Origin: Candidatus Harrysmithiimonas galli
GTDB lineage: Bacteria > Bacillota > Bacilli > CAJFEE01
NCBI GenBank assembly: GCA_904373265.1
Contig: CAJFEE010000008.1
Coordinates: 1,132 to 65,131, forward strand
Reading direction: 5' to 3'
DNA length: 64,000 nucleotides
The translations under genes were made by a program, and so were the position numbers. The notes below the pieces were generated by a model. The model did no database searches and was not told the DNA's origin. It worked only from the letters and a program-made list of their open reading frames with translations. Positions 1-64,000 of this stretch are shown piece after piece. Numbering within the stretch: the stretch's first letter is position 1; every line of letters begins with the position of its first letter.

Positions 1-589
1 AAATGCTGAAGCTTTTAACCATTATCCTGACGTATAGAGGAGCAAAGGAGTTCCACAAATAAAAAAGACCTATGTGAAAAACTTTTGCTTTCATGGACAA
101 TTGAGGCGGCACAAAAATCAAAATATATTACAAATCCTCTCGTGTCTTCTGATAACTATAGGTACCAGCGATCGCTAGAAAATATAATGACGTAATCTCC
201 TAGGTCTTTTTACTACAAATGCAACTTCTAGTATGGATGTATCACTTTCATTATGATGAATAACTTTAAAAGACTATGATTATCTTAATAGGCTTCATCC
301 CAATATCGCCTTTACATACAAATATCCATATTGGACAATCCCCCAAATCTAAAACGAAAAAACACCCAATGTATAAGTGTTATAAAGATAGAATCATTTC
401 CATATCTCATTGTACTATATTGCTAAGCAACCATACAGAAAAAATATACCATTAATTCCAAAGCTACATCCTACAAAAATAGACAAAACAATCAAAAATA
501 TTTCCTGTTACATGGCAGATTTATACTGGAATCGCTCACAAAATCAGATAAACCAATAAGCCTCTTTATCATTTAAAGAAGAATCTAAA

Positions 590-630
590 AGAGGTATAAA
601 AGGTTATAATGAACCTTTATACCTCTTTTT
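590..630. terminator. Bidirectional hairpin overlapping the maf stop codon
   Basis: agaggtataaaaggtt (590-605) pairs with aacctttatacctct (612-626). It is flanked by an A-run upstream and a T-run downstream. Confidence 0.45.
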
Positions 631-2494
631 CCATATTTGTTTGATATTTTTTCGTTTCCTCATCTACTACAGCTTGAATAAATCTTAACTCCGGTTCCAT
701 TAAGAAATGTGCTTTTTCAATCATATCAATGACGTTCGTTAGTAGCTTCCATTTTTCTGTAGCAAGTTGTTTCTTGGTTAAGTGCTTTTCAAACAATGTT
801 TTGGCACGATCTGATTCCTGCTGTAAAACACCTTCAATAACTGGCATAATTACATGGATATAATATGGATTTTTTTCCACCTTTATCATATGATCATCAT
901 ATACCCCAAAAAGATTCTCTACTCTTTCCATTCGATTATTTTCAAGTGCTTTTCCAATTTTCACCAAACAATCTTGAATATTTGTAATCCGTTTATAGAA
1001 ACGATTCTTTTCTCTTAATAAATTTTTGTATTGTAAAGAAACGGTTTCATAACGTTCTTCTTTCTTTTTCTCTGTTAATGTAGATTCAACAATTTCTTCA
1101 AACCAATTTTCCTCTACAATGGGTTCCGTTAATTTTTTTTCCATCACCGTTTTAAGAGGAATAAATACTGTTCCTTCAATTTTGGCACCACCAATGGTTG
1201 TATTGATAATATCTTTGCGATTATAAATCTGTATAAAATATTCAAGCATAGATTTCATTATCAAATAAGATTCTCTCGTATATACTATTTCTCCTGTAAC
1301 ACCAATGGTTGTTGGGAATTTTTCAATTTCATCAGAACTTCCTAAATCTTTATACTGCATAATCGCTTTTGCATACTCTTGTTTATCAAATAAGGCCAAA
1401 TTTTGTCCCACAAAAATAATATTCTTCGTGTTCAATTTTAATAATACTTGCAATAATACAGCTGCTATTGTTGGAGAATCCTGCACAATATCTAGTGAAT
1501 CCACTTGAAATAAATAAGAAGACAGCCAACCACGATTAATATGAATATGTGCCATTTTTCCACGATATTTTTGTAGAATTTCAAAGCCAATCGTAGTGCC
1601 AAATACAAGCGGAATATTTTTTTCCTTATCCAGTATCGGTTGAAATACCACTTCCATATTTTTAGCAGACGGATCAAAACTAAATAAAGCATCCGGTTCA
1701 ATTCCATGAGCCAGCAGTGTATGAATCGCAGAACCGACTGCAAAAATATAGGCTGTTTTATCGCGTTTAATTTTCTGTAAATTTTCAATTTCAAAGTTTA
1801 ATGATGGACCAGCAGAAACAATCAATACACTTTTATTTTGAAAAAATTCTTTGATCTTTGTATCCAAAAAACAAGGTGTTCGATATGTTTTTTCAAAATT
1901 TAAAATGGTATTCCCCATCCAACGGGTTTGATAAAGTGCAATTGCAGTTTTATTTATTTTCCAGTCTTGCAAAAACTTTTTATATTGGCTTAAGAATTGT
2001 TCATATTCTTTTTGAAAATATTGTTGATAGATGGGAAGGATAAGTACAAGTACATCTCTTTTCAAAATATTTTGTATATCTCCATACAAATCACCAACCA
2101 TATATGCATTGATTTTTTGCAAATCAAATTGATTCAATAAATAATTAAAAATTTCGATATTTGGCTCATAAAGATATACCGTTTTCTTTGGGTATATTTC
2201 TTTCAGTACTTCAATGGGATAGCCCAATCCCGCACCAAAAAATAAAATAAAATCATGAGCCTCTATTTCTTCTTTATATTTTTCTAAGAATGCTTTGGAT
2301 TCATTCATTGGATCATATAAACTATGTATACGAATTTTCTCACTATAATTTTCCTGTAAATAATGATAACCTTTTTTTCCTTTTTTAACAGAAAACTTCT
2401 TGGATAATGAATTTTCTTGATTATGGTACTCTAATATCCTTTGATATAAACTGGGACTTTTTTTTGCTAAAAGTTTTAAATTTTTTTCAAGCAT
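617..2494 (-). CDS. maf: Motility-accessory-factor (Maf, DUF115/MptE-like) putative flagellin glycosyltransferase
   Basis: 625 aa with the LIVSAGPSLN motif typical of DUF115 Maf proteins. It lies immediately downstream of flagellin. Confidence 0.75.
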   Translation of the reverse strand: MLEKNLKLLAKKSPSLYQRILEYHNQENSLSKKFSVKKGKKGYHYLQENYSEKIRIHSLYDPMNESKAFLEKYKEEIEAHDFILFFGAGLGYPIEVLKEIYPKKTVYLYEPNIEIFNYLLNQFDLQKINAYMVGDLYGDIQNILKRDVLVLILPIYQQYFQKEYEQFLSQYKKFLQDWKINKTAIALYQTRWMGNTILNFEKTYRTPCFLDTKIKEFFQNKSVLIVSAGPSLNFEIENLQKIKRDKTAYIFAVGSAIHTLLAHGIEPDALFSFDPSAKNMEVVFQPILDKEKNIPLVFGTTIGFEILQKYRGKMAHIHINRGWLSSYLFQVDSLDIVQDSPTIAAVLLQVLLKLNTKNIIFVGQNLALFDKQEYAKAIMQYKDLGSSDEIEKFPTTIGVTGEIVYTRESYLIMKSMLEYFIQIYNRKDIINTTIGGAKIEGTVFIPLKTVMEKKLTEPIVEENWFEEIVESTLTEKKKEERYETVSLQYKNLLREKNRFYKRITNIQDCLVKIGKALENNRMERVENLFGVYDDHMIKVEKNPYYIHVIMPVIEGVLQQESDRAKTLFEKHLTKKQLATEKWKLLTNVIDMIEKAHFLMEPELRFIQAVVDEETKKYQTNMEKEV

Positions 2495-2530
2495 AATATC
2501 TTCCTCCCTACATCGTATATTTTAACATAA

Positions 2531-2560
2531 AAAAAAGAGTTGAGAAACTCTCAACTCTTT
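2531..2560 (-). terminator. Rho-independent terminator of the flagellin gene
   Basis: agagttgaga/tctcaactct 10-bp stem with a short loop. On the minus strand it is followed by a T8 run. Confidence 0.7.
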
Positions 2561-2574
2561 TGAAGATTTTACAA

Positions 2575-3828
2575 TTATTGTAATAATTGCAGTACACCTT
2601 GTGGTACTTGGTTGGCTTGTGCAAGCATAGCTTGAGACGCTTGAGAAAGGATGTTGTTTTTCGTTAACTCCATCATTTCCTTCGCCATATCTACATCGCG
2701 AATACGAGATTCTGCAGAAGATAAGTTTTCAGAAGCTGTAGTTAAGTTATTAATTGTGTGTTCCAAACGGTTTTGTACTGCCCCTAAGCTACTTCTTTGC
2801 GCAGATACTTTTGTTAATGCAGCATTGACTCTTTCAATTGCAGCACTTGCTGACCATTTATCTGTTACATCAATTTGATCAATATCTAGTGCTTTGGAAC
2901 GCATATCATTCATAGACAAGAACGATGTTTGACCACCATTTGCACCAATTTGTGTTAAAATCGCTGAATTTACATCTGCTTCTGCATCTTGTTTTGCACC
3001 GAATACAAAAGTAATGGATTCTCCAACTTTTAATCCACCAGATGCAGCAGCATTAGCAAGACCAGAAATATCAATAGAAACAGCTTTATTTCCTGTTCCA
3101 GATGCAAATACTGCAGAACCTGACAAGAAGGTAAAACTACCACCACTTACTTTAAAGTCAGTAGTCCCACTGCCTCCACCAGCTTGCAATTTAATTGTAC
3201 TTTCAACTCCATCATTATCATAAACTTTAAACTCGAGAACTGTAGTGGTTCCAGACATAGTCTCATTCGTTTTTATTAACGTATAAGAACCATTTACTTG
3301 TGCATCTTTTGCTTGTTCTTGGAAAACCTGTAGTTCATCTTGGGTAATGGTTAGATTTGAGTTGTTATTCACTACGCCACTACCATCTCTTTTTTCAACA
3401 ACCCCTTTAGCTGTACCATCCAATAATTTTTTCGTATTAAATTCTGTTGTATTTCCGATACGGTCAACTTCAGCAATCAACTGATTAATCTCAGCTTGCA
3501 ACTCTGTACGGTCAGCGTCTGTGTTTGTATCGTTTGTTGCTTGAACAGCAAGCTCACGCATACGTTGCAAAATGGAATGAGTTTCGTTTAACGCACCCTC
3601 AGCTGTTTGGATTAGAGAGATAGAGTCGTTCGCATTTTTAGTTGCCATATCCAAACCACGGATTTGCGCACGCATTTTTTCGGAAATTGCTAAACCTGCA
3701 GCATCATCGCCCGCACGGTTAATACGTAAACCTGAAGACAATTTCTCCATATTTTTTGAAGCATTTAATTGATTTGCACCCAATTTATTGTAGGTGTTTA
3801 ATGCACTAATATTGTGATTGATTCTCAT
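2575..3828 (-). CDS. fliC: Flagellin
   Basis: N-terminus [17 protein letters not shown]...[31 protein letters not shown]-terminus [15 protein letters not shown]...[15 protein letters not shown]. The central domain is Ser/Thr/Gly-rich. Confidence 0.96.
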
Positions 3829-3951
3829 GATAATAAACCTCCATGTTTTATAATGTTATTTTTCATCCTACACATCCATGTGAAGGAGTATTTGAAGCTC
3901 TACACTTAAACGATTCCGGACTCATTCAATTGTATCATCTTCACATTAATT

Positions 3952-3977
3952 ATATCGGAAGATGTTGAAAAAGTTTA
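3952..3977 (-). promoter_or_regulatory. Sigma-D (sigma-28) type promoter for flagellin
   Basis: Minus strand reads TAAA-N15-CCGATAT: TAAA at 3977-3974, a 15-nt spacer, CCGATAT at 3958-3952. The consensus is TAAA-N15-GCCGATAT. The site lies ~125 nt upstream of the ATG. Confidence 0.65.
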
Positions 3978-4446
3978 AGATCTTTTTGTAAAAATATAAG
4001 ATTTTTTTCTCTACACTTTTTTAATATCTGATCTTCTAAATTACATAATCCTGCTCCCCATCTGGTAATATTGGGAACATTGATAAACTCAGCTCTCTTT
4101 CATAAAAATGTTGGGACACAGGCTATTCAGCCGCAAGTACTTCAAAATTCTTTTGATAAAACGGAAATTGATAAACCAGAATATAATGAACTTACATATA
4201 AACTCTTTGCTTCAACTAAGTATTCAAAATAATGACTTTCGTTTATTTTTATCCTTTACTTGAAGCGGAAATAAACGATATATGTGCAAATCGTTGGAAA
4301 ACATTTCAAAACCTAATGCGTAGTGTTCCTCAAAGATAAATCTATCCAATAATTAATCATTTGAATACTATATTCATCAATATATTGACGATATAAAGCT
4401 TCTATACCCAACTCTCTTCCTCACCTAAAATAACACTTGTATAATT

Positions 4447-5406
4447 CTAGCTCTCCACAATATGCTTAACAATTCTCTTCACACCTTGTCCATCTACTAG
4501 ATTGGGTAGTTTTTTGAAACCATTTTTCAAAATTTCTTCAAATCTCTGTTGTAAATCTTCAAAACAATAACAAACAGGTATATTAAACTGTTCAAGACCT
4601 TTCGCATTATTTACTTGATTATCAACAACTTGAATTGGAATAAATGGTGTACCTGTACATAACAATTCATAAACCGTTTGACCACAAGCTGAAATAACAC
4701 CCTCACTTTGCTGCATAAATTGTTTCATTTCATCTGCAGATGAATAAGATACCAATTCTATATTTGAAACAAATTGCTTTTCCATTTCAATCTCATCTAA
4801 ACATGTATCATCTGCACCTATAATAATCTTAAAATTTTTTTCTGTATGTTTCGTACAAATTTCTTTTATTATTCTTGGAATTAAATTTAATATATCCATT
4901 CCTCCAAGTGTGACTAACCATTGATTTTTAACTTTCAATGAATTTACATCATTTACACATTTTTGAAATGGTTCTCTTAAAATCGCATAGGCTACTCCAA
5001 GCAGATCATTTTCAATAACCTTTCTCGAATAGCCTAGACTTTTGGCATTTAATGATGGATTGATAATCGTTGCTGTCTCTGGAAATTTCAAACGACAATT
5101 ATCATCAATAACCCACAGTCTCTTTACTTTTTTGGCCAACCATTCATACACATTTATTGAAGCTAAATATGAATCTATAACTACCTGATCATCTTCGGTA
5201 AGAAAACCTTGTAAAAAATCAATGTTTTTCCAATCTGTATATTGATACTCTCCCTCAATTTGTAATGGAAGTTCAGACATTTTATCTATGATTATTTTTA
5301 CTTCTACTTGATGTTTTTGCAATTCTTTATGGATGGCTAGACAGCGTGTGACATGCCCTAGCCCAATTCCTAAACCACCTTCGGTTAGAATATAAATTTT
5401 CTGCAT
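4447..5406 (-). CDS. PseG-like nucleotide-sugar hydrolase (GT28-like fold)
   Basis: 319 aa with N-terminal GGLGIGLGHVTRCLAI and central GGMD..N. The pattern resembles PseG/SpsG. It abuts the PseB-like gene. Confidence 0.65.
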   Translation of the reverse strand: MQKIYILTEGGLGIGLGHVTRCLAIHKELQKHQVEVKIIIDKMSELPLQIEGEYQYTDWKNIDFLQGFLTEDDQVVIDSYLASINVYEWLAKKVKRLWVIDDNCRLKFPETATIINPSLNAKSLGYSRKVIENDLLGVAYAILREPFQKCVNDVNSLKVKNQWLVTLGGMDILNLIPRIIKEICTKHTEKNFKIIIGADDTCLDEIEMEKQFVSNIELVSYSSADEMKQFMQQSEGVISACGQTVYELLCTGTPFIPIQVVDNQVNNAKGLEQFNIPVCYCFEDLQQRFEEILKNGFKKLPNLVDGQGVKRIVKHIVES

Positions 5407-5407
5407 A

Positions 5408-6421
5408 TCAAAATCCCATTTCTAACTGTTTAATTTTCTCACGTAACGCTTTCACATCTAGCCACTCTGAATTTTTTCCAGAACTGTATTCAAATCCACA
5501 TTCAATCTGTTTTCCACCTGGTGTGAAACACTTATCAAAATCCCACCACTCAAAGTTTGGATAAATAATATAGTGCTTATCATATTCATAGGTATTTCGT
5601 GAATCATCCATTGTAATCATAACTTCATGAATTTTCTCACCTTCACGAATTCCAATTTCCTTCGTTAGTAATGTAGGAGCCATCGCTTCTGCCAGATCTA
5701 TAATTTTAAAAGATGGAATCTTGGAAATATAGGTTTCTCCTCCTTTAGATTCCTCTAATGCTTTAAACACAAGCTGAACCCCTTCTTCAAGAGTAATCCA
5801 AAATCTTGTCATCTCATAATCTGTAATTGGGAGCGCATCTGCCCCCGTTTCAATAAGCTTTGTAAAAAAAGGAATCACCGAACCTCGGCTACCAGCTACA
5901 TTCCCATAACGAACGACAGAAAAAATTGGTCCTTCTTGTTTCAAATATCCATTTGCAGATACAAAGAGCTTGTCAGAAGTTAATTTTGTTGCCCCGTATA
6001 AATTAATCGGATTTACTGCCTTATCTGTCGATAAGGCAACAACCTTTTTCACACCTTGATCTATTGCTGCATCAATCACATTCATTGCGCCATGAATATT
6101 CGTATAAATCGCCTCTGTTGGATTGTATTCACAAGCAGGTACTTGTTTCATCGCCGCTGCGTGAATAACATAATCAACACCATTGAATGCCCGATATAAA
6201 CGATTTTGATCACGAACATCTCCAAGAAAAAAGGAAAGTCGAGCCATTTGACTTTCCTTTAATTTTTTTTGGAATAATAGCTTAACCTGAGATTGTTTGA
6301 ACTCATCACGTGAGAAAATAATGATTTTTTTGGGTTGGAATGATTCAAAAATCATCTCAATACATTTTTTTCCGAAGGAGCCTGTCCCACCTGTAATAAG
6401 TATGGTTTGATTGTTTAACAT
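5408..6421 (-). CDS. pseB: UDP-N-acetylglucosamine 4,6-dehydratase (inverting), PseB/FlaA1/CapD-like
   Basis: 337 aa, ILITGGTGSFGKK Rossmann motif, and a YGATK catalytic motif. Confidence 0.85.
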   Translation of the reverse strand: MLNNQTILITGGTGSFGKKCIEMIFESFQPKKIIIFSRDEFKQSQVKLLFQKKLKESQMARLSFFLGDVRDQNRLYRAFNGVDYVIHAAAMKQVPACEYNPTEAIYTNIHGAMNVIDAAIDQGVKKVVALSTDKAVNPINLYGATKLTSDKLFVSANGYLKQEGPIFSVVRYGNVAGSRGSVIPFFTKLIETGADALPITDYEMTRFWITLEEGVQLVFKALEESKGGETYISKIPSFKIIDLAEAMAPTLLTKEIGIREGEKIHEVMITMDDSRNTYEYDKHYIIYPNFEWWDFDKCFTPGGKQIECGFEYSSGKNSEWLDVKALREKIKQLEMGF

Positions 6422-6477
6422 AGACTTTCACTCCTAAACTTAAAAAACATTTTATCTACATCTATTATAACGTAATT

Positions 6478-7566
6478 TTATGATTTAAAAATATCTAAAT
6501 CACAGTTCCTCAATATTTCTCCAGAATTTTTATTACATAAAAATATTTTTCCAACAATCTCCTCCATTTGATAAGGAAAAATCCCATCCCTTGGTGCAGG
6601 ACGTAAAGCAACTACATCTTCTGGCAGTAACACATCCCCTTTATTTTTATCTACTTTCATATAAAGTGCTCTTCTTTGTACAACCACAGTTTCTTTTTCA
6701 TTTTCTTCCACTTTTTTTATATCAGATCCAAGTGCTAACTCAAGTTCTTTTGAACGAGCAACCATTTCTTTCCATGTTTTTGGATTCATAGAAAAAGGAT
6801 GATCAGGTCCTATCCGGTTATTGTCATCTGTAAAATGCTTTTCTATAACACGTGCCCCTAAAGTAATCGCACCCAAAACTGTCGAATGACCGGGTGTATG
6901 ATCAGATAGTCCAAGTATCATTTTTGGATACTTTTTTGCAAATGCACGTAATACATTCAATTGAATATATTTAAAGTTTTCCAAGCTACCTGTATAATTT
7001 GTATTACATTGCATAAGCACAATTTGTCGATTCCAATTAAGAATTTTTTCGACTGCTCTTTCTACATCCGACATTGTAGAAGCTCCTGTTGCTAAAAGAA
7101 CTGGCTTTCCCTTTTGTGAAATCGTTTCAATAAACTCTATCCAAGTTATGTCTCCTGAACCGATTTTGTAAGCAGGGATGTATGAGTCAAGCATATCAAT
7201 CACTTCATAGTCGTATGGTGTCGTAAAAAAATCAATCTTTGCTTTTTTAGCTTCCTCAATTAAAATGAAGTTCCATTCTCGATTTAATTCGTACTGTTTA
7301 AAAACCTCGTATACAGATTTTTCCCAATTGGCTTGGTGCGAGACTTGAACCCCTAATCGTTTAAAACCTGCATCACTTATAATTTGATCCGCCTTAAAAT
7401 GCTGAAATTTCACTGCATCTGCACCAGCTTCTTTTGCCAACCATATCAAATCTTTTGCTCGGGATAACTCTCCATCATGATTTGAAGCAATATCGGCAAT
7501 AAAATACGTAGGGGATTGTAAAGAAATATTTCGATTACCTATCTTAATACTTGAATCATAATTCAT
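6478..7566 (-). CDS. NeuB-family sugar-PEP condensing synthase (nonulosonic acid synthase-like) with C-terminal SAF domain
   Basis: 362 aa with IADIASNHDGELSRAKDLI...AVKFQ. The length and C-terminal region fit NeuB/PseI/SpsE. Confidence 0.8.
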   Translation of the reverse strand: MNYDSSIKIGNRNISLQSPTYFIADIASNHDGELSRAKDLIWLAKEAGADAVKFQHFKADQIISDAGFKRLGVQVSHQANWEKSVYEVFKQYELNREWNFILIEEAKKAKIDFFTTPYDYEVIDMLDSYIPAYKIGSGDITWIEFIETISQKGKPVLLATGASTMSDVERAVEKILNWNRQIVLMQCNTNYTGSLENFKYIQLNVLRAFAKKYPKMILGLSDHTPGHSTVLGAITLGARVIEKHFTDDNNRIGPDHPFSMNPKTWKEMVARSKELELALGSDIKKVEENEKETVVVQRRALYMKVDKNKGDVLLPEDVVALRPAPRDGIFPYQMEEIVGKIFLCNKNSGEILRNCDLDIFKS

Positions 7567-8438
7567 AACAATTCCTCCAAATAATATGTATATAGATTTT
7601 CAATTACCTCATCGATTGACGGAACCTTATTTTTTCTAAGGATTTTTGCTAATTTTTGTGTATCCAATCCTAAAGTATTTGCGCGAATTATCGGAGAACT
7701 TTTTTCCATCCTCCCTTCGGTTATCGATGCCTGCAAACCAAATACAGAAAGAAATCTACAAATAAAATCATATTTTGAAATAGCTGTTGTCGATGCAATA
7801 TTTAGTACACCTGTATATTTTATATCTAATAATTCCAATAAAATTTTGGAAAAACAGTAAATATCAATACTAGAAGTAAAATAGTCTGCATATCCAATAA
7901 TTGACTGTTTTTCTTGTGCTTGTTGAATAACCCATTCAATAAATGTAGGACGCCCTTTTTGATTCCTAAACCCGACAATATTAGTTCGAACAATAAGAGA
8001 TTCTTTATAAGTTTGTGCTAAACATTCACCGATATATTTCGTTCTTGCATATTCATTCACCAATTTCACATCTGCATCTTCACAATGCAGCGTATTCTCT
8101 TTTTCTAAAAAATAATGATCTGTAGAAATTTGAATAAAATAGCTCCCCACTTCTTTACACACATTTGCTAAAATTCCTGGAAATCTTGCATTTACTATAT
8201 AAGCCTGCTCTTTATTTTCTTCGCAATATTTTAAATCAACAATTGCAATTGCGTTAATAACAATATCAGGCTGTTCTTGTAAGATTATTTCACAAATTTC
8301 CTTCTCATCTGTCCGTACATCTAAACAATACTGTGCATCTTTTCTTGACATGGTTAATACATTCTCATACTTCTTGCTTAGTGTAACATAAAGTGCTTGC
8401 CCAAGCATACCTGTAGAACCTAGTAATAATATTTTCAT
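7563..8438 (-). CDS. RmlD-like NAD(P)-dependent sugar reductase (YerF-like candidate)
   Basis: MKILLLGSTGMLGQAL Rossmann N-terminus. The ORF-track start at 8465 is GTG; the ATG at 8438 is the more likely start. Confidence 0.7.
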   Translation of the reverse strand: MKILLLGSTGMLGQALYVTLSKKYENVLTMSRKDAQYCLDVRTDEKEICEIILQEQPDIVINAIAIVDLKYCEENKEQAYIVNARFPGILANVCKEVGSYFIQISTDHYFLEKENTLHCEDADVKLVNEYARTKYIGECLAQTYKESLIVRTNIVGFRNQKGRPTFIEWVIQQAQEKQSIIGYADYFTSSIDIYCFSKILLELLDIKYTGVLNIASTTAISKYDFICRFLSVFGLQASITEGRMEKSSPIIRANTLGLDTQKLAKILRKNKVPSIDEVIENLYTYYLEELL

Positions 8439-8461
8439 TATTCTTATACCTATCTCTATTC

Positions 8462-10234
8462 TCACTCAAATTGTTCAACAACATCTATAAACGGATATAA
8501 TTCTTCTAATGACGAAGAGCTTAATGTACCATCTTGGTTTACTTTTGTTTGTGCTCTTGGAATCTCCTCAAATCTAATATCTCCAATTATTTCACAAATC
8601 ATTGGACGGTTATCTGACAAAGCCATTTTCAACCCTTCACTCAATTGATTTGTATGTTCAATTTTCAAATAAGGTAATCCGTATAGTTTCGCAATCTCTT
8701 TTAAATCCGGCAATCTAACCCCACTGTCTGCATTACAACCTGCCAAATTTCCTTTAAAATGATTATGTTGCATACTATATATGGACGAATATCCATTGTT
8801 ATTATAAATAAATAGTTTGATTGGTAATTGGTAAGTTGTCAGCAGTTGAAGTTCTTGTAAATTATGTTGCAAACTTCCGTCACCTTCAAAAATAATGGTT
8901 CTTCTCTTTCCACTTGCAATACATGCACCAATTACAGAAGGTAAACCATAACCCATAGAGCCTAAACCGCTTGATGAAACAACTCTTTGATTTTCTTTTA
9001 ATTGTATTCCCAAAACAGACGAAGTAAATACACGACCTGTTGGACTCACAACAAAAACATCTTGATCGTCTGATTGTTTGGATAACTCATATGAAAAATC
9101 TAACCCATAAATTCCTTCAGACTGAACAGGCGGTCTTTCTGAATAAATCGGGTATTTTTCTTTCATTTGTTCACAAAAATTCAGCCATTTAGTTTTTGTA
9201 TTAACAAATTTTTGTTCAGAATAAAACACCAAAAATCCTCGCATAAAATCTTTTGCATGACAACAAATTTTCTTCTGAAAGTCGATAGATGATATATTTA
9301 ATTCGTTTTCATCTATATCTACAATATATTTTTTTGCCTTCTTCGCGAAGTTCTTCTCATTATACGCTGTTAAATGTGCATTAATCCTTGCACCAATGAT
9401 CAATAAAAAATCAGCATTTTGCAAAATAAAATTGGAATAGCGTGGTGCGGGAGAGCCCGGATATCCAAAAAATAATGAATCATTATCTTTAAATAAGCCT
9501 TTGGCACGCCATGTCAACAATGTTGGAATTTTTAATTGTTCAACTAATAGTCTTGCTTCTCGTTCTGCTTGTCCCGAAATTACACCTTGACCAAACAAGA
9601 CAATTGGACTCTTAGCCTGTATAAGTTCACAGTATATTTCTTCAAAGTCTTCTTGTTTTACAATGGTTTGGGCACCCTTTTCCAAATGTGGACAAAATCC
9701 TTTTAATGTTTCTATATCAACATCAGCAGCTTGAATATCTAGAGGGATATCAATCCATACTGGTCCTTTTCTTCCTGTCGTTGCCAAATGTATGGCTTTC
9801 TCTAAATGATAACGAATATCTTCTTTATTCATTACTGTAACTGCATATTTTGTAACATCTTTCACCAATTTTGTAATTTGTACTTCTTGTAGACCCTTCA
9901 CACGCACACCTTCTGGCGCAAGCTCTGTTGTTTTAACTTGCCCAGAAATTACCAGCATTGGTGTGCTATCTTGAAAAGCAGAGACAACTCCAGTAATCGC
10001 ATTCGTTGCTCCTGGTCCTGTTGTTACCATACAAACGCCTAAATGGTTTGTATATTGCCCGTAAGCATCGGCACAAATTGATGTCGCTTGTTCATTTAAA
10101 TTATAGTAAGTCGAAATTTGTTCGCTTCTAGAAACGGAATCTAAAAGATGCATCATACCTCCACCTGAAAGTAAAAATACATCTCTTACTCCAATTTGTT
10201 CTAGATAATGAATTACATAATCTGATAATTTCAT
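8462..10234 (-). CDS. Thiamine-diphosphate-dependent enzyme of the acetolactate-synthase family (YerE-like sugar C-branching candidate)
   Basis: 590 aa with N-terminal ThDP pyrimidine-binding domain (GVCMVTTGPGATN). The C-terminal GDGSLQHNLQEL...NNNGY is a ThDP/Mg-binding motif. It sits inside a CDP-sugar cluster, not an ilv operon. Confidence 0.8.
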   Translation of the reverse strand: MKLSDYVIHYLEQIGVRDVFLLSGGGMMHLLDSVSRSEQISTYYNLNEQATSICADAYGQYTNHLGVCMVTTGPGATNAITGVVSAFQDSTPMLVISGQVKTTELAPEGVRVKGLQEVQITKLVKDVTKYAVTVMNKEDIRYHLEKAIHLATTGRKGPVWIDIPLDIQAADVDIETLKGFCPHLEKGAQTIVKQEDFEEIYCELIQAKSPIVLFGQGVISGQAEREARLLVEQLKIPTLLTWRAKGLFKDNDSLFFGYPGSPAPRYSNFILQNADFLLIIGARINAHLTAYNEKNFAKKAKKYIVDIDENELNISSIDFQKKICCHAKDFMRGFLVFYSEQKFVNTKTKWLNFCEQMKEKYPIYSERPPVQSEGIYGLDFSYELSKQSDDQDVFVVSPTGRVFTSSVLGIQLKENQRVVSSSGLGSMGYGLPSVIGACIASGKRRTIIFEGDGSLQHNLQELQLLTTYQLPIKLFIYNNNGYSSIYSMQHNHFKGNLAGCNADSGVRLPDLKEIAKLYGLPYLKIEHTNQLSEGLKMALSDNRPMICEIIGDIRFEEIPRAQTKVNQDGTLSSSSLEELYPFIDVVEQFE

Positions 10235-10246
10235 TTTAGAATTACC

Positions 10247-11274
10247 TCATTTTTCTACAAAACTAAACTTTTTTAAAAGTTCTTCTGTATGATCATCTAG
10301 AATATCTTCTTGTGAAACACTATGATCAGGAACTTCACATACTTTACATACTGGATGCATTCCTCTATTATGACATAAATGCAACCTCAAAAAATTGTTT
10401 CTTATTTTGGAATTCCAAATCTCAGTTATTTTTCTTTTGTGGAAATTTCCATATATAATCGGTTGATGCGCAATACAACAAGGAACAACATTTCCGTTAG
10501 GTAAAACATACAGCATATAGAACGGAGTTGGACAACATTCTAACTTTTCTGATACTGTATCTTCGCATTTCTTCAATCCTGAGACCATTCCTTCATAATC
10601 CACCCCTAAAAATGCTGGAATGATGTTGTCAATATGAATCGTATCACAAATATTTTTAAACATATTTATAAAAACATCTTCTTCTCCTTTATCCAAAGCG
10701 ACATCTACAGTTTTTATATGAATTTTACACCCCCCCCCGCATTTCTGGAATAAGTATATAAAAAAGTCAAATTTTCTATAAATTTCTCCATATTTATATT
10801 ATAATTACATACTCTCTTATACTTTTCTTCTGTAACTCCTTGAATAGATATTACAATTTTCGATAAACCTGCATCTATTATTTTTTTAGACAAGTCTCTA
10901 GTGAGTAAAGATCCATTAGTAACTAATTGAATACATTCTGCTATGTCCTTTTTATATGCATACTCAATCATCTCCGACAAATAACGATTTAATGTAGGTT
11001 CTCCAATACTTGTCAGGACAAGTGTTTTAATTTTTTTAGGAAAATACACCAACTGATCTATCGCCTTAGTAAAATCTTCATAAGAGAAATATTTTCGAAT
11101 AAGGTGTTTTCTTTCTTCGTGCCCAGTAGGTAAAGATTGCGCACAATACTCACAGCTGAAGTTACAAAAATCTCCCATATAAAATCCTACAACATATGGT
11201 GTATCTATAGGAAGCTCCTTGTATAAAACAGTTCTATTATGGGATTCCTTAGAGGATGCATATTTTTCTTTCAT
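10247..11274 (-). pseudogene. Radical-SAM/SPASM enzyme interrupted by a frameshift in a poly-G tract (phase-OFF as sequenced)
   Basis: The N-terminal half (10714..11274) carries CNFSCEYC. The C-terminal half (10247..10696) carries the Cys-rich SPASM region. Both align colinearly with the intact 347-aa paralogue next door. The RBS aaggaggg precedes the ATG at 11274. Confidence 0.85.
10730..10738 (-). repeat. Homopolymeric G9 tract (C9 on plus strand) at the frameshift point
   Basis: Read directly. The minus strand is aat gcg ggg ggg ggt gta aaa ttc ata taa. G10 or G7 would give ...NAGGGCKIHIKTVDVALDKGEEDVF..., continuous with the downstream ORF. Confidence 0.95.
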
Positions 11275-11298
11275 GAAGCATTCCCTCCTTTCTAACAA

Positions 11299-12342
11299 TC
11301 AGTATAACAGTTCCTTATATTTTTCTAGCAATTTCTCTACATGAGGATCAATTTCATCTCCCTCATATGGAACATCATTAGGATAATCACAGTCTTTGCA
11401 AGCAGAATTTTCAAAACGCTTCCCTTCCAACATACCAATTAAAAAGCGATTATGATCCTGACTATTCCACGCTTGTAACAATGTTGTAGTCCGAACATTC
11501 CCAAGCTCTTTACATGGATTAAATGGTGCACCACAAGGTCGAATATCCCCATCTGGGGCAATACTTAGCATATAAAAACTTAAATAACAAGCTTTTTGTT
11601 TTAGATGTGGTCTTCCAAAACGGCTAGTTGTCATATTGGATTCATTATCTCCTAAAATATTTGTATAATCTACATCTGCATATAATGGCTTAATGGTTTC
11701 AATGTGAATTGAATCGCAAATATTACCAAATATTTCAAAAAACTTTTCTTTCTCCCCATCTTCTAATGCAATATCTGCAATTTTAATATTCACTTGACAT
11801 TTTCCTCTGCTATATTCATAAAAATATGTTAAATTTTCTACATATTTATCAAAATTAATCTTTACTCCACATACTTCTTTATATTTTTCTGCTGTCAATC
11901 CTTGTAAAGAAATAAAAATCCGATCCAATCCGGCATCAATAATTTCTTCACTCTTTTTCTTTGTCAAAAGTATCCCGTTTGTAATAAAAGAAACTTCTTC
12001 TGAAACTTTTTCATCTTTGACAATCCGAACCATTTCGGAAAATCTCGGATTTGCTAACGATTCACCTTGTCCTGATAAACTAATAGACTTCACTTTCCTA
12101 GGAAACTGTTTTAATTGTTCAACTGTTTTTATAAAAATTTCCCAATCCATATGTTTATATACAAATCCTTTTTTCTTTAACTCTTCTCCACCAAGAGAAT
12201 GAATACAATATTTACATCCAATATTACAGATTTGAGAAGGACAGATAGTAACTGCATATGGTGTATCTAAAGGAAGTACCTCATGTAAATTTACACGGTT
12301 TGGATTAAAAACGGGTTGAAACTTTGCTTTGATTTCTTTCAT
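11299..12342 (-). CDS. Radical-SAM enzyme with C-terminal SPASM/twitch-like Cys-rich domain
   Basis: 347 aa, CNIGCKYC (CxxxCxxC). C-terminal cysteines: CYLSF...RPCG...CKDCDYP. Confidence 0.85.
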   Translation of the reverse strand: MKEIKAKFQPVFNPNRVNLHEVLPLDTPYAVTICPSQICNIGCKYCIHSLGGEELKKKGFVYKHMDWEIFIKTVEQLKQFPRKVKSISLSGQGESLANPRFSEMVRIVKDEKVSEEVSFITNGILLTKKKSEEIIDAGLDRIFISLQGLTAEKYKEVCGVKINFDKYVENLTYFYEYSRGKCQVNIKIADIALEDGEKEKFFEIFGNICDSIHIETIKPLYADVDYTNILGDNESNMTTSRFGRPHLKQKACYLSFYMLSIAPDGDIRPCGAPFNPCKELGNVRTTTLLQAWNSQDHNRFLIGMLEGKRFENSACKDCDYPNDVPYEGDEIDPHVEKLLEKYKELLY

Positions 12343-13481
12343 TGTACAATCTCCTCCTCTTCATATAAACAATATAAAACCGTATCACATGGTGTAATTG
12401 AATGATGTCTCAAGTATAATTTATACTTCGGAACCAATTTTTTACAATAAGAAATAATGTCTATTAAATCTTCTTTTTTATGATATACACAAATTGCTAA
12501 ATAAGGATGATTGGTCTTTATTGTTTCAGACGCACCTTGTAATGCCTCTAATTCACTACCTTCTATGTCCATTTTCATAAATGTTACTCGTTTCCCATTA
12601 ATTACTTTATCAATGGTGTCTGTATAAAAATATTGTATATCATCATTTGCACCTTGGCTCTGAATGGTTGTTGCCATTGTTAATTCACCATAATCATTAC
12701 AATAATATGCGCATTTATCTTTTTTATTTGAAGCAGCTACTTCATATAATTCAAAATTTGGTAACCCCTTAAGATTTTCTTTAATAAGCTCTGCTGAAGA
12801 ATGAATGGGTTCAAATGCATAAATTCGTTCATACTTTCCATCTGTAAATTCTAAAAACTGTTCTATTGTATCACCGTTATATGCACCTATGTCCACGAAA
12901 ATATGGTTCTCTAATTTAGGAATTAAATTTTTTAAAAAATACTGCTGTGTTGAAGTCATCACCTCCTCATAATAAGACAAATCACCTGTTAACACACTAT
13001 TTAACACACCACAAAATACATTTCTTGACTCCTCATCTTCAAGCAGCTGATAGCTTTTTTCAAACATCTTTAAATGATCAAGTACATATTTTTTTGTAAA
13101 CCCTTTAAACAACGGGTTAAATACATCAAAACGAAATGTATGAATATGCGACATATTCAACTGCTTAATCTGCTCTTGTTTTTCTTTATAAAAGCTGTCA
13201 TTTATAATTACAAATACTTCTTGTTCCATATGTTTCAACTCATTTGGAGCCAATACTGGTAACTCTTTAATTGTTGTACCTTGCTTATTCGGATCATTAT
13301 CACAAAATGCATAGATCTCAACACCATTTTCTTTTAGCAATTTTAAAGCGAGAAACCCTTGATCTCCCGCACCAAAAATAATAACACGCACAGGAGAAGT
13401 ATTTTGATAGCGTTCTAAAAACAGTTCAAATTTGGTTTTCTCTTCACTTAAAATTATTCTACTTTCCAAAGTATCTCCCAT
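12339..13481 (-). CDS. FkbM-family SAM-dependent methyltransferase with N-terminal Rossmann-like domain
   Basis: 380 aa. FMKMDIEGSELEALQGA is typical of the FkbM family. The N-terminal VIIFGAGDQG...DNDPNKQG module is also present. Confidence 0.75.
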   Translation of the reverse strand: MGDTLESRIILSEEKTKFELFLERYQNTSPVRVIIFGAGDQGFLALKLLKENGVEIYAFCDNDPNKQGTTIKELPVLAPNELKHMEQEVFVIINDSFYKEKQEQIKQLNMSHIHTFRFDVFNPLFKGFTKKYVLDHLKMFEKSYQLLEDEESRNVFCGVLNSVLTGDLSYYEEVMTSTQQYFLKNLIPKLENHIFVDIGAYNGDTIEQFLEFTDGKYERIYAFEPIHSSAELIKENLKGLPNFELYEVAASNKKDKCAYYCNDYGELTMATTIQSQGANDDIQYFYTDTIDKVINGKRVTFMKMDIEGSELEALQGASETIKTNHPYLAICVYHKKEDLIDIISYCKKLVPKYKLYLRHHSITPCDTVLYCLYEEEEIVQ

Positions 13482-13495
13482 ATTCTATTCTCTCC

Positions 13496-14350
13496 TTAAT
13501 AAAGTAACTGACCCAAACAAATTTGTTTTCTATGATTCTGATACCACTCAGTCAGTTGATTTATAGAATGCATAATCTCTTCAATGTCTAATCTTATTTC
13601 TTTTACAATTCTATCATTATTCGATGTGTACTCCAATCCATATCCGTCTTTTGCCACAAAAATCGGATAATCCAGCCCTACTGTTTCTTTCACAATTTGC
13701 GCCAACTCATATAGCTCATATATTCGACCTGATGTTGCATTATAGTTTTGATATTTCATCTTATTTTCTATAAAATAAGCAACCATTTTACACAAATCAT
13801 CAATGAATAAATAATCAAATTTCGTATTTTGACGAATGGTAATCGGAAATCCGTATATGGCTTTACAAATTGCATTTGAGATAAATCTACGCTGCCAAAT
13901 TTCATACTTACCGAAAATTCCGAATAAACGGAAGTTATATACATTCGGGAGTTGACTTGCCAATTGCTGCATTGTATACATGCAAAGTCCATAAGTATCC
14001 GAAGGAATCACTTGACCCAAATCGTCCTCAGAAACCTGTACGATATCTTTCTGCTTGCCATATTCTGCGCCACTTCCAAAATAAAGCATCTTTCCATACA
14101 AATTATGATGGGTTGCCAGATTGGTAAACATACGCAAACGCTTTTCAAAATAATCAATCGAACCATCTCTTACATCCAATGCATTGATAACAATATCAAA
14201 ATTTCCTTTAGAAAGACACTGAAATATTGCATTTTCGTCCAATACATCTAGCTCTTGATGACTAGGTGCAACAATTTCATACTTATCTTCAAAATATTCT
14301 TGTATATTTTTCCCAATAAAACCTGATGATCCTAAAATTAAAATTTTCAC
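13496..14350 (-). CDS. Short NAD-dependent epimerase/reductase (CDP-paratose/abequose-synthase-sized 4-ketoreductase candidate)
   Basis: 284 aa with MKILILGSSGFIGKNI Rossmann N-terminus. Confidence 0.7.
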   Translation of the reverse strand: MKILILGSSGFIGKNIQEYFEDKYEIVAPSHQELDVLDENAIFQCLSKGNFDIVINALDVRDGSIDYFEKRLRMFTNLATHHNLYGKMLYFGSGAEYGKQKDIVQVSEDDLGQVIPSDTYGLCMYTMQQLASQLPNVYNFRLFGIFGKYEIWQRRFISNAICKAIYGFPITIRQNTKFDYLFIDDLCKMVAYFIENKMKYQNYNATSGRIYELYELAQIVKETVGLDYPIFVAKDGYGLEYTSNNDRIVKEIRLDIEEIMHSINQLTEWYQNHRKQICLGQLLY

Positions 14351-14380
14351 ACCAATTCTTCATAGCCTCCATATTTTTAT

Positions 14381-15556
14381 TTATGTAAACGATAAAACCT
14401 CATTTTTCAATCCCATACTTTCTATTTGTTCAATAATATTATTAGAATGCAGCATCGAGCATACAATAATAATTGCATCTGCATTTTGATTCTTATAAAG
14501 AACATTGGGAGCTTTAATTGTTTTATCAAAAAACATTTTATCAATTTTACTGCTATTATTATCTACAAAGCATTTTATATTACACTTTCCAAGATTTGTT
14601 GTAGTTAATAAATTCATTGTAAAAGCACCTGTGCCCCACACAATAACATCTTTGCCTTTTTGTATAATTAAATTAATTTTTTCTTGAATTTCTTTTAAGT
14701 CATCTTCTTGACAAGACAAATATTCTTTAACAGCCAAAGCAGTCTCATTATCCTTACAAATTTCTTCAGCTACACTGCATTTTTTAAATACACCTATAGT
14801 GAGTGGTGATGGAAACTCTTTATGATAATAAGTAAAATTATTTCCATCAATCTTTATTAAACCACAACTTGCACATAAATTCTTTAAAGACATCGGTGAA
14901 AAATAATTAATATGCTCTATATTAAATTGATCCGCTACTGGAGTTATAACTTTATTTACTCTAGAATAATCTGGTACATTAATAATCAAAAGCCCATTTT
15001 CACATAAATATTCCTTGATTTTCAAAATTGCTTTATCAGGATGATATAAATGTTCAGCAACACACATTAAAAAAACCACATCAAATTTCCCCTTTAAATC
15101 ATCCGGAACCTCATCATAAACACTTCCTTGCACACCTTTTAGTCCATATTCTTTCAGAATTTTAATACTTGTTAAAGAAGGATCTAAACCTTGAATATTT
15201 TTATATCCTGCTTTTTTCAATTCTAATTCAAAATGAGCATTTCCGACACCAATATTTAAAAGCTCCCCCCCGAGGACTGAATTTTCTGACAAATACTTTT
15301 GACAAATCTTGTAATTGCTGAACTCATGTTCCTTTACATCTTCACCATACCAATTACAATTCTCATAATAATAATCGTAATCTTCTTTTGTAGCTGTAGT
15401 ATCTGCATATACAAATCCACATTCTACACAGGAAACAACATCATAACCATTCGGTAAACGAAATTCTTCCGGAACCGTCATCTTTATTTCGCGAATAAAT
15501 TCAACTGTTTCACTGTTACAAATCGGACATTTTCTCGCTTTACATTTTTTCACCAT
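14381..15556 (-). CDS. Class I SAM-dependent methyltransferase with N-terminal zinc ribbon and C-terminal Rossmann-like module
   Basis: 391 aa. CPICNS...CVECG zinc ribbon, LLNIGVGNAHF SAM motif I, and a C-terminal VIVWGTGAF...DNNSSK module. Confidence 0.75.
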   Translation of the reverse strand: MVKKCKARKCPICNSETVEFIREIKMTVPEEFRLPNGYDVVSCVECGFVYADTTATKEDYDYYYENCNWYGEDVKEHEFSNYKICQKYLSENSVLGGELLNIGVGNAHFELELKKAGYKNIQGLDPSLTSIKILKEYGLKGVQGSVYDEVPDDLKGKFDVVFLMCVAEHLYHPDKAILKIKEYLCENGLLIINVPDYSRVNKVITPVADQFNIEHINYFSPMSLKNLCASCGLIKIDGNNFTYYHKEFPSPLTIGVFKKCSVAEEICKDNETALAVKEYLSCQEDDLKEIQEKINLIIQKGKDVIVWGTGAFTMNLLTTTNLGKCNIKCFVDNNSSKIDKMFFDKTIKAPNVLYKNQNADAIIIVCSMLHSNNIIEQIESMGLKNEVLSFT

Positions 15557-16899
15557 ATATTATCACCCTTTTTTACTCTTTTTCTAATCTTCTCTACCAT
15601 AACCCCAATCATCTCTTCTGTCATACCTGGGTATACACCAATCCAAAAACTATCTTTCATAATTTGATCTGTATTTTCTAAATTACCTACAACACGATAT
15701 TCTGTTTCTGTCAAATTCTCCATACATGGATGACGCAACAAGTTACCTGCAAACAACATTCTTGTTTGAATTTGATTTTCTTCCAGAAATTGAACCAATT
15801 CATCTCGTGTGACTGGACAATTCTCCTTTACGGTAATTAAAAAGCCAAACCAACTTGGATTTGCACAAGGTGCTTGTTCAGGTAAAAGCAAAAAATCTTG
15901 CAGATCTTTTAATCCCTCTTTTAACAACAGCCAATTTTCCCTACGTTGTTCAATAAATTGTGGAAGTTTTTTTAGCTGTGCATAACCAATTGCCGCTTGC
16001 ATATCTGTCACTTTTAAATTAAAGCCAAAATGGGCATATACATATTTATGGTCATATCCAACCGGTAAAGAACCAAATTGCTGCGTGAAACGACATTGAC
16101 AAGTGTTGTCTTTCCCTGACGGACACCAACAATCTCTGCCCCAATCACGAAAAGACTTAATAATCTGATACAACTTCCGATCATTCGTATAAAGCGCTCC
16201 TCCTTCGCCCATTGTCATATGATGTGGTGGATAAAAGCTAGAAGTACCAATATGTCCGATTGTTCCTGTATATTTCCATTCTCCATCCAGTTCATATTGA
16301 CTGCCAAGTGCATCACAATTATCCTCAATTAACCATAAATCATATTTATCACAAAAAGCTTTGACAGCCTTTAAATCAAAAGGATTTCCTAATGTATGTG
16401 CAATCATCACTGCTTTTGTCTTTGAAGAATAGGCCTTTTCAAGATACGTCACATCAATATTATATTGTGGTAACGTTACATCAACAAATACTGGAACCGC
16501 ACCATATTGTACGATTGGCGCAACCGTTGTTGGAAACCCTGCAGCAACTGTAATGACTTCATCTCCTCGACAAATTCGTTTCTTTCCTAATTTTGAAGAA
16601 GTCAAGGCCCAAAATGCAAGGAGATTTGCAGAGGAACCTGAGTTGGTAAGTAAACAATACCGGACTTGTAAAAACTCTGCTAAACTTTTTTCAAACCGAT
16701 CAGCATATTTCCCTGCAGTTAACCAAAATTCAAGGCTACTATCAACCAAATTCACCATTTCATCTTCATCAAAAACACGACCAGCATAAGAAATTTTTTC
16801 CCCGATTTGATAGCTTTTCGGCTGCATATAATTTTGATAATACTGCTTAACAAGCGACAAAATTGCTTCCTTCGCCTGCGCTTGATTTTTATTTTCCAT
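15550..16899 (-). CDS. rfbH: CDP-4-keto-6-deoxy-D-glucose 3-dehydrase (E1; RfbH/DdhC, DegT family)
   Basis: 449 aa. Long colinear matches to RfbH as I recall it, e.g. GDEVITVAAGFPTTV, IAHTLGN, FRDWGRDCWC...DNTC, GYDHKY, NLKVTDMQAA, PSWFGF, FWIGVYPG. Confidence 0.9.
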   Translation of the reverse strand: MENKNQAQAKEAILSLVKQYYQNYMQPKSYQIGEKISYAGRVFDEDEMVNLVDSSLEFWLTAGKYADRFEKSLAEFLQVRYCLLTNSGSSANLLAFWALTSSKLGKKRICRGDEVITVAAGFPTTVAPIVQYGAVPVFVDVTLPQYNIDVTYLEKAYSSKTKAVMIAHTLGNPFDLKAVKAFCDKYDLWLIEDNCDALGSQYELDGEWKYTGTIGHIGTSSFYPPHHMTMGEGGALYTNDRKLYQIIKSFRDWGRDCWCPSGKDNTCQCRFTQQFGSLPVGYDHKYVYAHFGFNLKVTDMQAAIGYAQLKKLPQFIEQRRENWLLLKEGLKDLQDFLLLPEQAPCANPSWFGFLITVKENCPVTRDELVQFLEENQIQTRMLFAGNLLRHPCMENLTETEYRVVGNLENTDQIMKDSFWIGVYPGMTEEMIGVMVEKIRKRVKKGDNIW

Positions 16900-17974
16900 A
16901 TTTCATATTCTCCACGTATTCCAAAATTTGTCGGGTAGTAAATTTACACATATCTTGATTTTTTCTGTATGCATCATACCATTCGACAGTTTTTTTCATT
17001 CCAACTTGTATTTCCCAAACAGGATGCCAATTTAATACCTTTTTAATTTTATCACAGTCTAAACGTAAAAGATTTGCTTCATGTAGAGGATTTGCTTCCT
17101 TTGTCACTTCCCATACTAGAGAAACATCATTCAAATCATTCCATTGGTCACAAAATGCTTGAACCAATTCTTTTGTCTGTAAGCAATCTGAATCATTAGG
17201 TCCTACATTATACGCACCCGCATATACCTGATTTCTGTGCTGAAGTTCTGCAAGTCGTAAATACACAAAAATTGGCTCCAATACATGCTGATACGGGCGA
17301 ACCGAGTACGGCGAACGCAAGATAATTTTTTCCTGATTTTGCACCGCACGAAAGCAATCCGGAATAATACGGTCTTTTGCAAAATCTCCGCCACCAATTA
17401 CATTTCCAGAACGAACTGTACTGACAGATAAATTTTCACGCTGTGAAAAGAAGGATTTTCGATAGGCATCTGTTACCAGCTCAGAACAAGATTTGGAATT
17501 TGAATACGGATCATAACCGTTTAACCGATCTTCTTCTCGATAACCTCGCTGCCATTCCTTATTTTCATATACCTTATCCGTTGTAATATTGACAACCGAA
17601 CGCACACACGAATTCAAACGAACACATTCCATTAAATGAACCGTTCCCATCACATTTGTTTCATAGGTATATACCGGATTTTTATACGATTCTCGCACCA
17701 ATGGCTGTGCCGCCATATGAAACACAATTTCCGGCTGTACTTCTTGGAAAACTTTATTTAACCGTTTGAAATCCTGCATAGGTGCAAGATGGCTTTGTAG
17801 CTTTTGATCCAGCTGTAATAAATCATACAAATTATTTTTATCATTCGGTTGTAAGGCATAACCTACAACATTTGCACCAAGCAAATGTAAAGTTTCACAA
17901 ATCCAGCTTCCTTTAAATCCTGTATGACCTGTAACAAGAACCGTTTTTCCTTGATAAAAATTTACAAGACTCAT
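16889..17974 (-). CDS. rfbG: CDP-glucose 4,6-dehydratase
   Basis: FYQGKTVLVTGHTGFKGSW N-terminus. The likely start is the ATG at 17974, overlapping the rfbF stop as ATGA; the ORF track extends to 18010. Confidence 0.9.
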   Translation of the reverse strand: MSLVNFYQGKTVLVTGHTGFKGSWICETLHLLGANVVGYALQPNDKNNLYDLLQLDQKLQSHLAPMQDFKRLNKVFQEVQPEIVFHMAAQPLVRESYKNPVYTYETNVMGTVHLMECVRLNSCVRSVVNITTDKVYENKEWQRGYREEDRLNGYDPYSNSKSCSELVTDAYRKSFFSQRENLSVSTVRSGNVIGGGDFAKDRIIPDCFRAVQNQEKIILRSPYSVRPYQHVLEPIFVYLRLAELQHRNQVYAGAYNVGPNDSDCLQTKELVQAFCDQWNDLNDVSLVWEVTKEANPLHEANLLRLDCDKIKKVLNWHPVWEIQVGMKKTVEWYDAYRKNQDMCKFTTRQILEYVENMKYGK

Positions 17975-18744
17975 GCCCATTGTTTCCATGGAGCTTGTCC
18001 TCTTTCCCAAAGTTCCTCTAAAATATTTTTATCCCGCAATGTGTCCATACATTGCCAAAATCCAGTATGGCGATATGCCATAAGCTGGTTTGTATTTGCT
18101 AGAGTTTCCAATGGATAGCCTTCAAATGATTCATTTTCATCTCGAATATACGAAAAAACATCCGGTTGCAGTATCATAAATCCGGCATTGATCCACCCAC
18201 CGTCTTCCTTACTTTTTTCACGAAAACTTTGAATTCGATCGTCTTCTTCAATATCAAGTACACCGAATCTTCCTCCCGGTTGAACGGAAGTAATCGTTGC
18301 AAGTTTACCATGTTTTTTATGAAACTTCACAACCTCTGTAATATTCACATCACTCACTCCGTCACCATAGGTAAGCAGAAACGGTTCATTGCCAATATAA
18401 GGCTCAATTTTTTTCACACGTCCACCTGTACTTGTATGTAATCCTGTATCAATTAAAGTGACCTTCCAAGGCTCAGATGTATTATTATGAATTTGCATTT
18501 TATTATTTTTCAAATCAAAAGTTACATCTGACATATGTAAGAAATAGTCAGAAAAAAACTCTTTAATAACATAACCTTTATATCCCAAACAAATGATAAA
18601 CTCTGTATAACCGTAATGCGCGTAGCTTTTCATAATATGCCAGAGTATGGGTTTGCCCCCGATTTCAATCATTGGCTTCGGTTTTAGATGAGATTCCTCA
18701 GAAATACGTGTTCCAAGACCACCTGCTAAAATGACGACTTTCAA
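17971..18744 (-). CDS. rfbF: Glucose-1-phosphate cytidylyltransferase
   Basis: 257 aa with MKVVILAGGLGTRISEESHLKPKPMIEIGGKPILWHIMK. Confidence 0.92.
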   Translation of the reverse strand: MKVVILAGGLGTRISEESHLKPKPMIEIGGKPILWHIMKSYAHYGYTEFIICLGYKGYVIKEFFSDYFLHMSDVTFDLKNNKMQIHNNTSEPWKVTLIDTGLHTSTGGRVKKIEPYIGNEPFLLTYGDGVSDVNITEVVKFHKKHGKLATITSVQPGGRFGVLDIEEDDRIQSFREKSKEDGGWINAGFMILQPDVFSYIRDENESFEGYPLETLANTNQLMAYRHTGFWQCMDTLRDKNILEELWERGQAPWKQWA

Positions 18745-20606
18745 ATTTGTTCCTCCAATCTTCCATAACCATATTCTTTTAAGGTGTTATAATATAAATT
18801 TGTAATTTCTTTATACTCCCTATGATAATTTTCATCCTCCACTTCATATATTTCCTTCAAGCCAATTATGCAGGTTTCATATGTATCTTTTAAAATCATT
18901 TGAATATCATCATTATTTTTCTTATGATAATAAGCAATAGAAATTTTGACTAAATGAAACGTTTTACCACAAAGTAGAAGATAAAGCAAACGTAAAATTC
19001 GCTTGTTTTTATAAAAAAATTGAAATTGTTGAAAAACAGATAAAAAACACAAATGTTGCTTTAAACGTTCCTTATACAAAGCAAATTTTGGGAAATCATT
19101 AATATAATACTCCTCTATAACCTCTTTAGATAGACTTTTAAAATCTTCTTCTTGCTCAGAAGCACCCTCATGGATTACAATAACATTAATTCCATAAACA
19201 TCTCCCAACATACATAACAATAACTCATAGAATATATGTGAATAGAAATTTATACACAATTTCTTTGTATAATTTTCCTTCACATAAGAAATAGCCTCCA
19301 CTTTTAATAGTAAATCTCTTCGAAAAACATTCCCAGATAAATAGTTTGCAGTAAATCCATACTGTCTAATCGCATCTTCACCTTGGCTTGCCAATCCTGT
19401 ACTCTGAATTCTTTGTTGACCATCGCCATATGCTTTAATCATTGACAAATTTCTGTTTGAGACAATCACCTGCAATAGAATATCCAGTTTTTTAATAAAT
19501 ATAGTATCTTCATCACTCAGCATAAAGACAAACTTCCCTTTTGCCAAATTAATAACTTGAGCAAAATTCAGTGTAGAAAATTGGTTACTTTCAAAAGAAA
19601 AATAGGTAATTCTTGCGTCTTCTATTTTTGAAATTTTTTCATAAAATTTTGCTGTATAATTATCTGTACCGTTATTTGAAACCACAATCTCAATTTCATC
19701 ATCATACTCTGATTGTAAATGATGTATGACACTTTCATACGCTCGATGACCCCGATTGTAACTTGGGATTCCGATTGTCAATAAAATATTATCCCGTTTT
19801 CTTGTTAAATCATGAATACGTTGATTATGGATTTCATGAATTAAATCCTCTATATCCTTTTTAGTAAAACTTTGACTTGTACTGATAAAATTTCGTGGTA
19901 AATATGCATTGCATCCTATAAAATAACTTACAACATCCTGTTGATTTCCAAAAATTTTGGTCTGCTGCATAAAAAATAAAAAACGTGACATATCAGGTAG
20001 TTGAAAAAAGGAAAATAAATACTTTATCTTTTCTGTGTAAACATACAATTTTTTCTCATTAGGTATTCTTCTAATATAAGAAATTATCTCATAGATATTT
20101 CCGTCATTTGCGAATAAGTAGTCAGCAAATGGGTTGGTTTTTCTTGGCAATTCTACTGCTCTTTTATCATCAACATCTATACTGATAATTTTTTCTTCTA
20201 GGCGATTATAAAAATATTTTTTTGTGGTTAAAGTCGGAATAAACCACAAGTCTAAATCTTCAAAAGAAACATCTTCATCTATATAAATATTATCCTTCAA
20301 CTGTTCTATAGTTGTTTCATAATTTTCTTTACATTCTTCTAAATTCGGCTCAATAAATGCTTCGTACACAATTTGACGAATCTCCTCTTTTGGAAAGCCA
20401 TATTCTTGTGCCTGTGCAAAAAAATTCATACATTGATCATAATTTTCTAAACGAAACATAAAAAAAGCATAATGTAAATAAAACTCTGCTTTTTGATCGT
20501 TAGAAGCATAAACCAAGACTCGCTCTAATTGTTGATACGCTTCCAAAGCTTGTTGAGTATTTTCAATGTGACAAATTTTTTCTAGTTGCTGCAAAAGAGC
20601 ATCCAT
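18741..20606 (-). CDS. Family-2 glycosyltransferase with N-terminal TPR-like region (flagellin glycosyltransferase candidate)
   Basis: 621 aa. GT2 signature LLTIGIPSYNRGH...IVVSNNGTDN and an SDEDT acidic motif. It is the first gene of the island. Confidence 0.7.
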   Translation of the reverse strand: MDALLQQLEKICHIENTQQALEAYQQLERVLVYASNDQKAEFYLHYAFFMFRLENYDQCMNFFAQAQEYGFPKEEIRQIVYEAFIEPNLEECKENYETTIEQLKDNIYIDEDVSFEDLDLWFIPTLTTKKYFYNRLEEKIISIDVDDKRAVELPRKTNPFADYLFANDGNIYEIISYIRRIPNEKKLYVYTEKIKYLFSFFQLPDMSRFLFFMQQTKIFGNQQDVVSYFIGCNAYLPRNFISTSQSFTKKDIEDLIHEIHNQRIHDLTRKRDNILLTIGIPSYNRGHRAYESVIHHLQSEYDDEIEIVVSNNGTDNYTAKFYEKISKIEDARITYFSFESNQFSTLNFAQVINLAKGKFVFMLSDEDTIFIKKLDILLQVIVSNRNLSMIKAYGDGQQRIQSTGLASQGEDAIRQYGFTANYLSGNVFRRDLLLKVEAISYVKENYTKKLCINFYSHIFYELLLCMLGDVYGINVIVIHEGASEQEEDFKSLSKEVIEEYYINDFPKFALYKERLKQHLCFLSVFQQFQFFYKNKRILRLLYLLLCGKTFHLVKISIAYYHKKNNDDIQMILKDTYETCIIGLKEIYEVEDENYHREYKEITNLYYNTLKEYGYGRLEEQI

Positions 20607-20716
20607 AAATAACGTACTTCCTTTCCGTCAAAAATAAATTACCAATCAAACCTACTATACAAATAAAATTTTCCATCTAAAACCTTACATTTAAAAAAAC
20701 CTATCCTACATAAGAT

Positions 20717-20743
20717 GTATCGGCAAATCCCATCCTAAATTTA
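20717..20743 (-). promoter_or_regulatory. Sigma-D (sigma-28) type promoter in front of the glycosylation island
   Basis: Minus strand reads TAAA (20743-20740), a 15-nt spacer, then GCCGATAC (20724-20717). It lies ~110 nt upstream of the GT2-TPR start. Confidence 0.6.
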
Positions 20744-20917
20744 TAGTACCAATCTTTTATGTTAAATAAATCATTCATCCAAATTTCTCCTTCCATAAGA
20801 AAACTTTTGTTTCTGGAATAAAAAAGGAATCCTCTATACAAAAATGAGGAAACCAAAAAGAAAATATTGAATCTAATCGTTAACAAATATTATACTATAG
20901 ATAAAGAAGGTGAAGTT

Positions 20918-22201
20918 ATGACATACATTCAATTTGATTTTCAAAATCCAATTATTTTTAAAGAAACACAAATGATAAAATTCCAACAACAATTAAAAAA
21001 TATTCATCATAAACTTTGCGTACAAAAACAACAAAAGAATCCATGTTTAGACTGGATGAATATCCATCAAACCGAGGACAATTTCAAAATTCAGGAGCTT
21101 GCAAAAAAAATTAGAAATCGTTTCCAATTCTTAGTAGTTATTGGAATTGGTGGTTCTTATGCGGGCGCAAAAGCAGCCATTGAAATGCTACAGGGAACAA
21201 TGAATCATGGAACAAAAATTTTATTTGTTGGACAAAATATGAGCTCTTCCTATATTCATCAAATTTTAGAACAGCTACATGATAAAGACTTTGCCATTCA
21301 TATGATCTCTAAATCTGGTTCTACTCTTGAACCTGCTTTAGCTTTTCGGATTTTTCGTACCTTTTTGGAAAAAAAGTATGGAGAAAATGGTGCACAGGAA
21401 AGGATTTTTGTTACAACAAACCCAAATGATGGAAATCTATTGAAACTAAGCCAAAAGAAAAAATACACAATATTTGCACTGCCTGAAAATATTTGCGGAA
21501 GATTTTCTGTGTTGACATCTGTTGGGTTACTGCCTATGGCTGTAGCTGGAATTGATATTGAATATGTACAAAAAGGCGCAACAACAGCGTATAAAGAATT
21601 ATTTTCACAAATATTCAATTTCAATAATCCTGTATATCAATACGTTTTATATCGTAATTTACTTTATCAATCTGGAAAGAAAATAGAATTGTTTGTAAAC
21701 TATGATCCAGATATGCTTGCATTCGGCAAATGGTGGTCGCAGCTTTTTGCCGAAAGTGAAGGAAAAAACCATAAAGGAATTTTTCCATCTACAGTAATTT
21801 TTTCAACTGACTTACACACAATCGGTCAATATATTCAAGAAGGTGAACGCCATCTATTTGAAACCGTTCTTTGGTTTGAAAATACATTATCAAATATTAC
21901 AATCGAAGCAGATTTTGAAAACCTAGATGGTTTAAATGATTTAGCTGGACAAACCTTGCAAAATATCAATAAAAAAGCTTTTTTAGGAACACTTCAAGCT
22001 CATGTTGAAGGTGGCGTACCAAACTTTATTCTTACCATTCCAAAAAAAGATGCTTTTTCTTTTGGCTATCTTGTATATTTTTTCGAGCTTGCTGTGACTC
22101 TTAGCAGCTATCTCAATAAAGTTGACCCGTTTAATCAACCTGGGGTAGAAGCCTATAAAGATTATATGTACTCACTTTTAAATCAATGTCCAATTGGATA
22201 A
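20918..22201 (+). CDS. pgi: Glucose-6-phosphate isomerase
   Basis: IGIGGSYAGAKA and ISKSGSTLEP motifs. The ATG at 20918 is preceded by aagaaggtgaag; the ORF-track start at 20867 is probably too far upstream. Confidence 0.92.
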   Translation: MTYIQFDFQNPIIFKETQMIKFQQQLKNIHHKLCVQKQQKNPCLDWMNIHQTEDNFKIQELAKKIRNRFQFLVVIGIGGSYAGAKAAIEMLQGTMNHGTKILFVGQNMSSSYIHQILEQLHDKDFAIHMISKSGSTLEPALAFRIFRTFLEKKYGENGAQERIFVTTNPNDGNLLKLSQKKKYTIFALPENICGRFSVLTSVGLLPMAVAGIDIEYVQKGATTAYKELFSQIFNFNNPVYQYVLYRNLLYQSGKKIELFVNYDPDMLAFGKWWSQLFAESEGKNHKGIFPSTVIFSTDLHTIGQYIQEGERHLFETVLWFENTLSNITIEADFENLDGLNDLAGQTLQNINKKAFLGTLQAHVEGGVPNFILTIPKKDAFSFGYLVYFFELAVTLSSYLNKVDPFNQPGVEAYKDYMYSLLNQCPIG

Positions 22202-22246
22202 ACAAATATACCGCTTAAATTACAGAGAAAAAGGAGAATATTACAA

Positions 22247-22279
22247 CAGCTCCCAATCGTTTACAGGGAGCTATTTTGC
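22247..22279 (+). terminator. pgi terminator
   Basis: cagctccc / gggagct stem with an 11-nt loop, followed by attttg. Confidence 0.55.
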
Positions 22280-22553
22280 TATAGAAAATTGGAATATTTA
22301 ATATGATCCGATCATTTAACCTTATAACACAAAATAAAGCTACTATACAAAAGTTTGATAGTGAAGCGAATAAAGGTGCATCTTCTTTATTATATTTTAA
22401 ACACATATTATAAAAATATTTAATAGAGACAGATTATCTGCCAAAGCAAGAAATTGATAAATATCGTTACACAGTATGTAAAAGCAAAAAAGAAATCTGA
22501 CAAATTACCCTCAAACAAAACGATTTACAGCTACTTCTGTAAACAAATATTTT

Positions 22554-22596
22554 AAGCCTGCAATTCGTTATCCAAAACGATTTACAGGCTTTTTTA
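22554..22596 (+). terminator. Second plus-strand terminator-like hairpin
   Basis: aagcctg ... caggctt stem followed by T6. There is no annotated plus-strand gene between it and the pgi terminator. Confidence 0.4.
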
Positions 22597-22665
22597 GATA
22601 TTTTTACACAATACCTTAAAATTTAAAAGCTAAATATTGATTCCTATATACCATATTTCGTATTT

Positions 22666-23937
22666 TTATATCAATAATTGGAACAGCTGTTCATCTTTAT
22701 TGACCTCTTTGAAGGTGAACCCTTTATCCTTCATGCGCTGAATCAAAGCAGAATAATCTTTTCGATGCTTTAATTCAATACCGACCAGAGCAGGGCCTTG
22801 TGCTTTATTATTGTTTTTCGTATATTCAAAACGTGTAATATCATCTGTGGGACCGAGCACTTCAACCAAAAACTCACGCAAAGCGCCAGCTCGCTGTGGA
22901 AAATCTACAATAAAATAATGCTGAAGTCCCTCATAAATCATAGAGCGTTCTTTCATTTCCTGCATGCGGGCAATATCATTGTTTCCTCCGCTGATAATAC
23001 AAACAATATTTTTTCCGACAATTTTATCCTTGTAATCCTCCAAGGCAGAAACAGTCAGTGCTCCAGCAGGCTCAGCAACAATGGCATTTTCATTATATAA
23101 CGATAAAATGGTTGTACAAACACGCCCTTCTGGAACGACAACAATGTCGTCAACCACCTCTGAGCAAACTGCAAAGGTTTTGTCACCAATTTTCGCTACA
23201 GCCGCACCATCCACAAATTTATCAATGCTTGGTAGTTCAACAACTTTTCCTTCCTTTAGCGAAGTGAATAATGAGGCAGCTCCAGCAGGCTCAACACCAA
23301 TAATTTTTGTTGTTGGAGAAAGAGTTTTCATATAGGTACCAATTCCGGAAATCAAGCCTCCACCACCAACACTGGCAAACAAATAATCCAATGTTGTATC
23401 GCATTGATTTAAAATTTCCACTGCAACTGTACCTTGCCCAGCCATCACACGCACATCATCAAAAGGATGTACAAATACCGCAGAATGTTCTTCACAATAC
23501 TTTACAGCTTCCTTATAAGATTCATCAAAAGTATCTCCAGTTAGTACAATTTCCACATAACCTCTACCATGCAGCTCGACCTGTGCCACCTTTTGTCGGG
23601 GTGTTGTAGATGGCATAAAAATCATTCCTTTTGTTTGAAGCAGAGCACAAGAAAACGCAACTCCTTGTGCATGATTGCCTGCACTGGCACAAACTACTCC
23701 TCTTTTTAACTCATCTGCCGACAACGACTTCATAAAATTCAATGCACCACGCAATTTGAAGGATCGAACGATTTGCAGATCTTCACGTTTTAAGTATACA
23801 TTACAACTGTACTTTTCAGACAAGCGCTCATCTTTTTGCAAAGGTGTCTGCTGTACCACATCCTTTAAGCGCTGATAGCTGATCATAATATCCTCAATGG
23901 ACAGCAAATGCTCTCCATGTTTCAATTGGTCTTCCAT
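22666..23937 (-). CDS. ilvA: Threonine ammonia-lyase (biosynthetic threonine dehydratase)
   Basis: 423 aa, PLP lysine motif SFKLRGA, GGGGLISG glycine loop, and a C-terminal ACT-like regulatory domain. Confidence 0.92.
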   Translation of the reverse strand: MEDQLKHGEHLLSIEDIMISYQRLKDVVQQTPLQKDERLSEKYSCNVYLKREDLQIVRSFKLRGALNFMKSLSADELKRGVVCASAGNHAQGVAFSCALLQTKGMIFMPSTTPRQKVAQVELHGRGYVEIVLTGDTFDESYKEAVKYCEEHSAVFVHPFDDVRVMAGQGTVAVEILNQCDTTLDYLFASVGGGGLISGIGTYMKTLSPTTKIIGVEPAGAASLFTSLKEGKVVELPSIDKFVDGAAVAKIGDKTFAVCSEVVDDIVVVPEGRVCTTILSLYNENAIVAEPAGALTVSALEDYKDKIVGKNIVCIISGGNNDIARMQEMKERSMIYEGLQHYFIVDFPQRAGALREFLVEVLGPTDDITRFEYTKNNNKAQGPALVGIELKHRKDYSALIQRMKDKGFTFKEVNKDEQLFQLLI

Positions 23938-24034
23938 TTTTCAATCCCCCATACTCATTCACTATCTTTCTATTATATCAAACGATTTCTTAATGTATAG
24001 AAAGTTTTTCGAAAAAATGTCATTCTATGTCGAT

Positions 24035-24952
24035 TTATGTATCATTCTTCAGATGATTGATTCTTTTTTTGGGTAACTGCTTTTCTGGTCTCTCTGCAAT
24101 ATAAACACCACAAATAATAAAAACCGAACCAAGCAAAGCATAAATGGTAATTGACTCATTTAAAAACAACCAAGCGAAAAGCATCGTTAAAAATGGAACA
24201 AAATAAATAAAATGATTCGTTTTTACAGCACCCAACACATAAATGGCCTGATTCCAAACTACAAAACATAGCCCCGATGCAACAATTCCCAAAAAAAACA
24301 AATTCCCCAAAACAACTGGCTGTATCCATCGTTCCAGATCCCAAGTAAACTCTCCAAAGATAAGAAACGGAAATGATGTCAATACACTATAAAAGAAAAC
24401 TTTTCGCGTCACATAAATTGCCGAATGCCCGGTTTGAATTAACTTAATAAAAATCGAATAAAACGCAAAGGACAACGCTGCTACACCAGCAAGCAAATCA
24501 CCGATCGGGCTGATCTGCAAAACAACTTGCCCATTAAAAATCACAAAAGCTACACCGATAAAAGCTAAAATACCACCTATGAATAGTTGCTTTTTTAATG
24601 GCTCTCCACGTACCATAAAATGTGCCAAAAATGCAGTGATAATTGGAATTCCTGCTGTAATTAGTCCTACATTGGTGGCGAGCGTATATTTTAACGCATA
24701 ATTTTCTGTAAAAAAATATAAACTACCGCCAAAAAAGCCAGCTAATCCATAATAGAATTCTGTTTTTTTGTTTTGAACTGGATAAAACTTCGGATGCAAA
24801 AGCAATAAGACTATATAGGCAATCACAAAACGAAAAAACATGATTTCCTCAGGACTTAAATACAAAAGTAAAGCTTTTGTTGAAACAAAAGTAAAACTCC
24901 ATACCATAATTGTAAAAAAGGCTAGAAAATAGTACATCCATTCTTTTCTCAA
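24035..24952 (-). CDS. DMT-superfamily (EamA-type) transporter
   Basis: 305 aa, about ten hydrophobic segments, two-EamA-repeat architecture. Confidence 0.8.
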   Translation of the reverse strand: MRKEWMYYFLAFFTIMVWSFTFVSTKALLLYLSPEEIMFFRFVIAYIVLLLLHPKFYPVQNKKTEFYYGLAGFFGGSLYFFTENYALKYTLATNVGLITAGIPIITAFLAHFMVRGEPLKKQLFIGGILAFIGVAFVIFNGQVVLQISPIGDLLAGVAALSFAFYSIFIKLIQTGHSAIYVTRKVFFYSVLTSFPFLIFGEFTWDLERWIQPVVLGNLFFLGIVASGLCFVVWNQAIYVLGAVKTNHFIYFVPFLTMLFAWLFLNESITIYALLGSVFIICGVYIAERPEKQLPKKRINHLKNDT

Positions 24953-25947
24953 ATTACCTCTCCTCTCTAAATTTTTACGTGTTTTACTTCATCCTATTTA
25001 TGGAATAAGGAAATAGAATTTATCTTTACCAACCGCTTTTATCTAGTCTGACAAAATATTATTTTCTGTCATGAAAAATAGAAAAAAGAAGTCTCACACT
25101 CGGAAAATAAAGAATGCAAAACTTTCTTAATTATAAAAAATATATTTGATGTTTAATTGTAGATTTTACACAAATCAGAAAATCACTACTTCATACATGA
25201 ATGGATGCAGCCTTGTACCAAAACACTTTGAAAACTTTTTTAGAAAATCATCCCAAAAATTGACAAATAAGCTCTCTGTTCACATTCGTATATTATTGAT
25301 ATCTTTTTACTACAATTTATTCTAAATCATGTATTTTTATTCTGAATTTTTTAAAACTCTTCTTTTAGATTTTTGTACTTCTTGATCATCCTTGTCAATA
25401 TTGATCATTTTTTAAACCATTTTACCTGTTTCTTTACTGGCCTTGATTTGTTCCAGACACTTATGATTTAACAGATTCTCTGATACAGGCTTCATGTTTT
25501 GTCTTGGATCAGTTTATTCTTTTACTCTATTCATCAACAACAAGGATCTTATTTTATTTTTCATTTTTCTTCACAAAATTTTTCCAGATTATTGTTTTTC
25601 ACCAACAATTGACTTTTGAAAACTGGAATTTTGAGTTAAATTGATTTTCATCGTTTTTTGTCCTTTTTCATTACTTCCCATTATCTTTTGTAAAGAACTA
25701 CCAATAGAATTCTATCATTTCAAATCTATTTCTGCAAACGCTTATGTACCAATATATTTCAAGTTATCAAAGTTTTATGATTTTCATGGACTTCCAATAA
25801 TAGGAACCAATTTTTACTCATTTTGTTAAACAATGACAGAAAAAAAGAGCTTTGATAATTAGATAAATACCGATAGGGAAATATTGAAGAGAACTTATTA
25901 TTCACGATGACAGACAGAGGCTAGGATAAAATAATAAAAATATAATG

Positions 25948-25995
25948 AAAAAATCCAATATAATCTATGTAAATTCAAATTTATGTTGGATTTTT
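25948..25995. terminator. Orphan bidirectional hairpin in an ORF-poor region
   Basis: aaaaaatccaatataa / ttatgttggattttt, ~15 bp stem with one G-U pair, flanked by A and T runs. Confidence 0.35.
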
Positions 25996-26712
25996 CTATG
26001 CAATCTAAGAAAATAAATCCCATTTGGAAAATTTTCCTTACATTTATTGTCATAAGGACAAACCCTAATTCATTAAGATGGGAAATCTAACTGGAAAAGA
26101 GGATGTTTTTACACTCTCAAAATTGTAATATAACAGAAGAAATAAAACGATAAATTATAATTTTCAAAAAATAAGAATGTAGAAAACAGATTGATGATTG
26201 GATAGGATACCATGAATTTATGAAAATGGCACAAACTACTTTGGATTGTGCTTGCATGATTTTTACATATGTAGATGGTAAAATTGAATATGGAAATCAA
26301 CATAGTTTGTGAAAATGAACACAGTGATTCTTTCTTACTGTTCGTACCAAACATACCATGAAACGATAGCATAGGTTTCAGAGAGTTGCACTCTTGCTGT
26401 CAGATATATAGAAGCAGGTTTTTCCTATATCAGTTATAAGAAAAGGGAGACTTCTTGTAACAAGGCATACTGGAAAACAAGATCGTGTAATTGCTTGAAC
26501 ATGTTAAAAAGGAACTATGATATTGAATCTAGTTAAAAATTAACTGAACGTAGGAGATTTCTATAATGAAAAATAATCATCTATGAATCAATCATTTTGT
26601 GATTTGATAAATATAGTTTATATTAAAAATAACAAAATACCTCAAAAAACCCATCTTTTAAGGTATCTTGTCTTCACCTTGGCTCTATATTTCATAAGAA
26701 CTTTTTAGTCAG

Positions 26713-27972
26713 CTATGCCCACTTTCTAATCAACTTGAATCTTTGATTGTTTCCACCATGATAAGGATATTGAATTGCCTCTGTATAATTACTTGTAGAA
26801 TTATCAGACATATCCAATACTTGTCCCGTTTTGACATTTGTAATTACACATTCATACTGTTTAAGCCAGCCATCTGAGATGGTTCTGACAAGAGAAATCC
26901 GCCATAGCTGTTCATCCTGACCTGTATATGGAAATTGAATAATAGGTGTTTCTTTTGCCATGTCTCCTCGTGCAACTTCTAGCACTTTACCAGATTTATT
27001 ATTGGTAATTTTATATTTTCCATTTCCAACGTGAACAATCGTCCAATATTGATAATTTTCCCAGTTAGGACTATCTGCATAGGTATATTGGTATACATGC
27101 TCACTTGATTCATTGTTTGGAACCGTTAATGCTTTGTCACTTGAACTGAGTGGACAAATCGCATAACCACCATCTAAAATAGATGGTTGATACTTTTTGT
27201 CTACAATTCCCATATACCAATTGTAAACTTTTTCATTAATTTTCACGCCACCATTTTCGTTATTTGGCCCATATGCTGCATTATGAATTCCTAAAACTTC
27301 ATAAATCCCGCCTTTTTCCGCTCTATATACTGGGGCACCACTAAGCCCTGGACCTGTCTCTAAATTATAAATCATAGTTTGATTATTACTTCTTAATAAA
27401 TTACCCGTTAATTGGTACATTTCTCTTCCATTCCCCTTAGGTAATACACCCGCTAAGTTTAATTCTTCCCCTACTGTTAAAGATTGATTACTCAAAAAGA
27501 AATTTACCCAATAATTCGGATAGACATCCTTATCTAAAGGAGCATTTAAAATAAGTGCTGCATAATCTTGTGTTAAACTCCCAGATAAGTCTATATTATC
27601 TACTGTCCAACTTACATATCTCGGATTTACCTCAATTTGGTCAATTTTATAAGGTCCTCCCCATGTATTATTTTTAGTTGGCACATAAACAGATACAGAT
27701 TTTGCATATTCTTTTTTATCTGCATCATAAACACAATGTGCAGCTGTAACGATTATATGATCATTAATAAAAAAACCACTTCCAGATGTTTGACCATCGG
27801 AAAATTGCGAAATAATATTTACAATGTTAGAATATGGTGCCTGTGAAATATTTGTTATAGAAACTTTATTTCTCGTTTCTACAATACTAGAACTTTCAGC
27901 AAATGTATTTTCATAACTTGTAACACAAAATGTTACAATACAAGCAAAAAAAACATAAATAATCTTTTTCAT
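26713..27972 (-). CDS. Secreted trypsin-fold (S1B/V8-like) serine protease fused to a C-terminal ricin-type beta-trefoil lectin domain
   Basis: Signal peptide MKKIIYVFFACIVTFCVTSYENTFA. Catalytic triad context: VTAAHCV, DYAALIL, GPGLSGAPV. The C-terminal ~130 aa carry three QxW-like repeats (YQYW, EQLW, NQRF). Confidence 0.85.
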   Translation of the reverse strand: MKKIIYVFFACIVTFCVTSYENTFAESSSIVETRNKVSITNISQAPYSNIVNIISQFSDGQTSGSGFFINDHIIVTAAHCVYDADKKEYAKSVSVYVPTKNNTWGGPYKIDQIEVNPRYVSWTVDNIDLSGSLTQDYAALILNAPLDKDVYPNYWVNFFLSNQSLTVGEELNLAGVLPKGNGREMYQLTGNLLRSNNQTMIYNLETGPGLSGAPVYRAEKGGIYEVLGIHNAAYGPNNENGGVKINEKVYNWYMGIVDKKYQPSILDGGYAICPLSSSDKALTVPNNESSEHVYQYTYADSPNWENYQYWTIVHVGNGKYKITNNKSGKVLEVARGDMAKETPIIQFPYTGQDEQLWRISLVRTISDGWLKQYECVITNVKTGQVLDMSDNSTSNYTEAIQYPYHGGNNQRFKLIRKWA

Positions 27973-28121
27973 TATAAAATCTCTCCTTTCAGTATTTCAT
28001 AAATAATCTTTCTCATCATAAAATCTCCTCCTTTCAGTATTTATTCTTCTATATCTACCAAAATAATCCTTTTATCAACATATATCATTCATATAAATTT
28101 CACAAAAATCTGCGATCATTG

Positions 28122-28246
28122 TATATATTTAAATTAAATGATAAAAATTTATATGATTTTATGTGTACATTTAAATTGATATAAAATAAAAATATAATTT
28201 ATTTTTTATTAAATTAAATATTATAAATATAAATTTGGATTTATTT
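28122..28246. other. Near-pure A/T island
   Basis: About 7 G/C in 125 bp, with 68 consecutive A/T at 28179-28246. It lies upstream of the protease gene. Confidence 0.6.
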
Positions 28247-28707
28247 TTGGCTTTTCCCATACTTATGATAAAAAAACAAATGAACCTTCACAAAAACGAA
28301 TACAAGCTCTACACCAATTTTTCTATTTTTATAGATGTTTCTAGTTTCTTATTTTAAAAGCCATTTGATGGTCTAGAGTTTAAAATACTCCTTGTTGGAT
28401 TCTTTTCAATTCCCTTTCATTTATCTATCTGACTTTGCTTTCATTCACGTTTCTCAGATCAAGCAATCTATAAACGTTCACATAAATATCATTTAAATTC
28501 TTTACGTTTTCCACATTTATCTGTTAATTATGCATGCCTTGTAATAAGAAACATAACAACCATAAAGACAATCCTGATAATCTTTAATTATGCATAAGTA
28601 TAGTTATTTCATATTGCAATAAATTATATATAAAAAATTATTCTTAAAATTTTTGTGATATAATTTTCACTTTAGTTAAGAACGGTTTCTCTATTTTATT
28701 GAAAAAT

Positions 28708-28756
28708 TAAAAAAATGCAAAATCAATGATCATTCATCAATTGATTTTGCATTTTA
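28708..28756 (-). terminator. Terminator of the CoA-transferase...PEBP operon
   Basis: atgcaaaatcaat / attgattttgcat stem; on the minus strand it is followed by T7. Confidence 0.7.
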
Positions 28757-28810
28757 TCTCAGTCTCTTTCTCAACGATTTTTAGCAGTAATGTTCATAGA
28801 CCGAATACAA

Positions 28811-29311
28811 TTAGTTTTTATACTCACCCTTAATCACAACTTCTTCTAAAACATGCCCTTCCATTTGTCTAAACATTTCATTCATATAAAAACCAGGTTT
28901 TAAGTCAAGAACTGTGTCTAATGCATATACACGAAGTTCATAAATATGTGGTGCATCTGGTGGTGCCATCCCTCCATAGTAGCTACATGATTCAGCTGGA
29001 TGTGACCCTCCTTGAATACTTAACCAACTGTTTACACCTTGTACAAAATCTTTTGCAGTTTGACTTTCGTTTTCTTGCAATTCATCGCGCTGAATATTTG
29101 CTGCTACCCAGTGCACCCAAACAAATCCACCGCTGACTGGAAATGCATCTTTGTCATCTAAAACCAGTGCGTAACTTTTTGTTCCAGCTGGTGCATCTTC
29201 AATTTTTACAGGAATGGAATACGTTGGCATACCTAATGCATTTAATTCTCCACGCTTACCATACTTATCTTCGAATACTCCGTTAACGATTGCACTACTT
29301 GTTACTTTCAT
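28811..29311 (-). CDS. YbhB/YbcL (PEBP, Raf-kinase-inhibitor-like) family protein, cytoplasmic form
   Basis: 166 aa with VNGVFEDKYGKRG...DKDAFPVSGGFVWVHW...YELRVYALD, typical of bacterial PEBP. No signal peptide. Confidence 0.85.
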   Translation of the reverse strand: MKVTSSAIVNGVFEDKYGKRGELNALGMPTYSIPVKIEDAPAGTKSYALVLDDKDAFPVSGGFVWVHWVAANIQRDELQENESQTAKDFVQGVNSWLSIQGGSHPAESCSYYGGMAPPDAPHIYELRVYALDTVLDLKPGFYMNEMFRQMEGHVLEEVVIKGEYKN

Positions 29312-29336
29312 TTGTCATTTCTCCTTTATGATTTTT

Positions 29337-30221
29337 TTATTTAATATGAATATGATGACCACTATAATTTCCTTGAATAATCGTTGTTTGCCATTTTGAC
29401 AGATCCAATAATTTTTGGAAATTAATATTTGTCTCATATCCCATTTTCTCTAACATATAAACCAAATCTTCTGTTGCTGTATTCCCAGATGCACCTGGTG
29501 CAAATGGACATCCTCCAAGTCCCCCCAATGTAGACTGAACTTCAGTTATCCCACACTCAATGGCTGCCAATGTATTTACCATCCCCATATTACGTGTATC
29601 ATGAATATGGATTTGAAATGTACAATCTGGATAAATTTCCAAAACTTTCTTTATAATTTCTCGGACTTGTTTTGGATGGGCAACACCAATTGTGTCGCAA
29701 AGATTAAATAAACGAATCCCCTTTTCATATAAGTTTTGTAAGAAATCTAATAAAGCAACAATACCTAGATCCCCTTCAAATGGACAACCAAAAACAGTCG
29801 CAATATCTACACATACCTCAAGCTGTGGATACGTATGTAAAATACGCTCTAGCTCTTCCAACGATTGTTCTCGTGACCGATTGATATTGGCACGATTATG
29901 GCTTTCACTTAATGAAATAACATTTGTCACCTTTTTTAGACCCGTTTCATATGCCATTTGTGCACCACGCAAATTGGGTACAAGCGCAAATAAATCAAGT
30001 GTCGGATACTTTTTTAAACAAATTTCTACAATTTCTTTTGCATCCCGCATTTGTGGAATGGCTTTGGGGCTTACAAACGATGTAATTTGCATATGCTGTA
30101 TACCAGCATCTACGAGCTTGTCAATGATTTTTAATTTTGTTTCAACAGGGATATAATCGCATATGTTTTGAAATCCGTCACGTGGTCCAACCTCAAAAAT
30201 TTGAATTTCCACCAACATCAC
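29337..30221 (-). CDS. HMG-CoA-lyase-family (HMGL-like) acyl-CoA lyase; citramalyl-CoA lyase candidate
   Basis: 294 aa with EVGPRDGFQN and HIHDTRNMG...GGLGGCPFAPGASGN motifs. Confidence 0.85.
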   Translation of the reverse strand: MMLVEIQIFEVGPRDGFQNICDYIPVETKLKIIDKLVDAGIQHMQITSFVSPKAIPQMRDAKEIVEICLKKYPTLDLFALVPNLRGAQMAYETGLKKVTNVISLSESHNRANINRSREQSLEELERILHTYPQLEVCVDIATVFGCPFEGDLGIVALLDFLQNLYEKGIRLFNLCDTIGVAHPKQVREIIKKVLEIYPDCTFQIHIHDTRNMGMVNTLAAIECGITEVQSTLGGLGGCPFAPGASGNTATEDLVYMLEKMGYETNINFQKLLDLSKWQTTIIQGNYSGHHIHIK

Positions 30222-31366
30222 TCCTTATATACAGATTTTCTTACATATACATAACCATCCATAATCATTCTTGCTGTTCGATATACCCCTAGCTTTGTAA
30301 TCTTATCTCCAACACATTTGGCTTCAATCGGAATTACACCTGATGGGTGACCAATTTTTAAAATATCTGCCTGCTTTGCTTGATCAGATAATAAATCCCA
30401 TACAATACTTCCTTTGATTCTTGCAGCTGCACCTGTAGCAACCGTACCTGTTACAGGATAAGCTTTATGCATTTTTAACATAAATGTCAATCTAGAAATC
30501 ACATCTACATCATCTGGACAGATTTGAACACCATTGAAACATTTATGTGTCGTTGGAGCACTTACCATTGCAAAAAATGGTTGGTAAGGTGTTTCAACTT
30601 TTGCATCTTGCCAATGTTTGACCATCCCGATTTTCTCACATACTTTTCCACGAATTTCTTCAATTCGCTCCAGCAATTTTTCATCGCTATCAATTTCCAT
30701 AGGTGTTTCCGTACCTTTTAATCCAAGCTCCTCTGCACGGATAAAAATAACAACATTTCCTGCATCTACAATGGATACACTATATGTTTCTCCACCTGCT
30801 TCAATAAAATCTTTGGCTTGACCTGTTGGTAATAGATGTCCAGTAATTCCACCGACAACATCTGACCAATCTAATGTAATTTTCGCACCTGTACCTGGTA
30901 CACCGTCAATGGAAAAATCTCCTTGTACTGCTGCACGACCATTTTTTACAGGAACTTCAGCTACTAATATTCTCCCAGTATTGGTTAAATGAATCCGAAT
31001 CGTTGTAACTGGCTCTTGAATCCGAACCAATCCCATATCAATTGCGAAAGGTCCTACAGCTGAAGAAATATTTCCACAATTTCCACCATAATCAACAAAT
31101 GCATCGGTTATACTTACTTGTCCAAATGTATAATCAATGTCAGCATCCGGATGGGTAGCCGAACCAATAATAGCAAGCTTACTTGTCAGTGTATCACCTC
31201 CACCTAAGCCATCAATTTGTCGCAAATCAGGACTCCCATAAATTGCAAGAATGACTTGATCTCGAAGTATTGGATCTTTTGGTAATGCATTTTCTAAAAT
31301 AAAAATTCCTTTACTCGTTCCACCTCGAACAATGGCACAACGAAGCATTTCCATCTCTGAATGCAT
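30218..31366 (-). CDS. PrpF / methylitaconate-delta-isomerase-family isomerase
   Basis: 382 aa with RCAIVRGGTSKGIF N-terminus and a YGGNCGN motif. Confidence 0.85.
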   Translation of the reverse strand: MHSEMEMLRCAIVRGGTSKGIFILENALPKDPILRDQVILAIYGSPDLRQIDGLGGGDTLTSKLAIIGSATHPDADIDYTFGQVSITDAFVDYGGNCGNISSAVGPFAIDMGLVRIQEPVTTIRIHLTNTGRILVAEVPVKNGRAAVQGDFSIDGVPGTGAKITLDWSDVVGGITGHLLPTGQAKDFIEAGGETYSVSIVDAGNVVIFIRAEELGLKGTETPMEIDSDEKLLERIEEIRGKVCEKIGMVKHWQDAKVETPYQPFFAMVSAPTTHKCFNGVQICPDDVDVISRLTFMLKMHKAYPVTGTVATGAAARIKGSIVWDLLSDQAKQADILKIGHPSGVIPIEAKCVGDKITKLGVYRTARMIMDGYVYVRKSVYKE

Positions 31367-31415
31367 ATTTTCTCCTCCTAAATTCTTATGATCAAATTCC
31401 TGTACAATAAAAGAC

Positions 31416-31907
31416 TCATAATTTTTTTTTCAAATATGAAATAAGTCCTCCTGATGATACCAACTCAATAATGTGCGGCGGAATTTTATCACAAACATAT
31501 GATTTCCCTGTAGTTAAATTTTGGATAATCCCTTTTTCATAATCAACTTGCAGTTTATCGTCTGCTGAAATTTCATGTGTATCTTTGCACTCAATCGCAA
31601 GAATTCCTAAATTGATACAATTTCGATAAAAAATTCTTGCATAGGATTTTGCCAGGATGGTTCGAATCCCTAGTTGTCGTAAAGCCAGTGGAGCTGTTTC
31701 ACGACTTGACCCTGAACCACAGTTATTTTCCGTTACAAAAATATCTCCAGGATTACACCGTTTTGCAAAATCTGGATCAATTGGATACATTGCATATTTT
31801 GCAGCCTCTTCAATCGGTAATTCCATATATGCAGGTGGAGAAATAATATCTGTATTGATATTATCTCCATATTTCAAGGCTTTACCTACTCTACCAATCA
31901 TGACCAT
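31416..31907 (-). CDS. Aconitase-family hydratase small subunit (short LeuD/HacB/DmdB-like form)
   Basis: 163 aa with GDNINTD and GSGSSRE motifs. Confidence 0.85.
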   Translation of the reverse strand: MVMIGRVGKALKYGDNINTDIISPPAYMELPIEEAAKYAMYPIDPDFAKRCNPGDIFVTENNCGSGSSRETAPLALRQLGIRTILAKSYARIFYRNCINLGILAIECKDTHEISADDKLQVDYEKGIIQNLTTGKSYVCDKIPPHIIELVSSGGLISYLKKKL

Positions 31908-31933
31908 CCTCCGTAAATTATTATTTTTTTATT

Positions 31934-33193
31934 TTACAAAAATTGACGTGGGTCTGTTAACTCTCCAGTAATTGCAGAGGCTGCTACAGATAATGGTGAG
32001 GCTAAATAAACTTCTCCTTGCTTACTTCCCATACGTCCAATAAAGTTTCGATTGGTCGAAGAAATACAAACTTCTCCCGCACCAATCGCACCTGAGTGTA
32101 TACCTAAGCAAGCCCCACAGCTGGATGCCAAAACAACTGCACCTGCCTCAGACAAATCAGATAAAATTCCTTCTTTTGCACAACGATCCCATATCTCACG
32201 AGAAGCGGGGGAAACAAGCAGACGAACCCCTTTGGCAACCTTATGTCCTTTTAATAGCTTTGCTGCAAGTTTCAAATCATTATATCTTCCACCTGTACAA
32301 GAGCCAATATAAGCCTGATGAATCTGTCTTCCCTGTACATTTTTAATTTCTGTTACATTGTCTACCTCATGTGGACAAGCACATAATGGTTCAATTTCTT
32401 CTGCACGTAAGTTGTATGATTCACAATACTCAGCATCTACATCACTTGTAAAAATATGTCCACCTTTTACACCAATGGAATCTAAATATTGCTTTGTAAT
32501 CTGATCATATGCAATAATCCCATTTTTTGCTCCTGCTTCAACTGCCATATTGGTTACACAAAGTCGCTCATCCATCAACATACTGTCAAATGTACTGCCA
32601 GTAAATTCGATTGCCTTATAAGTTGCTCCATGATGTCCAATGATCCCGATTGAACGAAGAATCACATCTTTTGCCATGACACCTTTAGAAAGTTTACCTT
32701 CAAATTGAAAGCGAATGGTTTGAGGAACTTTTAACCAAATTTCTCCTGTTGCCAAAACGCCTACCATTTCTGTAGAACCAATCCCTGTTGAAAACGCGCC
32801 AAGTGCACCGTACATACAAGTATGTGAATCTGTTCCAACAACAACATCTCCTGGTGCTACCCTTCCTTTTTCAACCATCACTTGATGACAAGGTCCTTCA
32901 AATTCATGATAATTTTCAATTCCGTTTTTCATAGCCCATTCTCTTGTAAACTTTACAATTTCTGCCTGCCTTGCATTCGCTGGTGGTGTATAGTGATCTG
33001 AAATAATGGTTACCTTTGATGAATCCCAAACTTTTGCACCTAAAAGCTCCATCTGCTCTGAAATTTGTACACGTGGTCCAAGAATATCATCCATCATTGC
33101 TTGGTCAACCTTTATCCATAAAATATCTCCAGCTTTTGCATAATCTTTTCCAGATGCTCTTGCCAGAATTTTTTCAGTCATCGTCATCCCCAT
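31934..33193 (-). CDS. Aconitase-family hydratase large subunit (short LeuC/HacA/DmdA-like form)
   Basis: 419 aa with VGTDSHT, IGSCTGGR and SCGACLG Fe-S ligand motifs. Confidence 0.85.
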   Translation of the reverse strand: MGMTMTEKILARASGKDYAKAGDILWIKVDQAMMDDILGPRVQISEQMELLGAKVWDSSKVTIISDHYTPPANARQAEIVKFTREWAMKNGIENYHEFEGPCHQVMVEKGRVAPGDVVVGTDSHTCMYGALGAFSTGIGSTEMVGVLATGEIWLKVPQTIRFQFEGKLSKGVMAKDVILRSIGIIGHHGATYKAIEFTGSTFDSMLMDERLCVTNMAVEAGAKNGIIAYDQITKQYLDSIGVKGGHIFTSDVDAEYCESYNLRAEEIEPLCACPHEVDNVTEIKNVQGRQIHQAYIGSCTGGRYNDLKLAAKLLKGHKVAKGVRLLVSPASREIWDRCAKEGILSDLSEAGAVVLASSCGACLGIHSGAIGAGEVCISSTNRNFIGRMGSKQGEVYLASPLSVAASAITGELTDPRQFL

Positions 33194-33206
33194 TCGAATC
33201 GACTCC

Positions 33207-34406
33207 TTACAATACTTTTTCTTCTATGAGTTTGTCGATCTCTTCTTTTGTGAATCCAAGCTCTTTTTGTAAAATTTCTACCGTATGCTCTCCAAGAATT
33301 GGTGCATGTGTAAATGTATCAATCTTATGATTGGTTAACTTGATCTGATTGCCTGTCATTTTAAGTTTTCCAGCCTTCGGATGGTCAATTTCTACAAACA
33401 TTTCCCTTGCACCTGCAATATGCGGATCTGCAACTACTCGATCAATGGTGTTAATCGGCGCAGCAGGAATCCCTACTGCGAGTAATGCCTCAACGGTTTC
33501 ATCAATTTTTTTGTCTTTTAACCATTCTTCGATAATTGGTTTTAACTCTGCATGATTTAAAACACGCTCATTATTACAAGAAAATCTATCATCTTCTAAA
33601 AGCTCTGGTGTTCCCATTACATCACATAATAAGGAAAATAACTTATCATTTCCTGCACCAATTACAAGACTACCATCCTGTGCTTTAAAAGAATCGTATG
33701 GGTAAATTGCTTCATAACGGTTTCCAATACGATTAGGAACTTTTCCTGTACACAAATAAATAATATTAATGATTTCAAGAGAAGAAACCATGGAGTCAAC
33801 CAAAGCCACATCGACTTTCTCACCTTCTCCTGTTTTTAAACGATTAATATAAGCAGCTAAAACACCTACACAGCAAGACAATCCTGCCATAACATCTGCA
33901 ATGGCTGTTCCTGTTCTTGTAGCTTCTCCACCAGGCCAACCTGTTGTGCTCATAAGCCCACTCATTGCCTGACCAATAATGTCATAGCCAGCCCGCTTGC
34001 TGTAAGGCCCGTAGTGTCCAAAACCAGAAATAGAACCATAGATAATGCTTGGATTGATTTTCTTTAACTCTTCATAACCAAGTCCTAGCTTCTCCATTAC
34101 ACCTGGACGATAATTTTCAATTATGATATCACTTTTCTTTACAAGCTCTCTAAAAATTTCTTTCCCTTTTTCAGATTTTAAATTTAACGTCATCCCTCGC
34201 TTATTTCGATTGAGGTTCATATAATACGCACTTTCTCCGCCAACAATCGGATAATTTGAACGTGAATCATCTCCTTTTCCTGGTAGTTCAATTTTCAAAA
34301 CATCGGCCCCCATATCCGCAAGCATCATTGCACAGTATGGGCCGGCTAATACTCTAGATAAATCTAAAACTTTTACGCCACTAAGTAAACCTCGTCTGCT
34401 TTGCAT
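33207..34406 (-). CDS. Family III CoA-transferase (CaiB/BaiF family)
   Basis: 399 aa with VLDLSRVLAGPYCAMMLADMGADVLKIE. The RBS aaaaggagg precedes the ATG. Confidence 0.9.
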   Translation of the reverse strand: MQSRRGLLSGVKVLDLSRVLAGPYCAMMLADMGADVLKIELPGKGDDSRSNYPIVGGESAYYMNLNRNKRGMTLNLKSEKGKEIFRELVKKSDIIIENYRPGVMEKLGLGYEELKKINPSIIYGSISGFGHYGPYSKRAGYDIIGQAMSGLMSTTGWPGGEATRTGTAIADVMAGLSCCVGVLAAYINRLKTGEGEKVDVALVDSMVSSLEIINIIYLCTGKVPNRIGNRYEAIYPYDSFKAQDGSLVIGAGNDKLFSLLCDVMGTPELLEDDRFSCNNERVLNHAELKPIIEEWLKDKKIDETVEALLAVGIPAAPINTIDRVVADPHIAGAREMFVEIDHPKAGKLKMTGNQIKLTNHKIDTFTHAPILGEHTVEILQKELGFTKEEIDKLIEEKVL

Positions 34407-34494
34407 ATAGAAAACCTCCTTTTTTCATATTGCTGTGCTAATTTTGTTAGCCAGTTTATTCATAACCTACTTTATACAAAATTAAAATTTATTT

Positions 34495-34514
34495 TTATGC
34501 ATAAGTTATGCATA
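34495..34514. promoter_or_regulatory. Tandem TTATGCATA x2 upstream of the CoA-transferase operon (candidate operator)
   Basis: ttatgcata ag ttatgcata, read directly, ~90 bp upstream of the start codon. Each unit contains the palindrome TATGCATA. Confidence 0.35.
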
Positions 34515-34554
34515 GATAAATCCTCTCATCTTTGTACTTACTTAAATAAAACAT

Positions 34555-34617
34555 AAAAATAGAAAAACTCTTGATACAAATAACTTAGTAATTCTCTAAG
34601 TTCAATATATCAAGAGT
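34555..34617 (-). terminator. Terminator after the hxlR-like gene
   Basis: actcttgata (34567-34576) pairs with tatcaagagt (34608-34617), with an inner aacttag/ctaagtt helix. A T-run follows on the minus strand. Confidence 0.55.
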
Positions 34618-34628
34618 CGCTTTATAAA

Positions 34629-34650
34629 GTAAATTACTTACTTTTTTGTA
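34629..34650. repeat. 22-nt repeat copy 1: gtaaattacttacttttttgta
   Basis: Identical to 36148-36169. It contains the imperfect palindrome GTAAATTACTTAC. Confidence 0.9.
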
Positions 34651-34683
34651 GGTATATACTTACTTTTTGGTTTGTATTTAAGC

Positions 34684-35055
34684 TTATTCATCTAGTAAAC
34701 CTTTCTTTAGTAAAATTTCTTTTTGTCCATTTTGCAACATAAATTTGATACCTAACTTTTGATAAATTTCTAAGGCACGCAAAACCTCTTTTCCGTTTTC
34801 TGTTAAAAAATACTCTGTTCGCAAAGGATAGGTATCCTGGCTAATTTTATCTACAAGCCCATAAGTCTGAAGCTCTTTTAAATGCTGCATTAACATTTTT
34901 TCTGTAATTCCATTAATATCACGGCGGAGCTGAGAAGGGGTTGTTGCCCCAAGACGTAAACGCCAAATAATAATACATTTCCATTTTCCTTTCATCATGT
35001 CATGAATCAGTTCCAATGGACAAGTATAATTTTCTCGAATCAGCATACATCTCAC
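34684..35055 (-). CDS. HxlR-family (MarR-like winged helix) transcriptional regulator
   Basis: 123 aa with CPLELIHDMMKGKWKCIIIWRL, characteristic of the HxlR family. Confidence 0.85.
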   Translation of the reverse strand: MRCMLIRENYTCPLELIHDMMKGKWKCIIIWRLRLGATTPSQLRRDINGITEKMLMQHLKELQTYGLVDKISQDTYPLRTEYFLTENGKEVLRALEIYQKLGIKFMLQNGQKEILLKKGLLDE

Positions 35056-35459
35056 CTCTATATTATAGATTCATCCCGACACTTTATATTTCTCAATAAA
35101 GTACATATAATTTAAGTATAAATCATTTTTTTATAAAAATAAAACTTTTACTTTACTTTGAAAGGCTTATGTATTTTATATATCTCTATGAAAAAAAGAA
35201 AAGATACACATCTCTTTTGAAAAATATTTCTTCAAAAAAATTCACATCGTACATACAAAATATATGCTACCACAAGTTTGTAACCAAAAAGTCTACAACA
35301 TGTTAATCCATCCATGAAAAAACCCCATCATAAACCGCCTAAATTCCCGATTTACAATGAGGAGCCATTTCTCTTATTCATACAATCCACAACAATTGGA
35401 TTAAAATTGTTTATCTATCTTTTGAAAGAAATTCCATATAAAACAAGCAATATCCTGAA

Positions 35460-36083
35460 TTAATTTTTATATGTACCTTTCAAAGTATACTCTGCTAGAA
35501 TATGACCATCCATCTGTTTATACATATCGTTCATTAAAAAACCATTTTCTAAATTTAACATTGTATCCAATGCATAAACATGTAGTTCATATGTGTGTTC
35601 TGCATCAGGCGGAGCCATTCCACCATAAAAACTAGAAAGTTCTTTACTTTGCTCTCCACCTTGAATACTCATCCAACTATTTACGCCTTGTACAAAATCT
35701 TTTGCTGTCTGGCTTTCATTTTCTTTTAATTCTGTTTTGGTAATATTCGCTGCTGTCCAATGAACCCAAGAAAACCCTCCACTAACAGGAAATGCATCTT
35801 TGTCTTCAAGTAGTAAGGCATATGAAACTGTGCCTTCAGGTGCATTCTCAATTTTTAATGGTAAAGAATAGGTAGGTATACCATTTTCATTAAACTCCGT
35901 GCCTCTTTTTCCATATTTATCTTCAATAACACCATTTACAATGCCACTACTTGTAACTGTCATAGTTTGTTCTTTTTCATTTGATGAAACTTGTGGCGTA
36001 TCCTCCTTTTCTTGACAACCTGACATTATCAAGACAAATATAATTACAGCTAAAAATCCAATGATTGATGTGTTCCTTTTCAT
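35460..36083 (-). CDS. YbhB/YbcL (PEBP) family lipoprotein, paralogue of 28811..29311
   Basis: 207 aa. Lipobox LIMSGC after a hydrophobic signal. The mature part is ~70% identical by eye to the 166-aa paralogue. Confidence 0.85.
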   Translation of the reverse strand: MKRNTSIIGFLAVIIFVLIMSGCQEKEDTPQVSSNEKEQTMTVTSSGIVNGVIEDKYGKRGTEFNENGIPTYSLPLKIENAPEGTVSYALLLEDKDAFPVSGGFSWVHWTAANITKTELKENESQTAKDFVQGVNSWMSIQGGEQSKELSSFYGGMAPPDAEHTYELHVYALDTMLNLENGFLMNDMYKQMDGHILAEYTLKGTYKN

Positions 36084-36147
36084 CTTCTTCTCTCCTTTTT
36101 ATAAATAAATTGATTACCTTCTCTATTCTAAACAAATTCCATCATAT

Positions 36148-36169
36148 GTAAATTACTTACTTTTTTGTA
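36148..36169. repeat. 22-nt repeat copy 2: gtaaattacttacttttttgta
   Basis: Identical to 34629-34650. It lies 65 bp upstream of the PEBP lipoprotein start. Confidence 0.9.
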
Positions 36170-36238
36170 TGTATCTGATTTTTTTCATAAAAAACCTACT
36201 AAGACAGTGACTTTATAACATATATTTTGACTATATGC

Positions 36239-36343
36239 AATTTTATAAAATATTATATAATTAAAAATAAAATTTTATTAAATGATATATAATATAAAAT
36301 AATTTTATTTTTGAATATTAAATAATTAAAATTTAAATATTAT
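36239..36343. other. Near-pure A/T island
   Basis: 105 bp containing only two G residues. Confidence 0.6.
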
Positions 36344-36671
36344 GAATCTATATCATTTATGATACTTATCTTTTATCTTAACTTAAATCCATGACTTAGA
36401 ATTTACATAAATCAAAGATCAAATAGTAGGAAATATTTTAGGTTATCCCCATTATTCCTATGCAATATGCCAGGCGACTTTCCATAAGCCAGTCACCTAC
36501 ATCTTGAGAAATGATATGGAAAGTTAAATTATAACAAGAAATTTTGAATATTACATTTAGAAACTAACTCAACAAACAATATAATTTGTCACATTCAATC
36601 TAGATATAAAACCCCATATAATATTCATATTTTTAAAATTCTTAGTAAATAATTAATATTTTATAAAACGA

Positions 36672-37080
36672 ATGGAAGCAAGAAAGAAGAAAAGTGAAAG
36701 CAGCAAAGACCAATCCGAAAATCGCTACTTTACAAGTGAAACTCGTCCATATAGATGCGAGATTGAAAATCTGGTGGATGGGGGCCCCTGACAAAGGCAA
36801 GCAAACAATGTCCTGCTCTCTTATATGAATGTTGAAGATATATGATGGGGAAACTGGACGGAACGCTAGCAAGAACTTGTGAAACAGATGGCTAAGCTAT
36901 ATGTGGAAGATCAGCTCAGAATAGGTGTCAATCAGATTTCCCTACCTAAGCACTTGGGACAGCACGTGCTTTGATGACAAGTGGCGAGGATGGATTTGAT
37001 GATAACCACCATAGTCGCCACAAGTTAACAGTTTGAACATGACATGGAAATTCTGAAAAGAAGAACACCACCCGTCAGAT
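36672..37080 (+). pseudogene. Decayed IS256/mutator-family transposase fragment (N-terminal part)
   Basis: Frameshifted pieces NRYFTSETRPYRCEIENLVDG and ELVKQMAKLYVEDQLRIGVNQISLPKHLG resemble the IS256 Tnp segments NGYYER..T.R.G.LEL.VPR.RDG and AL...M..MYV.GVSTRKV..I.E.LCG. It is a GC-richer patch with multiple stops. Confidence 0.35.
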
Positions 37081-37176
37081 CGTTACTTTGTGTACTCCTT
37101 TATAAACTGTACTTTTATGATGATGAAATAATAATATCCCACTCGCATTTTCATTTGCGATGGTGATAATAAGAAA

Positions 37177-37217
37177 GAAATTTCTCTGTGACTCGTATCA
37201 CAGAGAAATTTCTTTTT
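37177..37217. terminator. Strong perfect hairpin (bidirectional terminator; probable end of the his operon transcript)
   Basis: gaaatttctctgtga / tcacagagaaatttc 15-bp perfect stem with a 6-nt loop. T5 follows on plus and a T-rich run on minus. Confidence 0.65.
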
Positions 37218-37466
37218 ATAATTAAAATGAAATAGCAATATAAAGGATAACACTCGGCTATTTTCAATGCAGGAAAACAAACTTGTTTAGGCAGTTATAC
37301 AACCTTTTCCAATGCATCTTACCTCAAATGTTTCTATACCTGTAAATAGATACACAATATGGATATTAAAGATATAAAAAAGCAATGAGTCGCTTGATAA
37401 AATCTTATAAGATTAATTACTAAGTTAAAAGTGTATTGAACAAACCTTTTTGTATTGATGGTTTAC

Positions 37467-38255
37467 TTAGCCTTTATGTCTTTCACGCAACACCTCATAA
37501 ACCTGTTCAAGTGTTACACCTGTTTCGACCAGACCAACCAACACATGATAAAACAAATCTGCTACTTCCATACTCAACTCTTTGACATCATGATTTTTCG
37601 CAGCAACTACAACTTCTGTGCTTTCCTCACCGACTTTCTTTAAAATTTTATCCAATCCTTTTTCAAATAAATAGTTTGTATAAGAGCCTTCAACAGGATG
37701 TGATTTACGTTCCTGAATCAAGTCATAAAGTCTGTCCAAAATATGTCCCTCACCTTGAATGAGTAAGGAATCATCCTGATTGGACTTATCCTTAAATCTT
37801 GGATCGATCGCTTCTGTATACACTAGTTTTTCTGATTTTTTCAACTCGACTTCCTGGGCTTCTGATATTGGAATTTTTAACGTCCAGTTTTTTAACATAT
37901 CTTGAACGGAGGTATCAATCTTCTGAATTTCTCCGATACCATTTAATTCCCGATAAAAACAGCTTGGTTCTCCAGTATGGCAAGCTGGTCCCTGTTGCAC
38001 CACTTTAATAATCAAAGAATCCAAATCACAATCCACTAAAATCCGTCGTAAAATCTGCCTATTGCCTGAAGTTTCACCTTTCATCCATAAAGCCTGTCGG
38101 CTGCGACTATAATAATGTACAAAGCCGGTCTCAATAGTCCGACGAAGAGCTTCTTCATTCATAAAAGCCTGCATCAAAATTTGACCCGTTTCAAAGTCTT
38201 GTGCAATCGCAGGAATCAAACCTTTTTCATCATATTTTAATATTGGAATATTCAT
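37467..38255 (-). CDS. hisIE: Bifunctional phosphoribosyl-AMP cyclohydrolase / phosphoribosyl-ATP pyrophosphatase
   Basis: 262 aa. HisI part: [18 protein letters not shown]...CHTG. HisE part: [18 protein letters not shown]. The two are joined by an unusually long ~60-aa linker. Confidence 0.88.
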
Positions 38256-39034
38256 TTCGGAACCTCCCTTGGCTCTATCCGAACTGGAATATTTTCTGAT
38301 TGTAAGTATTCTTTTAATGCTTGAATGGTTAGTACACGGTAATGAAATAATGAAGCTGCCAAAACCGCATCGGCTTTTCCTTGTACAATTGCTTCTTTAA
38401 AATGTGCCAAAGTACCCGCACCACCAGAAGCAATAACTGGAATCGGCACAGCAGAGGAAATGGCCGCAGTCAAGGCAATATCATATCCATCTTTCGTGCC
38501 ATCACCATCCATACTGGTCAGCAAAACTTCACCAGCACCGTGTTTGTATCCTTCAATTGCCCATTGAACTGCATCCAGACCAGTATTCACTCGACCACCA
38601 TTTAAATAGACATCCCATCCAGAACCATCCAAGCGCTTTTTCGCATCAATTGCCAGCACCACACATTGACTGCCAAATTTCTTGGCCGCTTCTGAAATCA
38701 GTTCTGGACGTTTAATCGCAGCAGAATTCACAGCAACCTTATCAGCACCTGCGTTTAAAAGCGTTCGAAAATCCTCCACACAGCGAATCCCACCACCAAC
38801 CGTAAACGGAATAAATACTGCCTGTGCAACACCTTTTACAACATCCAATAAAATGCTTCTAGTGTCTGCAGAAGCCATAATATCCAACAAAACCAACTCA
38901 TCGGCACCTTGTGCATCATAAAATTTTGCATTTTCAACTGGATCGCCTGCATCAACAATATTTTCAAACTGTACACCCTTTACAACACGCCCACCTTTAA
39001 TATCTAGGCAAGGAATGATTCGTTTGGTCAGCAT
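38252..39034 (-). CDS. hisF: Imidazole glycerol phosphate synthase cyclase subunit
   Basis: [20 protein letters not shown]...GADKV..NSAA...ASGGAG. Confidence 0.93.
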
Positions 39035-39037
39035 GTT

Positions 39038-39757
39038 TTAACACTCCTTCGCTGCTTGAATCGCATCTTCTAAACGAACAGAGCCGGTATAGATTGCTTT
39101 TCCAATAATAATGCCGGATACACCTGTTGTTTTTAATGCTTCAATATCTGAAATTTTTCCAACACCACCAGAGGCAATGACCTGACAAGAAACAGCCTGT
39201 ACCATTTCTTTCATGGCAACTGCATTTGGCCCTTCTAAAGTCCCATCACGCGAAATATCTGTATAAATTATTGTTTTTACACCGATTTTTTCCATAATTT
39301 TTGCAAATTCTACCGCTTGAAATTCACTGGTTTCCTTCCAGCCTGCAACCGCAACATAGCCATCTTTGGCGTCGATACCAACTGCAATTTTTTCGCCATG
39401 CTTTTTCACAGCTTCTATCACAAGCGATTTATTTTTTACTGCAGAGGTACCTAAAATTACACGTGCAACTCCCGCCTCAATCAGCCGATCAATTTTTTCA
39501 AGGGAACGAATGCCACCACCAAATTGAACCGGAATTTGTAATGCATTTGCAATTTCCATTACAATTTGAACATTCGGTGAATCTCCATCCTTGGCACCAT
39601 CTAAATCAACCACGTGCAAAAATTCAGCTCCAGACTGTTCAAACGCCTTGGCCATCGTAAGCGGTGCATCAGAATAAATCGTCTCCTGTGTGTAATCTCC
39701 TTTAAATAAACGCACACAATTTCCATTTCGAATATCAATTGCTGGATATATAATCAT
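39038..39757 (-). CDS. hisA: ProFAR isomerase
   Basis: MIIYPAIDIRNGNCVRL..GDY...HVVDLDGA...GGGIRS. Confidence 0.92.
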   Translation of the reverse strand: MIIYPAIDIRNGNCVRLFKGDYTQETIYSDAPLTMAKAFEQSGAEFLHVVDLDGAKDGDSPNVQIVMEIANALQIPVQFGGGIRSLEKIDRLIEAGVARVILGTSAVKNKSLVIEAVKKHGEKIAVGIDAKDGYVAVAGWKETSEFQAVEFAKIMEKIGVKTIIYTDISRDGTLEGPNAVAMKEMVQAVSCQVIASGGVGKISDIEALKTTGVSGIIIGKAIYTGSVRLEDAIQAAKEC

Positions 39758-40386
39758 TCATTTTCCCCACCTTCTTTTACAAACTCAACAAAATTCCGAA
39801 GAAACTTTAGTCCTGTTTTTCCACTTTTTTCCGGATGGAATTGGCAAGCAAACAATGCATTTTGTTGTATGACTGCATCAAAGATTATGCCATAATCTGT
39901 CGTTCCAATGACCATTTCTGGGTCTTCTGCCTCTAAATAATATGTATGTACAAAATAAAAATATGAAGCATCTGCAATTTCAGCAAAAATCGGAGAATTT
40001 TTTTTGATTTGCACTTGATTCCATCCCATATGCGGAACTTTATAGCTTTTAGGCAAACAAAATTTTTTGATCTTCCCTTTTAAAATGCCAAGACCTGCAA
40101 CTGGTTCTTTCCCTTCCTCACTGGATTCAAATAACATTTGTAAACCGACACAAATCCCCAAAAAGGGACGTTGATTTTGAATAACTTCAGCAATGGCTTG
40201 ATCCATATTTGAACATGTTATTTTATCCATGCAATCCTTGAAATGACCGACACCCGGCAAAACTACACCGTCTGCCTGAAGCACATCATTTGGATTGGCT
40301 GTAATCAATACCTCGGCACCAAGCATGCGGAAGGCTTTTTCGACACTTCCAAGATTCCCTGCACCGTAATCAATAATGGCTATCAT
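39754..40386 (-). CDS. hisH: Imidazole glycerol phosphate synthase glutaminase subunit
   Basis: MIAIIDYGAGNLGSV...LPGVGHF...GICVGLQ...QFHPEKS. Confidence 0.92.
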   Translation of the reverse strand: MIAIIDYGAGNLGSVEKAFRMLGAEVLITANPNDVLQADGVVLPGVGHFKDCMDKITCSNMDQAIAEVIQNQRPFLGICVGLQMLFESSEEGKEPVAGLGILKGKIKKFCLPKSYKVPHMGWNQVQIKKNSPIFAEIADASYFYFVHTYYLEAEDPEMVIGTTDYGIIFDAVIQQNALFACQFHPEKSGKTGLKFLRNFVEFVKEGGENE

Positions 40387-40579
40387 GGCTGTTCCTTCTT
40401 TCCTTATTTTATGGTAAGTGCAGCAGATGACTTTTACTACAATGATCTGAATGTTTTTACAATAATTCTACTATTCTGACTCCACATTTTACATATCCGT
40501 TAGAATGCACTCATGCAATTCTAAAACAGCTATTTACAAAGCTTTCGCTCGGATTGTTATTTCAAACATAAAAATATAA

Positions 40580-41164
40580 CTATATCACGCCCTTTGTACT
40601 CATCACATGCTTAATTCGTTCATCTTTTTGCGTTGCCTGATCTAAAGCTTTTCCAAATGCTTTAAACAGTGCTTCAATTATGTGATGTACATTTGAACCA
40701 CTCAAAACTTTCATGTGCAAATTCATTTGCGCATTGAATGCAACCGATTTGAAAAACTCCTCAACCAACTCTGTATCAAACGAGCCAACCTTTCCAAACG
40801 GAAGATCCACATCAAATGAAAAATATGGGCGACCACCTAAATCAACCGCAACCAATACAAGCACCTCATCCATTGGTAAAATTGTGGAACCATATCTTTG
40901 AATGCCTTTTTTATCTCCTATAGCTTTCCGTATCCCTTGTCCAAGTACAATTCCAACATCTTCTACTGTATGATGGTCATCAATATATGTGTCTCCGGTT
41001 ACTTCTAGCTTCAAGTCAAACAACCCGATCCGAACAAAAGAATGTAGCATATGATCAAAAAAACCGATATGCGTTAAACCATTCAGTGCGCCTTCTCCAT
41101 CTAAAGAAAGTTCTAATCGAATGTCAGTTTCATTTGTTTTTCTCTGAATTTCAGCTTTTCTCAT
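40580..41164 (-). CDS. hisB: Imidazoleglycerol-phosphate dehydratase (monofunctional)
   Basis: RKTNETDIRLELSLDG...DDHHTVEDVGI. The ATG at 41164 is preceded by aaaaggaggagg; the ORF-track start at 41191 is probably too far upstream. Confidence 0.92.
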   Translation of the reverse strand: MRKAEIQRKTNETDIRLELSLDGEGALNGLTHIGFFDHMLHSFVRIGLFDLKLEVTGDTYIDDHHTVEDVGIVLGQGIRKAIGDKKGIQRYGSTILPMDEVLVLVAVDLGGRPYFSFDVDLPFGKVGSFDTELVEEFFKSVAFNAQMNLHMKVLSGSNVHHIIEALFKAFGKALDQATQKDERIKHVMSTKGVI

Positions 41165-41178
41165 AAGACCTCCTCCTT

Positions 41179-42240
41179 TTAAACCATCCATGTTTTCAAA
41201 GTTGCAATCAGTGCTTCCATCTCCTTTTGAGTACCAATGGTGATTCGTAAATAATCTGAAAGCAACTCCTGTGCAAAATAACGCACAAATATATTCTGTT
41301 CACGAAGAGCAAGAAATAATGTCTTGGCTTCCTTTTTAGGATGTGTAACAAAAATAAAATTGGCTTGGGAAGGCAAAACTGTAAAACCTAGTTGCACCAT
41401 TTGTTGTACCGTCCATTCACGCGTCTGAATAATTTTTTGTACTACAGACTGAAAATACAGTTCATCTTTTATCGAAGCTTTTCCAGCTACCAATGCCAAT
41501 CGATCCAGCGGATAAGAGTTAAAAGAATTCTTGACAATCTCCAAGCCTTGAATCAACGCTGGATGACCCATTGCAAATCCAATACGGAGTCCTGCCAGTG
41601 CACGTGATTTTGAAAAAGTTTGAACCACGAGTAAATTTTCATAGTTTGGAATCAAAGAAACTGCCGATTCCCCGCCAAAATCAATATAAGCTTCATCAAC
41701 AATTACCACACAATCTGGATTTTGCTGTAAAAGCTGCTCAATTTCTACACAGGATAGTAAAATTCCAGTGGGTGCATTCGGGTTGGCAATAAGCACACCA
41801 CCTGGTACTTGCATATAATCCTCCAAGCAAATTTGAAAATCTGGACTAAGCTTCGGACAAGTATATGGAATACCAAATAAATTGGCATATACTTGATAAA
41901 AGCTATATGTAATATTTGGAAAACAAATTTTCCTTTTTGAAGAAAAAAATGCCATAAAACTAAGTGCAAGTACTTCATCCGATCCATTACCGACAAAAAC
42001 TTGTTCTACAGTTAATTTATTTCGTCTGGCGATTGCTTGCCGAAGTTCAACTGCCAGAGGATCTGGATATAAGCGGAGCGTGTCATTTACTGCAGTCTGA
42101 ACAGCTTGGAGTACTTTTGGCGATGGACCATACGGATTTTCATTTGTATTTAGTTTGATTATCTGTTCGTTTTTTGGCTGTTCCCCCGGAATATACGGAG
42201 ACAAAAAAGACAATCGTTCATTCCAAAATCGACTCATCAA
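41179..42240 (-). CDS. hisC: Histidinol-phosphate aminotransferase
   Basis: 353 aa with [16 protein letters not shown] and the [17 protein letters not shown]-lysine motif. Confidence 0.9.
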
Positions 42241-42881
42241 CCTACAACCTCCAATTGTTTTTTGAATCCTAAAATCACCGACTCAATCGCATTTTGCTTC
42301 ATTTTTAGACTGACACGATTGACGACAAGTCTAGCACTAACATCGGTAATGGTTTCTAACACAACCAGTCCATTTTCCTTTAAAGTTGTTCCAGTTTCCA
42401 CAATATCTACAATAATTTCTGACAATCCAATCAATGGAGCCAGCTCAATAGAGCCATTCAATTTAATAATTTCAATGGATTCTTTTTTTGTCTGTTCAAA
42501 AAAACTTCTTGTAATATTTGGATACTTTGTTGCAACCCGCTTATGATTGACATCCTGCCATTTACCTACCAAATCTTTTGGTCCTGCAACGACAACCTTA
42601 CATTTTCCAAACCCCAAATCAAGTACCTCATATAAATTTCGATTTTCTTCTAAAATAACATCCTTTCCGACAACCCCGATATCGGCACTGCCATATTCAA
42701 CATAAGTTGTTACATCGGACGGCTTGACAAGAAAAAAACGAATCTTGTTTTTTTCATCTTCTAAAATAAGCTTACGTGTATGACCGATTTCATCTAAACC
42801 TTTAAATCCCAATTTCGTAAACATTTCTGCAGTTAAATTTCCAATTCGTCCTTTCGGAAGCGCAACATTCAAATATTCCAT
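42237..42881 (-). CDS. hisG: ATP phosphoribosyltransferase, short (HisZ-dependent) form
   Basis: 214 aa with LNVALPKGR and [16 protein letters not shown]. Confidence 0.92.
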
Positions 42882-44158
42882 TGAAAAATCTCCTCTAAAT
42901 CATTCAGTTCTGTTATTTCTGTTTCTTTTATGTCTTGAGTAGCTTCTTCCTTTTGCATCCAAATCAGTGTACCTTGCACAGTTAAATAAGCCACATTGGT
43001 ATAGCGGCGAAGTTCAGCATTTCGATAAATTTGTGCTTTACTTCCCGGAAGCAAGTCCTCACATACAACCCAGCCCATTTGACGTAGACGCTGTGCAATG
43101 GAAAAAAGTTGCTTTATTCTCAAAGCATCCGATCCGAAATAAACAGCCGGTTTTTCACCCCATTTCAATCGAATTTTCTGGCTGTAAATGGCGGCCAATA
43201 GCTCATTAACATTAATCGCAAAACCAACCGCTGGATCGTCTTGTCCATATTTTTGCAAAAGTCGATCATAACGTCCACCGTTTAAAATTGGATAACCAAC
43301 ACCATATGTAATACCTTTAAAAATAATTCCTGTATAATAGTTCAAGTGGTGCAAAAATCCCAAATCAATTGAAATATAATCACCATATCCACGCTGGTTT
43401 AACAACTCAACAACGTTTTCAATATGTGAAATTGCGGCTTTACAAGTATGATCTACCGCCAAATGGCGCGCCTTTTCCAAAACATCATGATCGCCATATA
43501 ACGCCCCAAGCTCAACCAGCAATTGATGATTTTTCACTTGAACGTTGTCTGATCTAACCATTTTTTGCACAGCCATCAGGTCCTTTTTATCAATAAATTC
43601 CTGAATTTCCGAAATCTGTTCACCAGTCAAATTAGAATCAGCTACAATCGAATGAAAAATATCTGCATGACCAATTTCAATTTGAAAAGAGGTTAACCCA
43701 CTTTTTTGCAAAGCCTCAATAGCCAAAATCAAAACCTCAGCATCTGCAAAAACACCCGTTGCTCCAATCAATTCTACACCAGTTTCATAAATTTCTTTTG
43801 ATTTGCCATAAGCCTCTATAAAACGATACAAATTCCCAGAATAAGACAGTCTCAGTGGACGAGGTACATCCTTTAACTTCGTTGTAGCAATTCGTGCCAT
43901 TGGCATCGTTAAATCTGGGCGAAGAACAATAATTCGACCTTTTCCATCAAAAAACTTAAATGTATTTTCTTTATTGATAAACGCATCTTCAAACATATCA
44001 TAGTATTCTAAAATCGGAGATTCTGTTTCTTCGTACCCAAAAGAATAAAAAACAGAACGAAACGCATCGACAAGCTGACGTTTTTCATGGCTTTCCGGAT
44101 ACAAATGATCCTGAAAGCCTTCCAATGTTACACTTTTATAATTATTCATTTGCATCAC
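42869..44158 (-). CDS. hisZ: ATP phosphoribosyltransferase regulatory subunit (HisRS-like)
   Basis: 429 aa with a class-II aaRS-like core ([23 protein letters not shown]). It sits directly upstream of, and overlaps, the short-form hisG. Confidence 0.8.
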
Positions 44159-45028
44159 CTGCTAAATTGACTTTCTCCATTTTTACAATGAATCATCTAT
44201 TCTTTTAATTTTATAAGGGAAATAATGGGATGTAAAGCAAATTCTTTATATATAAGATTTTGTAAGACGTATAAAAGACATAAAAAACAAACTATAGAAA
44301 TTCATCTACATAAACGATAAAGAGAATTGGGTGAAACCATAAAAAACATAGCATCAGCTACTTTTATAAAACATCTTCATCCCAAATATCTGATTTAATT
44401 TACCACTTTTGTAAGTGTCTATCTATTTCTTATTCTTATCTTGGTTTTAAAATGTTTCTTTACAATCATTTTTGAAAAATCTCTTGTATTTTTATTCCTA
44501 TATGCTATTCAATCATTCCATTTCTCATACAACTTGGACAATCTAATATATGAAAACCATACAAATGCTGTCTAAAACATCACAAAACTGTTTTAGGACC
44601 ATGTATTTTCTCTTAAAACAGCGCTTTTATGCCAATCAGATTAGAAAAAACACCATTTTTATTGGTAAATAGACAAAAAAAACTCTATAGGTGCCAATAG
44701 AAAAACGCATAAAAACAGTTTGAATATTGGATCTTCCCCATATCTCTATATTTGTGGCATACATCCTTATATTATATAGTTTTGGAAAATCAAGTATTAT
44801 GACCATAAAAACATCGAAGTATCAAAAAAGCAGGAATTGCAAGATAAATAAAATTATCAAAAACCTTGTAGCTAGATAATATCCCACAGTTTCCAATTTT
44901 TTTGTTCATCAAAATATCATTTGATTTTTTATATTAAAAATCACAAAGAAACGAATTCCATCATTGCTCTTATTTTTCCATAAACCTATCTAAAGGTGAA
45001 ACGAAACAGTATAAACAAAAAACGTTGA

Positions 45029-45063
45029 AGTTTATCCTTTCATATTCCTTCAACGTTTTTTTA
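45029..45063 (-). terminator. Terminator after the PHP phosphatase gene
   Basis: aacgttgaag / cttcaacgtt stem flanked by A6 and T7. Confidence 0.7.
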
Positions 45064-45084
45064 TTGGTTCCATATATTTGAATT

Positions 45085-46089
45085 TTATTCTATTGGCAAC
45101 ATTATTCTCTTCCGATTTTTAAACGTTGCAATTTCTGTTACACCCAAATCTTTTAGTTGCTGCACAGCTTCGGGTATCAACATTCCCAAATCAACTGCAA
45201 AATGCGCATCAGAAGATAATGTAAACGGGACGCCCTTTTTAACCAAAACTTCTAAAAAGGTTGGACTGGGACAACATTCCTGGATGGGATAACGATATTT
45301 CAATCCAGTACTCAATTCTGTTGCCATATTGTGTTGCATTAACAGATCTCCAATTTTTTCATACATGGAAATCAGTTCATCTTCATTTGGACGAAAATTA
45401 AATACTTTTAGATTATCTAGATGTGCCACAAAATCAAACAAACCGGATTGAATCAATTTTTCAACGGTGTGGAAATGATCTTTATACAGTGCAAGTAAAT
45501 CTAGATCATTATAACGATCAATGGTATCTGGATTATCAAAGCCCCAGCCTTGATTGAAATGCACCGATCCAATCACAAAATCCCAAGGTTTTTCCTCCAG
45601 CCATGGACGAAGCATCTCTTCACCACCGACAAAGTAATCAGCTTCAATGCCCAAACGCAGCTCTATTCCTTCTTGCTTCCATTTTTCTTTTTGCGATTGA
45701 ACAAATGCAATAAACACATCCATTTCTTCGATCATAATGGTATCAAAAAAATATCTTTGTTCTTTTCCAAGTGGTGTGTCATCCACAATCACAAATTGAT
45801 CAAAATAAGCCCTTGTTTCTTTAAAACGATATAAATGATCTACAAGTCCGACCTGCTTTAATCCTTTTTCCTTTGCAGATTTTAAATAATGATCGAAAAA
45901 ATTTTCCGTAAATGGCCCCTCTTTTAAATAGCGTAAAAATTGCTCAGTATGTGCAATGATGGCTTCTTTTGTTCCTGGAATCAGACCAGATTTCTCTAAA
46001 AAAATAGGTGCGAGCTTACCATTTGCTTTATTCAACCAACTTAAATTGTATGGACCTTCTTCCAAATGCACATGATAATCTATCTTCAT
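45085..46089 (-). CDS. PHP-domain phosphoesterase, probable histidinol-phosphatase (HisJ/HisK family)
   Basis: 334 aa. Metal-binding motifs in PHP order: DYHVHL, VDHLY, GIEADY, GSVHF, AHLD, SSDAH. The hisB here lacks a phosphatase domain. Confidence 0.55.
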
Positions 46090-47021
46090 TTTTCTTGCTC
46101 CTTACTTTGCAATTTTCCGATTTCATACGGTGTTTCCTGATATACATAATAATTCAGCCAATTGGAAAACAATAAGTTTGCATGAGCTCGCCACAATACA
46201 TGTGGTGTTCTTGTGGGATCATCTTCAGGATAATAATTTTTTGGAACCGGAATGCTTAAGCCACGATGAATATCTCGATCATATTCTGCCTTTAACGTCA
46301 GTGCATCATATTCTGAATGAGAGGTAATGAAAAATTGACTTCTATCCTTTACCGCAACAATATTGATATCCTGATCATCTGAAAGCGATAAAATCTCCAA
46401 ATCAGCACATTTCATAATATCCGCATAACGAACTTCAGTATGACGAGATTGTGGCATATAAAAAAAATCATCAAAACCACGAAATAGCTTTTCATATTTC
46501 AAATTGACATAATATTGAAACACTCCAAAGTGCTTCTCAGGCAGTTCATACTTCGGAATTCCAAAATGATAATATAACCCAGCCTGTGCAGCCCAGCAAA
46601 TATGAAGCGTAGAAAAAACATGTGTTTTTGACCATTCCATAATTTCCACAAGTTCTTTCCAGTAGTCGACCTCTTCAAAAGACAAAGTCTCCACTGGCGC
46701 ACCAGTTATCACCATGCCATCAAAATTTTGATGTTGTACTTCATTAAAATACGAATAAAAATTTGAAAGATGAGCAGAAGATGTATTTTTGGATACATGG
46801 CTTTTGGGATGAATGAATGTAATTTCTACTTGTAAAGGTGTATTGCCTAGCAATCGCAAAAGCTGTGTTTCAGTTTCAATTTTTGTAGGCATCAAGTTTA
46901 AAATTAAAATTTTCAGTGGACGAATATCTTGATGATAAGCTCTAGATTCCGCCATAACAAAAATATTTTCCGCTTCTAAAATTTCTTTTGCCGGCAGATG
47001 ATCCGGAATCTTAATCGGCAT
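46086..47021 (-). CDS. metA: Homoserine O-acyltransferase (MetA family)
   Basis: [11 protein letters not shown]...[32 protein letters not shown]. Confidence 0.92.
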
Positions 47022-47107
47022 TATGATCCCCCCTTATTTCTTTTTCACACATAATACCAGTATAATGGTTTTATGAAAAAATTTATAGCTGAAATTTCTT
47101 TTAAACC

Positions 47108-47458
47108 TTATTGTTTTCTTACTTTCTTGATTTCTTTCAAATTCGGTGTCTTTCTAAATTTATCGATCACATGCATCAAGGAAAAATATGGATGTTTCAT
47201 GAGCATGCGCGGACCTGCATAACCCATTACCTGTTTGGCTTTTCTACGCATTTCTTGATTCGATCGATAACAATGAATTTGACAATTTTGACATGCTGGT
47301 TTCTTTTCCTGAAATGGACATTGCGTTAAACGAAAAAGTGCAAAGTCTAAAAATTCCTGACATTCCTTGCAAGGCGTTTCAAAGGGATGGTGATGATCTT
47401 TACAATAAATTTCCACCATTACTTTCATGGTTTCACGTTCTCTTTCCATACGTTTCAC
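47108..47458 (-). CDS. YgbA-like 'nitrous oxide-stimulated promoter' family Cys-rich protein
   Basis: 116 aa with CK..HH...CKEC...CP...KPACQNCQIHCY. The pattern fits this family. Confidence 0.6.
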   Translation of the reverse strand: MKRMERERETMKVMVEIYCKDHHHPFETPCKECQEFLDFALFRLTQCPFQEKKPACQNCQIHCYRSNQEMRRKAKQVMGYAGPRMLMKHPYFSLMHVIDKFRKTPNLKEIKKVRKQ

Positions 47459-47566
47459 TTAAAATCAACCCTCAACTTTATGTTTTTTCTTATAATATAC
47501 AAGAACCAGATACCAAAAAATAGTCACAAATGTTACAATAAAAAAATTGAAAGGAAAGAACAAATC

Positions 47567-48019
47567 ATGAATATTCTAGTCAGTGCCTGTTTAATCGGAA
47601 TAAATTGTCGATATGATGGAAAAAATTGCCTGCAAAAGCAATTGTTTGAGCAGTCCAAAAAATATACACTCATTCCAATCTGTCCTGAACAGCTTGGTGG
47701 TCTTAGCACGCCTAGAGAACCCGTAGAATTGATGACCAAACAAAATCAAATCCGTGCCAAAACAAAATCAGGTAAAGATTATACCAATCAGTTTTTTCAA
47801 GGAGCAAAAGAAACGTTAAAAATTGCACAACTGAACCAATGTCAATACGCCATTTTAAAAAGCAAGAGCCCCTCTTGTGGTTATAAAAAAATTTACAATG
47901 GAAAATTTGACGGACAATTAACAGACGGAAACGGTATAACGGCTGATGTATTACTAAATCATCATATTGAAATTTATACAGAAAATGAACTGAATCTATT
48001 ATATCAAAAAATAAAATAA
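47567..48019 (+). CDS. DUF523 (YbbK/TudS-like) protein
   Basis: MNILVSACLIGINCRYDGK...CPEQLGGLSTPR...SPSCG. The real start is the internal ATG at 47567 of the 210-aa ORF-track entry. Confidence 0.75.
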   Translation: MNILVSACLIGINCRYDGKNCLQKQLFEQSKKYTLIPICPEQLGGLSTPREPVELMTKQNQIRAKTKSGKDYTNQFFQGAKETLKIAQLNQCQYAILKSKSPSCGYKKIYNGKFDGQLTDGNGITADVLLNHHIEIYTENELNLLYQKIK

Positions 48020-48033
48020 TAATATTATTTTCC

Positions 48034-48116
48034 AATAAATTAAAATTTTTGATAAAAACAATATATATATATATATTGTTATAAATAAATTATTTTCAAT
48101 AATAAAATATATAAAT
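48034..48116. other. Near-pure A/T island containing an (AT)8 microsatellite
   Basis: 4 G/C in 83 bp, with atatatatatatatat at 48061-48076. Confidence 0.6.
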
Positions 48117-48592
48117 CCAAAAAGACGAACAGATGTAAAATTACATGTAAATTTTGCATCATCGTTCTTTTTTCTTTGAATTCAATCTTCTTTGTCCCAA
48201 CCTCCTGTACCTCTTTCGCTCTTTGGCATAAACAAAAAATTCTTTTGAAATACCCATAATCTGGTTTCCAGCAAAGTAAATGACTGACTATCGAAAAACA
48301 GTAAACTTTTGAATTACAAATTATAATAATTTTGGTGTAAAAGCGTTTTTTTCTAAAAAATATGGCTAAAATTTATTTTATCTAAGACTCTATATAGGAA
48401 AAACATTTGTAGAAGAAAAGAGTCATATAAAACTGATATTTAGCAGGAAAATTGCAATTCATCTAAGGAAAATCATTCAAATGCTATGAAACCAATCATT
48501 GGGTTTATCCTAAAGACTTAGGATGTACATGTTCATTTTGCATAATATCCACTTGCATACCTTTTCAATCGCTGGATCAAAACTTCATTATA

Positions 48593-48622
48593 CACAAAAA
48601 AAACCGTAGAGTAAGACTACGG
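48593..48622 (-). terminator. Terminator of the DASS transporter gene
   Basis: ccgtag/ctacgg stem; on the minus strand it is followed by T9 or longer. Confidence 0.6.
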
Positions 48623-48649
48623 GATGTCAAAAAAATAATTACTTATAAC

Positions 48650-50281
48650 CTATGGTTTTGGAAAATCTACTGGATATGAACCAATATCAATGCCCCAAAT
48701 ACTTCCCAATAAGAAATACAAAAAGCCAGTTATAATAAAGATACATACGATGTTAAGCCATAAACCTGCTTTTGCCATATCCATCATTTTAATATAACCG
48801 CTACTGAATACAACGGCATTGGGCGGTGTAGCAACTGGAAACATAAATGCACAGCTTGCAGCAATCCCTGCAGCAATACATAATGTATATGGATGTACAT
48901 CGATTGCAACAGCCAATGCGCCCATAATTGGAAACATCATTGTTGCCGTTGCGGTATTGGACGTAAATTCTGTTAAGAAAATAACCAATGTTGTAACAGC
49001 CAAAACCACCAAAATCATCGGTGCACCTTTTAAAACTTCCAACTGTGTACCTAACCAAGTTGCCAATCCAGTTTCTGTAAAGCCTTTGGCAATAGCAAGA
49101 CCGCCACCAAACAGCAATAAAATTCCCCAAGGTAATTTTACAGCATCTTCCCAGCCAAGCAACACTTTACCATCACGAGCTGGGATAATAAACAATACAA
49201 TTGCAGCCAAGATGGCAATAATCGTATCATCAAGCGCAAGTTCAAACAATTTTCCTTCCCCGAAAATGAAAGAACGTAATACCCATAAAAGTGCTGTAGC
49301 GACAAATATGGTTAAAACAATTTTTTCTTCCAATCCAGCTTTTCCAAGTGCCTTCTTTTCTTCACGAATCACTTCCAATCCACCTGGAATATTTTTTACA
49401 TTGACACGAAAAGCAATTTTAGTCAAATAAAACCAGCAAAAGATTAAAATAACAAGTGATAATGGTAAACCAAACAACATCCATTTTGCAAATGAAATTT
49501 CAACACCAAAAATCTCTTTGGCATAGGTAGCGAAAATCAAATTTGGTGGTGTACCGATTAAAGTCGCCAAACCACCAATGGAGGCAGCATAACCGACTCC
49601 CAACAGCAATGCTTTTGAGAAGTTTTCTGCAATGCGCGGATCTTTGGTCTCTTTTAAAGATTCGTTCATTTTAAAAATAACTGCAGTTGCAATTGGCAAC
49701 ATCATCATAGCAGTCGCTGTATTAGATACCCACATGGATAAAAATGCAGTCGCAATCATAAATCCACCGATTAAGGCATTTGGTGAAGTTCCAACGACTG
49801 AAATAATTGTAAGTGCAATTCGTTTATGTAAATTCCATTTCTCCAATGCAAGCGCCAACATAAATCCACCCATAAACAAGTAAATATTATTATCTGCATA
49901 AGCACCCGTTACAACACTTGTTGTTACAGCGTTGGTCAGCGGAAATAAAATGATTGGCAATAAAGAAGTTGCCGGAATTGGAATGGCTTCTGTCACCCAC
50001 CAAATTGCAATCCAAACAGTAGAAGCCAAAACAGCTACACCTTCAGGTGAGAGACCCTCTGGTTTTAAAAATAATAAAATCAATAAAAATAATATTGGAC
50101 CTAAAATCAAACCCGTCCAACGCAACGGTGTCATATGTGGCGGTTCATGATCTTGACTTAAATCAAGTTTGTCTTCATCTTGTTGTAAAACAGTATCTGG
50201 TGTGTGTGGCGCAAATTTCATAAATAAATCTTTAATTTGATAGTGCCACTTCCACATTCTCCTCCATGTTGTACTAACCAT
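48650..50281 (-). CDS. DASS/SLC13-family sodium-coupled di/tricarboxylate (anion) symporter
   Basis: 543 aa polytopic protein with IWWVTEAIPIPATSLLP and FTSNTATATMMFP hairpin-loop SNT motifs. Confidence 0.8.
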   Translation of the reverse strand: MVSTTWRRMWKWHYQIKDLFMKFAPHTPDTVLQQDEDKLDLSQDHEPPHMTPLRWTGLILGPILFLLILLFLKPEGLSPEGVAVLASTVWIAIWWVTEAIPIPATSLLPIILFPLTNAVTTSVVTGAYADNNIYLFMGGFMLALALEKWNLHKRIALTIISVVGTSPNALIGGFMIATAFLSMWVSNTATAMMMLPIATAVIFKMNESLKETKDPRIAENFSKALLLGVGYAASIGGLATLIGTPPNLIFATYAKEIFGVEISFAKWMLFGLPLSLVILIFCWFYLTKIAFRVNVKNIPGGLEVIREEKKALGKAGLEEKIVLTIFVATALLWVLRSFIFGEGKLFELALDDTIIAILAAIVLFIIPARDGKVLLGWEDAVKLPWGILLLFGGGLAIAKGFTETGLATWLGTQLEVLKGAPMILVVLAVTTLVIFLTEFTSNTATATMMFPIMGALAVAIDVHPYTLCIAAGIAASCAFMFPVATPPNAVVFSSGYIKMMDMAKAGLWLNIVCIFIITGFLYFLLGSIWGIDIGSYPVDFPKP

Positions 50282-50379
50282 ATGATTTCAATCCCCCTTT
50301 TTTACATGAAGTATAAACGATGATCTGTTATAACACAAGTTTTTTTTACAAAAAATTCATTTTTTATTTACATTACCGT

Positions 50380-50560
50380 TACTTTATTTATATAAAATTT
50401 ACATTATCAAAAAGCAAAATTAATATATATATTATATTTCCCTGTTATTAAATAATTATTTTTATTAAACTAAATTTCAAATATATTTTTTAATATTTTA
50501 TAATTTCTGAATAAAAATTTTAAAAAACTCCATAAGTATTTTTATATTTTCAAAACCAAA
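50380..50560. other. Extended A/T-rich island upstream of the DASS gene
   Basis: Very few G/C over ~180 bp. It shares words such as attaaataatta with the other islands. Confidence 0.5.
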
Positions 50561-51099
50561 GTTGTTTTTTAACACGGAACAGAAAAGAACTTTATAATCT
50601 GCTAAATTTTTTTATATTTAAATTTAAATATCTTACGATAATATTTACTCAAAAATCAAATGCAAAAAATTAAGATAGAATAGTCAAATTTATTATGCTT
50701 TCATTTTAAATAAGAAAAACTTCAAGAAAATAAATGGAAAAGATTATAGAAAACAGAAAATTGACTGTTTTTTAGACTTATCTACAAATGTCCTATTGAA
50801 CCCTATAACAAAACAAAGAACCTAGCAGTTCAAAACGACAAAATAGCAAACAAAAAATGGATTAGAATTTCCTATGGTCTCAATCTACAATCTTTCTATA
50901 AGAAACAGCTAATTTCCTCTCTCTCTTTGTTGAGAAGATTTTCTGCAAATGACATCAAAAAGCACTTTTATCTTAAAGCTTATTCAAATCATCCCCATAA
51001 AACATGAAAATAATTTTCTAGCTATTTAATATGGCAGATTTTATTTTAATCCTTGCTGTTCATTTTCCATTTATTTCTTGAAGTTCAGTATGTTTTAAA

Positions 51100-51681
51100 T
51101 TAGAATTTCAGTTGATTTTCTTCAAATGCAATAATTTTATCCTCATTTTGCAATGTAATTGAAATATCATCTAAACCATTTAACAATTTATCCTTCCATG
51201 CTGGATCAATCTCAAATGTAAAAGAAAAATCTGGTGTATAAACAGTTTGCTCCTCTAGATTCACTGTAATTTCCACATCACCTGGCAATTCTGCGAGATT
51301 TTCACGAATTTCCTTGGAAGCAACAATCGGAAGCATTCCGTTTTTTAAACAATTCATATAAAAAATATCCGCAAAACTCCCAGCAATAATGATTTTAAAT
51401 CCATAGTCATTTAAAGCCCATGGTGCATGCTCACGTGAAGAGCCACAGCCAAAATTCTCTCCTGAAATTAAAATACTTGCGCCTTTTCGGTCTGGTGCAT
51501 TTAAAGAAAACGCCATATTATCAGAACGATCTTCCAAATACCGCCATTCATCAAATAAATACACACCAAACCCAGTTCGCTCAATTCGCTTTAAATATTG
51601 TTTTGGAATAATTTGGTCAGTATCAATATGATCCAGCATAAATGAAACAGTTGTTCCTTTGTGTATACGTAATGGTTCCAT
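51100..51681 (-). CDS. leuD: 3-isopropylmalate dehydratase small subunit
   Basis: 193 aa with [15 protein letters not shown] and [13 protein letters not shown]. Confidence 0.92.
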
Positions 51682-53054
51682 TAAAACTCCTCCTTTCGAA
51701 CATCAATAAAATAGCCATGTACAGCCGCTGCTGCAGCCATAAGTGGACTACATAAATGTGTACGTGCACCCTTTCCCTGACGTCCTTCAAAATTCCGATT
51801 TGAAGTAGAAGCACAATGCTCACCACCAGGAACTTGGTCAGGATTCATACCCAAGCACATGGAACAACCCGGTTCCCTCCATTCACAACCCGCTGCCTCA
51901 AAAATCTTATCCAATCCAAGATTCATCGCTTGTTGACGAACCGTTTTTGATCCTGGAACAACCAAAACGCGTATACCTTCTTTTACTTTTTTTCCTTTTA
52001 AATAATTTGCTGCAACCTGTAAATCCGATAAACGTGAATTTGTACATGAACCAATAAATACATGCCGAATTGGAATATCCCGCCCAGTCATCCCCGGCTT
52101 CAATCCCATATATTCATAAGCACGAGCATCATTTGAGTCCTTGATTTCTGGCATTTTCTCAGTAATTTCCATTCCCATGCCTGGATTGGTTCCCCATGTA
52201 ATCATAGGTGCAAGATCAGATACATCAAGCGAAATTTCTTTATCAAATTTCGCATCTGCATCAGTATACAGTTCTTTCCAAATTGCAATGGCTTTCTCCA
52301 TATCCTTTGGTGCATATTTTCTACCAGAGACGTACTGAAAAGTTGTTTCATCTGGTGCAATCAGCCCAGCCTTTGCTCCACCTTCAATAACCATGTTACA
52401 AATCGTCATCCGTTCCTCCATGCTCATATTGGAAATGGTTTCACCATAAAATTCAATAACATGCCCAGTTCCCATATCTACACCATATGTTGCAAGCAAT
52501 TTCAAAATAACATCTTTTGCAAAAACACCCTTTTGCAATTTTCCGGTAATCTTTACACCCATAGATTTTGCTTTCTTTTGATACAAAGTTTGAGTTGCCA
52601 AAACATGTTCAACTTCACTTGTACCAATCCCGAAAGCAAGTGCACCAAACGCTCCATGTGTTGCTGTATGACTGTCACCACACACAATTGTTTTTCCTGG
52701 CAAAGTTAAACCGAGCTCTGGCCCAATGACATGTACAATCCCAACACGAGCATCTGTTACATCTGCCAACTCTACACCGAAATCTGTACAGTTTCTTTTT
52801 AATGCATCCAATTGTTGCTTGGAAATTTCATCCTTAACAACAAGTTGATCATCTGTTGGAACGTTATGATCCATTGTTGCAAACGCCTTATCCGGACGAC
52901 GGACTTTTCGATTTGCTAATCTTAAGCCTTCAAATGCTTGCGGAGAAGTCACTTCATGCAACAAATGTAAATCAATATATAAAAGTTGGCTTTCTCCATC
53001 TTTTCCAGAAACAACATGCTGTTCCCAAAGTTTATCATATAATGTTTTTCCCAC
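51681..53054 (-). CDS. leuC: 3-isopropylmalate dehydratase large subunit
   Basis: 457 aa with [29 protein letters not shown] and CSMCLGMN. Confidence 0.94.
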
Positions 53055-53067
53055 GAAAAATCCTCCT

Positions 53068-54108
53068 TTATTTTAATACAGCAATCATAGCTTGTGTAAA
53101 TTCTGTTGTAGATGCCGTACCACCTAAATCTTTTGTGCGAATACCTTGATCCAGTACAAAATGAAGTGCTTTTTCCACATCCACATAGCCTGCTTTTAAA
53201 TCAAAATCATTTAGCATCATTGCCATGGAACGGATCATGCCGATTGGATTGGCAATATTTTGACCAGCAATATCTGGCGCAGAGCCATGAATCGGCTCAT
53301 ATAATGTCGGTCCTGCAGTTGAATAGCTGGCAGAAGGTAAAAGACCTAAAGAACCTGCAATCATAGATGCTTCATCACTTAAAATATCACCAAACATATT
53401 TTCTGTTACAATAACATCAAAACGTGATGGACAACGAATCAATTCCATTGCAGCCGCATCAACCAACAAATGCTCCAATTCCACATCTGGGTATTTCTTG
53501 GCAGTCTCCAATGCCACTTCACGCCATAGCTTACTGGAACTGAGCACATTTTCCTTATCAATAGATGTTACCTTTTTTCTCCGTTTTCTTGCGGTTTCAA
53601 AAGCAAATGTGATAATACGTTCAATTTCCTCACGTGTATACATTAACGTATCCATTGCCTCTTCATGTGTAAACTTTTTCGGCTCACCAAAATAAATGCC
53701 ACCAATCAACTCTCGAACCACAATAAAATCTACATTTTTTACATTTTCTTCTTTCAACGGCGAAAATGTAGCAAGCTGTGGAAATACTTCCAATCCACGA
53801 ACATTGGCATATAAATTCAATGCTTTACGGATTGCAAGTAAACCTTTCTCTGGGCGATCCCCATCTCCACTCCACTTTGGTCCTCCAACAGCTGCCAAAA
53901 GTACTGCATCACTATTTAAACAAGCCTTTAAGGTTTCCTCTGGTAAAGAGCTCCCCTTTCTATCTATAGCAATTCCACCAAAATCATACGTTTCAACTTC
54001 AAATTCATATTGGTGTTTGTTAGCAATAGCCTGTAAAATTTGCAGTGCACTGTCCATAATTTCAGGACCAATCCCATCTCCTGGCAAACAAATAATTTTC
54101 TTTTTCAT
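53068..54108 (-). CDS. leuB: 3-isopropylmalate dehydrogenase
   Basis: [27 protein letters not shown] and GSAPDIAG. The ATG at 54108 follows aaaggagag. Confidence 0.93.
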
Positions 54109-54137
54109 TTTTCTCTCCTTTATCATTCAGATATATA

Positions 54138-54164
54138 AAAGAGGCTAGCACCCCCAGCCTCTTT
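54138..54164 (-). terminator. Intra-operon terminator-like hairpin between ilvC and leuB
   Basis: aaagaggct / agcctcttt stem with a 9-nt loop. On the minus strand it is followed by UUUUAUAUAU. Confidence 0.45.
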
Positions 54165-54174
54165 ATATATCCTT

Positions 54175-55194
<1,020 letters not shown>

Positions 55195-55225
55195 CTAATT
55201 TCTTAAATAAAATCATATAAATTTA

Positions 55226-55741
55226 TTAATAAGCAAGAAGTTTGTTTGTTTTTTCTTGCCTTTTTGTACCTCTGACAGATGCAATAACGCCTGTACGTGA
55301 AATTTCTCTAATGCCAAATGGCTTTAATAGATCAATCAACGCATCAACTTTATTTTGTGCACCAACAATTTGTATAATTAACGTATCTTTCCCTACATCA
55401 ACGACTTGTGCACGAAACGGATCCAAAAATCCAAAAATTTCCATACGATTGGTGCTATTACAGCTCACTTTAATCAGAGCCAGTTCACGTTCCACAACAT
55501 CATCTTCTGTAATATCAAGTACTTTAATCACATCAACTTGTTTATTTAAATGCTTCGTTAACTGCTCTGTTTGGTTTTCGTTTTCCACATTCACAATAAA
55601 GGTTAAACGAGAAATTCCTTCCTTTTCAGAATGCCCGACTGAAATACTTTCAATGTTAAATCTTCTGCGTGCCATAACACCAGTCACACGATTTAAAACT
55701 CCAGCTGTATTATTTAATGTCGCAACAATGATTCTTTTCAT
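55226..55741 (-). CDS. ilvN: Acetolactate synthase small (regulatory) subunit
   Basis: 171 aa with an ACT domain: NTAGVLNRVTGVMARRRFNIESISVG. Confidence 0.92.
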   Translation of the reverse strand: MKRIIVATLNNTAGVLNRVTGVMARRRFNIESISVGHSEKEGISRLTFIVNVENENQTEQLTKHLNKQVDVIKVLDITEDDVVERELALIKVSCNSTNRMEIFGFLDPFRAQVVDVGKDTLIIQIVGAQNKVDALIDLLKPFGIREISRTGVIASVRGTKRQEKTNKLLAY

Positions 55742-55743
55742 GA

Positions 55744-57432
55744 TTACACGCCCTCCATTTCATGAATCCCTTTTCCGGCTTGAACCATCGGGTAAACCAA
55801 TTCTTTTGGGGCAATAATACATTCAATTAAAATCGGCCCTTCATATGCTACAGCTTCCTTCAGTTGAGATTCAATTTGTTTTGGATCAGAAATTCGTACA
55901 CCTTTTATACCATATGCTTCAGCAATTTTCATAAAATCCGGTTGTCCAGGTATCAAGGAATGTGAATAGCGCTCTTTATAAATTAATTCTTGCCACTGAC
56001 GAACCATCCCTAAAGCATAGTTGTTTAAAAGAACAATACGAATTGGTAGTTTATGCTCTATTATAATTGCCAGTTCTTGTAAAGTCATTTGGAATCCACC
56101 ATCACCAACAATCAAATATACTTCTTTATCTGGATAGGCAAATTGTGCACCAATCGCTGCTGGTATACCAAATCCCATTGTACCAAACCCACCAGAGGTT
56201 ACAAATGTATCTGGGCAATTTCTGGCAAAAAACTGTGCCGCCCACATTTGATGTTGCCCAACATCGGTAACGACAATCGCATCTTTTGCCGCCAAACGAT
56301 TTAAGATTTCCAATACATATTGTGGTTTCAAAACTATGTCACTTGGTTCATATTTTAATGGATGATCTTTTTTCCGTTTCATATTCAAATCCATCCATTC
56401 TTTACACTCGGGATGTTTACCCACAATTTCATTTAAGTAATTCAATGCACGTCCAACATCCCCAACAACTGGAATATCTGCATAAACATTTTTACTGATT
56501 TCTACTGGATCAATATCAATATGTGCAATTTTGGATTTTTTTGCAAAGTGATCTAGATTTGCCGTAAAACGGTCATCTAGGCGCGCACCAAAAACCATTA
56601 AATAATCACAATCATATAAAGCCATATTGGCTGCATAAGTGCCATGCATTCCTCCCATTCCCAAAGACAATGGATGGTCAGCAGGAAAAGCACCCATTCC
56701 GTGTAACGTATATACAACTGGTAATTGATAATACTCAACAAATTTTAACAATGCAGCGCTTGCTTTAGCATGTAAAACTCCCGCACCAACCGCAACAAGC
56801 GGACGTTCACTTTGTTCCAGTGCTTTCACCAATTTTTCTAATTGATGTTTATTTGGCTCTAATGTCGGCTGATAACCTGGTAAATGAATTTCAATTTTTT
56901 CTGGTACTTCATTGACACCATTGGTCATCATATCTTTCGGTAAGTCAATCACAACCGGTCCAGGTCTGCCAGTTGTCGCAATATGAAACGCTTCTTTGAT
57001 CACTTGAGGAATATCAGCTACATTCCGTATTTGATAGTTATGCTTTGTAATAGGCATCGTTAGACCGATTAAATCCCCTTCTTGAAAGGCATCAGATCCA
57101 ATTACATTTGTATTTACCTGTCCAGTAAATACAACAAGCGGCAAGGAGTCGATCATGGCATCCGCAAGACCAGTCAATATATTGGTTGCACCAGGTCCAC
57201 TTGTAACAATCACAACACCTGCTTTACCAGTTACACGTGCATAACCTTCTGCTGCATGTATAGCTCCTTGCTCATGTCTCGTTAAAATATGACGCAAATC
57301 TGAATCATAAATGCAATCATAGAGTGGTAGAACAGCTCCTCCCGGATAACCGAATACAATTTCAACCTGCTCTTCCTTTAACGCATCAATCAATAGCTGT
57401 GCACCCGTTCGTTGTTTTTCCTTCAATTTCAT
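55744..57432 (-). CDS. ilvB: Acetolactate synthase large subunit
   Basis: [26 protein letters not shown] and [12 protein letters not shown]. The ATG at 57432 follows aaaggggg; the ORF track extends to 57471. Confidence 0.93.
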
Positions 57433-57471
57433 GACATGACCCCCTTTAAAACTATTCCTTTTTACAATCAT

Positions 57472-57760
57472 AATCCATTTATATAAATAAAAACAGTCTT
57501 TCGCCCCATAGCTTCAGCGCTAAAGGGGCGAAAGACCGCGGTACCACCCTTCTTATGGACAAACTGTCCACATCTCTCTATTTACTTAAAACACATAAAT
57601 AGATCCGCCTTAACGCAGCGTAACGTCTATAATTTTGGCAAATCTCAGCCGTTTGTTATAGCACTCCTTGGTGATTTTCATTGGAATAGAAGCACCGACT
57701 CACACCTCCGTCGGCTCTCTGGATGTCTTCTAAAACAACTACTTTCCAAATCAATGTTTT
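57472..57760 (-). promoter_or_regulatory. T-box riboswitch leader controlling ilvB-N-C-leuB-C-D
   Basis: Minus strand carries the T-box sequence AAGGGUGGUACCGCG (57550-57537). The terminator is GUCUUUCGCCCC...GGGGCGAAAGAC plus a U-run (57536-57485). The AG-bulge and distal loop read AGAGAG-CCGAC-GGAGGUGUGA-GUCGG. The specifier loop UGAAAAUCA gives AUC (Ile) in my manual fold (57675-57673). Confidence 0.85.
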
Positions 57761-57772
57761 CTTTGTATATTT

Positions 57773-59479
57773 TTATTCATACTTCATCACACCGCCAGTA
57801 CTTGCATTGGTTACAAGTTTAGAATATCTGGCAAGATATCCTTTTTTTACCTTTGGTTCTGGTATGATAAATTTTTCTTTTCGGGCATTCAACTCCTCAT
57901 CAGAAACAACATGATGGATCGTTCGCTCGATTAAATTAATAGAAATCTCGTCTCCATCTTCCACATAAGCAATAGGACCACCTTCTGCAGCTTCTGGAGA
58001 AATATGTCCAACTGCGATTCCACGAGATGCACCAGAAAACCTGCCGTCTGTAATTAAAGCAACCTTTGTTCCTAAACCACGACCCACAATCGCAGAAGTT
58101 GGTGCGAGCATTTCCGGCATACCTGGACCACCTTTTGGACCTTCATAACGAATGACAACAACATGTCCTTCTTTTACAACCCCCGTATGAATTGCCTCAA
58201 CTGCCTCATCATGTGAATTGAAACAAATGGCTTTACCTGTAAATTGTTGAATAGAAGGATCAACAGCGCCTACTTTAATGACTCCACCATCTGGTGCCAA
58301 ATTTCCGTTCAAAATAGCAAGACCACCCGTTTTTAAATATGGGTCATCTTTTGAACGAATCACTTGTAAATTTGTAATTTGTGCATTCTTTACATTCTCA
58401 CCAATCGAATTCCCTGTAATTGTAATTCGTTCCGGATGAATTGCACCTGGAATCTTCACAAGTTCGCGAATAATCGCAGAAATTCCACCAGCTTGCTGAA
58501 CATCATTCATAGAATAATCAGATGCCGGAGAAATTTTTGCCAGATAAGGGATACGTTTTGCTACTTCATTAATACGGTTAATATCATAGTTTAATTCCGC
58601 TTCATTGGCAATCGCAAGAAGATGAAGCACTGTATTGGTAGAGCCCCCCATTGCCATATCCAATGCAAACGCATCATCAATGGCTTCTTCCGTTATAATA
58701 TCACGTGGCTTAAGATCATTTTTAATACAATTCATTAAATGATTTGCCGCATCACGAATAAGTTGTTTTCGATTATCACTGGTCGCTAAAATGGTACCAT
58801 TACCAGGTAAAGCCATGCCAAGCATTTCCATAATACAATTCATAGAATTTGCTGTAAACATTCCAGCACATGAGCCACAGGATGGACAAGCCAAAGATTC
58901 AAGTTCAAATAAATCTGCTTCAGAAATTTGACCAGATGTATAAGAACCGACTCCCTCAAAAACTGAAGTCAAGGTTAACGTTTTTCCATCTTTTGCCTTT
59001 CCAGCCTGCATCGGACCACCAGATACAAATACCGCTGGAACATTTGTACGAACAGCCGCCATCAGCATACCTGGTGTAATCTTATCACAGTTTGGAATAT
59101 AAAAAACACCGTCAAACCAGTGCGCCTGTATAACAGATTCCGCACAATCTGCAATCAATTCACGACTTGGAAGCGAATAACGCATACCGATATGTCCCAT
59201 AGCAATTCCATCATCAATTCCAATTGTGTTAAATTCAAACGGCACTCCTCCTGCCTCTCGAATTGCTTCTTTTACATATTCAGAAAATTCCCGCAAATGT
59301 ACATGACCAGGAACAATATCTATGTAAGAATTACATACAGCAATGAACGGTTTGTTCATATCTTCTTCTTTTACTCCGGCAGCACGCAACAAACTTCGAT
59401 GTGGTGCGCGATCAATACCCTTCTTGATCATGTCACTTCTCAAAATAATCACCGTTCCTTCTATATCAAATACAATCAT
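57773..59479 (-). CDS. ilvD: Dihydroxy-acid dehydratase
   Basis: [30 protein letters not shown] and SGGPM. The true start is possibly the TTG at 59443 or the ATG at 59431. Confidence 0.94.
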
Positions 59480-59651
59480 TCCAATTTCTTTACAAAAACT
59501 TTATTTGTAAACTGATAAGTGTTATATAATAGCATAATGAGATTTTTATAGAAAATCAATACCTTTTTTTCAAAAATTATCCACAAATTCTTTCAATCTG
59601 CATAACCTTTTGTTTCATTCTACTTCTAAAATATCTCATTCTATTTGTTCA

Positions 59652-60125
59652 TTATTCCTTTGTTGAAGCATCCTGCTTATCACCAATCATTTGACTGGCA
59701 TATTTTTCCAAAACATCAGTAAAAGACAAATTGCCTAATAAATTATAACCACTTGATCCAAGTAATGTATTCGTTCCATTCATATTTTGTAAATAAGTAG
59801 AAAGTATGGAACTAACATCCGTTGTAGAACTACCTGATAGTTGCTGTAATGTATTTAACTTGGTATCGGTTGTTTGATCAGTATTGACCAACAAACTGTT
59901 TACATTTGAGTCGGAATTCAAAAGATTTAGCAGCGTTGAATAATCTGTTTGATCGGTGCGAATCGTTGAAGTAGAAGCAGCCTCCTCTGTACCAGACACC
60001 TTTTCTGCTGCTTGTGCCTGATTCAATTCATTTTGAAAAATAGTCGAAAATCCGCTGATTTTTTCTTCAATAGCCTGTATACGCGATTGGACATTTGACA
60101 CACTTTCCAATACTTTAATTTCCAT
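59652..60125 (-). CDS. Hypothetical Ser/Thr/Asn-rich low-complexity protein
   Basis: ORF with the RBS aaaggtgg 5 nt before the ATG at 60125. I recognise no family. Confidence 0.45.
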   Translation of the reverse strand: MEIKVLESVSNVQSRIQAIEEKISGFSTIFQNELNQAQAAEKVSGTEEAASTSTIRTDQTDYSTLLNLLNSDSNVNSLLVNTDQTTDTKLNTLQQLSGSSTTDVSSILSTYLQNMNGTNTLLGSSGYNLLGNLSFTDVLEKYASQMIGDKQDASTKE

Positions 60126-60608
60126 TTGAACCACCTTTTCTTTTGAAAAATTTTCTTTTCATTTCAGTTTATCATACCATAAAAAAGAAGAAATTTCCTT
60201 TGTTATTTCCGATTTTTCTGCGGACAACTAGCAAATCTATTAAAATATTTCAATTCAATGATTCTATACATTTTTTCCATCAATTACAAGGTATCTTTGA
60301 ATATACCATTTATCAACTCAAAAACTTTATTATATAAATATTTTATAATTTTTAATAAAATACATTTTTCTGCATTTTTTAACCCTAAGCATGCGCTAAT
60401 GCTATAAATAGAAAATACTATATTTACAGACTGAATATCAGTAGCTTAAAAATTACATGTATAAATAAATCCATACATATTGTATTTTGTCCACTGTTCA
60501 ATATCTGGGATTTCCATTCGATAGCCGCCACACAATTTCTCTAGAAGATTCAAACAGGATATACAAAGTATAAAAGCCTTTTTAAATAAAAACGTAAAAA
60601 ACCTTAAA

Positions 60609-61862
60609 TTAAGGATTTATTTTGATTGTTAAAGCATCTTTCATATATTTTCTTACATGTGCAATGCTTTCTTTATACAATTGTTCTTGATTGGCAAGCA
60701 AAGTCGATGGTACATCCTTTAAAGGATATAATTTGAAATTCCGAAAACGATCATAAGATGTATAGATCGGCAAAAAACTTGGATTTTCTAGCTCAATCCA
60801 ACTTTCTCCCATATATTCTGTTTTCTTTATATCAATCCCGAATATGCCCCCGATAAGGCGGTCAATTTGATCTTGTGCAGAAATAAAATTCCCTGCCGAA
60901 TAAATAACATAGGTCTGATTTCCATTTTTTCCAGTAATCCAATCAACCGGCTGCAATACATGTGGATGAGCACCTAAAATAATATCCACACCTAAATTTG
61001 CCAAATACTGTGCCATTGACTTTTGTGAATCATTTGGCATCTTCTCATATTCATTGCCAAAGTGCATAGAAGCAACAACTACATCGCTAACAGCCTGAGC
61101 AGCTTTTACATCTTTTTTTATTTGGTCTTTATCAATCAAATTCACCAAATAATTCTTTCCATCTGGAATCGGAATTCCATTGGTACCATAAGTATAGCTT
61201 AAAAAACTAAACGTAATCCCATTTTTGGTCAATGTCCGAATTTCTTGCCGTTCCTTGTCATTTCTAGAAGCTCCAGTTTGTATGACACCGATTTTGTTCC
61301 AATGATTGATGGCATTTTGAATCGCTTTTTCCCCACGGTCCAGCGTATGATTATTTGCCATACTCACAACGTCAAAACCGATGGCTTTCAAATCATTACC
61401 AAGCTCATATGGACTATTAAAGGTTGGATAAGAGGACAGCCCAAGCTCTGATCCACCTATGATTGTTTCTGAATTGGCAATGGCAATATCTGCTTGTTCA
61501 ATATATGGCTGAATCAATCGAAACATTGGCTTAAAATCATACGTATCACCGACTTGGGCATCCTCATAAACCGAATTGTGGATCAAAACATCCCCAACAG
61601 AAGCCATAGATACAACAGAAGTTTTTGGATCAGAAATCTGAATTGGATTAAAAACAAAATCATAATTCCCAATCGCTTCCAATAATTTTGTCTGCGAGGA
61701 AGTGGAAAAATAAAAAATTCCAAAAACTGCTCCAGCACTGACCAAACCAATCACAATACGATGTATCAGCCCTTTTTTTCTTTGCTTTTGCAATGTCCAC
61801 ACATCCTTAGCTCTTCTTTTTTCTTCCATTATACATAAAAAAAGATAAGTGAACAGACCCAT
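60609..61862 (-). CDS. CapA-family (PGA_cap metallophosphatase-like) membrane-anchored protein
   Basis: 417 aa with an N-terminal TM segment, then MASVGDVLIH, ANSETIIGG and SMANNHTLDRG. Confidence 0.8.
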   Translation of the reverse strand: MGLFTYLFLCIMEEKRRAKDVWTLQKQRKKGLIHRIVIGLVSAGAVFGIFYFSTSSQTKLLEAIGNYDFVFNPIQISDPKTSVVSMASVGDVLIHNSVYEDAQVGDTYDFKPMFRLIQPYIEQADIAIANSETIIGGSELGLSSYPTFNSPYELGNDLKAIGFDVVSMANNHTLDRGEKAIQNAINHWNKIGVIQTGASRNDKERQEIRTLTKNGITFSFLSYTYGTNGIPIPDGKNYLVNLIDKDQIKKDVKAAQAVSDVVVASMHFGNEYEKMPNDSQKSMAQYLANLGVDIILGAHPHVLQPVDWITGKNGNQTYVIYSAGNFISAQDQIDRLIGGIFGIDIKKTEYMGESWIELENPSFLPIYTSYDRFRNFKLYPLKDVPSTLLANQEQLYKESIAHVRKYMKDALTIKINP

Positions 61863-62177
61863 TGAAAAAACGTTTGTAACTTATCTTTTAAAATATAAAG
61901 TTTGTTATCAGGAAAAATGAAAGTTCCTAACAGGTTCACGATAGTCTTATGTACTTAATTATATAAAAATCTTAATTTATTCTCTAAAAAAGCTCAAGCA
62001 GCCATAAAAATTAAGATAAATCTATAAAAAACAGAAAATCTGCTGTTTTTAAGCCATCTATTCATTAACAATGCGATAATGGTTTTCCTTGATGGCAAAA
62101 GGCATCAAACTGGATTACACAATGACCAATATATTTTGAAAATTTTAGATTTCCGGTCACAAGGAAGTAATTTCCAA

Positions 62178-62760
62178 TTAAACTGTTTGTTGTCTTCTTC
62201 CTACTTCTGTTGTCTGCGGTTTGGTATAAAAGAGGATTTCTCCAACAAAGTTAAACACAATATCCACTGCTTCCCGTTTACCTTTTCTTACACATGGACG
62301 ATGATTCTCTTTATAAACTCGTTGATGATTGTAAATGTCCATTCTGATTATCTTAACATACATGCAGATAATAATGGCGAAGCTGTCAAAATTGTTTTTA
62401 TTCTGCACATAGATGTCGGTTTCTTTTTGTTCGACTTTTACCTTTTCTGTCAATTCCCGCTGCTTTTGTATCAATTCCATAAATGCAGTAATGTTCCTAT
62501 AAAACAACGCCATCACGTCAAATATCCATGGGCAGACAGTCTTGCTTTAAGACTTCCTCGACAGATAAAGTAACCCGTATAGCTTCCTGTATTGCTCTTA
62601 TAATTCGCACAATAATGGTCTTGTGAGCCATCAAAACGCTTACAGGTAAGCAAAATGCAGCTTGCCCGAATGTCTCTTTCCTGTCCCTGCACCCGTTTGA
62701 TTATGCGAACTTTCTTGCTTGTGTACTTTGTATAAAAGTCACTTGAGATGTTCCTTTAAA
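62178..62760 (-). pseudogene. Relic of a large serine recombinase (C-terminal zinc-ribbon/coiled-coil/tail only, frameshifted)
   Basis: Pieces in two frames: ...LLTCKRFDGSQDHYCANYKSNTG... and ...DIDVMALFYRNITAFMELIQKQRELTEK...AVDIVFNFVGEI. These resemble the C-terminal region of large serine recombinases. No N-terminal resolvase catalytic domain is present. Confidence 0.4.
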
Positions 62761-62920
62761 ATATGGAAAACAGAAAATACCACAATATGGCGATCGATCA
62801 TGCTTTAAAACAAGAAAATGTGATTGATCCTATGGTGGCGCAAATGCGCCGTTCATCTTGACCGTTGATTGGCTCGGCTGGCTTTGCTATAGTCCTCCAA
62901 ATTAAAATTCAGTGCTATTT

Positions 62921-64000
62921 TTATTTCAATGTTAAAAAAACTTTATATATTCCGATGAATAGCAACAAGAACGCACTTACAACTAAAACAAAGAACAAAT
63001 CTTTTACAAAGTACCACACCACCCAAAGAGGAACACCCAGTAAATACGGTAAGAGCAATAGAATAATAGGCAGAATGCCATGTATTAGAATATCTATAAC
63101 AATTTGTTTCTTTGTATGATTCTTTTTCTTCCATCTCCTAATAACGAGTATCGGGAACACAGCAATTATCATAATCAAAAGATAGATTAGATTGAGCAAA
63201 ATATGGTATCTGACATAAATATTATCTGAAACTTCCGACATTTCTTCTCCAAAAAGAGGCATTATAATATTGTTTATCAGATTATTGCCCACAAAGTAGT
63301 CATTCATATTCACTAAAACTGCGATACCAATTCCGCTTTCTGGAAAAATAAACATATTAGATGTGTAATTTTCAACTAATCCAGAATGATTGAGAACTGG
63401 TTCATCAAAGTCATAAGATAAAACCCAACCCATTCCATAGAAATACAGATTGTTTTCATCTTGCGGCACATTATCGTAAAACATAGTGTCAAGACTGTCT
63501 TTGCTGATAATGCCGTTGCCGTTATTCAGATACATCTGCAAATAATTCCCCATATCTGAGGCGCAAGAACTTATGTATCCGGCTGGAACGGTTGACCATG
63601 AACGGTCATTGGGATAGTCAGATCCTCCTGCAATAGGTATACCGAAATAATTTCTATATCCGGTAATAAGTCCATCAGCTTTGCTGTTATCGAATGTAGC
63701 TGATGAATGCTCCATTTCAAGCGGAGAAAAGATATGCTGCTCTACATAATCTGAATAGCTTTTACCGCTTACTGATTCTATAATCTTTCCGAGCAAACCG
63801 TAATTTACATTTGCATATTCATATTTACCGTAGCTATCGGTAATTTTTGCAGACCCAAATCTTTGGTAAGTACCAAGTCCGCTTGTATGATTAAGCAACT
63901 GCCTAACTGTAATCCTGTTACCATCCAATGCGTCTTTTAGGTATAACGACACATCAATGTAGTCTGAAATTGGCGTGTCCAAATCAATCTTATCTTGCTC
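62921..64000 (-). CDS. Beta-lactamase-related serine hydrolase with C-terminal multi-TM anchor (5' end outside the window)
   Basis: LLNHTSGLG, YANVNYGLLGKIIE and a hydrophobic C-terminus. The reading frame stays open to the window edge, so the SxxK region is not visible. Confidence 0.7.
   Translation of the reverse strand, partial: EQDKIDLDTPISDYIDVSLYLKDALDGNRITVRQLLNHTSGLGTYQRFGSAKITDSYGKYEYANVNYGLLGKIIESVSGKSYSDYVEQHIFSPLEMEHSSATFDNSKADGLITGYRNYFGIPIAGGSDYPNDRSWSTVPAGYISSCASDMGNYLQMYLNNGNGIISKDSLDTMFYDNVPQDENNLYFYGMGWVLSYDFDEPVLNHSGLVENYTSNMFIFPESGIGIAVLVNMNDYFVGNNLINNIIMPLFGEEMSEVSDNIYVRYHILLNLIYLLIMIIAVFPILVIRRWKKKNHTKKQIVIDILIHGILPIILLLLPYLLGVPLWVVWYFVKDLFFVLVVSAFLLLFIGIYKVFLTLK

What the first reader, a model, noticed from the sequence alone, without database searches (positions are those of the whole stretch)
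4447..20606. Flagellin-glycosylation island built around a CDP-3,6-dideoxyhexose / YerE-like branched-chain sugar pathway
Between flagellin/maf and pgi lie 14 co-oriented, tightly packed or overlapping genes.
- rfbF-rfbG-rfbH is the classic CDP-glucose -> CDP-4-keto-6-deoxyglucose -> 3-deoxygenation route.
- A 590-aa acetolactate-synthase-like ThDP enzyme is followed directly by an RmlD-like reductase.
- In Yersinia, the YerE (ThDP) / YerF (reductase) pair attaches and reduces a two-carbon branch on CDP-3,6-dideoxy-4-ketohexose to make yersiniose.
- The same gene logic is present here, plus two methyltransferases, a second short reductase, two radical-SAM/SPASM enzymes and a TPR-GT2.
- Flagellin glycans described in Firmicutes are mostly nonulosonic acids or simple HexNAc-type glycans.
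- A heavily tailored branched dideoxyhexose on flagellin would therefore be an unusual glycan and pathway.
Basis: partly seen in the sequence, partly recalled or inferred. Interest (0 to 1): 0.8.

Follow-up and report, generated by a model that had tools for sequence, protein, structure and literature searches.

The report
Flagellin island for branched-chain sugar
An uncultured Bacillota bacterium carries, next to its flagellin gene, a strain-variable and apparently phase-variable operon that should build a CDP-activated branched-chain deoxysugar, a sugar class so far known from lipopolysaccharides and not from flagella.

Summary
Window 4447-20606 (minus strand) holds one tightly packed array of 14 genes, in 15 ORFs, between pgi and fliC/maf.

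RfbF, RfbG and RfbH pass NCBIfam equivalog cut-offs. The 590-aa ThDP enzyme fails the acetolactate-synthase cut-off. The window also has its own true IlvB. The ThDP enzyme's best solved relative is JanthE, a characterised YerE-like ketone carboligase. In 79 species-level loci, this ThDP family sits with rfbF/G/H. So the CDP-4-keto-3,6-dideoxyhexose plus YerE-like core is supported.

- **Missed genes:** it did not name PseB, a PseG-like protein and a NeuB-like synthase, and no CMP-sugar synthetase is present.
- **Branch donor:** NeuB-family genes flank the ThDP gene in 58 of 79 loci and are replaced by an HMGL aldolase in 7. The branch donor may therefore be a NeuB-made ulosonic acid, not pyruvate (inferred).
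- **YerF candidate:** the better candidate is the 284-aa SDR, not the adjacent RmlD-like gene.

New findings:
- poly-G tracts that switch two genes on or off between samples;
- cassette-type strain variants of the island;
- sigma-D-like promoters before both the island and fliC.

The product and its attachment to flagellin are untested. Verdict: a new variant of a known kind.

The parts
20718..20743 (-). Sigma-D (sigma-28)-like promoter motif TAAA-N15-GCCGATA, about 110 bp upstream of the island's first gene
   Evidence: There are 3 matches in 64 kb against 0.52 expected. Two of them lie upstream of the island and of fliC. This is a motif match only; function is inferred.
18741..20606 (-). 621-aa glycosyltransferase: central GT2 domain (residues 277-386) after a helical N-terminal region. 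Candidate transferase for the CDP-sugar.
   Evidence: Pfam Glycos_transf_2, 38.7 bits. TPR_19 is only E=0.032. The AF2 model is poor. Large proteins with a central GT2 domain recur next to ThDP in L029, L031, L032, L034, L052 and L058.
17971..18744 (-). RfbF/AscA, glucose-1-phosphate cytidylyltransferase
   Evidence: TIGR02623, 426.6 bits against a cut-off of 300.25
16889..18010 (-). RfbG/AscB, CDP-glucose 4,6-dehydratase (gene callers start it at 17989, giving 366 aa)
   Evidence: TIGR02622, 450.4 bits against 278.45; called as 366 aa
15550..16899 (-). RfbH/AscC (E1), PMP-dependent CDP-6-deoxy-L-threo-D-glycero-4-hexulose 3-dehydrase
   Evidence: NF011936, 740.8 bits against 423. 533 bits to Yersinia E1 structure 3BCX. 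His is kept at the Lys position (YPPHHMTMGEGG) and the Cys-rich CxC...CxC segment is present.
14381..15556 (-). Class-I SAM methyltransferase (Methyltransf_23) with an N-terminal Cys4 domain. Carries a poly-G tract. Absent from island types A' and B.
   Evidence: The tract sits at about aa 96, just before the SAM motif.
15265..15271 (-). Poly-G tract (G7 here, in frame). It is G8 or G9, out of frame, in other samples.
13496..14350 (-). 284-aa extended SDR. Best candidate for the YerF-like reductase of the branch carbonyl (inferred).
   Evidence: Pfam Epimerase. Homologues lie directly downstream of ThDP in L021, L024, L026, L027, L028 and L029, and occur in 21 loci. It is kept in every island type.
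12339..13481 (-). FkbM-family methyltransferase (380 aa)
   Evidence: PF05050 and TIGR01444. FkbM homologues occur in 33 of 79 ThDP loci.
11299..12342 (-). Radical-SAM/SPASM (twitch-like) enzyme 1, with CxxxCxxC at residues 39-46. Role unknown (sugar tailoring inferred).
10247..11298 (-). Radical-SAM/SPASM enzyme 2, a paralogue 39% identical to enzyme 1. Frameshifted in this window into 194 + 149 aa. Intact (342 aa) when the tract is G10.
10730..10738 (-). Poly-G tract (G9 here, out of frame). Other samples have G8, G10 (in frame) or G11.
   Evidence: These two tracts are the only G/C runs of 7 or more in the 64-kb window.
8462..10234 (-). YerE/JanthE-like ThDP-dependent carboligase with a GDG motif. 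Predicted to add a decarboxylated 2-keto acid to C-4 of CDP-4-keto-3,6-dideoxyglucose.
   Evidence: Three TPP domains. TIGR00118 scores 313 against a cut-off of 538. Best PDB hit is JanthE 8rph at 320 bits, against 233 or less for others. It sits in the JanthE clade in the tree. Synteny with rfbFGH.
7563..8465 (-). RmlD-like SDR (291-300 aa). More likely a 4-ketoreductase of the PseB/NeuB module than the YerF equivalent (inferred).
   Evidence: PF04321, 112.6 bits; TIGR01214, 134 against a cut-off of 224. Absent from island type B. Outside this species it is found only beside the 54-55%-identical NeuB in L021 and L026.
6478..7566 (-). NeuB-family PEP-dependent 3-deoxy-2-ulosonic acid synthase with a SAF domain. 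Divergent: below both the NeuB and PseI cut-offs.
   Evidence: PF03102, 239 bits. TIGR03569, 273 against 400; TIGR03586, 233 against 340. The GLSDHT and EKHFT metal-site motifs align to NmNeuB 1xuu.
5408..6421 (-). PseB, UDP-GlcNAc 4,6-dehydratase (inverting)
   Evidence: TIGR03589, 516 bits against 407.75
4447..5406 (-). PseG-like nucleotide-sugar hydrolase (GT-B), with no CMP-synthetase domain
   Evidence: TIGR03590, 137.6 bits against 153.55. It matches only the C-terminal half of the PseF-PseG fusions of L023, L027 and L032.
3953..3977 (-). Sigma-D-like promoter motif TAAA-N15-TCCGATAT, about 125 bp upstream of fliC
2575..3828 (-). Flagellin (417 aa), the presumed glycan acceptor
   Evidence: Flagellin_N and Flagellin_C; NF009446, 362 bits
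2533..2561 (-). Strong intrinsic-terminator-like hairpin after fliC. It is the only strong one on this strand in 1000-20950.
617..2494 (-). Maf (motility-associated factor) flagellin glycosyltransferase family protein
   Evidence: MptE-like, 105 bits; Maf_flag10_N, 37 bits. Downstream come an unknown 182-aa ORF and then the pur operon.

Best explanation
This is a flagellin O-glycosylation operon, probably under the flagellar sigma factor. It builds a CDP-activated, C-4 acyl-branched 3,6-dideoxyhexose.

Proposed steps:
1. RfbF, RfbG and RfbH convert glucose-1-phosphate to CDP-4-keto-3,6-dideoxy-D-glucose. The electron donor for RfbH is not encoded in the island.
2. The YerE/JanthE-like ThDP enzyme decarboxylates a 2-keto acid and adds the acyl anion to the C-4 ketone.
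3. An SDR, most likely the 284-aa one, reduces the new side-chain carbonyl.
4. Two methyltransferases and two radical-SAM/SPASM enzymes tailor the product.
5. The 621-aa GT2 and/or Maf put it on flagellin.

My preferred, unproven reading of the donor is as follows. It is not pyruvate. It is the 3-deoxy-2-ulosonic acid made in the same operon by PseB, the RmlD-like reductase, the PseG-like hydrolase and the NeuB-like synthase. This would explain why no CMP-sugar synthetase is present. The result would be a C8-branched, 14-carbon sugar.

Expression of individual tailoring genes is switched by poly-G slippage. The middle of the operon (SDR to NeuB, including the ThDP gene) is exchanged as a cassette between strains.

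Shown here: gene identities, synteny statistics, tract polymorphism and cassette variation. Inferred: every chemical step, the donor, the acceptor protein and the regulation.
For: Gene identities:
- They come from curated cut-offs.
- RfbH keeps the E1 signature and scores 533 bits to Yersinia E1.

The ThDP enzyme is not an acetolactate synthase:
- It scores 313 bits against the 538 cut-off.
- The window's own IlvB at 55744-57471 scores 794 bits, lies directly downstream of ilvD and is preceded by a T-box leader.
- Its best solved relative is JanthE, a characterised YerE-like enzyme (PMC12188165).
- In the NJ tree it falls in a clade with JanthE at 100% bootstrap, apart from IlvB.

Synteny in 79 species-level loci of this ThDP family:
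- RfbH occurs in 47, and at least one rfb gene in 55.
- A NeuB-family gene occurs in 58, within two genes of ThDP in 46. Typical orders are 'RfbF RfbG RfbH NeuB HAD ThDP' and 'NeuB-cupin NT5C ThDP'.
- An HMGL-type aldolase occurs in 7, and never together with NeuB.
- The HMGL family is the aldolase family that, in Pectobacterium, supplies the ErwE donor (PMC9306805).

CMP-sugar synthetase:
- CTP_transf_3 genes are found in only 5 of 80 loci.
- None is found in any of the island variants of this species that were scanned (L001-L019). Pfam lists none among the called genes of L100-L104.
- Type B has a bona fide PseI and a near-threshold PseC but still no PseF.

Cassette variation, type A against type B:
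- GT2, RfbF, RfbG, RfbH, FliC and Maf are 98-100% identical.
- ThDP is 74% identical, PseG-like 72-76%, NeuB 35% and the radical-SAM genes 51-79%.

Link to flagellin:
- The island lies directly upstream of fliC and maf. The minus strand has no strong terminator before the one after fliC.
- TAAA-N15-xCCGATA motifs lie before both the island and fliC.
- Relatives with FliC and/or Maf next to ThDP clusters are L034, L046, L052 and L057.

Phase variation:
- The only two G/C runs of 7 or more in 64 kb lie in island genes.
- They vary G7-9 and G8-11 between otherwise identical contigs, opening or closing the reading frames.
Against: - No biochemical or mass-spectrometry data exist; the organism is uncultured.
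- Three close relatives (L023, L027, L032) carry a PseF-PseG fusion with a CTP_transf_3 domain next to ThDP and NeuB. In those loci the ulosonic acid is probably CMP-activated and used as a sugar in its own right.
- Maf proteins are known as CMP-nonulosonate transferases (from general knowledge). Type B contains an almost complete classical Pse route, which fits a separate Pse glycan.
- A pseF gene could lie elsewhere in the genome. Only the window and flanks of 10 kb or less were visible.
- One sugar with two transferases is less parsimonious than two sugars with two transferases.
- No E3/AscD gene is in the island.
- Poly-G length calls in short-read assemblies can be error-prone.
- Neither YpYerE nor ErwE sequences were available for the tree. 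5ahk, which I believe to be PpYerE (unverified), grouped with AHAS.
Confidence: 0.5

Rival explanations
1. Two independent sugars are made.
- The rfbFGH/ThDP/SDR part makes a yersiniose-type CDP-sugar with a C2 branch from pyruvate. The GT2 protein transfers it.
- PseB, the PseG-like protein and the NeuB-like synthase (plus PseC and PseH in type B) make a pseudaminic-acid-like nonulosonic acid. A PseF encoded elsewhere activates it with CMP, and Maf transfers it.
For: - Maf is present.
- Type B has PseB, a near-cut-off PseC, a PseH-like protein, a PseG-like protein and a true PseI.
- PseF-PseG fusions lie beside ThDP and NeuB in L023, L027 and L032.
- Two transferases fit two donors.
- YerE itself uses pyruvate (PMC9306805).
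Against: - No CTP_transf_3 gene is in any island variant of this species or in 75 of 80 related loci.
- This reading leaves two cross-phylum patterns unexplained: the NeuB-(phosphatase)-ThDP adjacency, and the mutual exclusion of NeuB with HMGL aldolases.
- The ThDP allele co-varies with the NeuB module while the rfbFGH genes stay identical.
- L034, L046 and L057 link FliC, Maf or GT2-TPR genes to ThDP/NeuB-cupin clusters without any CMP synthetase.
Confidence: 0.33
2. The island serves another glycoconjugate, such as an S-layer protein, wall polysaccharide or capsule, and only happens to lie next to fliC.
For: - Most relatives of the ThDP cluster are not near flagellin genes. Many of them carry a polyprenyl-phosphate-type GT2 and GtrA-like genes typical of envelope glycans.
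Against: - This island has no polyprenyl-type GT2, flippase or polymerase.
- It is co-oriented with fliC and maf, and lies directly upstream of them.
- It carries the same sigma-D-like motif as fliC.
- PseB, PseG-like and Maf are hallmarks of flagellin islands.
- Four other Clostridia loci repeat the flagellin/Maf linkage.
Confidence: 0.1
3. The island is decaying: the frameshifts are pseudogenisation or assembly errors, not regulation, and no defined glycan is made.
For: - The second radical-SAM gene is out of frame in most assemblies: G8, G9 or G11.
- Homopolymers are error-prone in short-read assemblies.
Against: - Disruptions occur only at poly-G tracts. No other stops or indels are seen in 16 kb across many samples.
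- In-frame versions exist: L002 and L005 at G10, and the window's methyltransferase at G7.
- These are the only G/C runs of 7 or more in a 64-kb window of 34% GC.
- A third tract sits in a formyltransferase gene of type B, as G8 or G9.
Confidence: 0.05
4. The 590-aa protein is an ordinary (second) acetolactate synthase.
For: Top NCBIfam names are acetolactate-synthase models, and some sources annotate homologues that way.
Against: - It scores far below every AHAS cut-off (313 against 538).
- A true IlvB is present in the same window.
- It is 27% identical to that IlvB and falls in a separate clade with JanthE.
- No small-subunit gene lies next to it.
- It has conserved synteny with rfbFGH.
Confidence: 0.02

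Closest known systems
Yersiniose A pathway of Yersinia pseudotuberculosis O:6 (AscA-D, YerE, YerF)
   Same: It has the same three early genes: cytidylyltransferase, 4,6-dehydratase and E1 3-dehydrase, the last scoring 533 bits to Yersinia E1. It has a three-domain ThDP enzyme of the YerE-like kind plus NAD(P)H-type reductases.
   Different: - It is in a Gram-positive flagellin island, not an O-antigen locus.
- It has no E3 gene.
- The ThDP enzyme belongs to the JanthE-related clade, and identity to YerE itself was not testable.
- It has extra NeuB, PseB and PseG genes, methyltransferases and radical-SAM enzymes.
- The donor is probably not pyruvate.
Acyl-branched sugar clusters for erwiniose, caryophyllose and gastriose (ErwE/F/I/J, MMAR_2331-2333, MyGE; Steitz et al. 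2022, PMC9306805)
   Same: The logic is the same. Genes for CDP-4-keto-3,6-dideoxyglucose sit with a YerE-like enzyme, a reductase and an enzyme that makes a gamma-hydroxy-2-keto acid in the same cluster. A SAM methyltransferase is sometimes present.
   Different: - The keto-acid-forming enzyme here would be a PEP-dependent NeuB-family synthase fed by PseB and a PseG-like protein. In the known clusters it is a pyruvate aldolase.
- The target is flagellin, not LPS or LOS.
- The donor role of NeuB is inferred from synteny only.
Campylobacter jejuni flagellin glycosylation island (pse/leg genes, maf family, poly-G contingency genes); comparison from general knowledge
   Same: Both have a Maf protein and PseB-type genes next to flagellin. 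Both show homopolymeric G tracts inside glycan-tailoring genes and strain-to-strain variation in gene content.
   Different: - The host phylum is different.
- The island here is built around a CDP-dideoxyhexose/ThDP branch pathway.
- It lacks PseC, PseH and PseF in this strain.
GmaR (Listeria) and FlmG (Caulobacter; PMC7591256) flagellin glycosylation systems, and Maf-dependent Pse glycosylation (Aeromonas; PMC4065374)
   Same: All use cytoplasmic protein glycosyltransferases encoded beside flagellin. A GT2-plus-helical-repeat architecture is plausible for the 621-aa protein and is clear in L057.
   Different: - TPR repeats are not demonstrated in the window's protein.
- The domain order differs: the GT2 domain is central.
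- The predicted donor is a CDP-sugar, not UDP-GlcNAc or CMP-Pse.
JanthE (Janthinobacterium sp. HH01; PDB 8rph)
   Same: It is the best solved relative (320 bits, about 31% identity) and the sister to the family in the tree. It accepts ketones and long 2-keto acids.
   Different: The window's enzyme has the canonical GDG ThDP motif, whereas JanthE has CDG. Its physiological context is different or unknown.

Membership tests
CDP-3,6-dideoxyhexose (Asc/Rfb) early pathway | Glucose-1-phosphate cytidylyltransferase (RfbF/AscA) | tested here: met
   TIGR02623, 426.6 bits against a cut-off of 300.25
CDP-3,6-dideoxyhexose (Asc/Rfb) early pathway | CDP-glucose 4,6-dehydratase (RfbG/AscB) | tested here: met
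   TIGR02622, 450.4 bits against 278.45
CDP-3,6-dideoxyhexose (Asc/Rfb) early pathway | E1 3-dehydrase (RfbH/AscC): PMP enzyme with His in place of the PLP-lysine and a Cys-rich Fe-S segment | tested here: met
   NF011936, 740.8 bits against 423. The alignment to 3BCX shows HH in 'YPPHHMTMGEGG' and 'CWC...CQC' opposite E1's 'CYC..C...C'. The third E1 cysteine is replaced, and one extra Cys follows.
CDP-3,6-dideoxyhexose (Asc/Rfb) early pathway | E3 (AscD/RfbI) flavin/2Fe-2S reductase encoded with E1 | tested here: not met
   All 15 island ORFs are assigned to other families. No conserved E3-like cluster was seen among the annotated neighbour clusters of the 79 related loci. The reductase could be supplied from elsewhere in the genome.
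YerE-like ThDP carboligase / acyl-branched sugar gene cluster | Three-domain ThDP enzyme of the decarboxylase superfamily that is closer to characterised YerE-like enzymes than to AHAS | tested here: met
   TPP_enzyme N, M and C domains. JanthE at 320 bits against AHAS at 217 or less. JanthE clade at 100% bootstrap.
YerE-like ThDP carboligase / acyl-branched sugar gene cluster | Clustered with genes that make CDP-4-keto-3,6-dideoxyglucose | tested here: met
   True in the window, and in 47-55 of 79 related loci
YerE-like ThDP carboligase / acyl-branched sugar gene cluster | YerF-like NAD(P)H reductase for the side-chain carbonyl | tested here: inconclusive
   Two candidates exist. The 284-aa SDR is co-conserved and adjacent to ThDP in relatives. 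The RmlD-like gene is adjacent here but lost in type B. No YerF sequence was available to compare.
YerE-like ThDP carboligase / acyl-branched sugar gene cluster | Cluster-encoded aldolase supplying a hydroxy-2-keto acid donor (for branches longer than C2) | tested here: inconclusive
   No pyruvate aldolase is present. A NeuB-family synthase is there instead. NeuB and HMGL-like aldolase are mutually exclusive neighbours of ThDP across 79 loci.
YerE-like ThDP carboligase / acyl-branched sugar gene cluster | Catalyses aldehyde-ketone cross-coupling on a 4-keto sugar | not testable with these tools
   Needs an enzyme assay
Biosynthetic acetolactate synthase (IlvB) | Passes the TIGR00118 equivalog cut-off | tested here: not met
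   313.5 bits against 538.35. The window's real IlvB scores 794.4.
Pseudaminic acid pathway (PseB, C, H, G, I, F) | PseB | tested here: met
   TIGR03589, 516 bits against 407.75
Pseudaminic acid pathway (PseB, C, H, G, I, F) | PseC aminotransferase and PseH acetyltransferase | tested here: not met
   Both are absent from the window's island. They are present in type B of the same species.
Pseudaminic acid pathway (PseB, C, H, G, I, F) | PseG hydrolase and PseI synthase at equivalog level | tested here: not met
   PseG-like: 137.6 bits against 153.55. NeuB-like: 233 against 340 for PseI and 273 against 400 for NeuB. They are family members but not equivalogs.
Pseudaminic acid pathway (PseB, C, H, G, I, F) | PseF CMP-pseudaminate synthetase | tested here: not met
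   No CTP_transf_3-like ORF is in the window or in L001-L019. Pfam lists none among the called genes of L100-L104. The rest of the genome was not visible.
Maf-type flagellin glycosylation island | Flagellin and a Maf-family protein adjacent to sugar-biosynthesis genes | tested here: met
Phase-variable contingency locus (homopolymeric tract) | Tract inside a coding region whose length differs between populations and toggles the reading frame | tested here: met
   Switching within a single clone is not testable here.

The most novel reading that the evidence does not exclude
The nonulosonic-type acid made by PseB, the RmlD-like reductase, the PseG-like hydrolase and the NeuB-like synthase is never CMP-activated. 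The YerE-like ThDP enzyme decarboxylates it and grafts it onto C-4 of CDP-4-keto-3,6-dideoxyglucose.

The product would be a 14-carbon, C8-branched, N-acetylated sugar with a residue mass of about 379 Da plus methyl groups. Maf and/or the GT2 protein would transfer it from a CDP donor onto flagellin.

More generally, NeuB-family synthases would be the main suppliers of keto-acid donors for a large, cross-phylum family of YerE-like branching enzymes.
Probability: 0.3. Interest if true: 0.9.

Novelty: new variant of a known kind. Interest (0 to 1): 0.68.

Why it matters
- **New location for a known chemistry.** YerE-like branching enzymes and acyl-branched sugars are so far tied to LPS and lipooligosaccharides. 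A 2025 review states that YerE-like enzymes serve mainly cell-envelope structures and that most predicted clusters have no known product (PMC12247030). A flagellin-linked version in Bacillota would put this chemistry on a major surface appendage.
- **Testable rule.** The cross-phylum coupling of NeuB, a phosphatase and ThDP, with HMGL aldolases as the alternative, gives a rule for predicting the branch donor.
- **Wider consequences if the ulosonic acid is the donor.** NeuB-family enzymes would gain a second metabolic role, and Maf or GT2 enzymes would gain a new donor class.
- **Antigenic variation.** The poly-G switches and cassette exchange point to diversifying selection on the flagellar glycan. 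I did not find this described for Gram-positive flagella in the papers searched.

Tried and rejected
- **Structure of the 621-aa GT2.** The single-sequence AF2 model had a mean pLDDT of 43, so no fold search was run and the TPR question stays open. A PDB sequence search for it found nothing.
- **Promoter scan.** The generic sigma-70 scan showed no enrichment: 108 sites against 98 expected. I did not use it.
- **Literature.** The first search with 'YerE' as a word-start term returned noise. Searches combining flagellin with CDP-glucose, dideoxy and thiamine terms, and ThDP/YerE with NeuB/nonulosonic terms, found no paper linking these. A search for Selenomonas flagellin glycans did not retrieve the relevant glycoproteomics paper. 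'5AHK' was not found, so naming it PpYerE rests on memory.
- **Look-ups.** The look-up of P0002 gave only a 2.8-kb contig. Type B was reached through RfbH cluster members instead.
- **YerF family.** PMC4753412 does not mention YerF, so the YerF protein family could not be established.
- **Rejected readings.** I rejected ordinary acetolactate synthase. I also rejected a complete pseudaminic acid pathway in this strain, because PseC, PseH and PseF are missing.

Full report
**1. Observation**

Window 4447-20606 holds 15 co-oriented minus-strand ORFs with overlaps or gaps of 56 bp or less. Pfam and NCBIfam identify them, in transcription order, as:
- a 621-aa GT2 protein;
- RfbF (TIGR02623, 426.6 bits against a cut-off of 300);
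- RfbG (TIGR02622, 450 against 278);
- RfbH/E1 (NF011936, 741 against 423);
- a Methyltransf_23 methyltransferase;
- a 284-aa extended SDR;
- an FkbM methyltransferase;
- a radical-SAM/SPASM enzyme;
- a second radical-SAM/SPASM gene, split here into 194 + 149 aa;
- a 590-aa three-domain ThDP enzyme;
- an RmlD-like SDR;
- a NeuB-family synthase, below both the NeuB and PseI cut-offs;
- PseB (516 against 408);
- a PseG-like protein (138 against 154).

Downstream lie flagellin and Maf, and upstream, divergently, lies pgi. In longer contigs of the same organism, Maf is followed by an unknown 182-aa ORF and then the pur operon. The island is therefore bounded and contains no PseC, PseH, PseF or E3 reductase. 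It omits the last three genes. 'TPR' in the GT2 protein is only a sub-threshold hint.

**2. Organism**

Cluster members from public sources are named as uncultured 'Bacillales bacterium' or 'Bacillota bacterium' MAGs. GC content is 34%.

**3. The ThDP enzyme is YerE-like and not an acetolactate synthase**

- It scores 313 bits on TIGR00118 against a cut-off of 538.
- The same window encodes a true IlvB at 55744-57471, which scores 794 bits. That gene lies next to ilvD and behind a T-box leader.
- The best solved relative is 8rph (320 bits), which is JanthE, a characterised YerE-like aldehyde-ketone carboligase.
- The next best hits are 5ahk (233 bits) and E. coli AHAS I (217 bits).
- An NJ tree places the island enzyme and 16 relatives in a clade with JanthE at 100% bootstrap, apart from the window's IlvB and E. 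coli IlvB.
- The canonical GDG motif and the catalytic Glu are conserved.

**4. RfbH is a true E1**

It scores 533 bits to Yersinia E1 (3BCX). His replaces the Schiff-base Lys, and the Cys-rich segment is present.

**5. Comparative genomics of the ThDP family**

A scan of one genome per species returned 80 loci from Bacillota, Acidobacteriota, Omnitrophota, Elusimicrobia, archaea and others. I clustered their ORFs and annotated representatives. Of the 79 loci with a called ThDP ORF:
- RfbH occurs in 47, and at least one rfb gene in 55. Many loci are truncated.
- A NeuB-family gene, either NeuB alone or a NeuB-cupin fusion, occurs in 58. It lies within two genes of ThDP in 46. Typical orders are 'RfbF RfbG RfbH NeuB HAD ThDP' and 'NeuB-cupin NT5C ThDP'.
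- An HMGL-like aldolase occurs in 7 loci, often directly upstream of ThDP. It never occurs together with NeuB.

The rfbFGH linkage supports CDP-4-keto-3,6-dideoxyglucose as the acceptor. The NeuB/HMGL pattern matches the published 'unifying scheme' for acyl-branched sugars. In that scheme ErwE, MMAR_2332 and MyGE use hydroxy-2-keto acids made by cluster-encoded aldolases, and ErwE even rejects pyruvate (PMC9306805). NeuB enzymes make 3-deoxy-2-ulosonic acids, which are gamma-hydroxy-2-keto acids.

CMP-ulosonate synthetase-like ORFs were found in only 5 of 80 loci. None was found in the window or in L001-L019. Pfam lists none among the called genes of L100-L104.

**6. This island's NeuB module**

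PseB, the RmlD-like reductase, the PseG-like hydrolase and the NeuB-like synthase form a plausible route. It runs from UDP-GlcNAc to a 5-acetamido-3,5,9-trideoxy-nonulosonic acid. There is no CMP-activation step.

A second island type (B) exists in the same species, with identical FliC and Maf. It replaces 'RmlD-like + NeuB362' with PseH-like, two formyltransferases, a PIG-L deacetylase, a true PseI (498 bits against 340) and a near-threshold PseC. It still has no PseF.

Identity between types A and B:

| Genes | Identity |
|---|---|
| GT2, RfbF, RfbG, RfbH | 98-100% |
| FliC, Maf | 99-100% |
| FkbM | 96% |
| PseB | 88-89% |
| SDR | 86% |
| radical-SAM 1 | 79% |
| ThDP | 74% |
| PseG-like | 72-76% |
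| radical-SAM 2 | 51-57% |
| NeuB | 35% |

The acceptor-making genes are constant. The ThDP enzyme changes together with the ulosonic-acid module, as expected if that module supplies its donor. A third type (A') lacks the Methyltransf_23 gene.

**7. Which reductase is 'YerF'?**

- The RmlD-like gene is missing from type B.
- Outside this species it appears only with the 54-55%-identical NeuB, in L021 and L026.
- The 284-aa SDR is kept in all types. It lies directly after ThDP in L021, L024, L026, L027, L028 and L029.

I therefore assign the YerF-like role to the 284-aa SDR and the RmlD-like protein to the NeuB module. Both assignments are inferred.

**8. Counter-evidence to the donor model**

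- L023, L027 and L032 carry a fusion of about 545 aa, made of a CTP_transf_3 domain and a PseG-like domain, beside ThDP and NeuB. Some close relatives therefore do CMP-activate the acid.
- Maf proteins are classically CMP-nonulosonate transferases.
- A pseF gene may lie elsewhere in this genome.

Against this:
- L020 and L029 have NeuB plus a NeuC-like epimerase (and, in L029, a NeuD-like acetyltransferase) next to ThDP, with no NeuA.
- L034, L046 and L057 link FliC, Maf or a GT2-TPR protein to ThDP/NeuB-cupin clusters without any CMP synthetase.

I rate the core claim at about 0.75 and the donor sub-claim at about 0.4.

**9. Link to flagella**

- The island is co-oriented with fliC and maf, and lies directly upstream of them.
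- The only strong terminator on that strand follows fliC.
- TAAA-N15-(G/T)CCGATA, the Bacillus sigma-D pattern (from general knowledge), occurs three times in 64 kb against 0.52 expected. Two of the three sit about 110-125 bp upstream of the island's first gene and of fliC.
- Four other Clostridia species show FliC and/or Maf beside ThDP clusters.

Attachment of the glycan to flagellin remains inferred.

**10. Phase variation**

The only G/C runs of 7 or more in the window are C9 at 10730-10738 and C7 at 15265-15271. Both read as poly-G on the coding strand of island genes.

| Gene | Tract lengths seen | In-frame length |
|---|---|---|
| radical-SAM 2 | G8, G9, G10, G11 | G10 |
| Methyltransf_23 | G7, G8, G9 | G7 |
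| formyltransferase (type B) | G8, G9 | not determined |

These lengths come from otherwise identical contigs of different samples. This is the signature of contingency loci, with the caveat that homopolymer lengths in short-read assemblies can be miscalled.

**11. Comparison and novelty**

The closest systems are:
- the yersiniose pathway (YerE/YerF);
- the erwiniose, caryophyllose and gastriose clusters;
- Campylobacter-type flagellin glycosylation islands.

A 2025 review notes more than 200 predicted YerE-like clusters, mostly with unknown products. It states that YerE-like enzymes mainly serve envelope structures such as LPS. The papers I searched link neither flagellin nor NeuB to YerE-like enzymes.

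I class the finding as a new variant of a known kind. The chemistry and logic are known. The cellular target is new. The type of donor-forming enzyme is probably new. Phase-variable, cassette-type diversification is added on top.

Noticed in passing
window 10730-10738 and 15265-15271; also L011 7009, L012 4569, L016 14951: Poly-G tracts lie inside the second radical-SAM gene, the Methyltransf_23 gene and, in island type B, a formyltransferase gene. Their lengths differ between samples and toggle the reading frames. They are the only G/C runs of 7 or more in the window.
   Followed up: yes
window 20718-20743 (-), 3953-3977 (-), 24535-24560 (+): There are three matches to a sigma-D-like TAAA-N15-xCCGATA motif. 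Two sit upstream of the island's first gene and of fliC. The third lies inside a minus-strand ORF and is probably chance.
   Followed up: partly
L100-L102, L011, L012 (type B); L016, L017 (type A'): The same species, with identical FliC and Maf, carries at least three island versions. Type B has PseC, a PseH-like protein, PseI, two formyltransferases, a PIG-L deacetylase and a 74%-identical ThDP allele. Type A' lacks the Methyltransf_23 gene.
   Followed up: yes
window 55744-57471 (-), 57521-57763 (-), 57773-59479 (-): A bona fide IlvB (TIGR00118, 794 bits) is preceded by a T-box leader (RF00230, 113.9 bits) and by ilvD. It served as an internal control for the island's ThDP enzyme.
   Followed up: partly
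L023 13578-15203, L027 12700-14331, L032 11801-13453: Proteins of about 545 aa fuse an N-terminal CTP_transf_3 (CMP-sugar synthetase) domain to a PseG-like C-terminal half. They lie directly beside ThDP and NeuB in three related Bacillota loci.
   Followed up: partly
L020-L099 (for example L066 and L097 for NeuB-HAD-ThDP; L061 and L055 for NeuB-cupin-NT5C-ThDP; L065, L080, L094 and L098 for HMGL-ThDP): Across phyla, the gene just upstream of this ThDP family is a NeuB-family synthase plus a phosphatase, or else an HMGL-like aldolase, and never both. Radical-SAM/SPASM, B12-radical-SAM, NUDIX, GFO/IDH/MocA and SIS genes also recur.
   Followed up: partly
L001 20528-21076 (just beyond the window's left end): A conserved 182-aa ORF with no Pfam match lies downstream of maf. 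It is followed by a stretch of about 2.5 kb with no called gene, and then purE. Many assemblies break in this region.
   Followed up: no
L057 740-3924: In a Vallitaleaceae genome, flagellin is followed by a GT2-TPR protein (GmaR-like domain order). After that comes a complete RfbF...NeuB-cupin-ThDP...RfbG-RfbH cluster with no Maf.
   Followed up: partly

Follow-up and report, generated by a model that had tools for sequence, protein, structure and literature searches.

Poly-G contingency genes are known from the flagellar glycosylation locus of Campylobacter jejuni, where they include Cj1295, maf genes and others (PMC3068675, PMC13130089), and a poly-G switch also acts in the pilin glycosylation gene pgtA of Neisseria, alleles of which occur with or without the tract (PMC2193922). 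In Clostridioides difficile, the flagellar switch is a site-specific inversion upstream of flgB (PMC5386303). The locus that we describe here, a G9 run inside a radical-SAM/SPASM gene of a flagellin glycosylation island, is very probably a simple-sequence contingency switch driven by slipped-strand mispairing, and the copy at hand would be in its OFF state. As in C. jejuni, intragenic poly-G tracts of about 8-11 residues sit in glycan-tailoring genes beside flagellin and maf and set ON and OFF states by frameshift, several independently variable tracts occur in one island, and the pathway appears to be of the nonulosonic-acid type (PseB, NeuB/PseI-like). The differences lie in the host, which belongs to the low-GC Bacillota and not to the Campylobacterota, and in the enzyme that is switched, a radical-SAM/SPASM protein. 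To our knowledge, this class is not among the phase-variable flagellar genes of Campylobacter.

Other comparisons are instructive as well. With Neisseria pgtA the locus shares a coding-region poly-G tract in a gene for surface-protein glycosylation and the existence of tractless alleles (see the SVRRELL methyltransferase below), while it differs from it in the appendage concerned (flagellum versus pilus), in enzyme class and in phylum. The poly-A tract of swrA in Bacillus subtilis is likewise a site of homopolymer frameshifting. Both swrA and the C. difficile inversion resemble the present locus in switching flagellum-related traits of Firmicutes stochastically ON and OFF, but they govern flagellum production or swarming, whereas glycan tailoring is at issue here. 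Finally, dnaX and IS elements carry slippage or -1 frameshift sites that are fixed in length among relatives and often come with stimulatory elements. The likeness to these sites is a homopolymer at the point where two overlapping frames of one protein meet; the difference is that the length here varies in the DNA and that no structure was detected downstream. The slipped-strand contingency mechanism itself is already known, and it is the host group that is new.

The window, by which we mean the whole 64-kb stretch of DNA that was analysed, comes from an uncultured species represented by MAGs only, and no rRNA was found in these 64 kb. We define its flagellin glycosylation island by the presence of a flagellin gene and a gene for a Maf/PseD-like transferase (together 617..3828), next to which lies a co-directional block of sugar-biosynthesis genes holding both switches (Table 1). 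The order of the block is PseG-like, PseB, NeuB/PseI-like, RmlD-like, ThDP enzyme, split radical-SAM gene and second radical-SAM gene, followed by FkbM methyltransferase, epimerase, methyltransferase, RfbH, dehydratase, nucleotidyltransferase and GT2. PseB scores above its NCBIfam cut-off (516 vs 407.75), whereas the PseG-like protein (137.6 vs 153.55) and the PseI/NeuB-like protein (233 vs 340 and 273 vs 399.65) score under theirs, and the aminotransferase scores as an RfbH-type 3-dehydrase (15550-16899; 741 bits vs a cut-off of 423) and not as PseC. The ThDP-dependent enzyme (8462-10234) is acetolactate-synthase-like, and its presence in the flagellin island together with that of the RfbH-type 3-dehydrase may point to a sugar that is branched or of the 3,6-dideoxy type, besides a nonulosonic acid. 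Elsewhere in the window, a T-box leader (57521-57763, minus strand, 113.9 bits) lies between genes for dihydroxy-acid dehydratase and the large subunit of acetolactate synthase, immediately upstream of the latter.

Table 1. Coordinates of the features of the island (positions in the window unless a locus is named)
Feature	Position	Strand	Remark
Maf/PseD-like flagellin glycosyltransferase (Maf_flag10_N, MptE-like)	617-2494	-	
Flagellin (Flagellin_N/C)	2575-3828	-	
Co-directional sugar-biosynthesis block	4447..20606	-	holds both switches
Radical-SAM/SPASM gene, whole	11274->10247	-	split by the tract into 186-aa and 149-aa ORFs
Upstream half, radical SAM, 186 aa	10714..11274	-	CX3CX2C motif CNFSCEYC; premature TAA four codons past the tract
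Poly-G tract (G9 on coding strand, C9 on plus)	10730..10738	-	OFF length here; candidate hypermutable switch
Downstream half, SPASM / auxiliary Fe-S cluster domain, 160 codons + stop	10247..10729	-	readable only with a +1 or -2 tract change
Intact tandem paralogue, radical SAM/SPASM, 347 aa	11299..12342	-	no tract; YSRG--KC at the tract site
Class I SAM methyltransferase gene (Methyltransf_23), 391 aa	14381..15556	-	carries the second tract
Second poly-G tract (G7; C7 on plus)	15265..15271	-	in frame, ON
Third radical-SAM/SPASM paralogue (paralogue B)	L001 8892-9899; L002 8893-9899; L023 5892-6899		

On the minus strand, the gene is broken by the G9 tract into two ORFs (10714..11298 and 10247..10696, the latter of 149 aa and in the +1 frame). 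Read as sequenced, the frame ends ...YSRNAGGGVKFI*, with its stop at 10714, while the computed G10 frame runs on as ...NAGGGCKIHIKTVDVALDKGEEDVF..., from which the G7 and G4 readings differ only in having fewer glycines. Rebuilt in silico, G4, G7, G10 and G13 each yield a single protein of 340-343 aa, and G5, G6, G8, G9, G11 and G12 are out of frame and yield a truncated one. At the 34% GC of the window, the expected number of G/C runs of at least nine is 0.03 (iid) to 0.09 (first-order Markov), and GGG is a minority codon that makes up 12.9% of the Gly codons in the window. The gene most likely starts at the ATG at 11274 (MKEKY...), which matches the public calls: the exact 186-aa product (P0062) is called on 14 public contigs. 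We also considered whether the 149-aa SPASM ORF could be translated separately from a TTG, and set this aside because no Shine-Dalgarno-like sequence precedes that start. An earlier note on this DNA, made from its letters alone, had placed the C9 run exactly, had read a frame that stops after it and is restored by G10 or G7 (to which G4 can be added), and had assigned the locus to a flagellin glycosylation island; all of this holds, with flagellin, Maf, PseB and other island genes present. Two of its claims stand in part. The run, which it took for the sole long G/C homopolymer, is indeed the longest G/C run in the window, but the C7 run in the methyltransferase gene is a second variable tract; and although both ORFs at the break are as claimed, the TTG start at 11298 that it implied is less likely than the ATG.

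The protein predicted from the G10 reading (342 aa) carries the CNFSCEYC motif at residues 37-44 and scores above gathering for both Radical_SAM (PF04055, 59.8 bits vs a cut-off of 29.5) and SPASM (PF13186, 48 bits vs 21.5), so that cluster motif and Pfam scores together would place the restored product in the radical SAM/SPASM class. It aligns end to end with the intact tandem paralogue (39% identity, E 1e-82), in keeping with the colinearity that the earlier note had seen. The tract codes for a Gly loop, an insertion relative to most homologues (YSRG--KC), at a position that appears to tolerate changes in length, and the SPASM cysteines are conserved in the downstream half when it is aligned with homologues. 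No NCBIfam equivalog scores above cut-off for the radical-SAM enzyme and no solved structure assigns its reaction; its C-terminal SPASM part is similar to the auxiliary-cluster domain of BtrN, a sugar dehydrogenase.

A homology search with this gene returned intact relatives at no more than 54% identity and, in addition, a truncated protein of 191 aa ending ...NTGGGVKFI*, all 12 contigs of which are G9 (as were all of the first nine loci retrieved). This uniformity suggested a fixed frameshift, be it programmed recoding or a fixed pseudogene, but it arose because the loci had been chosen by their match to a truncated protein, an ascertainment bias, and the idea was overturned by exact matches to ON proteins. 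These were found by looking up the hypothetical full-length and truncated products of various G lengths exactly in a public protein collection. The full-length G10 proteins of both the window allele (P0066, 342 aa) and a second allele (P0065, 347 aa) are present there, as is the ON protein P0073, and the same 90% cluster holds products of the G8 (182 aa), G9 (186 aa), G11 (183 aa) and G7 (341 aa) types. In the DNA of the 31 loci that were fetched, we read G7 once, G8 three times, G9 17 times (18 including the window), G10 five times and G11 four times, the remaining locus (L033) ending at the tract and giving no length. Counted per product, the contigs read comprise roughly 26 G9, 11 G11, nine G10, four G8 and one G7, although these are not independent counts as ENA, Logan and NCBI may hold the same samples. 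The sequence pattern of the tract flanks had no match among the JGI metagenome contigs scanned.

Could G9 nevertheless be the functional length, with RNA-polymerase slippage or a -1 ribosomal frameshift on G GGG GGG yielding the full-length enzyme? Two diverged alleles most often have G9 and, by sequence reasoning, the product of a -1 shift on G GGG GGG would be identical to that of G10; leaky expression of OFF lengths via transcriptional slippage is also possible. However, genomes with in-frame G10 and G7 and with out-of-frame G8 and G11 share backgrounds, which means that no fixed recoding site is kept, and the existence of in-frame alleles in the DNA makes recoding unnecessary. The RNA 3' of the tract has no significant stimulatory structure (z -1.13; 32 of 200 shuffles fold as well), and neither the length nor the out-of-frame layout is conserved among relatives (G7-G11), unlike at a programmed frameshift or slippage site. 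We consider programmed recoding very unlikely.

The loci fall into five haplotype groups, each defined by 2,650 bp flanking the tract with 0 SNPs within the group. The group of the window contains G8, G9, G10 and G11, the second G9 and G10, the third G8 and G9, the fourth G9 and G10, and the fifth G7 and G11, which amounts to at least seven changes of tract length against no substitution within the five groups. Longer comparisons with the window give the same picture: over 8,879 bp, the sole difference of L017 is one G; over 14.5 kb, L015 differs by one mismatch and by one G in each of both tracts; and over about 7 kb (7,029 bp) the ON locus L013 (72x) differs by three mismatches and one G, while L026 is identical over 14.6 kb. 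Repeat number is therefore polymorphic on identical backgrounds and between near-identical genomes, G7 to G11 being found on haplotypes with 0-2 SNPs in the 2,650 bp, in both in-frame (ON) and out-of-frame (OFF) states.

Homopolymers are prone to error, and it could be argued that sequencing or assembly miscalls made both the frameshift of the window and the variation in length, the more so as two variant contigs are thin (3.6x and 5.4x). Yet G9 is found on 26 contigs (14 + 12) from many samples and at least three assemblers, and is thus not an isolated assembly error. The contig names give coverages of 72x and 43x for G10, 18x for G11 and 31x for G9, and G8, G9, G10 and G11 were each found in at least three separate samples, so that every length other than G9 recurs in this way with the exception of G7. 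Since lengths are repeated across samples and at 18-72x, miscalls fail to explain the pattern, and we regard an artefact as very improbable.

A contingency switch should be borne by a living gene, and the substitutions between the window and the L001 allele speak to this. Over the 160 codons downstream of the tract, read in the restored frame, there are seven synonymous to four non-synonymous changes (pN/pS 0.14; binomial p 0.0015 for the synonymous excess), and the same substitutions in the two wrong frames give 2:9 and 1:9. The upstream part shows 13:11 (pN/pS 0.21). In the restored frame, purifying selection acts on the downstream half, and the contrast of 7:4 with 2:9 and 1:9 shows that it is not part of a pseudogene in decay. 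The fetched loci of three alleles have no further stops or indels, while two cluster members whose source loci were not traced (P0075, P0076) have aberrant N-termini at the C-half.

These data bear directly on the opposite view, namely that the gene is dispensable or dying, its tract being merely mutable DNA in an unneeded gene that drifts neutrally in length and is in frame only by accident. OFF lengths do dominate, with about 41 of 51 contigs against about 10 of 51 (~20%) for ON lengths, a share below the one-third expected under neutral length drift, and there is no sign that ON is favoured in the sampled habitats. The window strain has no paralogue B, and in L001 that gene has a second frameshift, which shows that paralogues of the family are being lost, and P0075 and P0076 may be damaged copies. 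Neutral sequence, on the other hand, would not be expected to have, both before and after the tract, an excess of synonymous changes in the restored frame (pN/pS 0.14-0.21), and it is hard to reconcile with fetched loci of three alleles that are free of stop codons and further indels, or with an unbroken tract that persists in all three of them and also in a paralogue of 54% identity, most forms of which are ON. A dying gene is unlikely on this evidence. The proposal of the earlier note, a candidate phase-variable switch that is OFF and not dead, has on the whole been strengthened: comparing tract length in related assemblies, as it had advised, revealed G7-G11 in one species on identical or near-identical flanks, exact full-length proteins exist for the ON lengths (G10, G7), and selection in the restored frame agrees with its view of two undecayed halves, P0075 and P0076 apart. 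The two scenarios that it had set against the switch, an assembly error and a fixed pseudogene with further damage, both lose ground by the tract comparison.

The 5' end of the switched gene deserves separate mention. Alleles that are ~98% identical elsewhere cannot be aligned over its first ~20 codons and the spacer upstream of them (window 11211-11303 vs L001 8860-10078), which points to a breakpoint, of recombination or of an indel, where the paralogues adjoin. A chimeric origin of the window gene, from paralogue B and gene C, was considered as well, but its N-terminus has no match to paralogue B, and it is instead a diverged allele.

Under the contingency-switch reading, slipped-strand mispairing at replication would add G's to the tract or remove them. 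G7 and G10 would then lead to the full-length enzyme of 341-342 aa (ON), and G8, G9 and G11 to the N-terminal half alone, a product of 182-186 aa that would be devoid of the SPASM Fe-S domain (OFF). Switching is probably reversible and frequent within one population, and ON/OFF changes would be expected to alter the modification of the flagellin glycan and hence antigenicity or recognition by phages and antibodies. In a public MAG, the G11 state, which would be OFF, is annotated as two distinct proteins, a 'radical SAM protein' and a 'SPASM domain-containing protein' (HJA40303.1 / HJA40304.1; L021 7001-8030), an example of how the annotation of MAGs can conceal switches of this kind.

The radical-SAM tract is not the only variable one in the island. 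The methyltransferase tract, in frame in the window, has G7, G8, G9, G10 or G16 in other assemblies, of which G8 and G9 are OFF and G10 and G16 ON; the products of OFF assemblies are split into 100+308 aa or are 315 aa long, and the tract varies independently of the radical-SAM tract. The SVRRELL allele of this methyltransferase, a frequent one (390 aa, 55 contigs), is free of the tract and seems to be locked ON. Between the two radical-SAM genes of the window, strains like L001 have a third radical-SAM/SPASM paralogue, the paralogue B mentioned above as absent from the window strain. An A7 run (GAAAAAAAT) marks a frameshift of this gene in L001, L002, L003, L006 and L007, with an additional C frameshift in L001, whereas in L023-L025 the run is A8 and the gene intact (335 aa). 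The radical-SAM tract, the methyltransferase poly-G and, in some strains, the poly-A of the third paralogue would together give rise to combinatorial glycoforms. Outside the island, the sole A/T homopolymer of at least nine in the window is a T9 on the plus strand (31422-31430), at the 3' end of a minus-strand ORF (31416-31907).

Similar tracts were found in related families. In the P0001 paralogue family, which is 54% identical to the switched gene, a tract lies at the corresponding codon, and the products are those expected of G9 and G12 (ON) as well as of G8, G10 and G11 (OFF), with ON forms in the majority. One such gene (L010 978-2006) lies between the epimerase and FkbM methyltransferase genes of an alternative island arrangement with flanks 91-94% identical to the window, and its tract (1518-1526, G9) is in frame. 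A more distant family (P0053/P0207/P0009) has a G6-G8 tract 12 codons downstream, with an ON member of 342 aa and OFF members of 197 and 201 aa. For distant homologues we relied on a contig scan, among whose listed matches the window species is absent. An Anaerovibrio MAG (L037) has three G8-G9 tracts within 5 kb (1834-1841, 5348-5356, 6123-6130), one of them (G8) in frame inside its radical-SAM homologue, and a Selenomonadaceae MAG has an out-of-frame G8 inside its own (L061 6824-6831), both at places in the homologue other than that of the window tract. A contig of 44% GC has a G9 in the methyltransferase of a homologous glycosylation cluster (L012 995-1003), and some of the tracts in these three loci coincide with apparent gene splits. 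In all, there are four independent tract positions across this radical-SAM/SPASM enzyme family.

Full-text literature searches brought up no account of flagellin-glycan genes being switched by SSRs in Clostridia, Lachnospiraceae or other gut Bacillota, in agreement with the earlier remark that poly-G switching is not a standard feature of low-GC Gram-positive flagellin islands. In a 2026 survey of flagellar glycosylation in Clostridium, phase variation is cited for Campylobacter only, and a study of a Geobacillus island mentions it only for alternative flagellin genes. It is quite possible, if somewhat short of probable, that a multi-locus SSR 'phasome' for the flagellar glycan has arisen by convergent evolution in flagellated gut anaerobes other than Campylobacterota, with radical-SAM/SPASM enzymes as a recurrent target and combinatorial glycoforms as the outcome. 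Its carriers would be this Bacillota species, related Clostridia-like lineages, Anaerovibrio and Selenomonadaceae MAGs, and the two poly-G and one poly-A tracts described here would, by switching independently, supply the combinations.

Flagellins of gut Firmicutes are dominant commensal antigens whose variation is little known, and work on phase variation in gut commensals has for the most part dealt with invertible promoters. Against this background, the locus would represent Campylobacter-style homopolymer tract variation in flagellin-glycan tailoring genes of an uncultured gut Bacillota, with ON and OFF alleles in many metagenomes and the same pattern in several further anaerobe lineages. 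'Frameshifted pseudogenes' annotated in MAGs at G/C runs, such as the HJA40303/HJA40304 pair, can be live switches, and the frequencies of phasotypes across hosts could be mined from public metagenome reads. If such a phasome exists, the glycoforms that it generates could shape how antibodies, TLR5 or phages recognise the flagellins of commensal bacteria.

Follow-up and report, generated by a model that had tools for sequence, protein, structure and literature searches.

A widely conserved four-enzyme module in a gut Bacillota operon that may degrade itaconate-type acids through late CoA activation

In the canonical Ict/Ich/Ccl route (Yersinia ripABC, Pseudomonas PA0878-0883), itaconate is activated first by a CoA-transferase; a MaoC-type hydratase then converts itaconyl-CoA into (S)-citramalyl-CoA, which a CitE-type lyase splits into pyruvate and acetyl-CoA. 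Free methylene- and cis-dicarboxylates are instead handled in the nicotinate fermentation of Eubacterium barkeri by a PrpF-fold allylic isomerase (Mii) and then a two-subunit, LeuCD-type Fe-S hydratase (DmdAB), with C–C cleavage by Dml, a member of the ICL/PEP-mutase family. The biosynthetic LeuCD of Methanocaldococcus jannaschii (PDB 4kp1 and 3vba) interconverts (R)-citramalate and citraconate, according to its deposited molecule name. For Chloroflexus aurantiacus, Friedmann et al. reportedly described in 2006 and 2007 a family III succinyl-CoA:D-citramalate CoA-transferase (Sct) that works with an R-citramalyl-CoA lyase (Ccl) of the HMG-CoA-lyase (HMGL) family.

Here we describe an operon of five enzyme families from a metagenome-assembled genome of an uncultured gut Bacillota, in which members of several of these enzyme families are brought together. 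The window (the whole 64,000-nucleotide stretch analysed) carries it on the minus strand from 34406 to 28811, with closely spaced genes in the open reading frame list. The features are as follows.

35460..36083, minus strand: second PEBP paralogue, 207 aa, lipoprotein-like N-terminus
34684..35055, minus strand: HxlR-type (DUF24/MarR-like) regulator (PF01638, 69 bits), upstream, on a separate transcript
34566..34618, minus strand: hairpin terminator 3' of the HxlR gene, fold dG -23 kcal/mol, z -5.5
34420..34560, minus strand: operon leader and promoter region, read directly from the sequence
33207..34406, minus strand: family III (CaiB/BaiF) CoA-transferase, CoA_transf_3, 399 aa, first gene of the operon
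31934..33193, minus strand: aconitase large subunit, archaeal-type LeuC-like, 419 aa, PF00330
31416..31907, minus strand: Aconitase_C small subunit, LeuD/DmdB-like, 163 aa, TIGR02087
30218..31366, minus strand: PrpF-family allylic (delta) isomerase, Mii-like, 382 aa, PF04303
29337..30221, minus strand: HMGL-like acyl-CoA lyase, 293-294 aa, PF00682
28811..29311, minus strand: cytoplasmic PEBP of the YbhB/YbcL family, 166 aa, final gene of the operon
28712..28755, minus strand: intrinsic-terminator hairpin with U-run at the operon end, fold dG -19.6 kcal/mol, z -4.2

The gene content and order given in the first-pass annotation hold for every open reading frame, coordinates included, and each family assignment was confirmed with Pfam and NCBIfam profiles. 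Intergenic gaps measure 13, 26, 49 and 25 bp, and the end of the isomerase gene shares the previously noted 4 bp with the lyase gene if the latter begins at GTG, versus 1 bp with the ATG of the public gene calls. The proposed 3' border at 28.7 kb coincides with the terminator hairpin at 28712-28755, and shuffled sequences never fold equally well. The promoter placed near 34.5 kb fared less well: consensus matches in 34420-34560 are no commoner than in shuffled sequence and none is statistically distinguishable, so no single promoter can be assigned. Because a terminator follows the HxlR gene, which does lie just upstream as first described, HxlR forms its own transcript and the operon promoter must fall within 34420-34560. 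The ribosome-binding site AAAGGAGG precedes the CoA-transferase ATG in this leader, which also carries the direct repeat TATGCATAA-N2-TATGCATAA. No transporter is linked to the operon within the window. Canonical leuC, leuD and leuB lie at 51100-54126 and exceed NCBIfam equivalog cut-offs; the leuCD pair, earlier placed at 51-53 kb as separate from the operon, indeed shares only ~31% identity with the hydratase pair.

The isomerase (PF04303, 383 bits) has E. barkeri Mii as its closest PDB relative (3g7k, 406 bits, 53% identity), with PrpF at 234 bits. Residues K63 and C97 are invariant, and this catalytic Lys/Cys pair is conserved with Mii/PrpF relatives; that of PrpF is K73/C107 (PMC5690661). 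A passage in PMC4720413, citing Velarde 2009, reports that Mii is active on itaconate too. The protein is close to Mii but is not its orthologue: it belongs to a sister clade, outside the nicotinate-cluster Mii clade. Genes of the Mii clade itself lie in nicotinate-fermentation clusters, next to those for a B12 mutase and for dimethylmalate lyase; the window, unlike those clusters, has no B12 mutase.

Among solved structures, the nearest match to either hydratase subunit is the M. jannaschii isopropylmalate/citramalate isomerase, in line with the citramalate precedent invoked earlier. The large subunit passed the NF001614 and TIGR01343 subfamily models and failed the LEU2 and HacA equivalogs; in the PDB search it scored 418 bits against 4kp1, versus 344 bits against homoaconitase and 121 bits against aconitase. 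Its motifs IGSCTGG, SSCGACLG and NRNFxGR are readable, as is GSGSSRE in the small subunit, which passed the TIGR02087 subfamily model, failed the leud equivalog and matched MjLeuD best (3vba, 146 bits). Substrate preference is determined by the recognition loop of the small subunit (PMC7308503). Here this loop is clade-specific, NTDIISPPAYMEL, with a conserved YME(L) in which Glu occupies the position of Arg in the homoaconitase YLRT; the biosynthetic M. jannaschii enzyme has YLVY, whereas the window's clade, with YME(L), stands in a catabolic operon. On loop comparison YME(L) fits no characterised specificity class. The loop Glu is not obviously required for a methyl or H substituent and could indicate another, polar one.

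The CoA-transferase is a full-length PF02515 match (430 bits) that remains below all NCBIfam equivalog cut-offs, namely those for succinate-glutarate, YfdE and succinyl-CoA:mesaconate enzymes. Its neighbours are family III transferases of C4-C6 dicarboxylates (SUGCT, succinate-glutarate, succinyl-CoA:mesaconate), and among solved structures it comes closest to human SUGCT (9br6, 322 bits), to which its RAGYD motif aligns; the earlier family assignment holds. The lyase (PF00682, 157 bits), correctly placed in the HMG-CoA-lyase family from the outset, retains every catalytic residue (R14, D15, H205, H207, C238 and N247). It scores 285 with the HMG-CoA lyase model NF004283 (cut-off 246), and its top PDB match is Bacillus subtilis HMG-CoA lyase (1ydo, 230 bits); true HMG-CoA specificity would be compatible with both scores. 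Compared with two true HMG-CoA lyases, however, it carries seven clade-specific substitutions at conserved positions. Chloroflexus Sct and Ccl, which act in the manner proposed below for the last two steps, belong to these same two families, a likeness at family level; unlike the window's pair, they have no known linkage to isomerase or hydratase genes.

The operon had been called an orphan, a label that fails because the four-enzyme block is widely conserved. The CoA-transferase, HMGL-like lyase, LeuCD-like hydratase and Mii-like isomerase occur together in 36 of the 80 related loci, in at least 10 gene orders and across distant phyla, a co-occurrence that the first-pass annotation had proposed examining. 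Carriers include Clostridia, Negativicutes, Acidobacteriota and the fish pathogen Edwardsiella, many of them anaerobes; culturable ones are Edwardsiella hoshinae, E. ictaluri, Eubacterium multiforme DSM 20694, Anaerospora hongkongensis DSM 15969 and Dorea sp. D27. All four enzyme types remain together although their gene order has been reshuffled many times, which implies a single pathway. Dicarboxylate carriers often accompany the block, its accessory genes including PrpR-type activators and carboxylate carriers of the CitMHS/MatC, EamA, TctABC or TRAP types, and Lachnospiraceae versions have acylating-type aldehyde dehydrogenases in the locus. On the transport genes, the MatC_N model (dicarboxylate carrier) scores equal to or above CitMHS. 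CitMHS and TctABC carriers also transport tricarboxylates. Elsewhere the isomerase–hydratase pair occurs with a B12 mutase or an MmgE/PrpD-family protein, either able to make an exo-methylene acid; in the four-enzyme module a transporter takes the place of this enzyme, which implies an exogenous methylene-dicarboxylate.

Based on these findings, we propose that the operon serves to break down a branched dicarboxylate, exo-methylene or cis-unsaturated, that the cell takes up; itaconate/citraconate is the most likely substrate, a reading to which the sequence gives about an even chance of being right. The Mii-like isomerase would shift the double bond of itaconate to give citraconate, and the LeuCD-like Fe-S hydratase would add water to yield (R)-citramalate, both on the free acid. 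The family III CoA-transferase would then activate the C4 carboxyl with acetyl-CoA or succinyl-CoA as donor, and the HMG-CoA-lyase-family enzyme would cleave (R)-citramalyl-CoA to pyruvate and acetyl-CoA, the latter able to re-prime the transferase. We infer this order from the capabilities of the enzyme families, and likewise infer the substrate, stereochemistry and CoA donor. The late CoA activation already suggested by the first-pass annotation would follow from the families, as aconitase-type hydratases work on free acids. The route would share with Ict/Ich/Ccl its substrate, its products and the use of a CoA-transferase, but would differ in free-acid Fe-S hydration, late CoA activation and predicted (R) stereochemistry; Pfam and NCBIfam profiles found no MaoC-type or CitE-type protein here. 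No description of a late-activation itaconate route was found in the literature searched, where summaries of itaconate degradation up to 2026 name no route besides the canonical one and those feeding it. If correct, the proposal would add a previously undescribed route by which itaconate-type acids yield pyruvate and acetyl-CoA; relevance to macrophage itaconate is speculative.

The same four steps could serve another alkylidene- or alkyl-substituted succinate or maleate, for example mesaconate by way of allylic shifts, a derivative of itaconate bearing a hydroxyl group, or an ethylidene- or longer-chain alkyl-itaconate, releasing a different 2-oxo acid with acetyl-CoA. Any 2-substituted malate suits the enzyme logic, and the unclassified YME(L) loop, the clade-specific pocket changes in the lyase and the Lachnospiraceae aldehyde dehydrogenases all fit; the operon lacks tailoring enzymes for bigger substituents, however, and itaconate is the sole abundant methylene-succinate of natural origin known from gut, soil and host settings, leaving this a tentative option of low probability. 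Catabolism of trans-aconitate, by isomerisation to cis-aconitate, hydration to citrate, activation to citryl-CoA and cleavage to oxaloacetate and acetyl-CoA, is less likely still. Mii-related PrpF proteins do include the aconitate delta-isomerase Adi1 of U. maydis, PrpF binds trans-aconitate, related loci have carriers of the tricarboxylate families CitMHS and Tct, and trans-aconitate is plentiful in herbivore and animal guts, from which the source metagenomes come. Against it stand the hydratase's far lower score to aconitase than to the citramalate isomerase, the MatC_N matches, and the conserved loop Glu in place of the Arg of tricarboxylate-using homoaconitase, which speaks against a tricarboxylate; moreover, neither a citryl-CoA lyase of the HMGL family nor a family III CoA-transferase for citrate is known.

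A branch of nicotinate fermentation, running from 3-methylitaconate through dimethylmaleate, 2,3-dimethylmalate and its CoA ester to propionyl-CoA and pyruvate, would account for Mii being the nearest solved relative, for the NCBI name '3-methylitaconate isomerase' on a cluster member at least 90% identical to the isomerase, and for the hit to TIGR02087, a LeuD/DmdB family model. We nonetheless regard it as improbable: the window proteins form clades separate from the E. barkeri trio, the isomerase lying outside the clade linked to B12 mutase, Dml and DmdAB; the hydratase of nicotinate clusters is only 35-45% identical in its large subunit and differs in its recognition loop; the window has a CoA-transferase and HMGL-family lyase for cleavage, and neither an MgM nor a Dml homologue; and MgM appears in one of the 36 four-enzyme loci, at a distance. 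Degradation of 3-hydroxy-3-methylglutarate (HMG), or leucine-type catabolism, by a genuine HMG:CoA-transferase and HMG-CoA lyase, with the isomerase and hydratase unrelated or acting as feeders, seems very improbable. It would explain the NF004283 pass and the kinship with SUGCT, a succinate-hydroxymethylglutarate CoA-transferase (an HMG/glutarate enzyme), but not the persistent linkage of all four enzyme types or the lyase substitutions, and HMG lacks the alpha-hydroxy-dicarboxylate (malate-type) skeleton that aconitase-family hydratases require.

The operon PEBP (PF01161 and TIGR00481 matches) shares 72% identity with the second PEBP paralogue, and HxlR may regulate the PEBP genes instead of the operon. 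The regulator has an N-terminal Cys-Pro motif (YTCPLE), and as a conjecture such a thiol-based protein could sense the electrophile itaconate. PEBP genes repeatedly adjoin the module in other taxa, and at one related locus (L010) an HxlR–PEBP pair likewise lies upstream of it.

Seven minus-strand open reading frames lie where the first-pass annotation had placed them, and Pfam and NCBIfam models match the families assigned to them. These genes and their neighbouring elements are listed below.

Features of the operon and its surroundings
34684-35055, minus strand: HxlR-type regulator (PF01638 winged-helix domain, 69 bits; cut-off 20.8)
33207-34406, minus strand: family III CoA-transferase (Pfam, NCBIfam)
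31934-33193, minus strand: aconitase-superfamily large subunit, short archaeal LeuC type (Pfam, NCBIfam)
31416-31907, minus strand: aconitase-superfamily small subunit, short archaeal LeuD type (Pfam, NCBIfam)
30218-31366, minus strand: PrpF-family protein, the isomerase (Pfam, NCBIfam)
29337-30221, minus strand: HMG-CoA-lyase-family (HMGL) protein (Pfam, NCBIfam)
28811-29311, minus strand: PEBP (YbhB/YbcL) protein (PF01161, TIGR00481)
35460-36083: second PEBP with a lipoprotein-like N-terminus, 72% identical to the operon PEBP (PF01161/TIGR00481)
28712-28755: strong hairpin and U-tract 3' of the PEBP gene, operon end
34566-34618: second hairpin, 3' of the HxlR gene

The six genes from the CoA-transferase through the PEBP are spaced by 13, 26, 49 and 25 bp, and the isomerase stop overlaps possible lyase starts within the string GTGATG. 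They had been proposed to form one transcription unit; its terminator near 28.7 kb is matched by the hairpin at 28712-28755. The hairpin after HxlR places the regulator on a separate transcript, and thus the operon promoter necessarily lies within 34420-34560, although sigma-70 hits in this AT-rich leader were indistinguishable from those in shuffled sequence and none was singled out. A sigma-54 -24/-12 element was rejected on by-eye inspection of the leader because of unsuitable spacing. A direct repeat, TATGCATAA-CT-TATGCATAA (34490-34512, minus strand), sits downstream of the HxlR terminator and ahead of the ribosome-binding site and is a possible operator. Rfam and tRNA scans gave no match near the operon, and megablast against plasmids gave no match that would indicate a mobile-element or plasmid origin. 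Just downstream, a gene at 26713-27972 encodes a secreted protease that joins a trypsin-like serine protease domain to ricin-B lectin repeats; ORF-poor, AT-rich spacers (24952-26713 and 27972-28811) flank it. The stretch comes from an uncultured 'Bacillales/Bacillota bacterium' of the gut, which is represented by MAGs and metagenome contigs.

An alignment of isomerase homologues was scanned against one genome per species, yielding 580 relatives, and the best 80 loci were fetched and searched with the window proteins and marker proteins. A CoA-transferase, an HMGL-type lyase, a LeuCD-type hydratase and an isomerase occurred together in 36 of these best 80 loci, in at least ten gene orders; the co-occurrence across genomes that had been suggested as a check was thus found, and the operon is not the orphan it had been called. 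Carriers of this four-enzyme module include Peptoniphilaceae, Tissierellales, Lachnospiraceae (Mediterraneibacter, Dorea), Oscillospiraceae, Flavonifractor, Clostridium, Eubacterium multiforme, Negativicutes (Anaerospora), Peptococcaceae, Acidobacteriota, Anaerolineales and three Edwardsiella species. Linkage kept through such heavy shuffling across phyla shows, as judged from gene order, that the four enzyme types function in one shared pathway. The accessory genes of module loci, namely CitMHS/MatC-type carriers, EamA carriers, PrpR-type sigma-54 activators and, in Lachnospiraceae, acylating-type aldehyde dehydrogenases, are consistent with import of a carboxylic acid from outside the cell. 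The window itself holds no CitMHS, PrpR or AldDH homologue, and its EamA gene (24035-24952) was rejected as a linked transporter, being unrelated to the cluster-linked EamA of Edwardsiella and Clostridium. Among the best 80 loci, PEBP genes were present in 6 of the 36 module loci (including that of Edwardsiella hoshinae) versus none of 15 nicotinate-type loci. The PEBP recurs beside the module in unrelated taxa (L011 4280-4783, L018 4702-5256, L028 11419-11976); it is the first gene in L011, divergent with a Crp-like regulator in Lachnospiraceae, and downstream in E. hoshinae.

The CoA-transferase is a full-length PF02515 protein (430 bits) whose RAGYD motif aligns with that of human SUGCT; in family III CoA-transferases, the Asp of this GYD motif is conserved and catalytic. 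Among models and structures, the window protein comes closest to enzymes that act on dicarboxylates (succinate-glutarate, YfdE, succinyl-CoA:mesaconate and SUGCT). A named family III NCBIfam equivalog was rejected, with scores far below every cut-off (350 of 750, 338 of 522 and 329 of 700). The lyase contains a TIM-barrel HMGL-like domain (PF00682, 157 bits) and passes the HMG-CoA lyase subfamily model NF004283 (285 > 246). Its catalytic residues R14, D15, H205 and H207 (HxH), C238 (GGCP loop) and N247 do not vary across 37 clade members. Compared with the two reference HMG-CoA lyases, from B. subtilis and human, the clade carries substitutions at seven positions that are otherwise conserved (W54A, F101V, S141A, Y148F, G175C, A213G and Y240F), which fits a possibly altered specificity.

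The isomerase has a full-length PrpF-fold domain (PF04303, 383 bits over residues 8-375) and is closer to 3-methylitaconate isomerase (Mii) of Eubacterium barkeri (3g7k; 406 bits, 53% identity) than to PrpF (234 bits). K63 and C97 align with PrpF K73/C107, for which a catalytic Lys/Cys role has been described (PMC5690661), and are invariant across 12 homologues. In a neighbour-joining tree, the window isomerase and 3g7k fall in different clades: E. barkeri Mii clusters with loci devoid of the transferase and lyase, and the window protein belongs to the other large clade, which is tied to both. We therefore read the NCBI name, '3-methylitaconate isomerase', as a family resemblance and not orthology. 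Mii sensu stricto was ruled out by the tree, and linkage to 2-methyleneglutarate mutase or dimethylmalate lyase (Dml) is absent from the window and from 35 of the 36 module loci. Mii itself is reported to act on itaconate (PMC4720413).

The hydratase belongs to the heterodimeric isopropylmalate isomerase (IPMI)/homoaconitase (HACN)/dimethylmaleate hydratase (DmdAB)-type aconitase superfamily: it passes the family models, and the translations contain IGSCTGG and SSCGACLG (together the three Fe-S cysteine ligands) and STNRNFIGRMG (NRNFxGR) in the large subunit, and GSGSSRE (GSSRE) in the small one. The large subunit best matches the isopropylmalate/citramalate isomerase of M. jannaschii (418 bits), followed by homoaconitase (344) and aconitase (121), and the small subunit scores 146 bits against the same isomerase versus 111 against homoaconitase. 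Specificity in aconitase-type heterodimers is set by the substrate-recognition region of the small subunit (PMC7308503). In the window clade this region is highly conserved as NTDIISPP[A/Q]YMEL and matches no characterised specificity class; comparison loops are ARYLVYT in isopropylmalate/citramalate isomerase, GPYLRTT in homoaconitase and LPGYAMA or ARYLNT in nicotinate-cluster DmdB. A conserved Glu occupies the position of the Arg in the tricarboxylate enzyme, homoaconitase, which argues against cis-aconitate or homoaconitate as the likely substrate. A biosynthetic LeuCD or homoaconitase was rejected, since the equivalogs failed (LEU2 457 < 611, HacA 435 < 550, leud 159 < 246), the loop reads YMEL and neither the IPMI YLVY nor the HACN YLRT, and canonical leuBCD is present. 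Canonical leuB, leuC and leuD at 51100-54126 (leuCD, 51100-53054) pass their NCBIfam equivalog cut-offs and are only ~31% identical to the operon pair, in agreement with the earlier view that the operon pair does not serve leucine synthesis. The ilv/leu operon that holds them is preceded by a T-box leader (57521-57763, 114 bits).

In loci of the Mii clade, a B12-binding mutase and a PEP-mutase/ICL-family lyase take the place of the transferase and HMGL lyase, next to a hydratase whose large subunit is only 35-45% identical to that of the window. A full nicotinate cluster is recognisable by Pfam in Sporomusa (Fe-S reductase, hydroxymethylglutarate dehydrogenase-like protein, mutase, MutL-type reactivase and Dml-type lyase; L076). 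In three loci (L016, L060, L044), the isomerase-hydratase pair occurs with a Dml-type lyase and no mutase in view. In one of these (L044, 6854-16804), a MmgE/PrpD protein and a TRAP transporter accompany them; in Moorella mulderi (L034, 3122-13267), the pair is found with TctCBA and an OYE/enoate-reductase-like flavoprotein. The pair is a two-step unit that recurs as a building block of several pathways. Oscillospiraceae loci (L051 8928-18761; also L045, L052, L070, L072) combine a Mii-like isomerase, a MmgE/PrpD-family protein and a LeuCD-like hydratase with carbamate-kinase-like, PreA-like DHO_dh-ferredoxin, amidohydrolase and OTCase-like genes, and look like an uncharacterised cluster for fermentation or degradation of an N-heterocycle (pyrimidine- or orotate-like). 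No transferase-lyase pair was seen in contexts that include a generator of exo-methylene acids, whether mutase or PrpD-family enzyme. The window-type module has a transporter in the generator's place, which points to an imported methylene-dicarboxylate as the probable substrate.

Aconitase-type hydratases bind free alpha-hydroxy-dicarboxylates via their Fe-S cluster, PrpF-type enzymes catalyze allylic proton shifts on free acids, and HMGL-type lyases split 3-hydroxy-3-substituted acyl-CoAs into acetyl-CoA and a carbonyl compound. Because the hydratases act on free acids, hydration must precede CoA activation, and what each family can do sets the order of steps. A methylene- or trans-acid would be isomerised to a cis-2-substituted butenedioate, hydrated to a 2-substituted malate, converted to its C4-CoA ester, and cleaved to a 2-oxo acid and acetyl-CoA. 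With itaconate, this would give citraconate, (R)-citramalate, (R)-citramalyl-CoA, and finally pyruvate and acetyl-CoA, the route of the first-pass annotation. Its generic four-step chemistry follows from the enzyme families and is, in our judgement, probably correct; for itaconate or citraconate as the actual substrate we see about an even chance. The route is supported by the reported activity of Mii on itaconate and by the identity of the closest solved hydratase, a citramalate isomerase. In Chloroflexus, D-citramalate is activated by a family III CoA-transferase and R-citramalyl-CoA is cleaved by an HMGL-family lyase, a precedent that makes the stereochemistry of the proposed route self-consistent.

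Among other substrates, a different alkylidene-succinate is a minor possibility that draws on the YMEL loop, which lies outside every characterised class. Turnover of trans-aconitate via citrate and citryl-CoA appears distinctly unlikely, given the loop Glu in place of the tricarboxylate-enzyme Arg and the weak score of the hydratase large subunit against aconitase (121 bits versus 418 against isopropylmalate/citramalate isomerase). The operon was ruled out as true nicotinate-fermentation genes by phylogeny and gene context; a CoA-dependent tail of that fermentation is very improbable, with the isomerase outside the Mii clade and no mutase or Dml homologue within the window. Genuine HMG catabolism, in which the lyase would act as NF004283 names it, is scarcely credible, as its clade departs from two true HMG-CoA lyases at those seven positions.

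Returning to itaconate/citraconate, we tentatively propose, at somewhat less than even confidence, that the module may be a second widespread route, comprising CoA-independent isomerisation, Fe-S hydration to (R)-citramalate, late CoA activation and HMGL cleavage, and that it may serve anaerobes of gut and soil as well as macrophage-dwelling Edwardsiella, with the PEBP as a hitherto unrecognised accessory and, in the present organism, a thiol-based HxlR perhaps sensing the electrophile. To our knowledge, Ict/Ich/Ccl, with CoA activation first, is the only established bacterial pathway for itaconate degradation. It employs a MaoC-type itaconyl-CoA hydratase and a CitE-type (S)-citramalyl-CoA lyase, whereas no operon protein matches either family by Pfam or NCBIfam and the proposed route activates late, in line with the distinction drawn earlier between the two routes. 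Each enzyme family and each individual reaction is of a kind known already; the novelty lies in their combination and its wide distribution. No paper describing this cluster, or itaconate degradation that begins with an isomerase, came up in full-text literature searches. Papers of 2023-2026 on branched C5-dicarboxylate metabolism name only Ict/Ich/Ccl and its feeders, and one of them reports that the Pseudomonas pathway does not use (R)-citramalate or citraconate.

If true, a second, widely distributed route with oxygen-independent chemistry would alter genome-based predictions of how guts and soils turn over itaconate, citraconate and (R)-citramalate, correct the misleading labels '3-methylitaconate isomerase', '3-isopropylmalate dehydratase' and 'HMG-CoA lyase', and offer enzymes for producing or recycling C5 dicarboxylates. 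Even with a different substrate, the conserved four-enzyme module would be a well-defined, directly testable pathway. Itaconate is an antimicrobial, immunomodulatory macrophage metabolite, a fungal product and an industrial monomer. For a MAG from the gut, the suggested connection with macrophage itaconate is speculation, but the module is present in Edwardsiella, where it would be a candidate resistance or nutrition trait and where its copies make the idea testable.

Homologues on fish-pathogen plasmids, one of Yersinia ruckeri and more than one of Piscirickettsia, were set aside as decayed remnants that are uninformative about function. Yersinia ruckeri plasmid p17Y0159.1 (L087, 5635-8093) carries a truncated aconitase-family gene, a small subunit and a PrpF gene (60% identity), and a Piscirickettsia salmonis plasmid (L088, 8983-10167) carries a solitary PrpF gene (50% identity) between IS elements. 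The fourth Edwardsiella species, E. piscicida, retains a deleted remnant only: relative to E. anguillarum (L041, 6198-9428), strain ACC35.1 (L040, ~9154-9429) has lost ~3.2 kb, including most of the CoA-transferase, lyase and hydratase large-subunit genes, and the module is decaying in this lineage.
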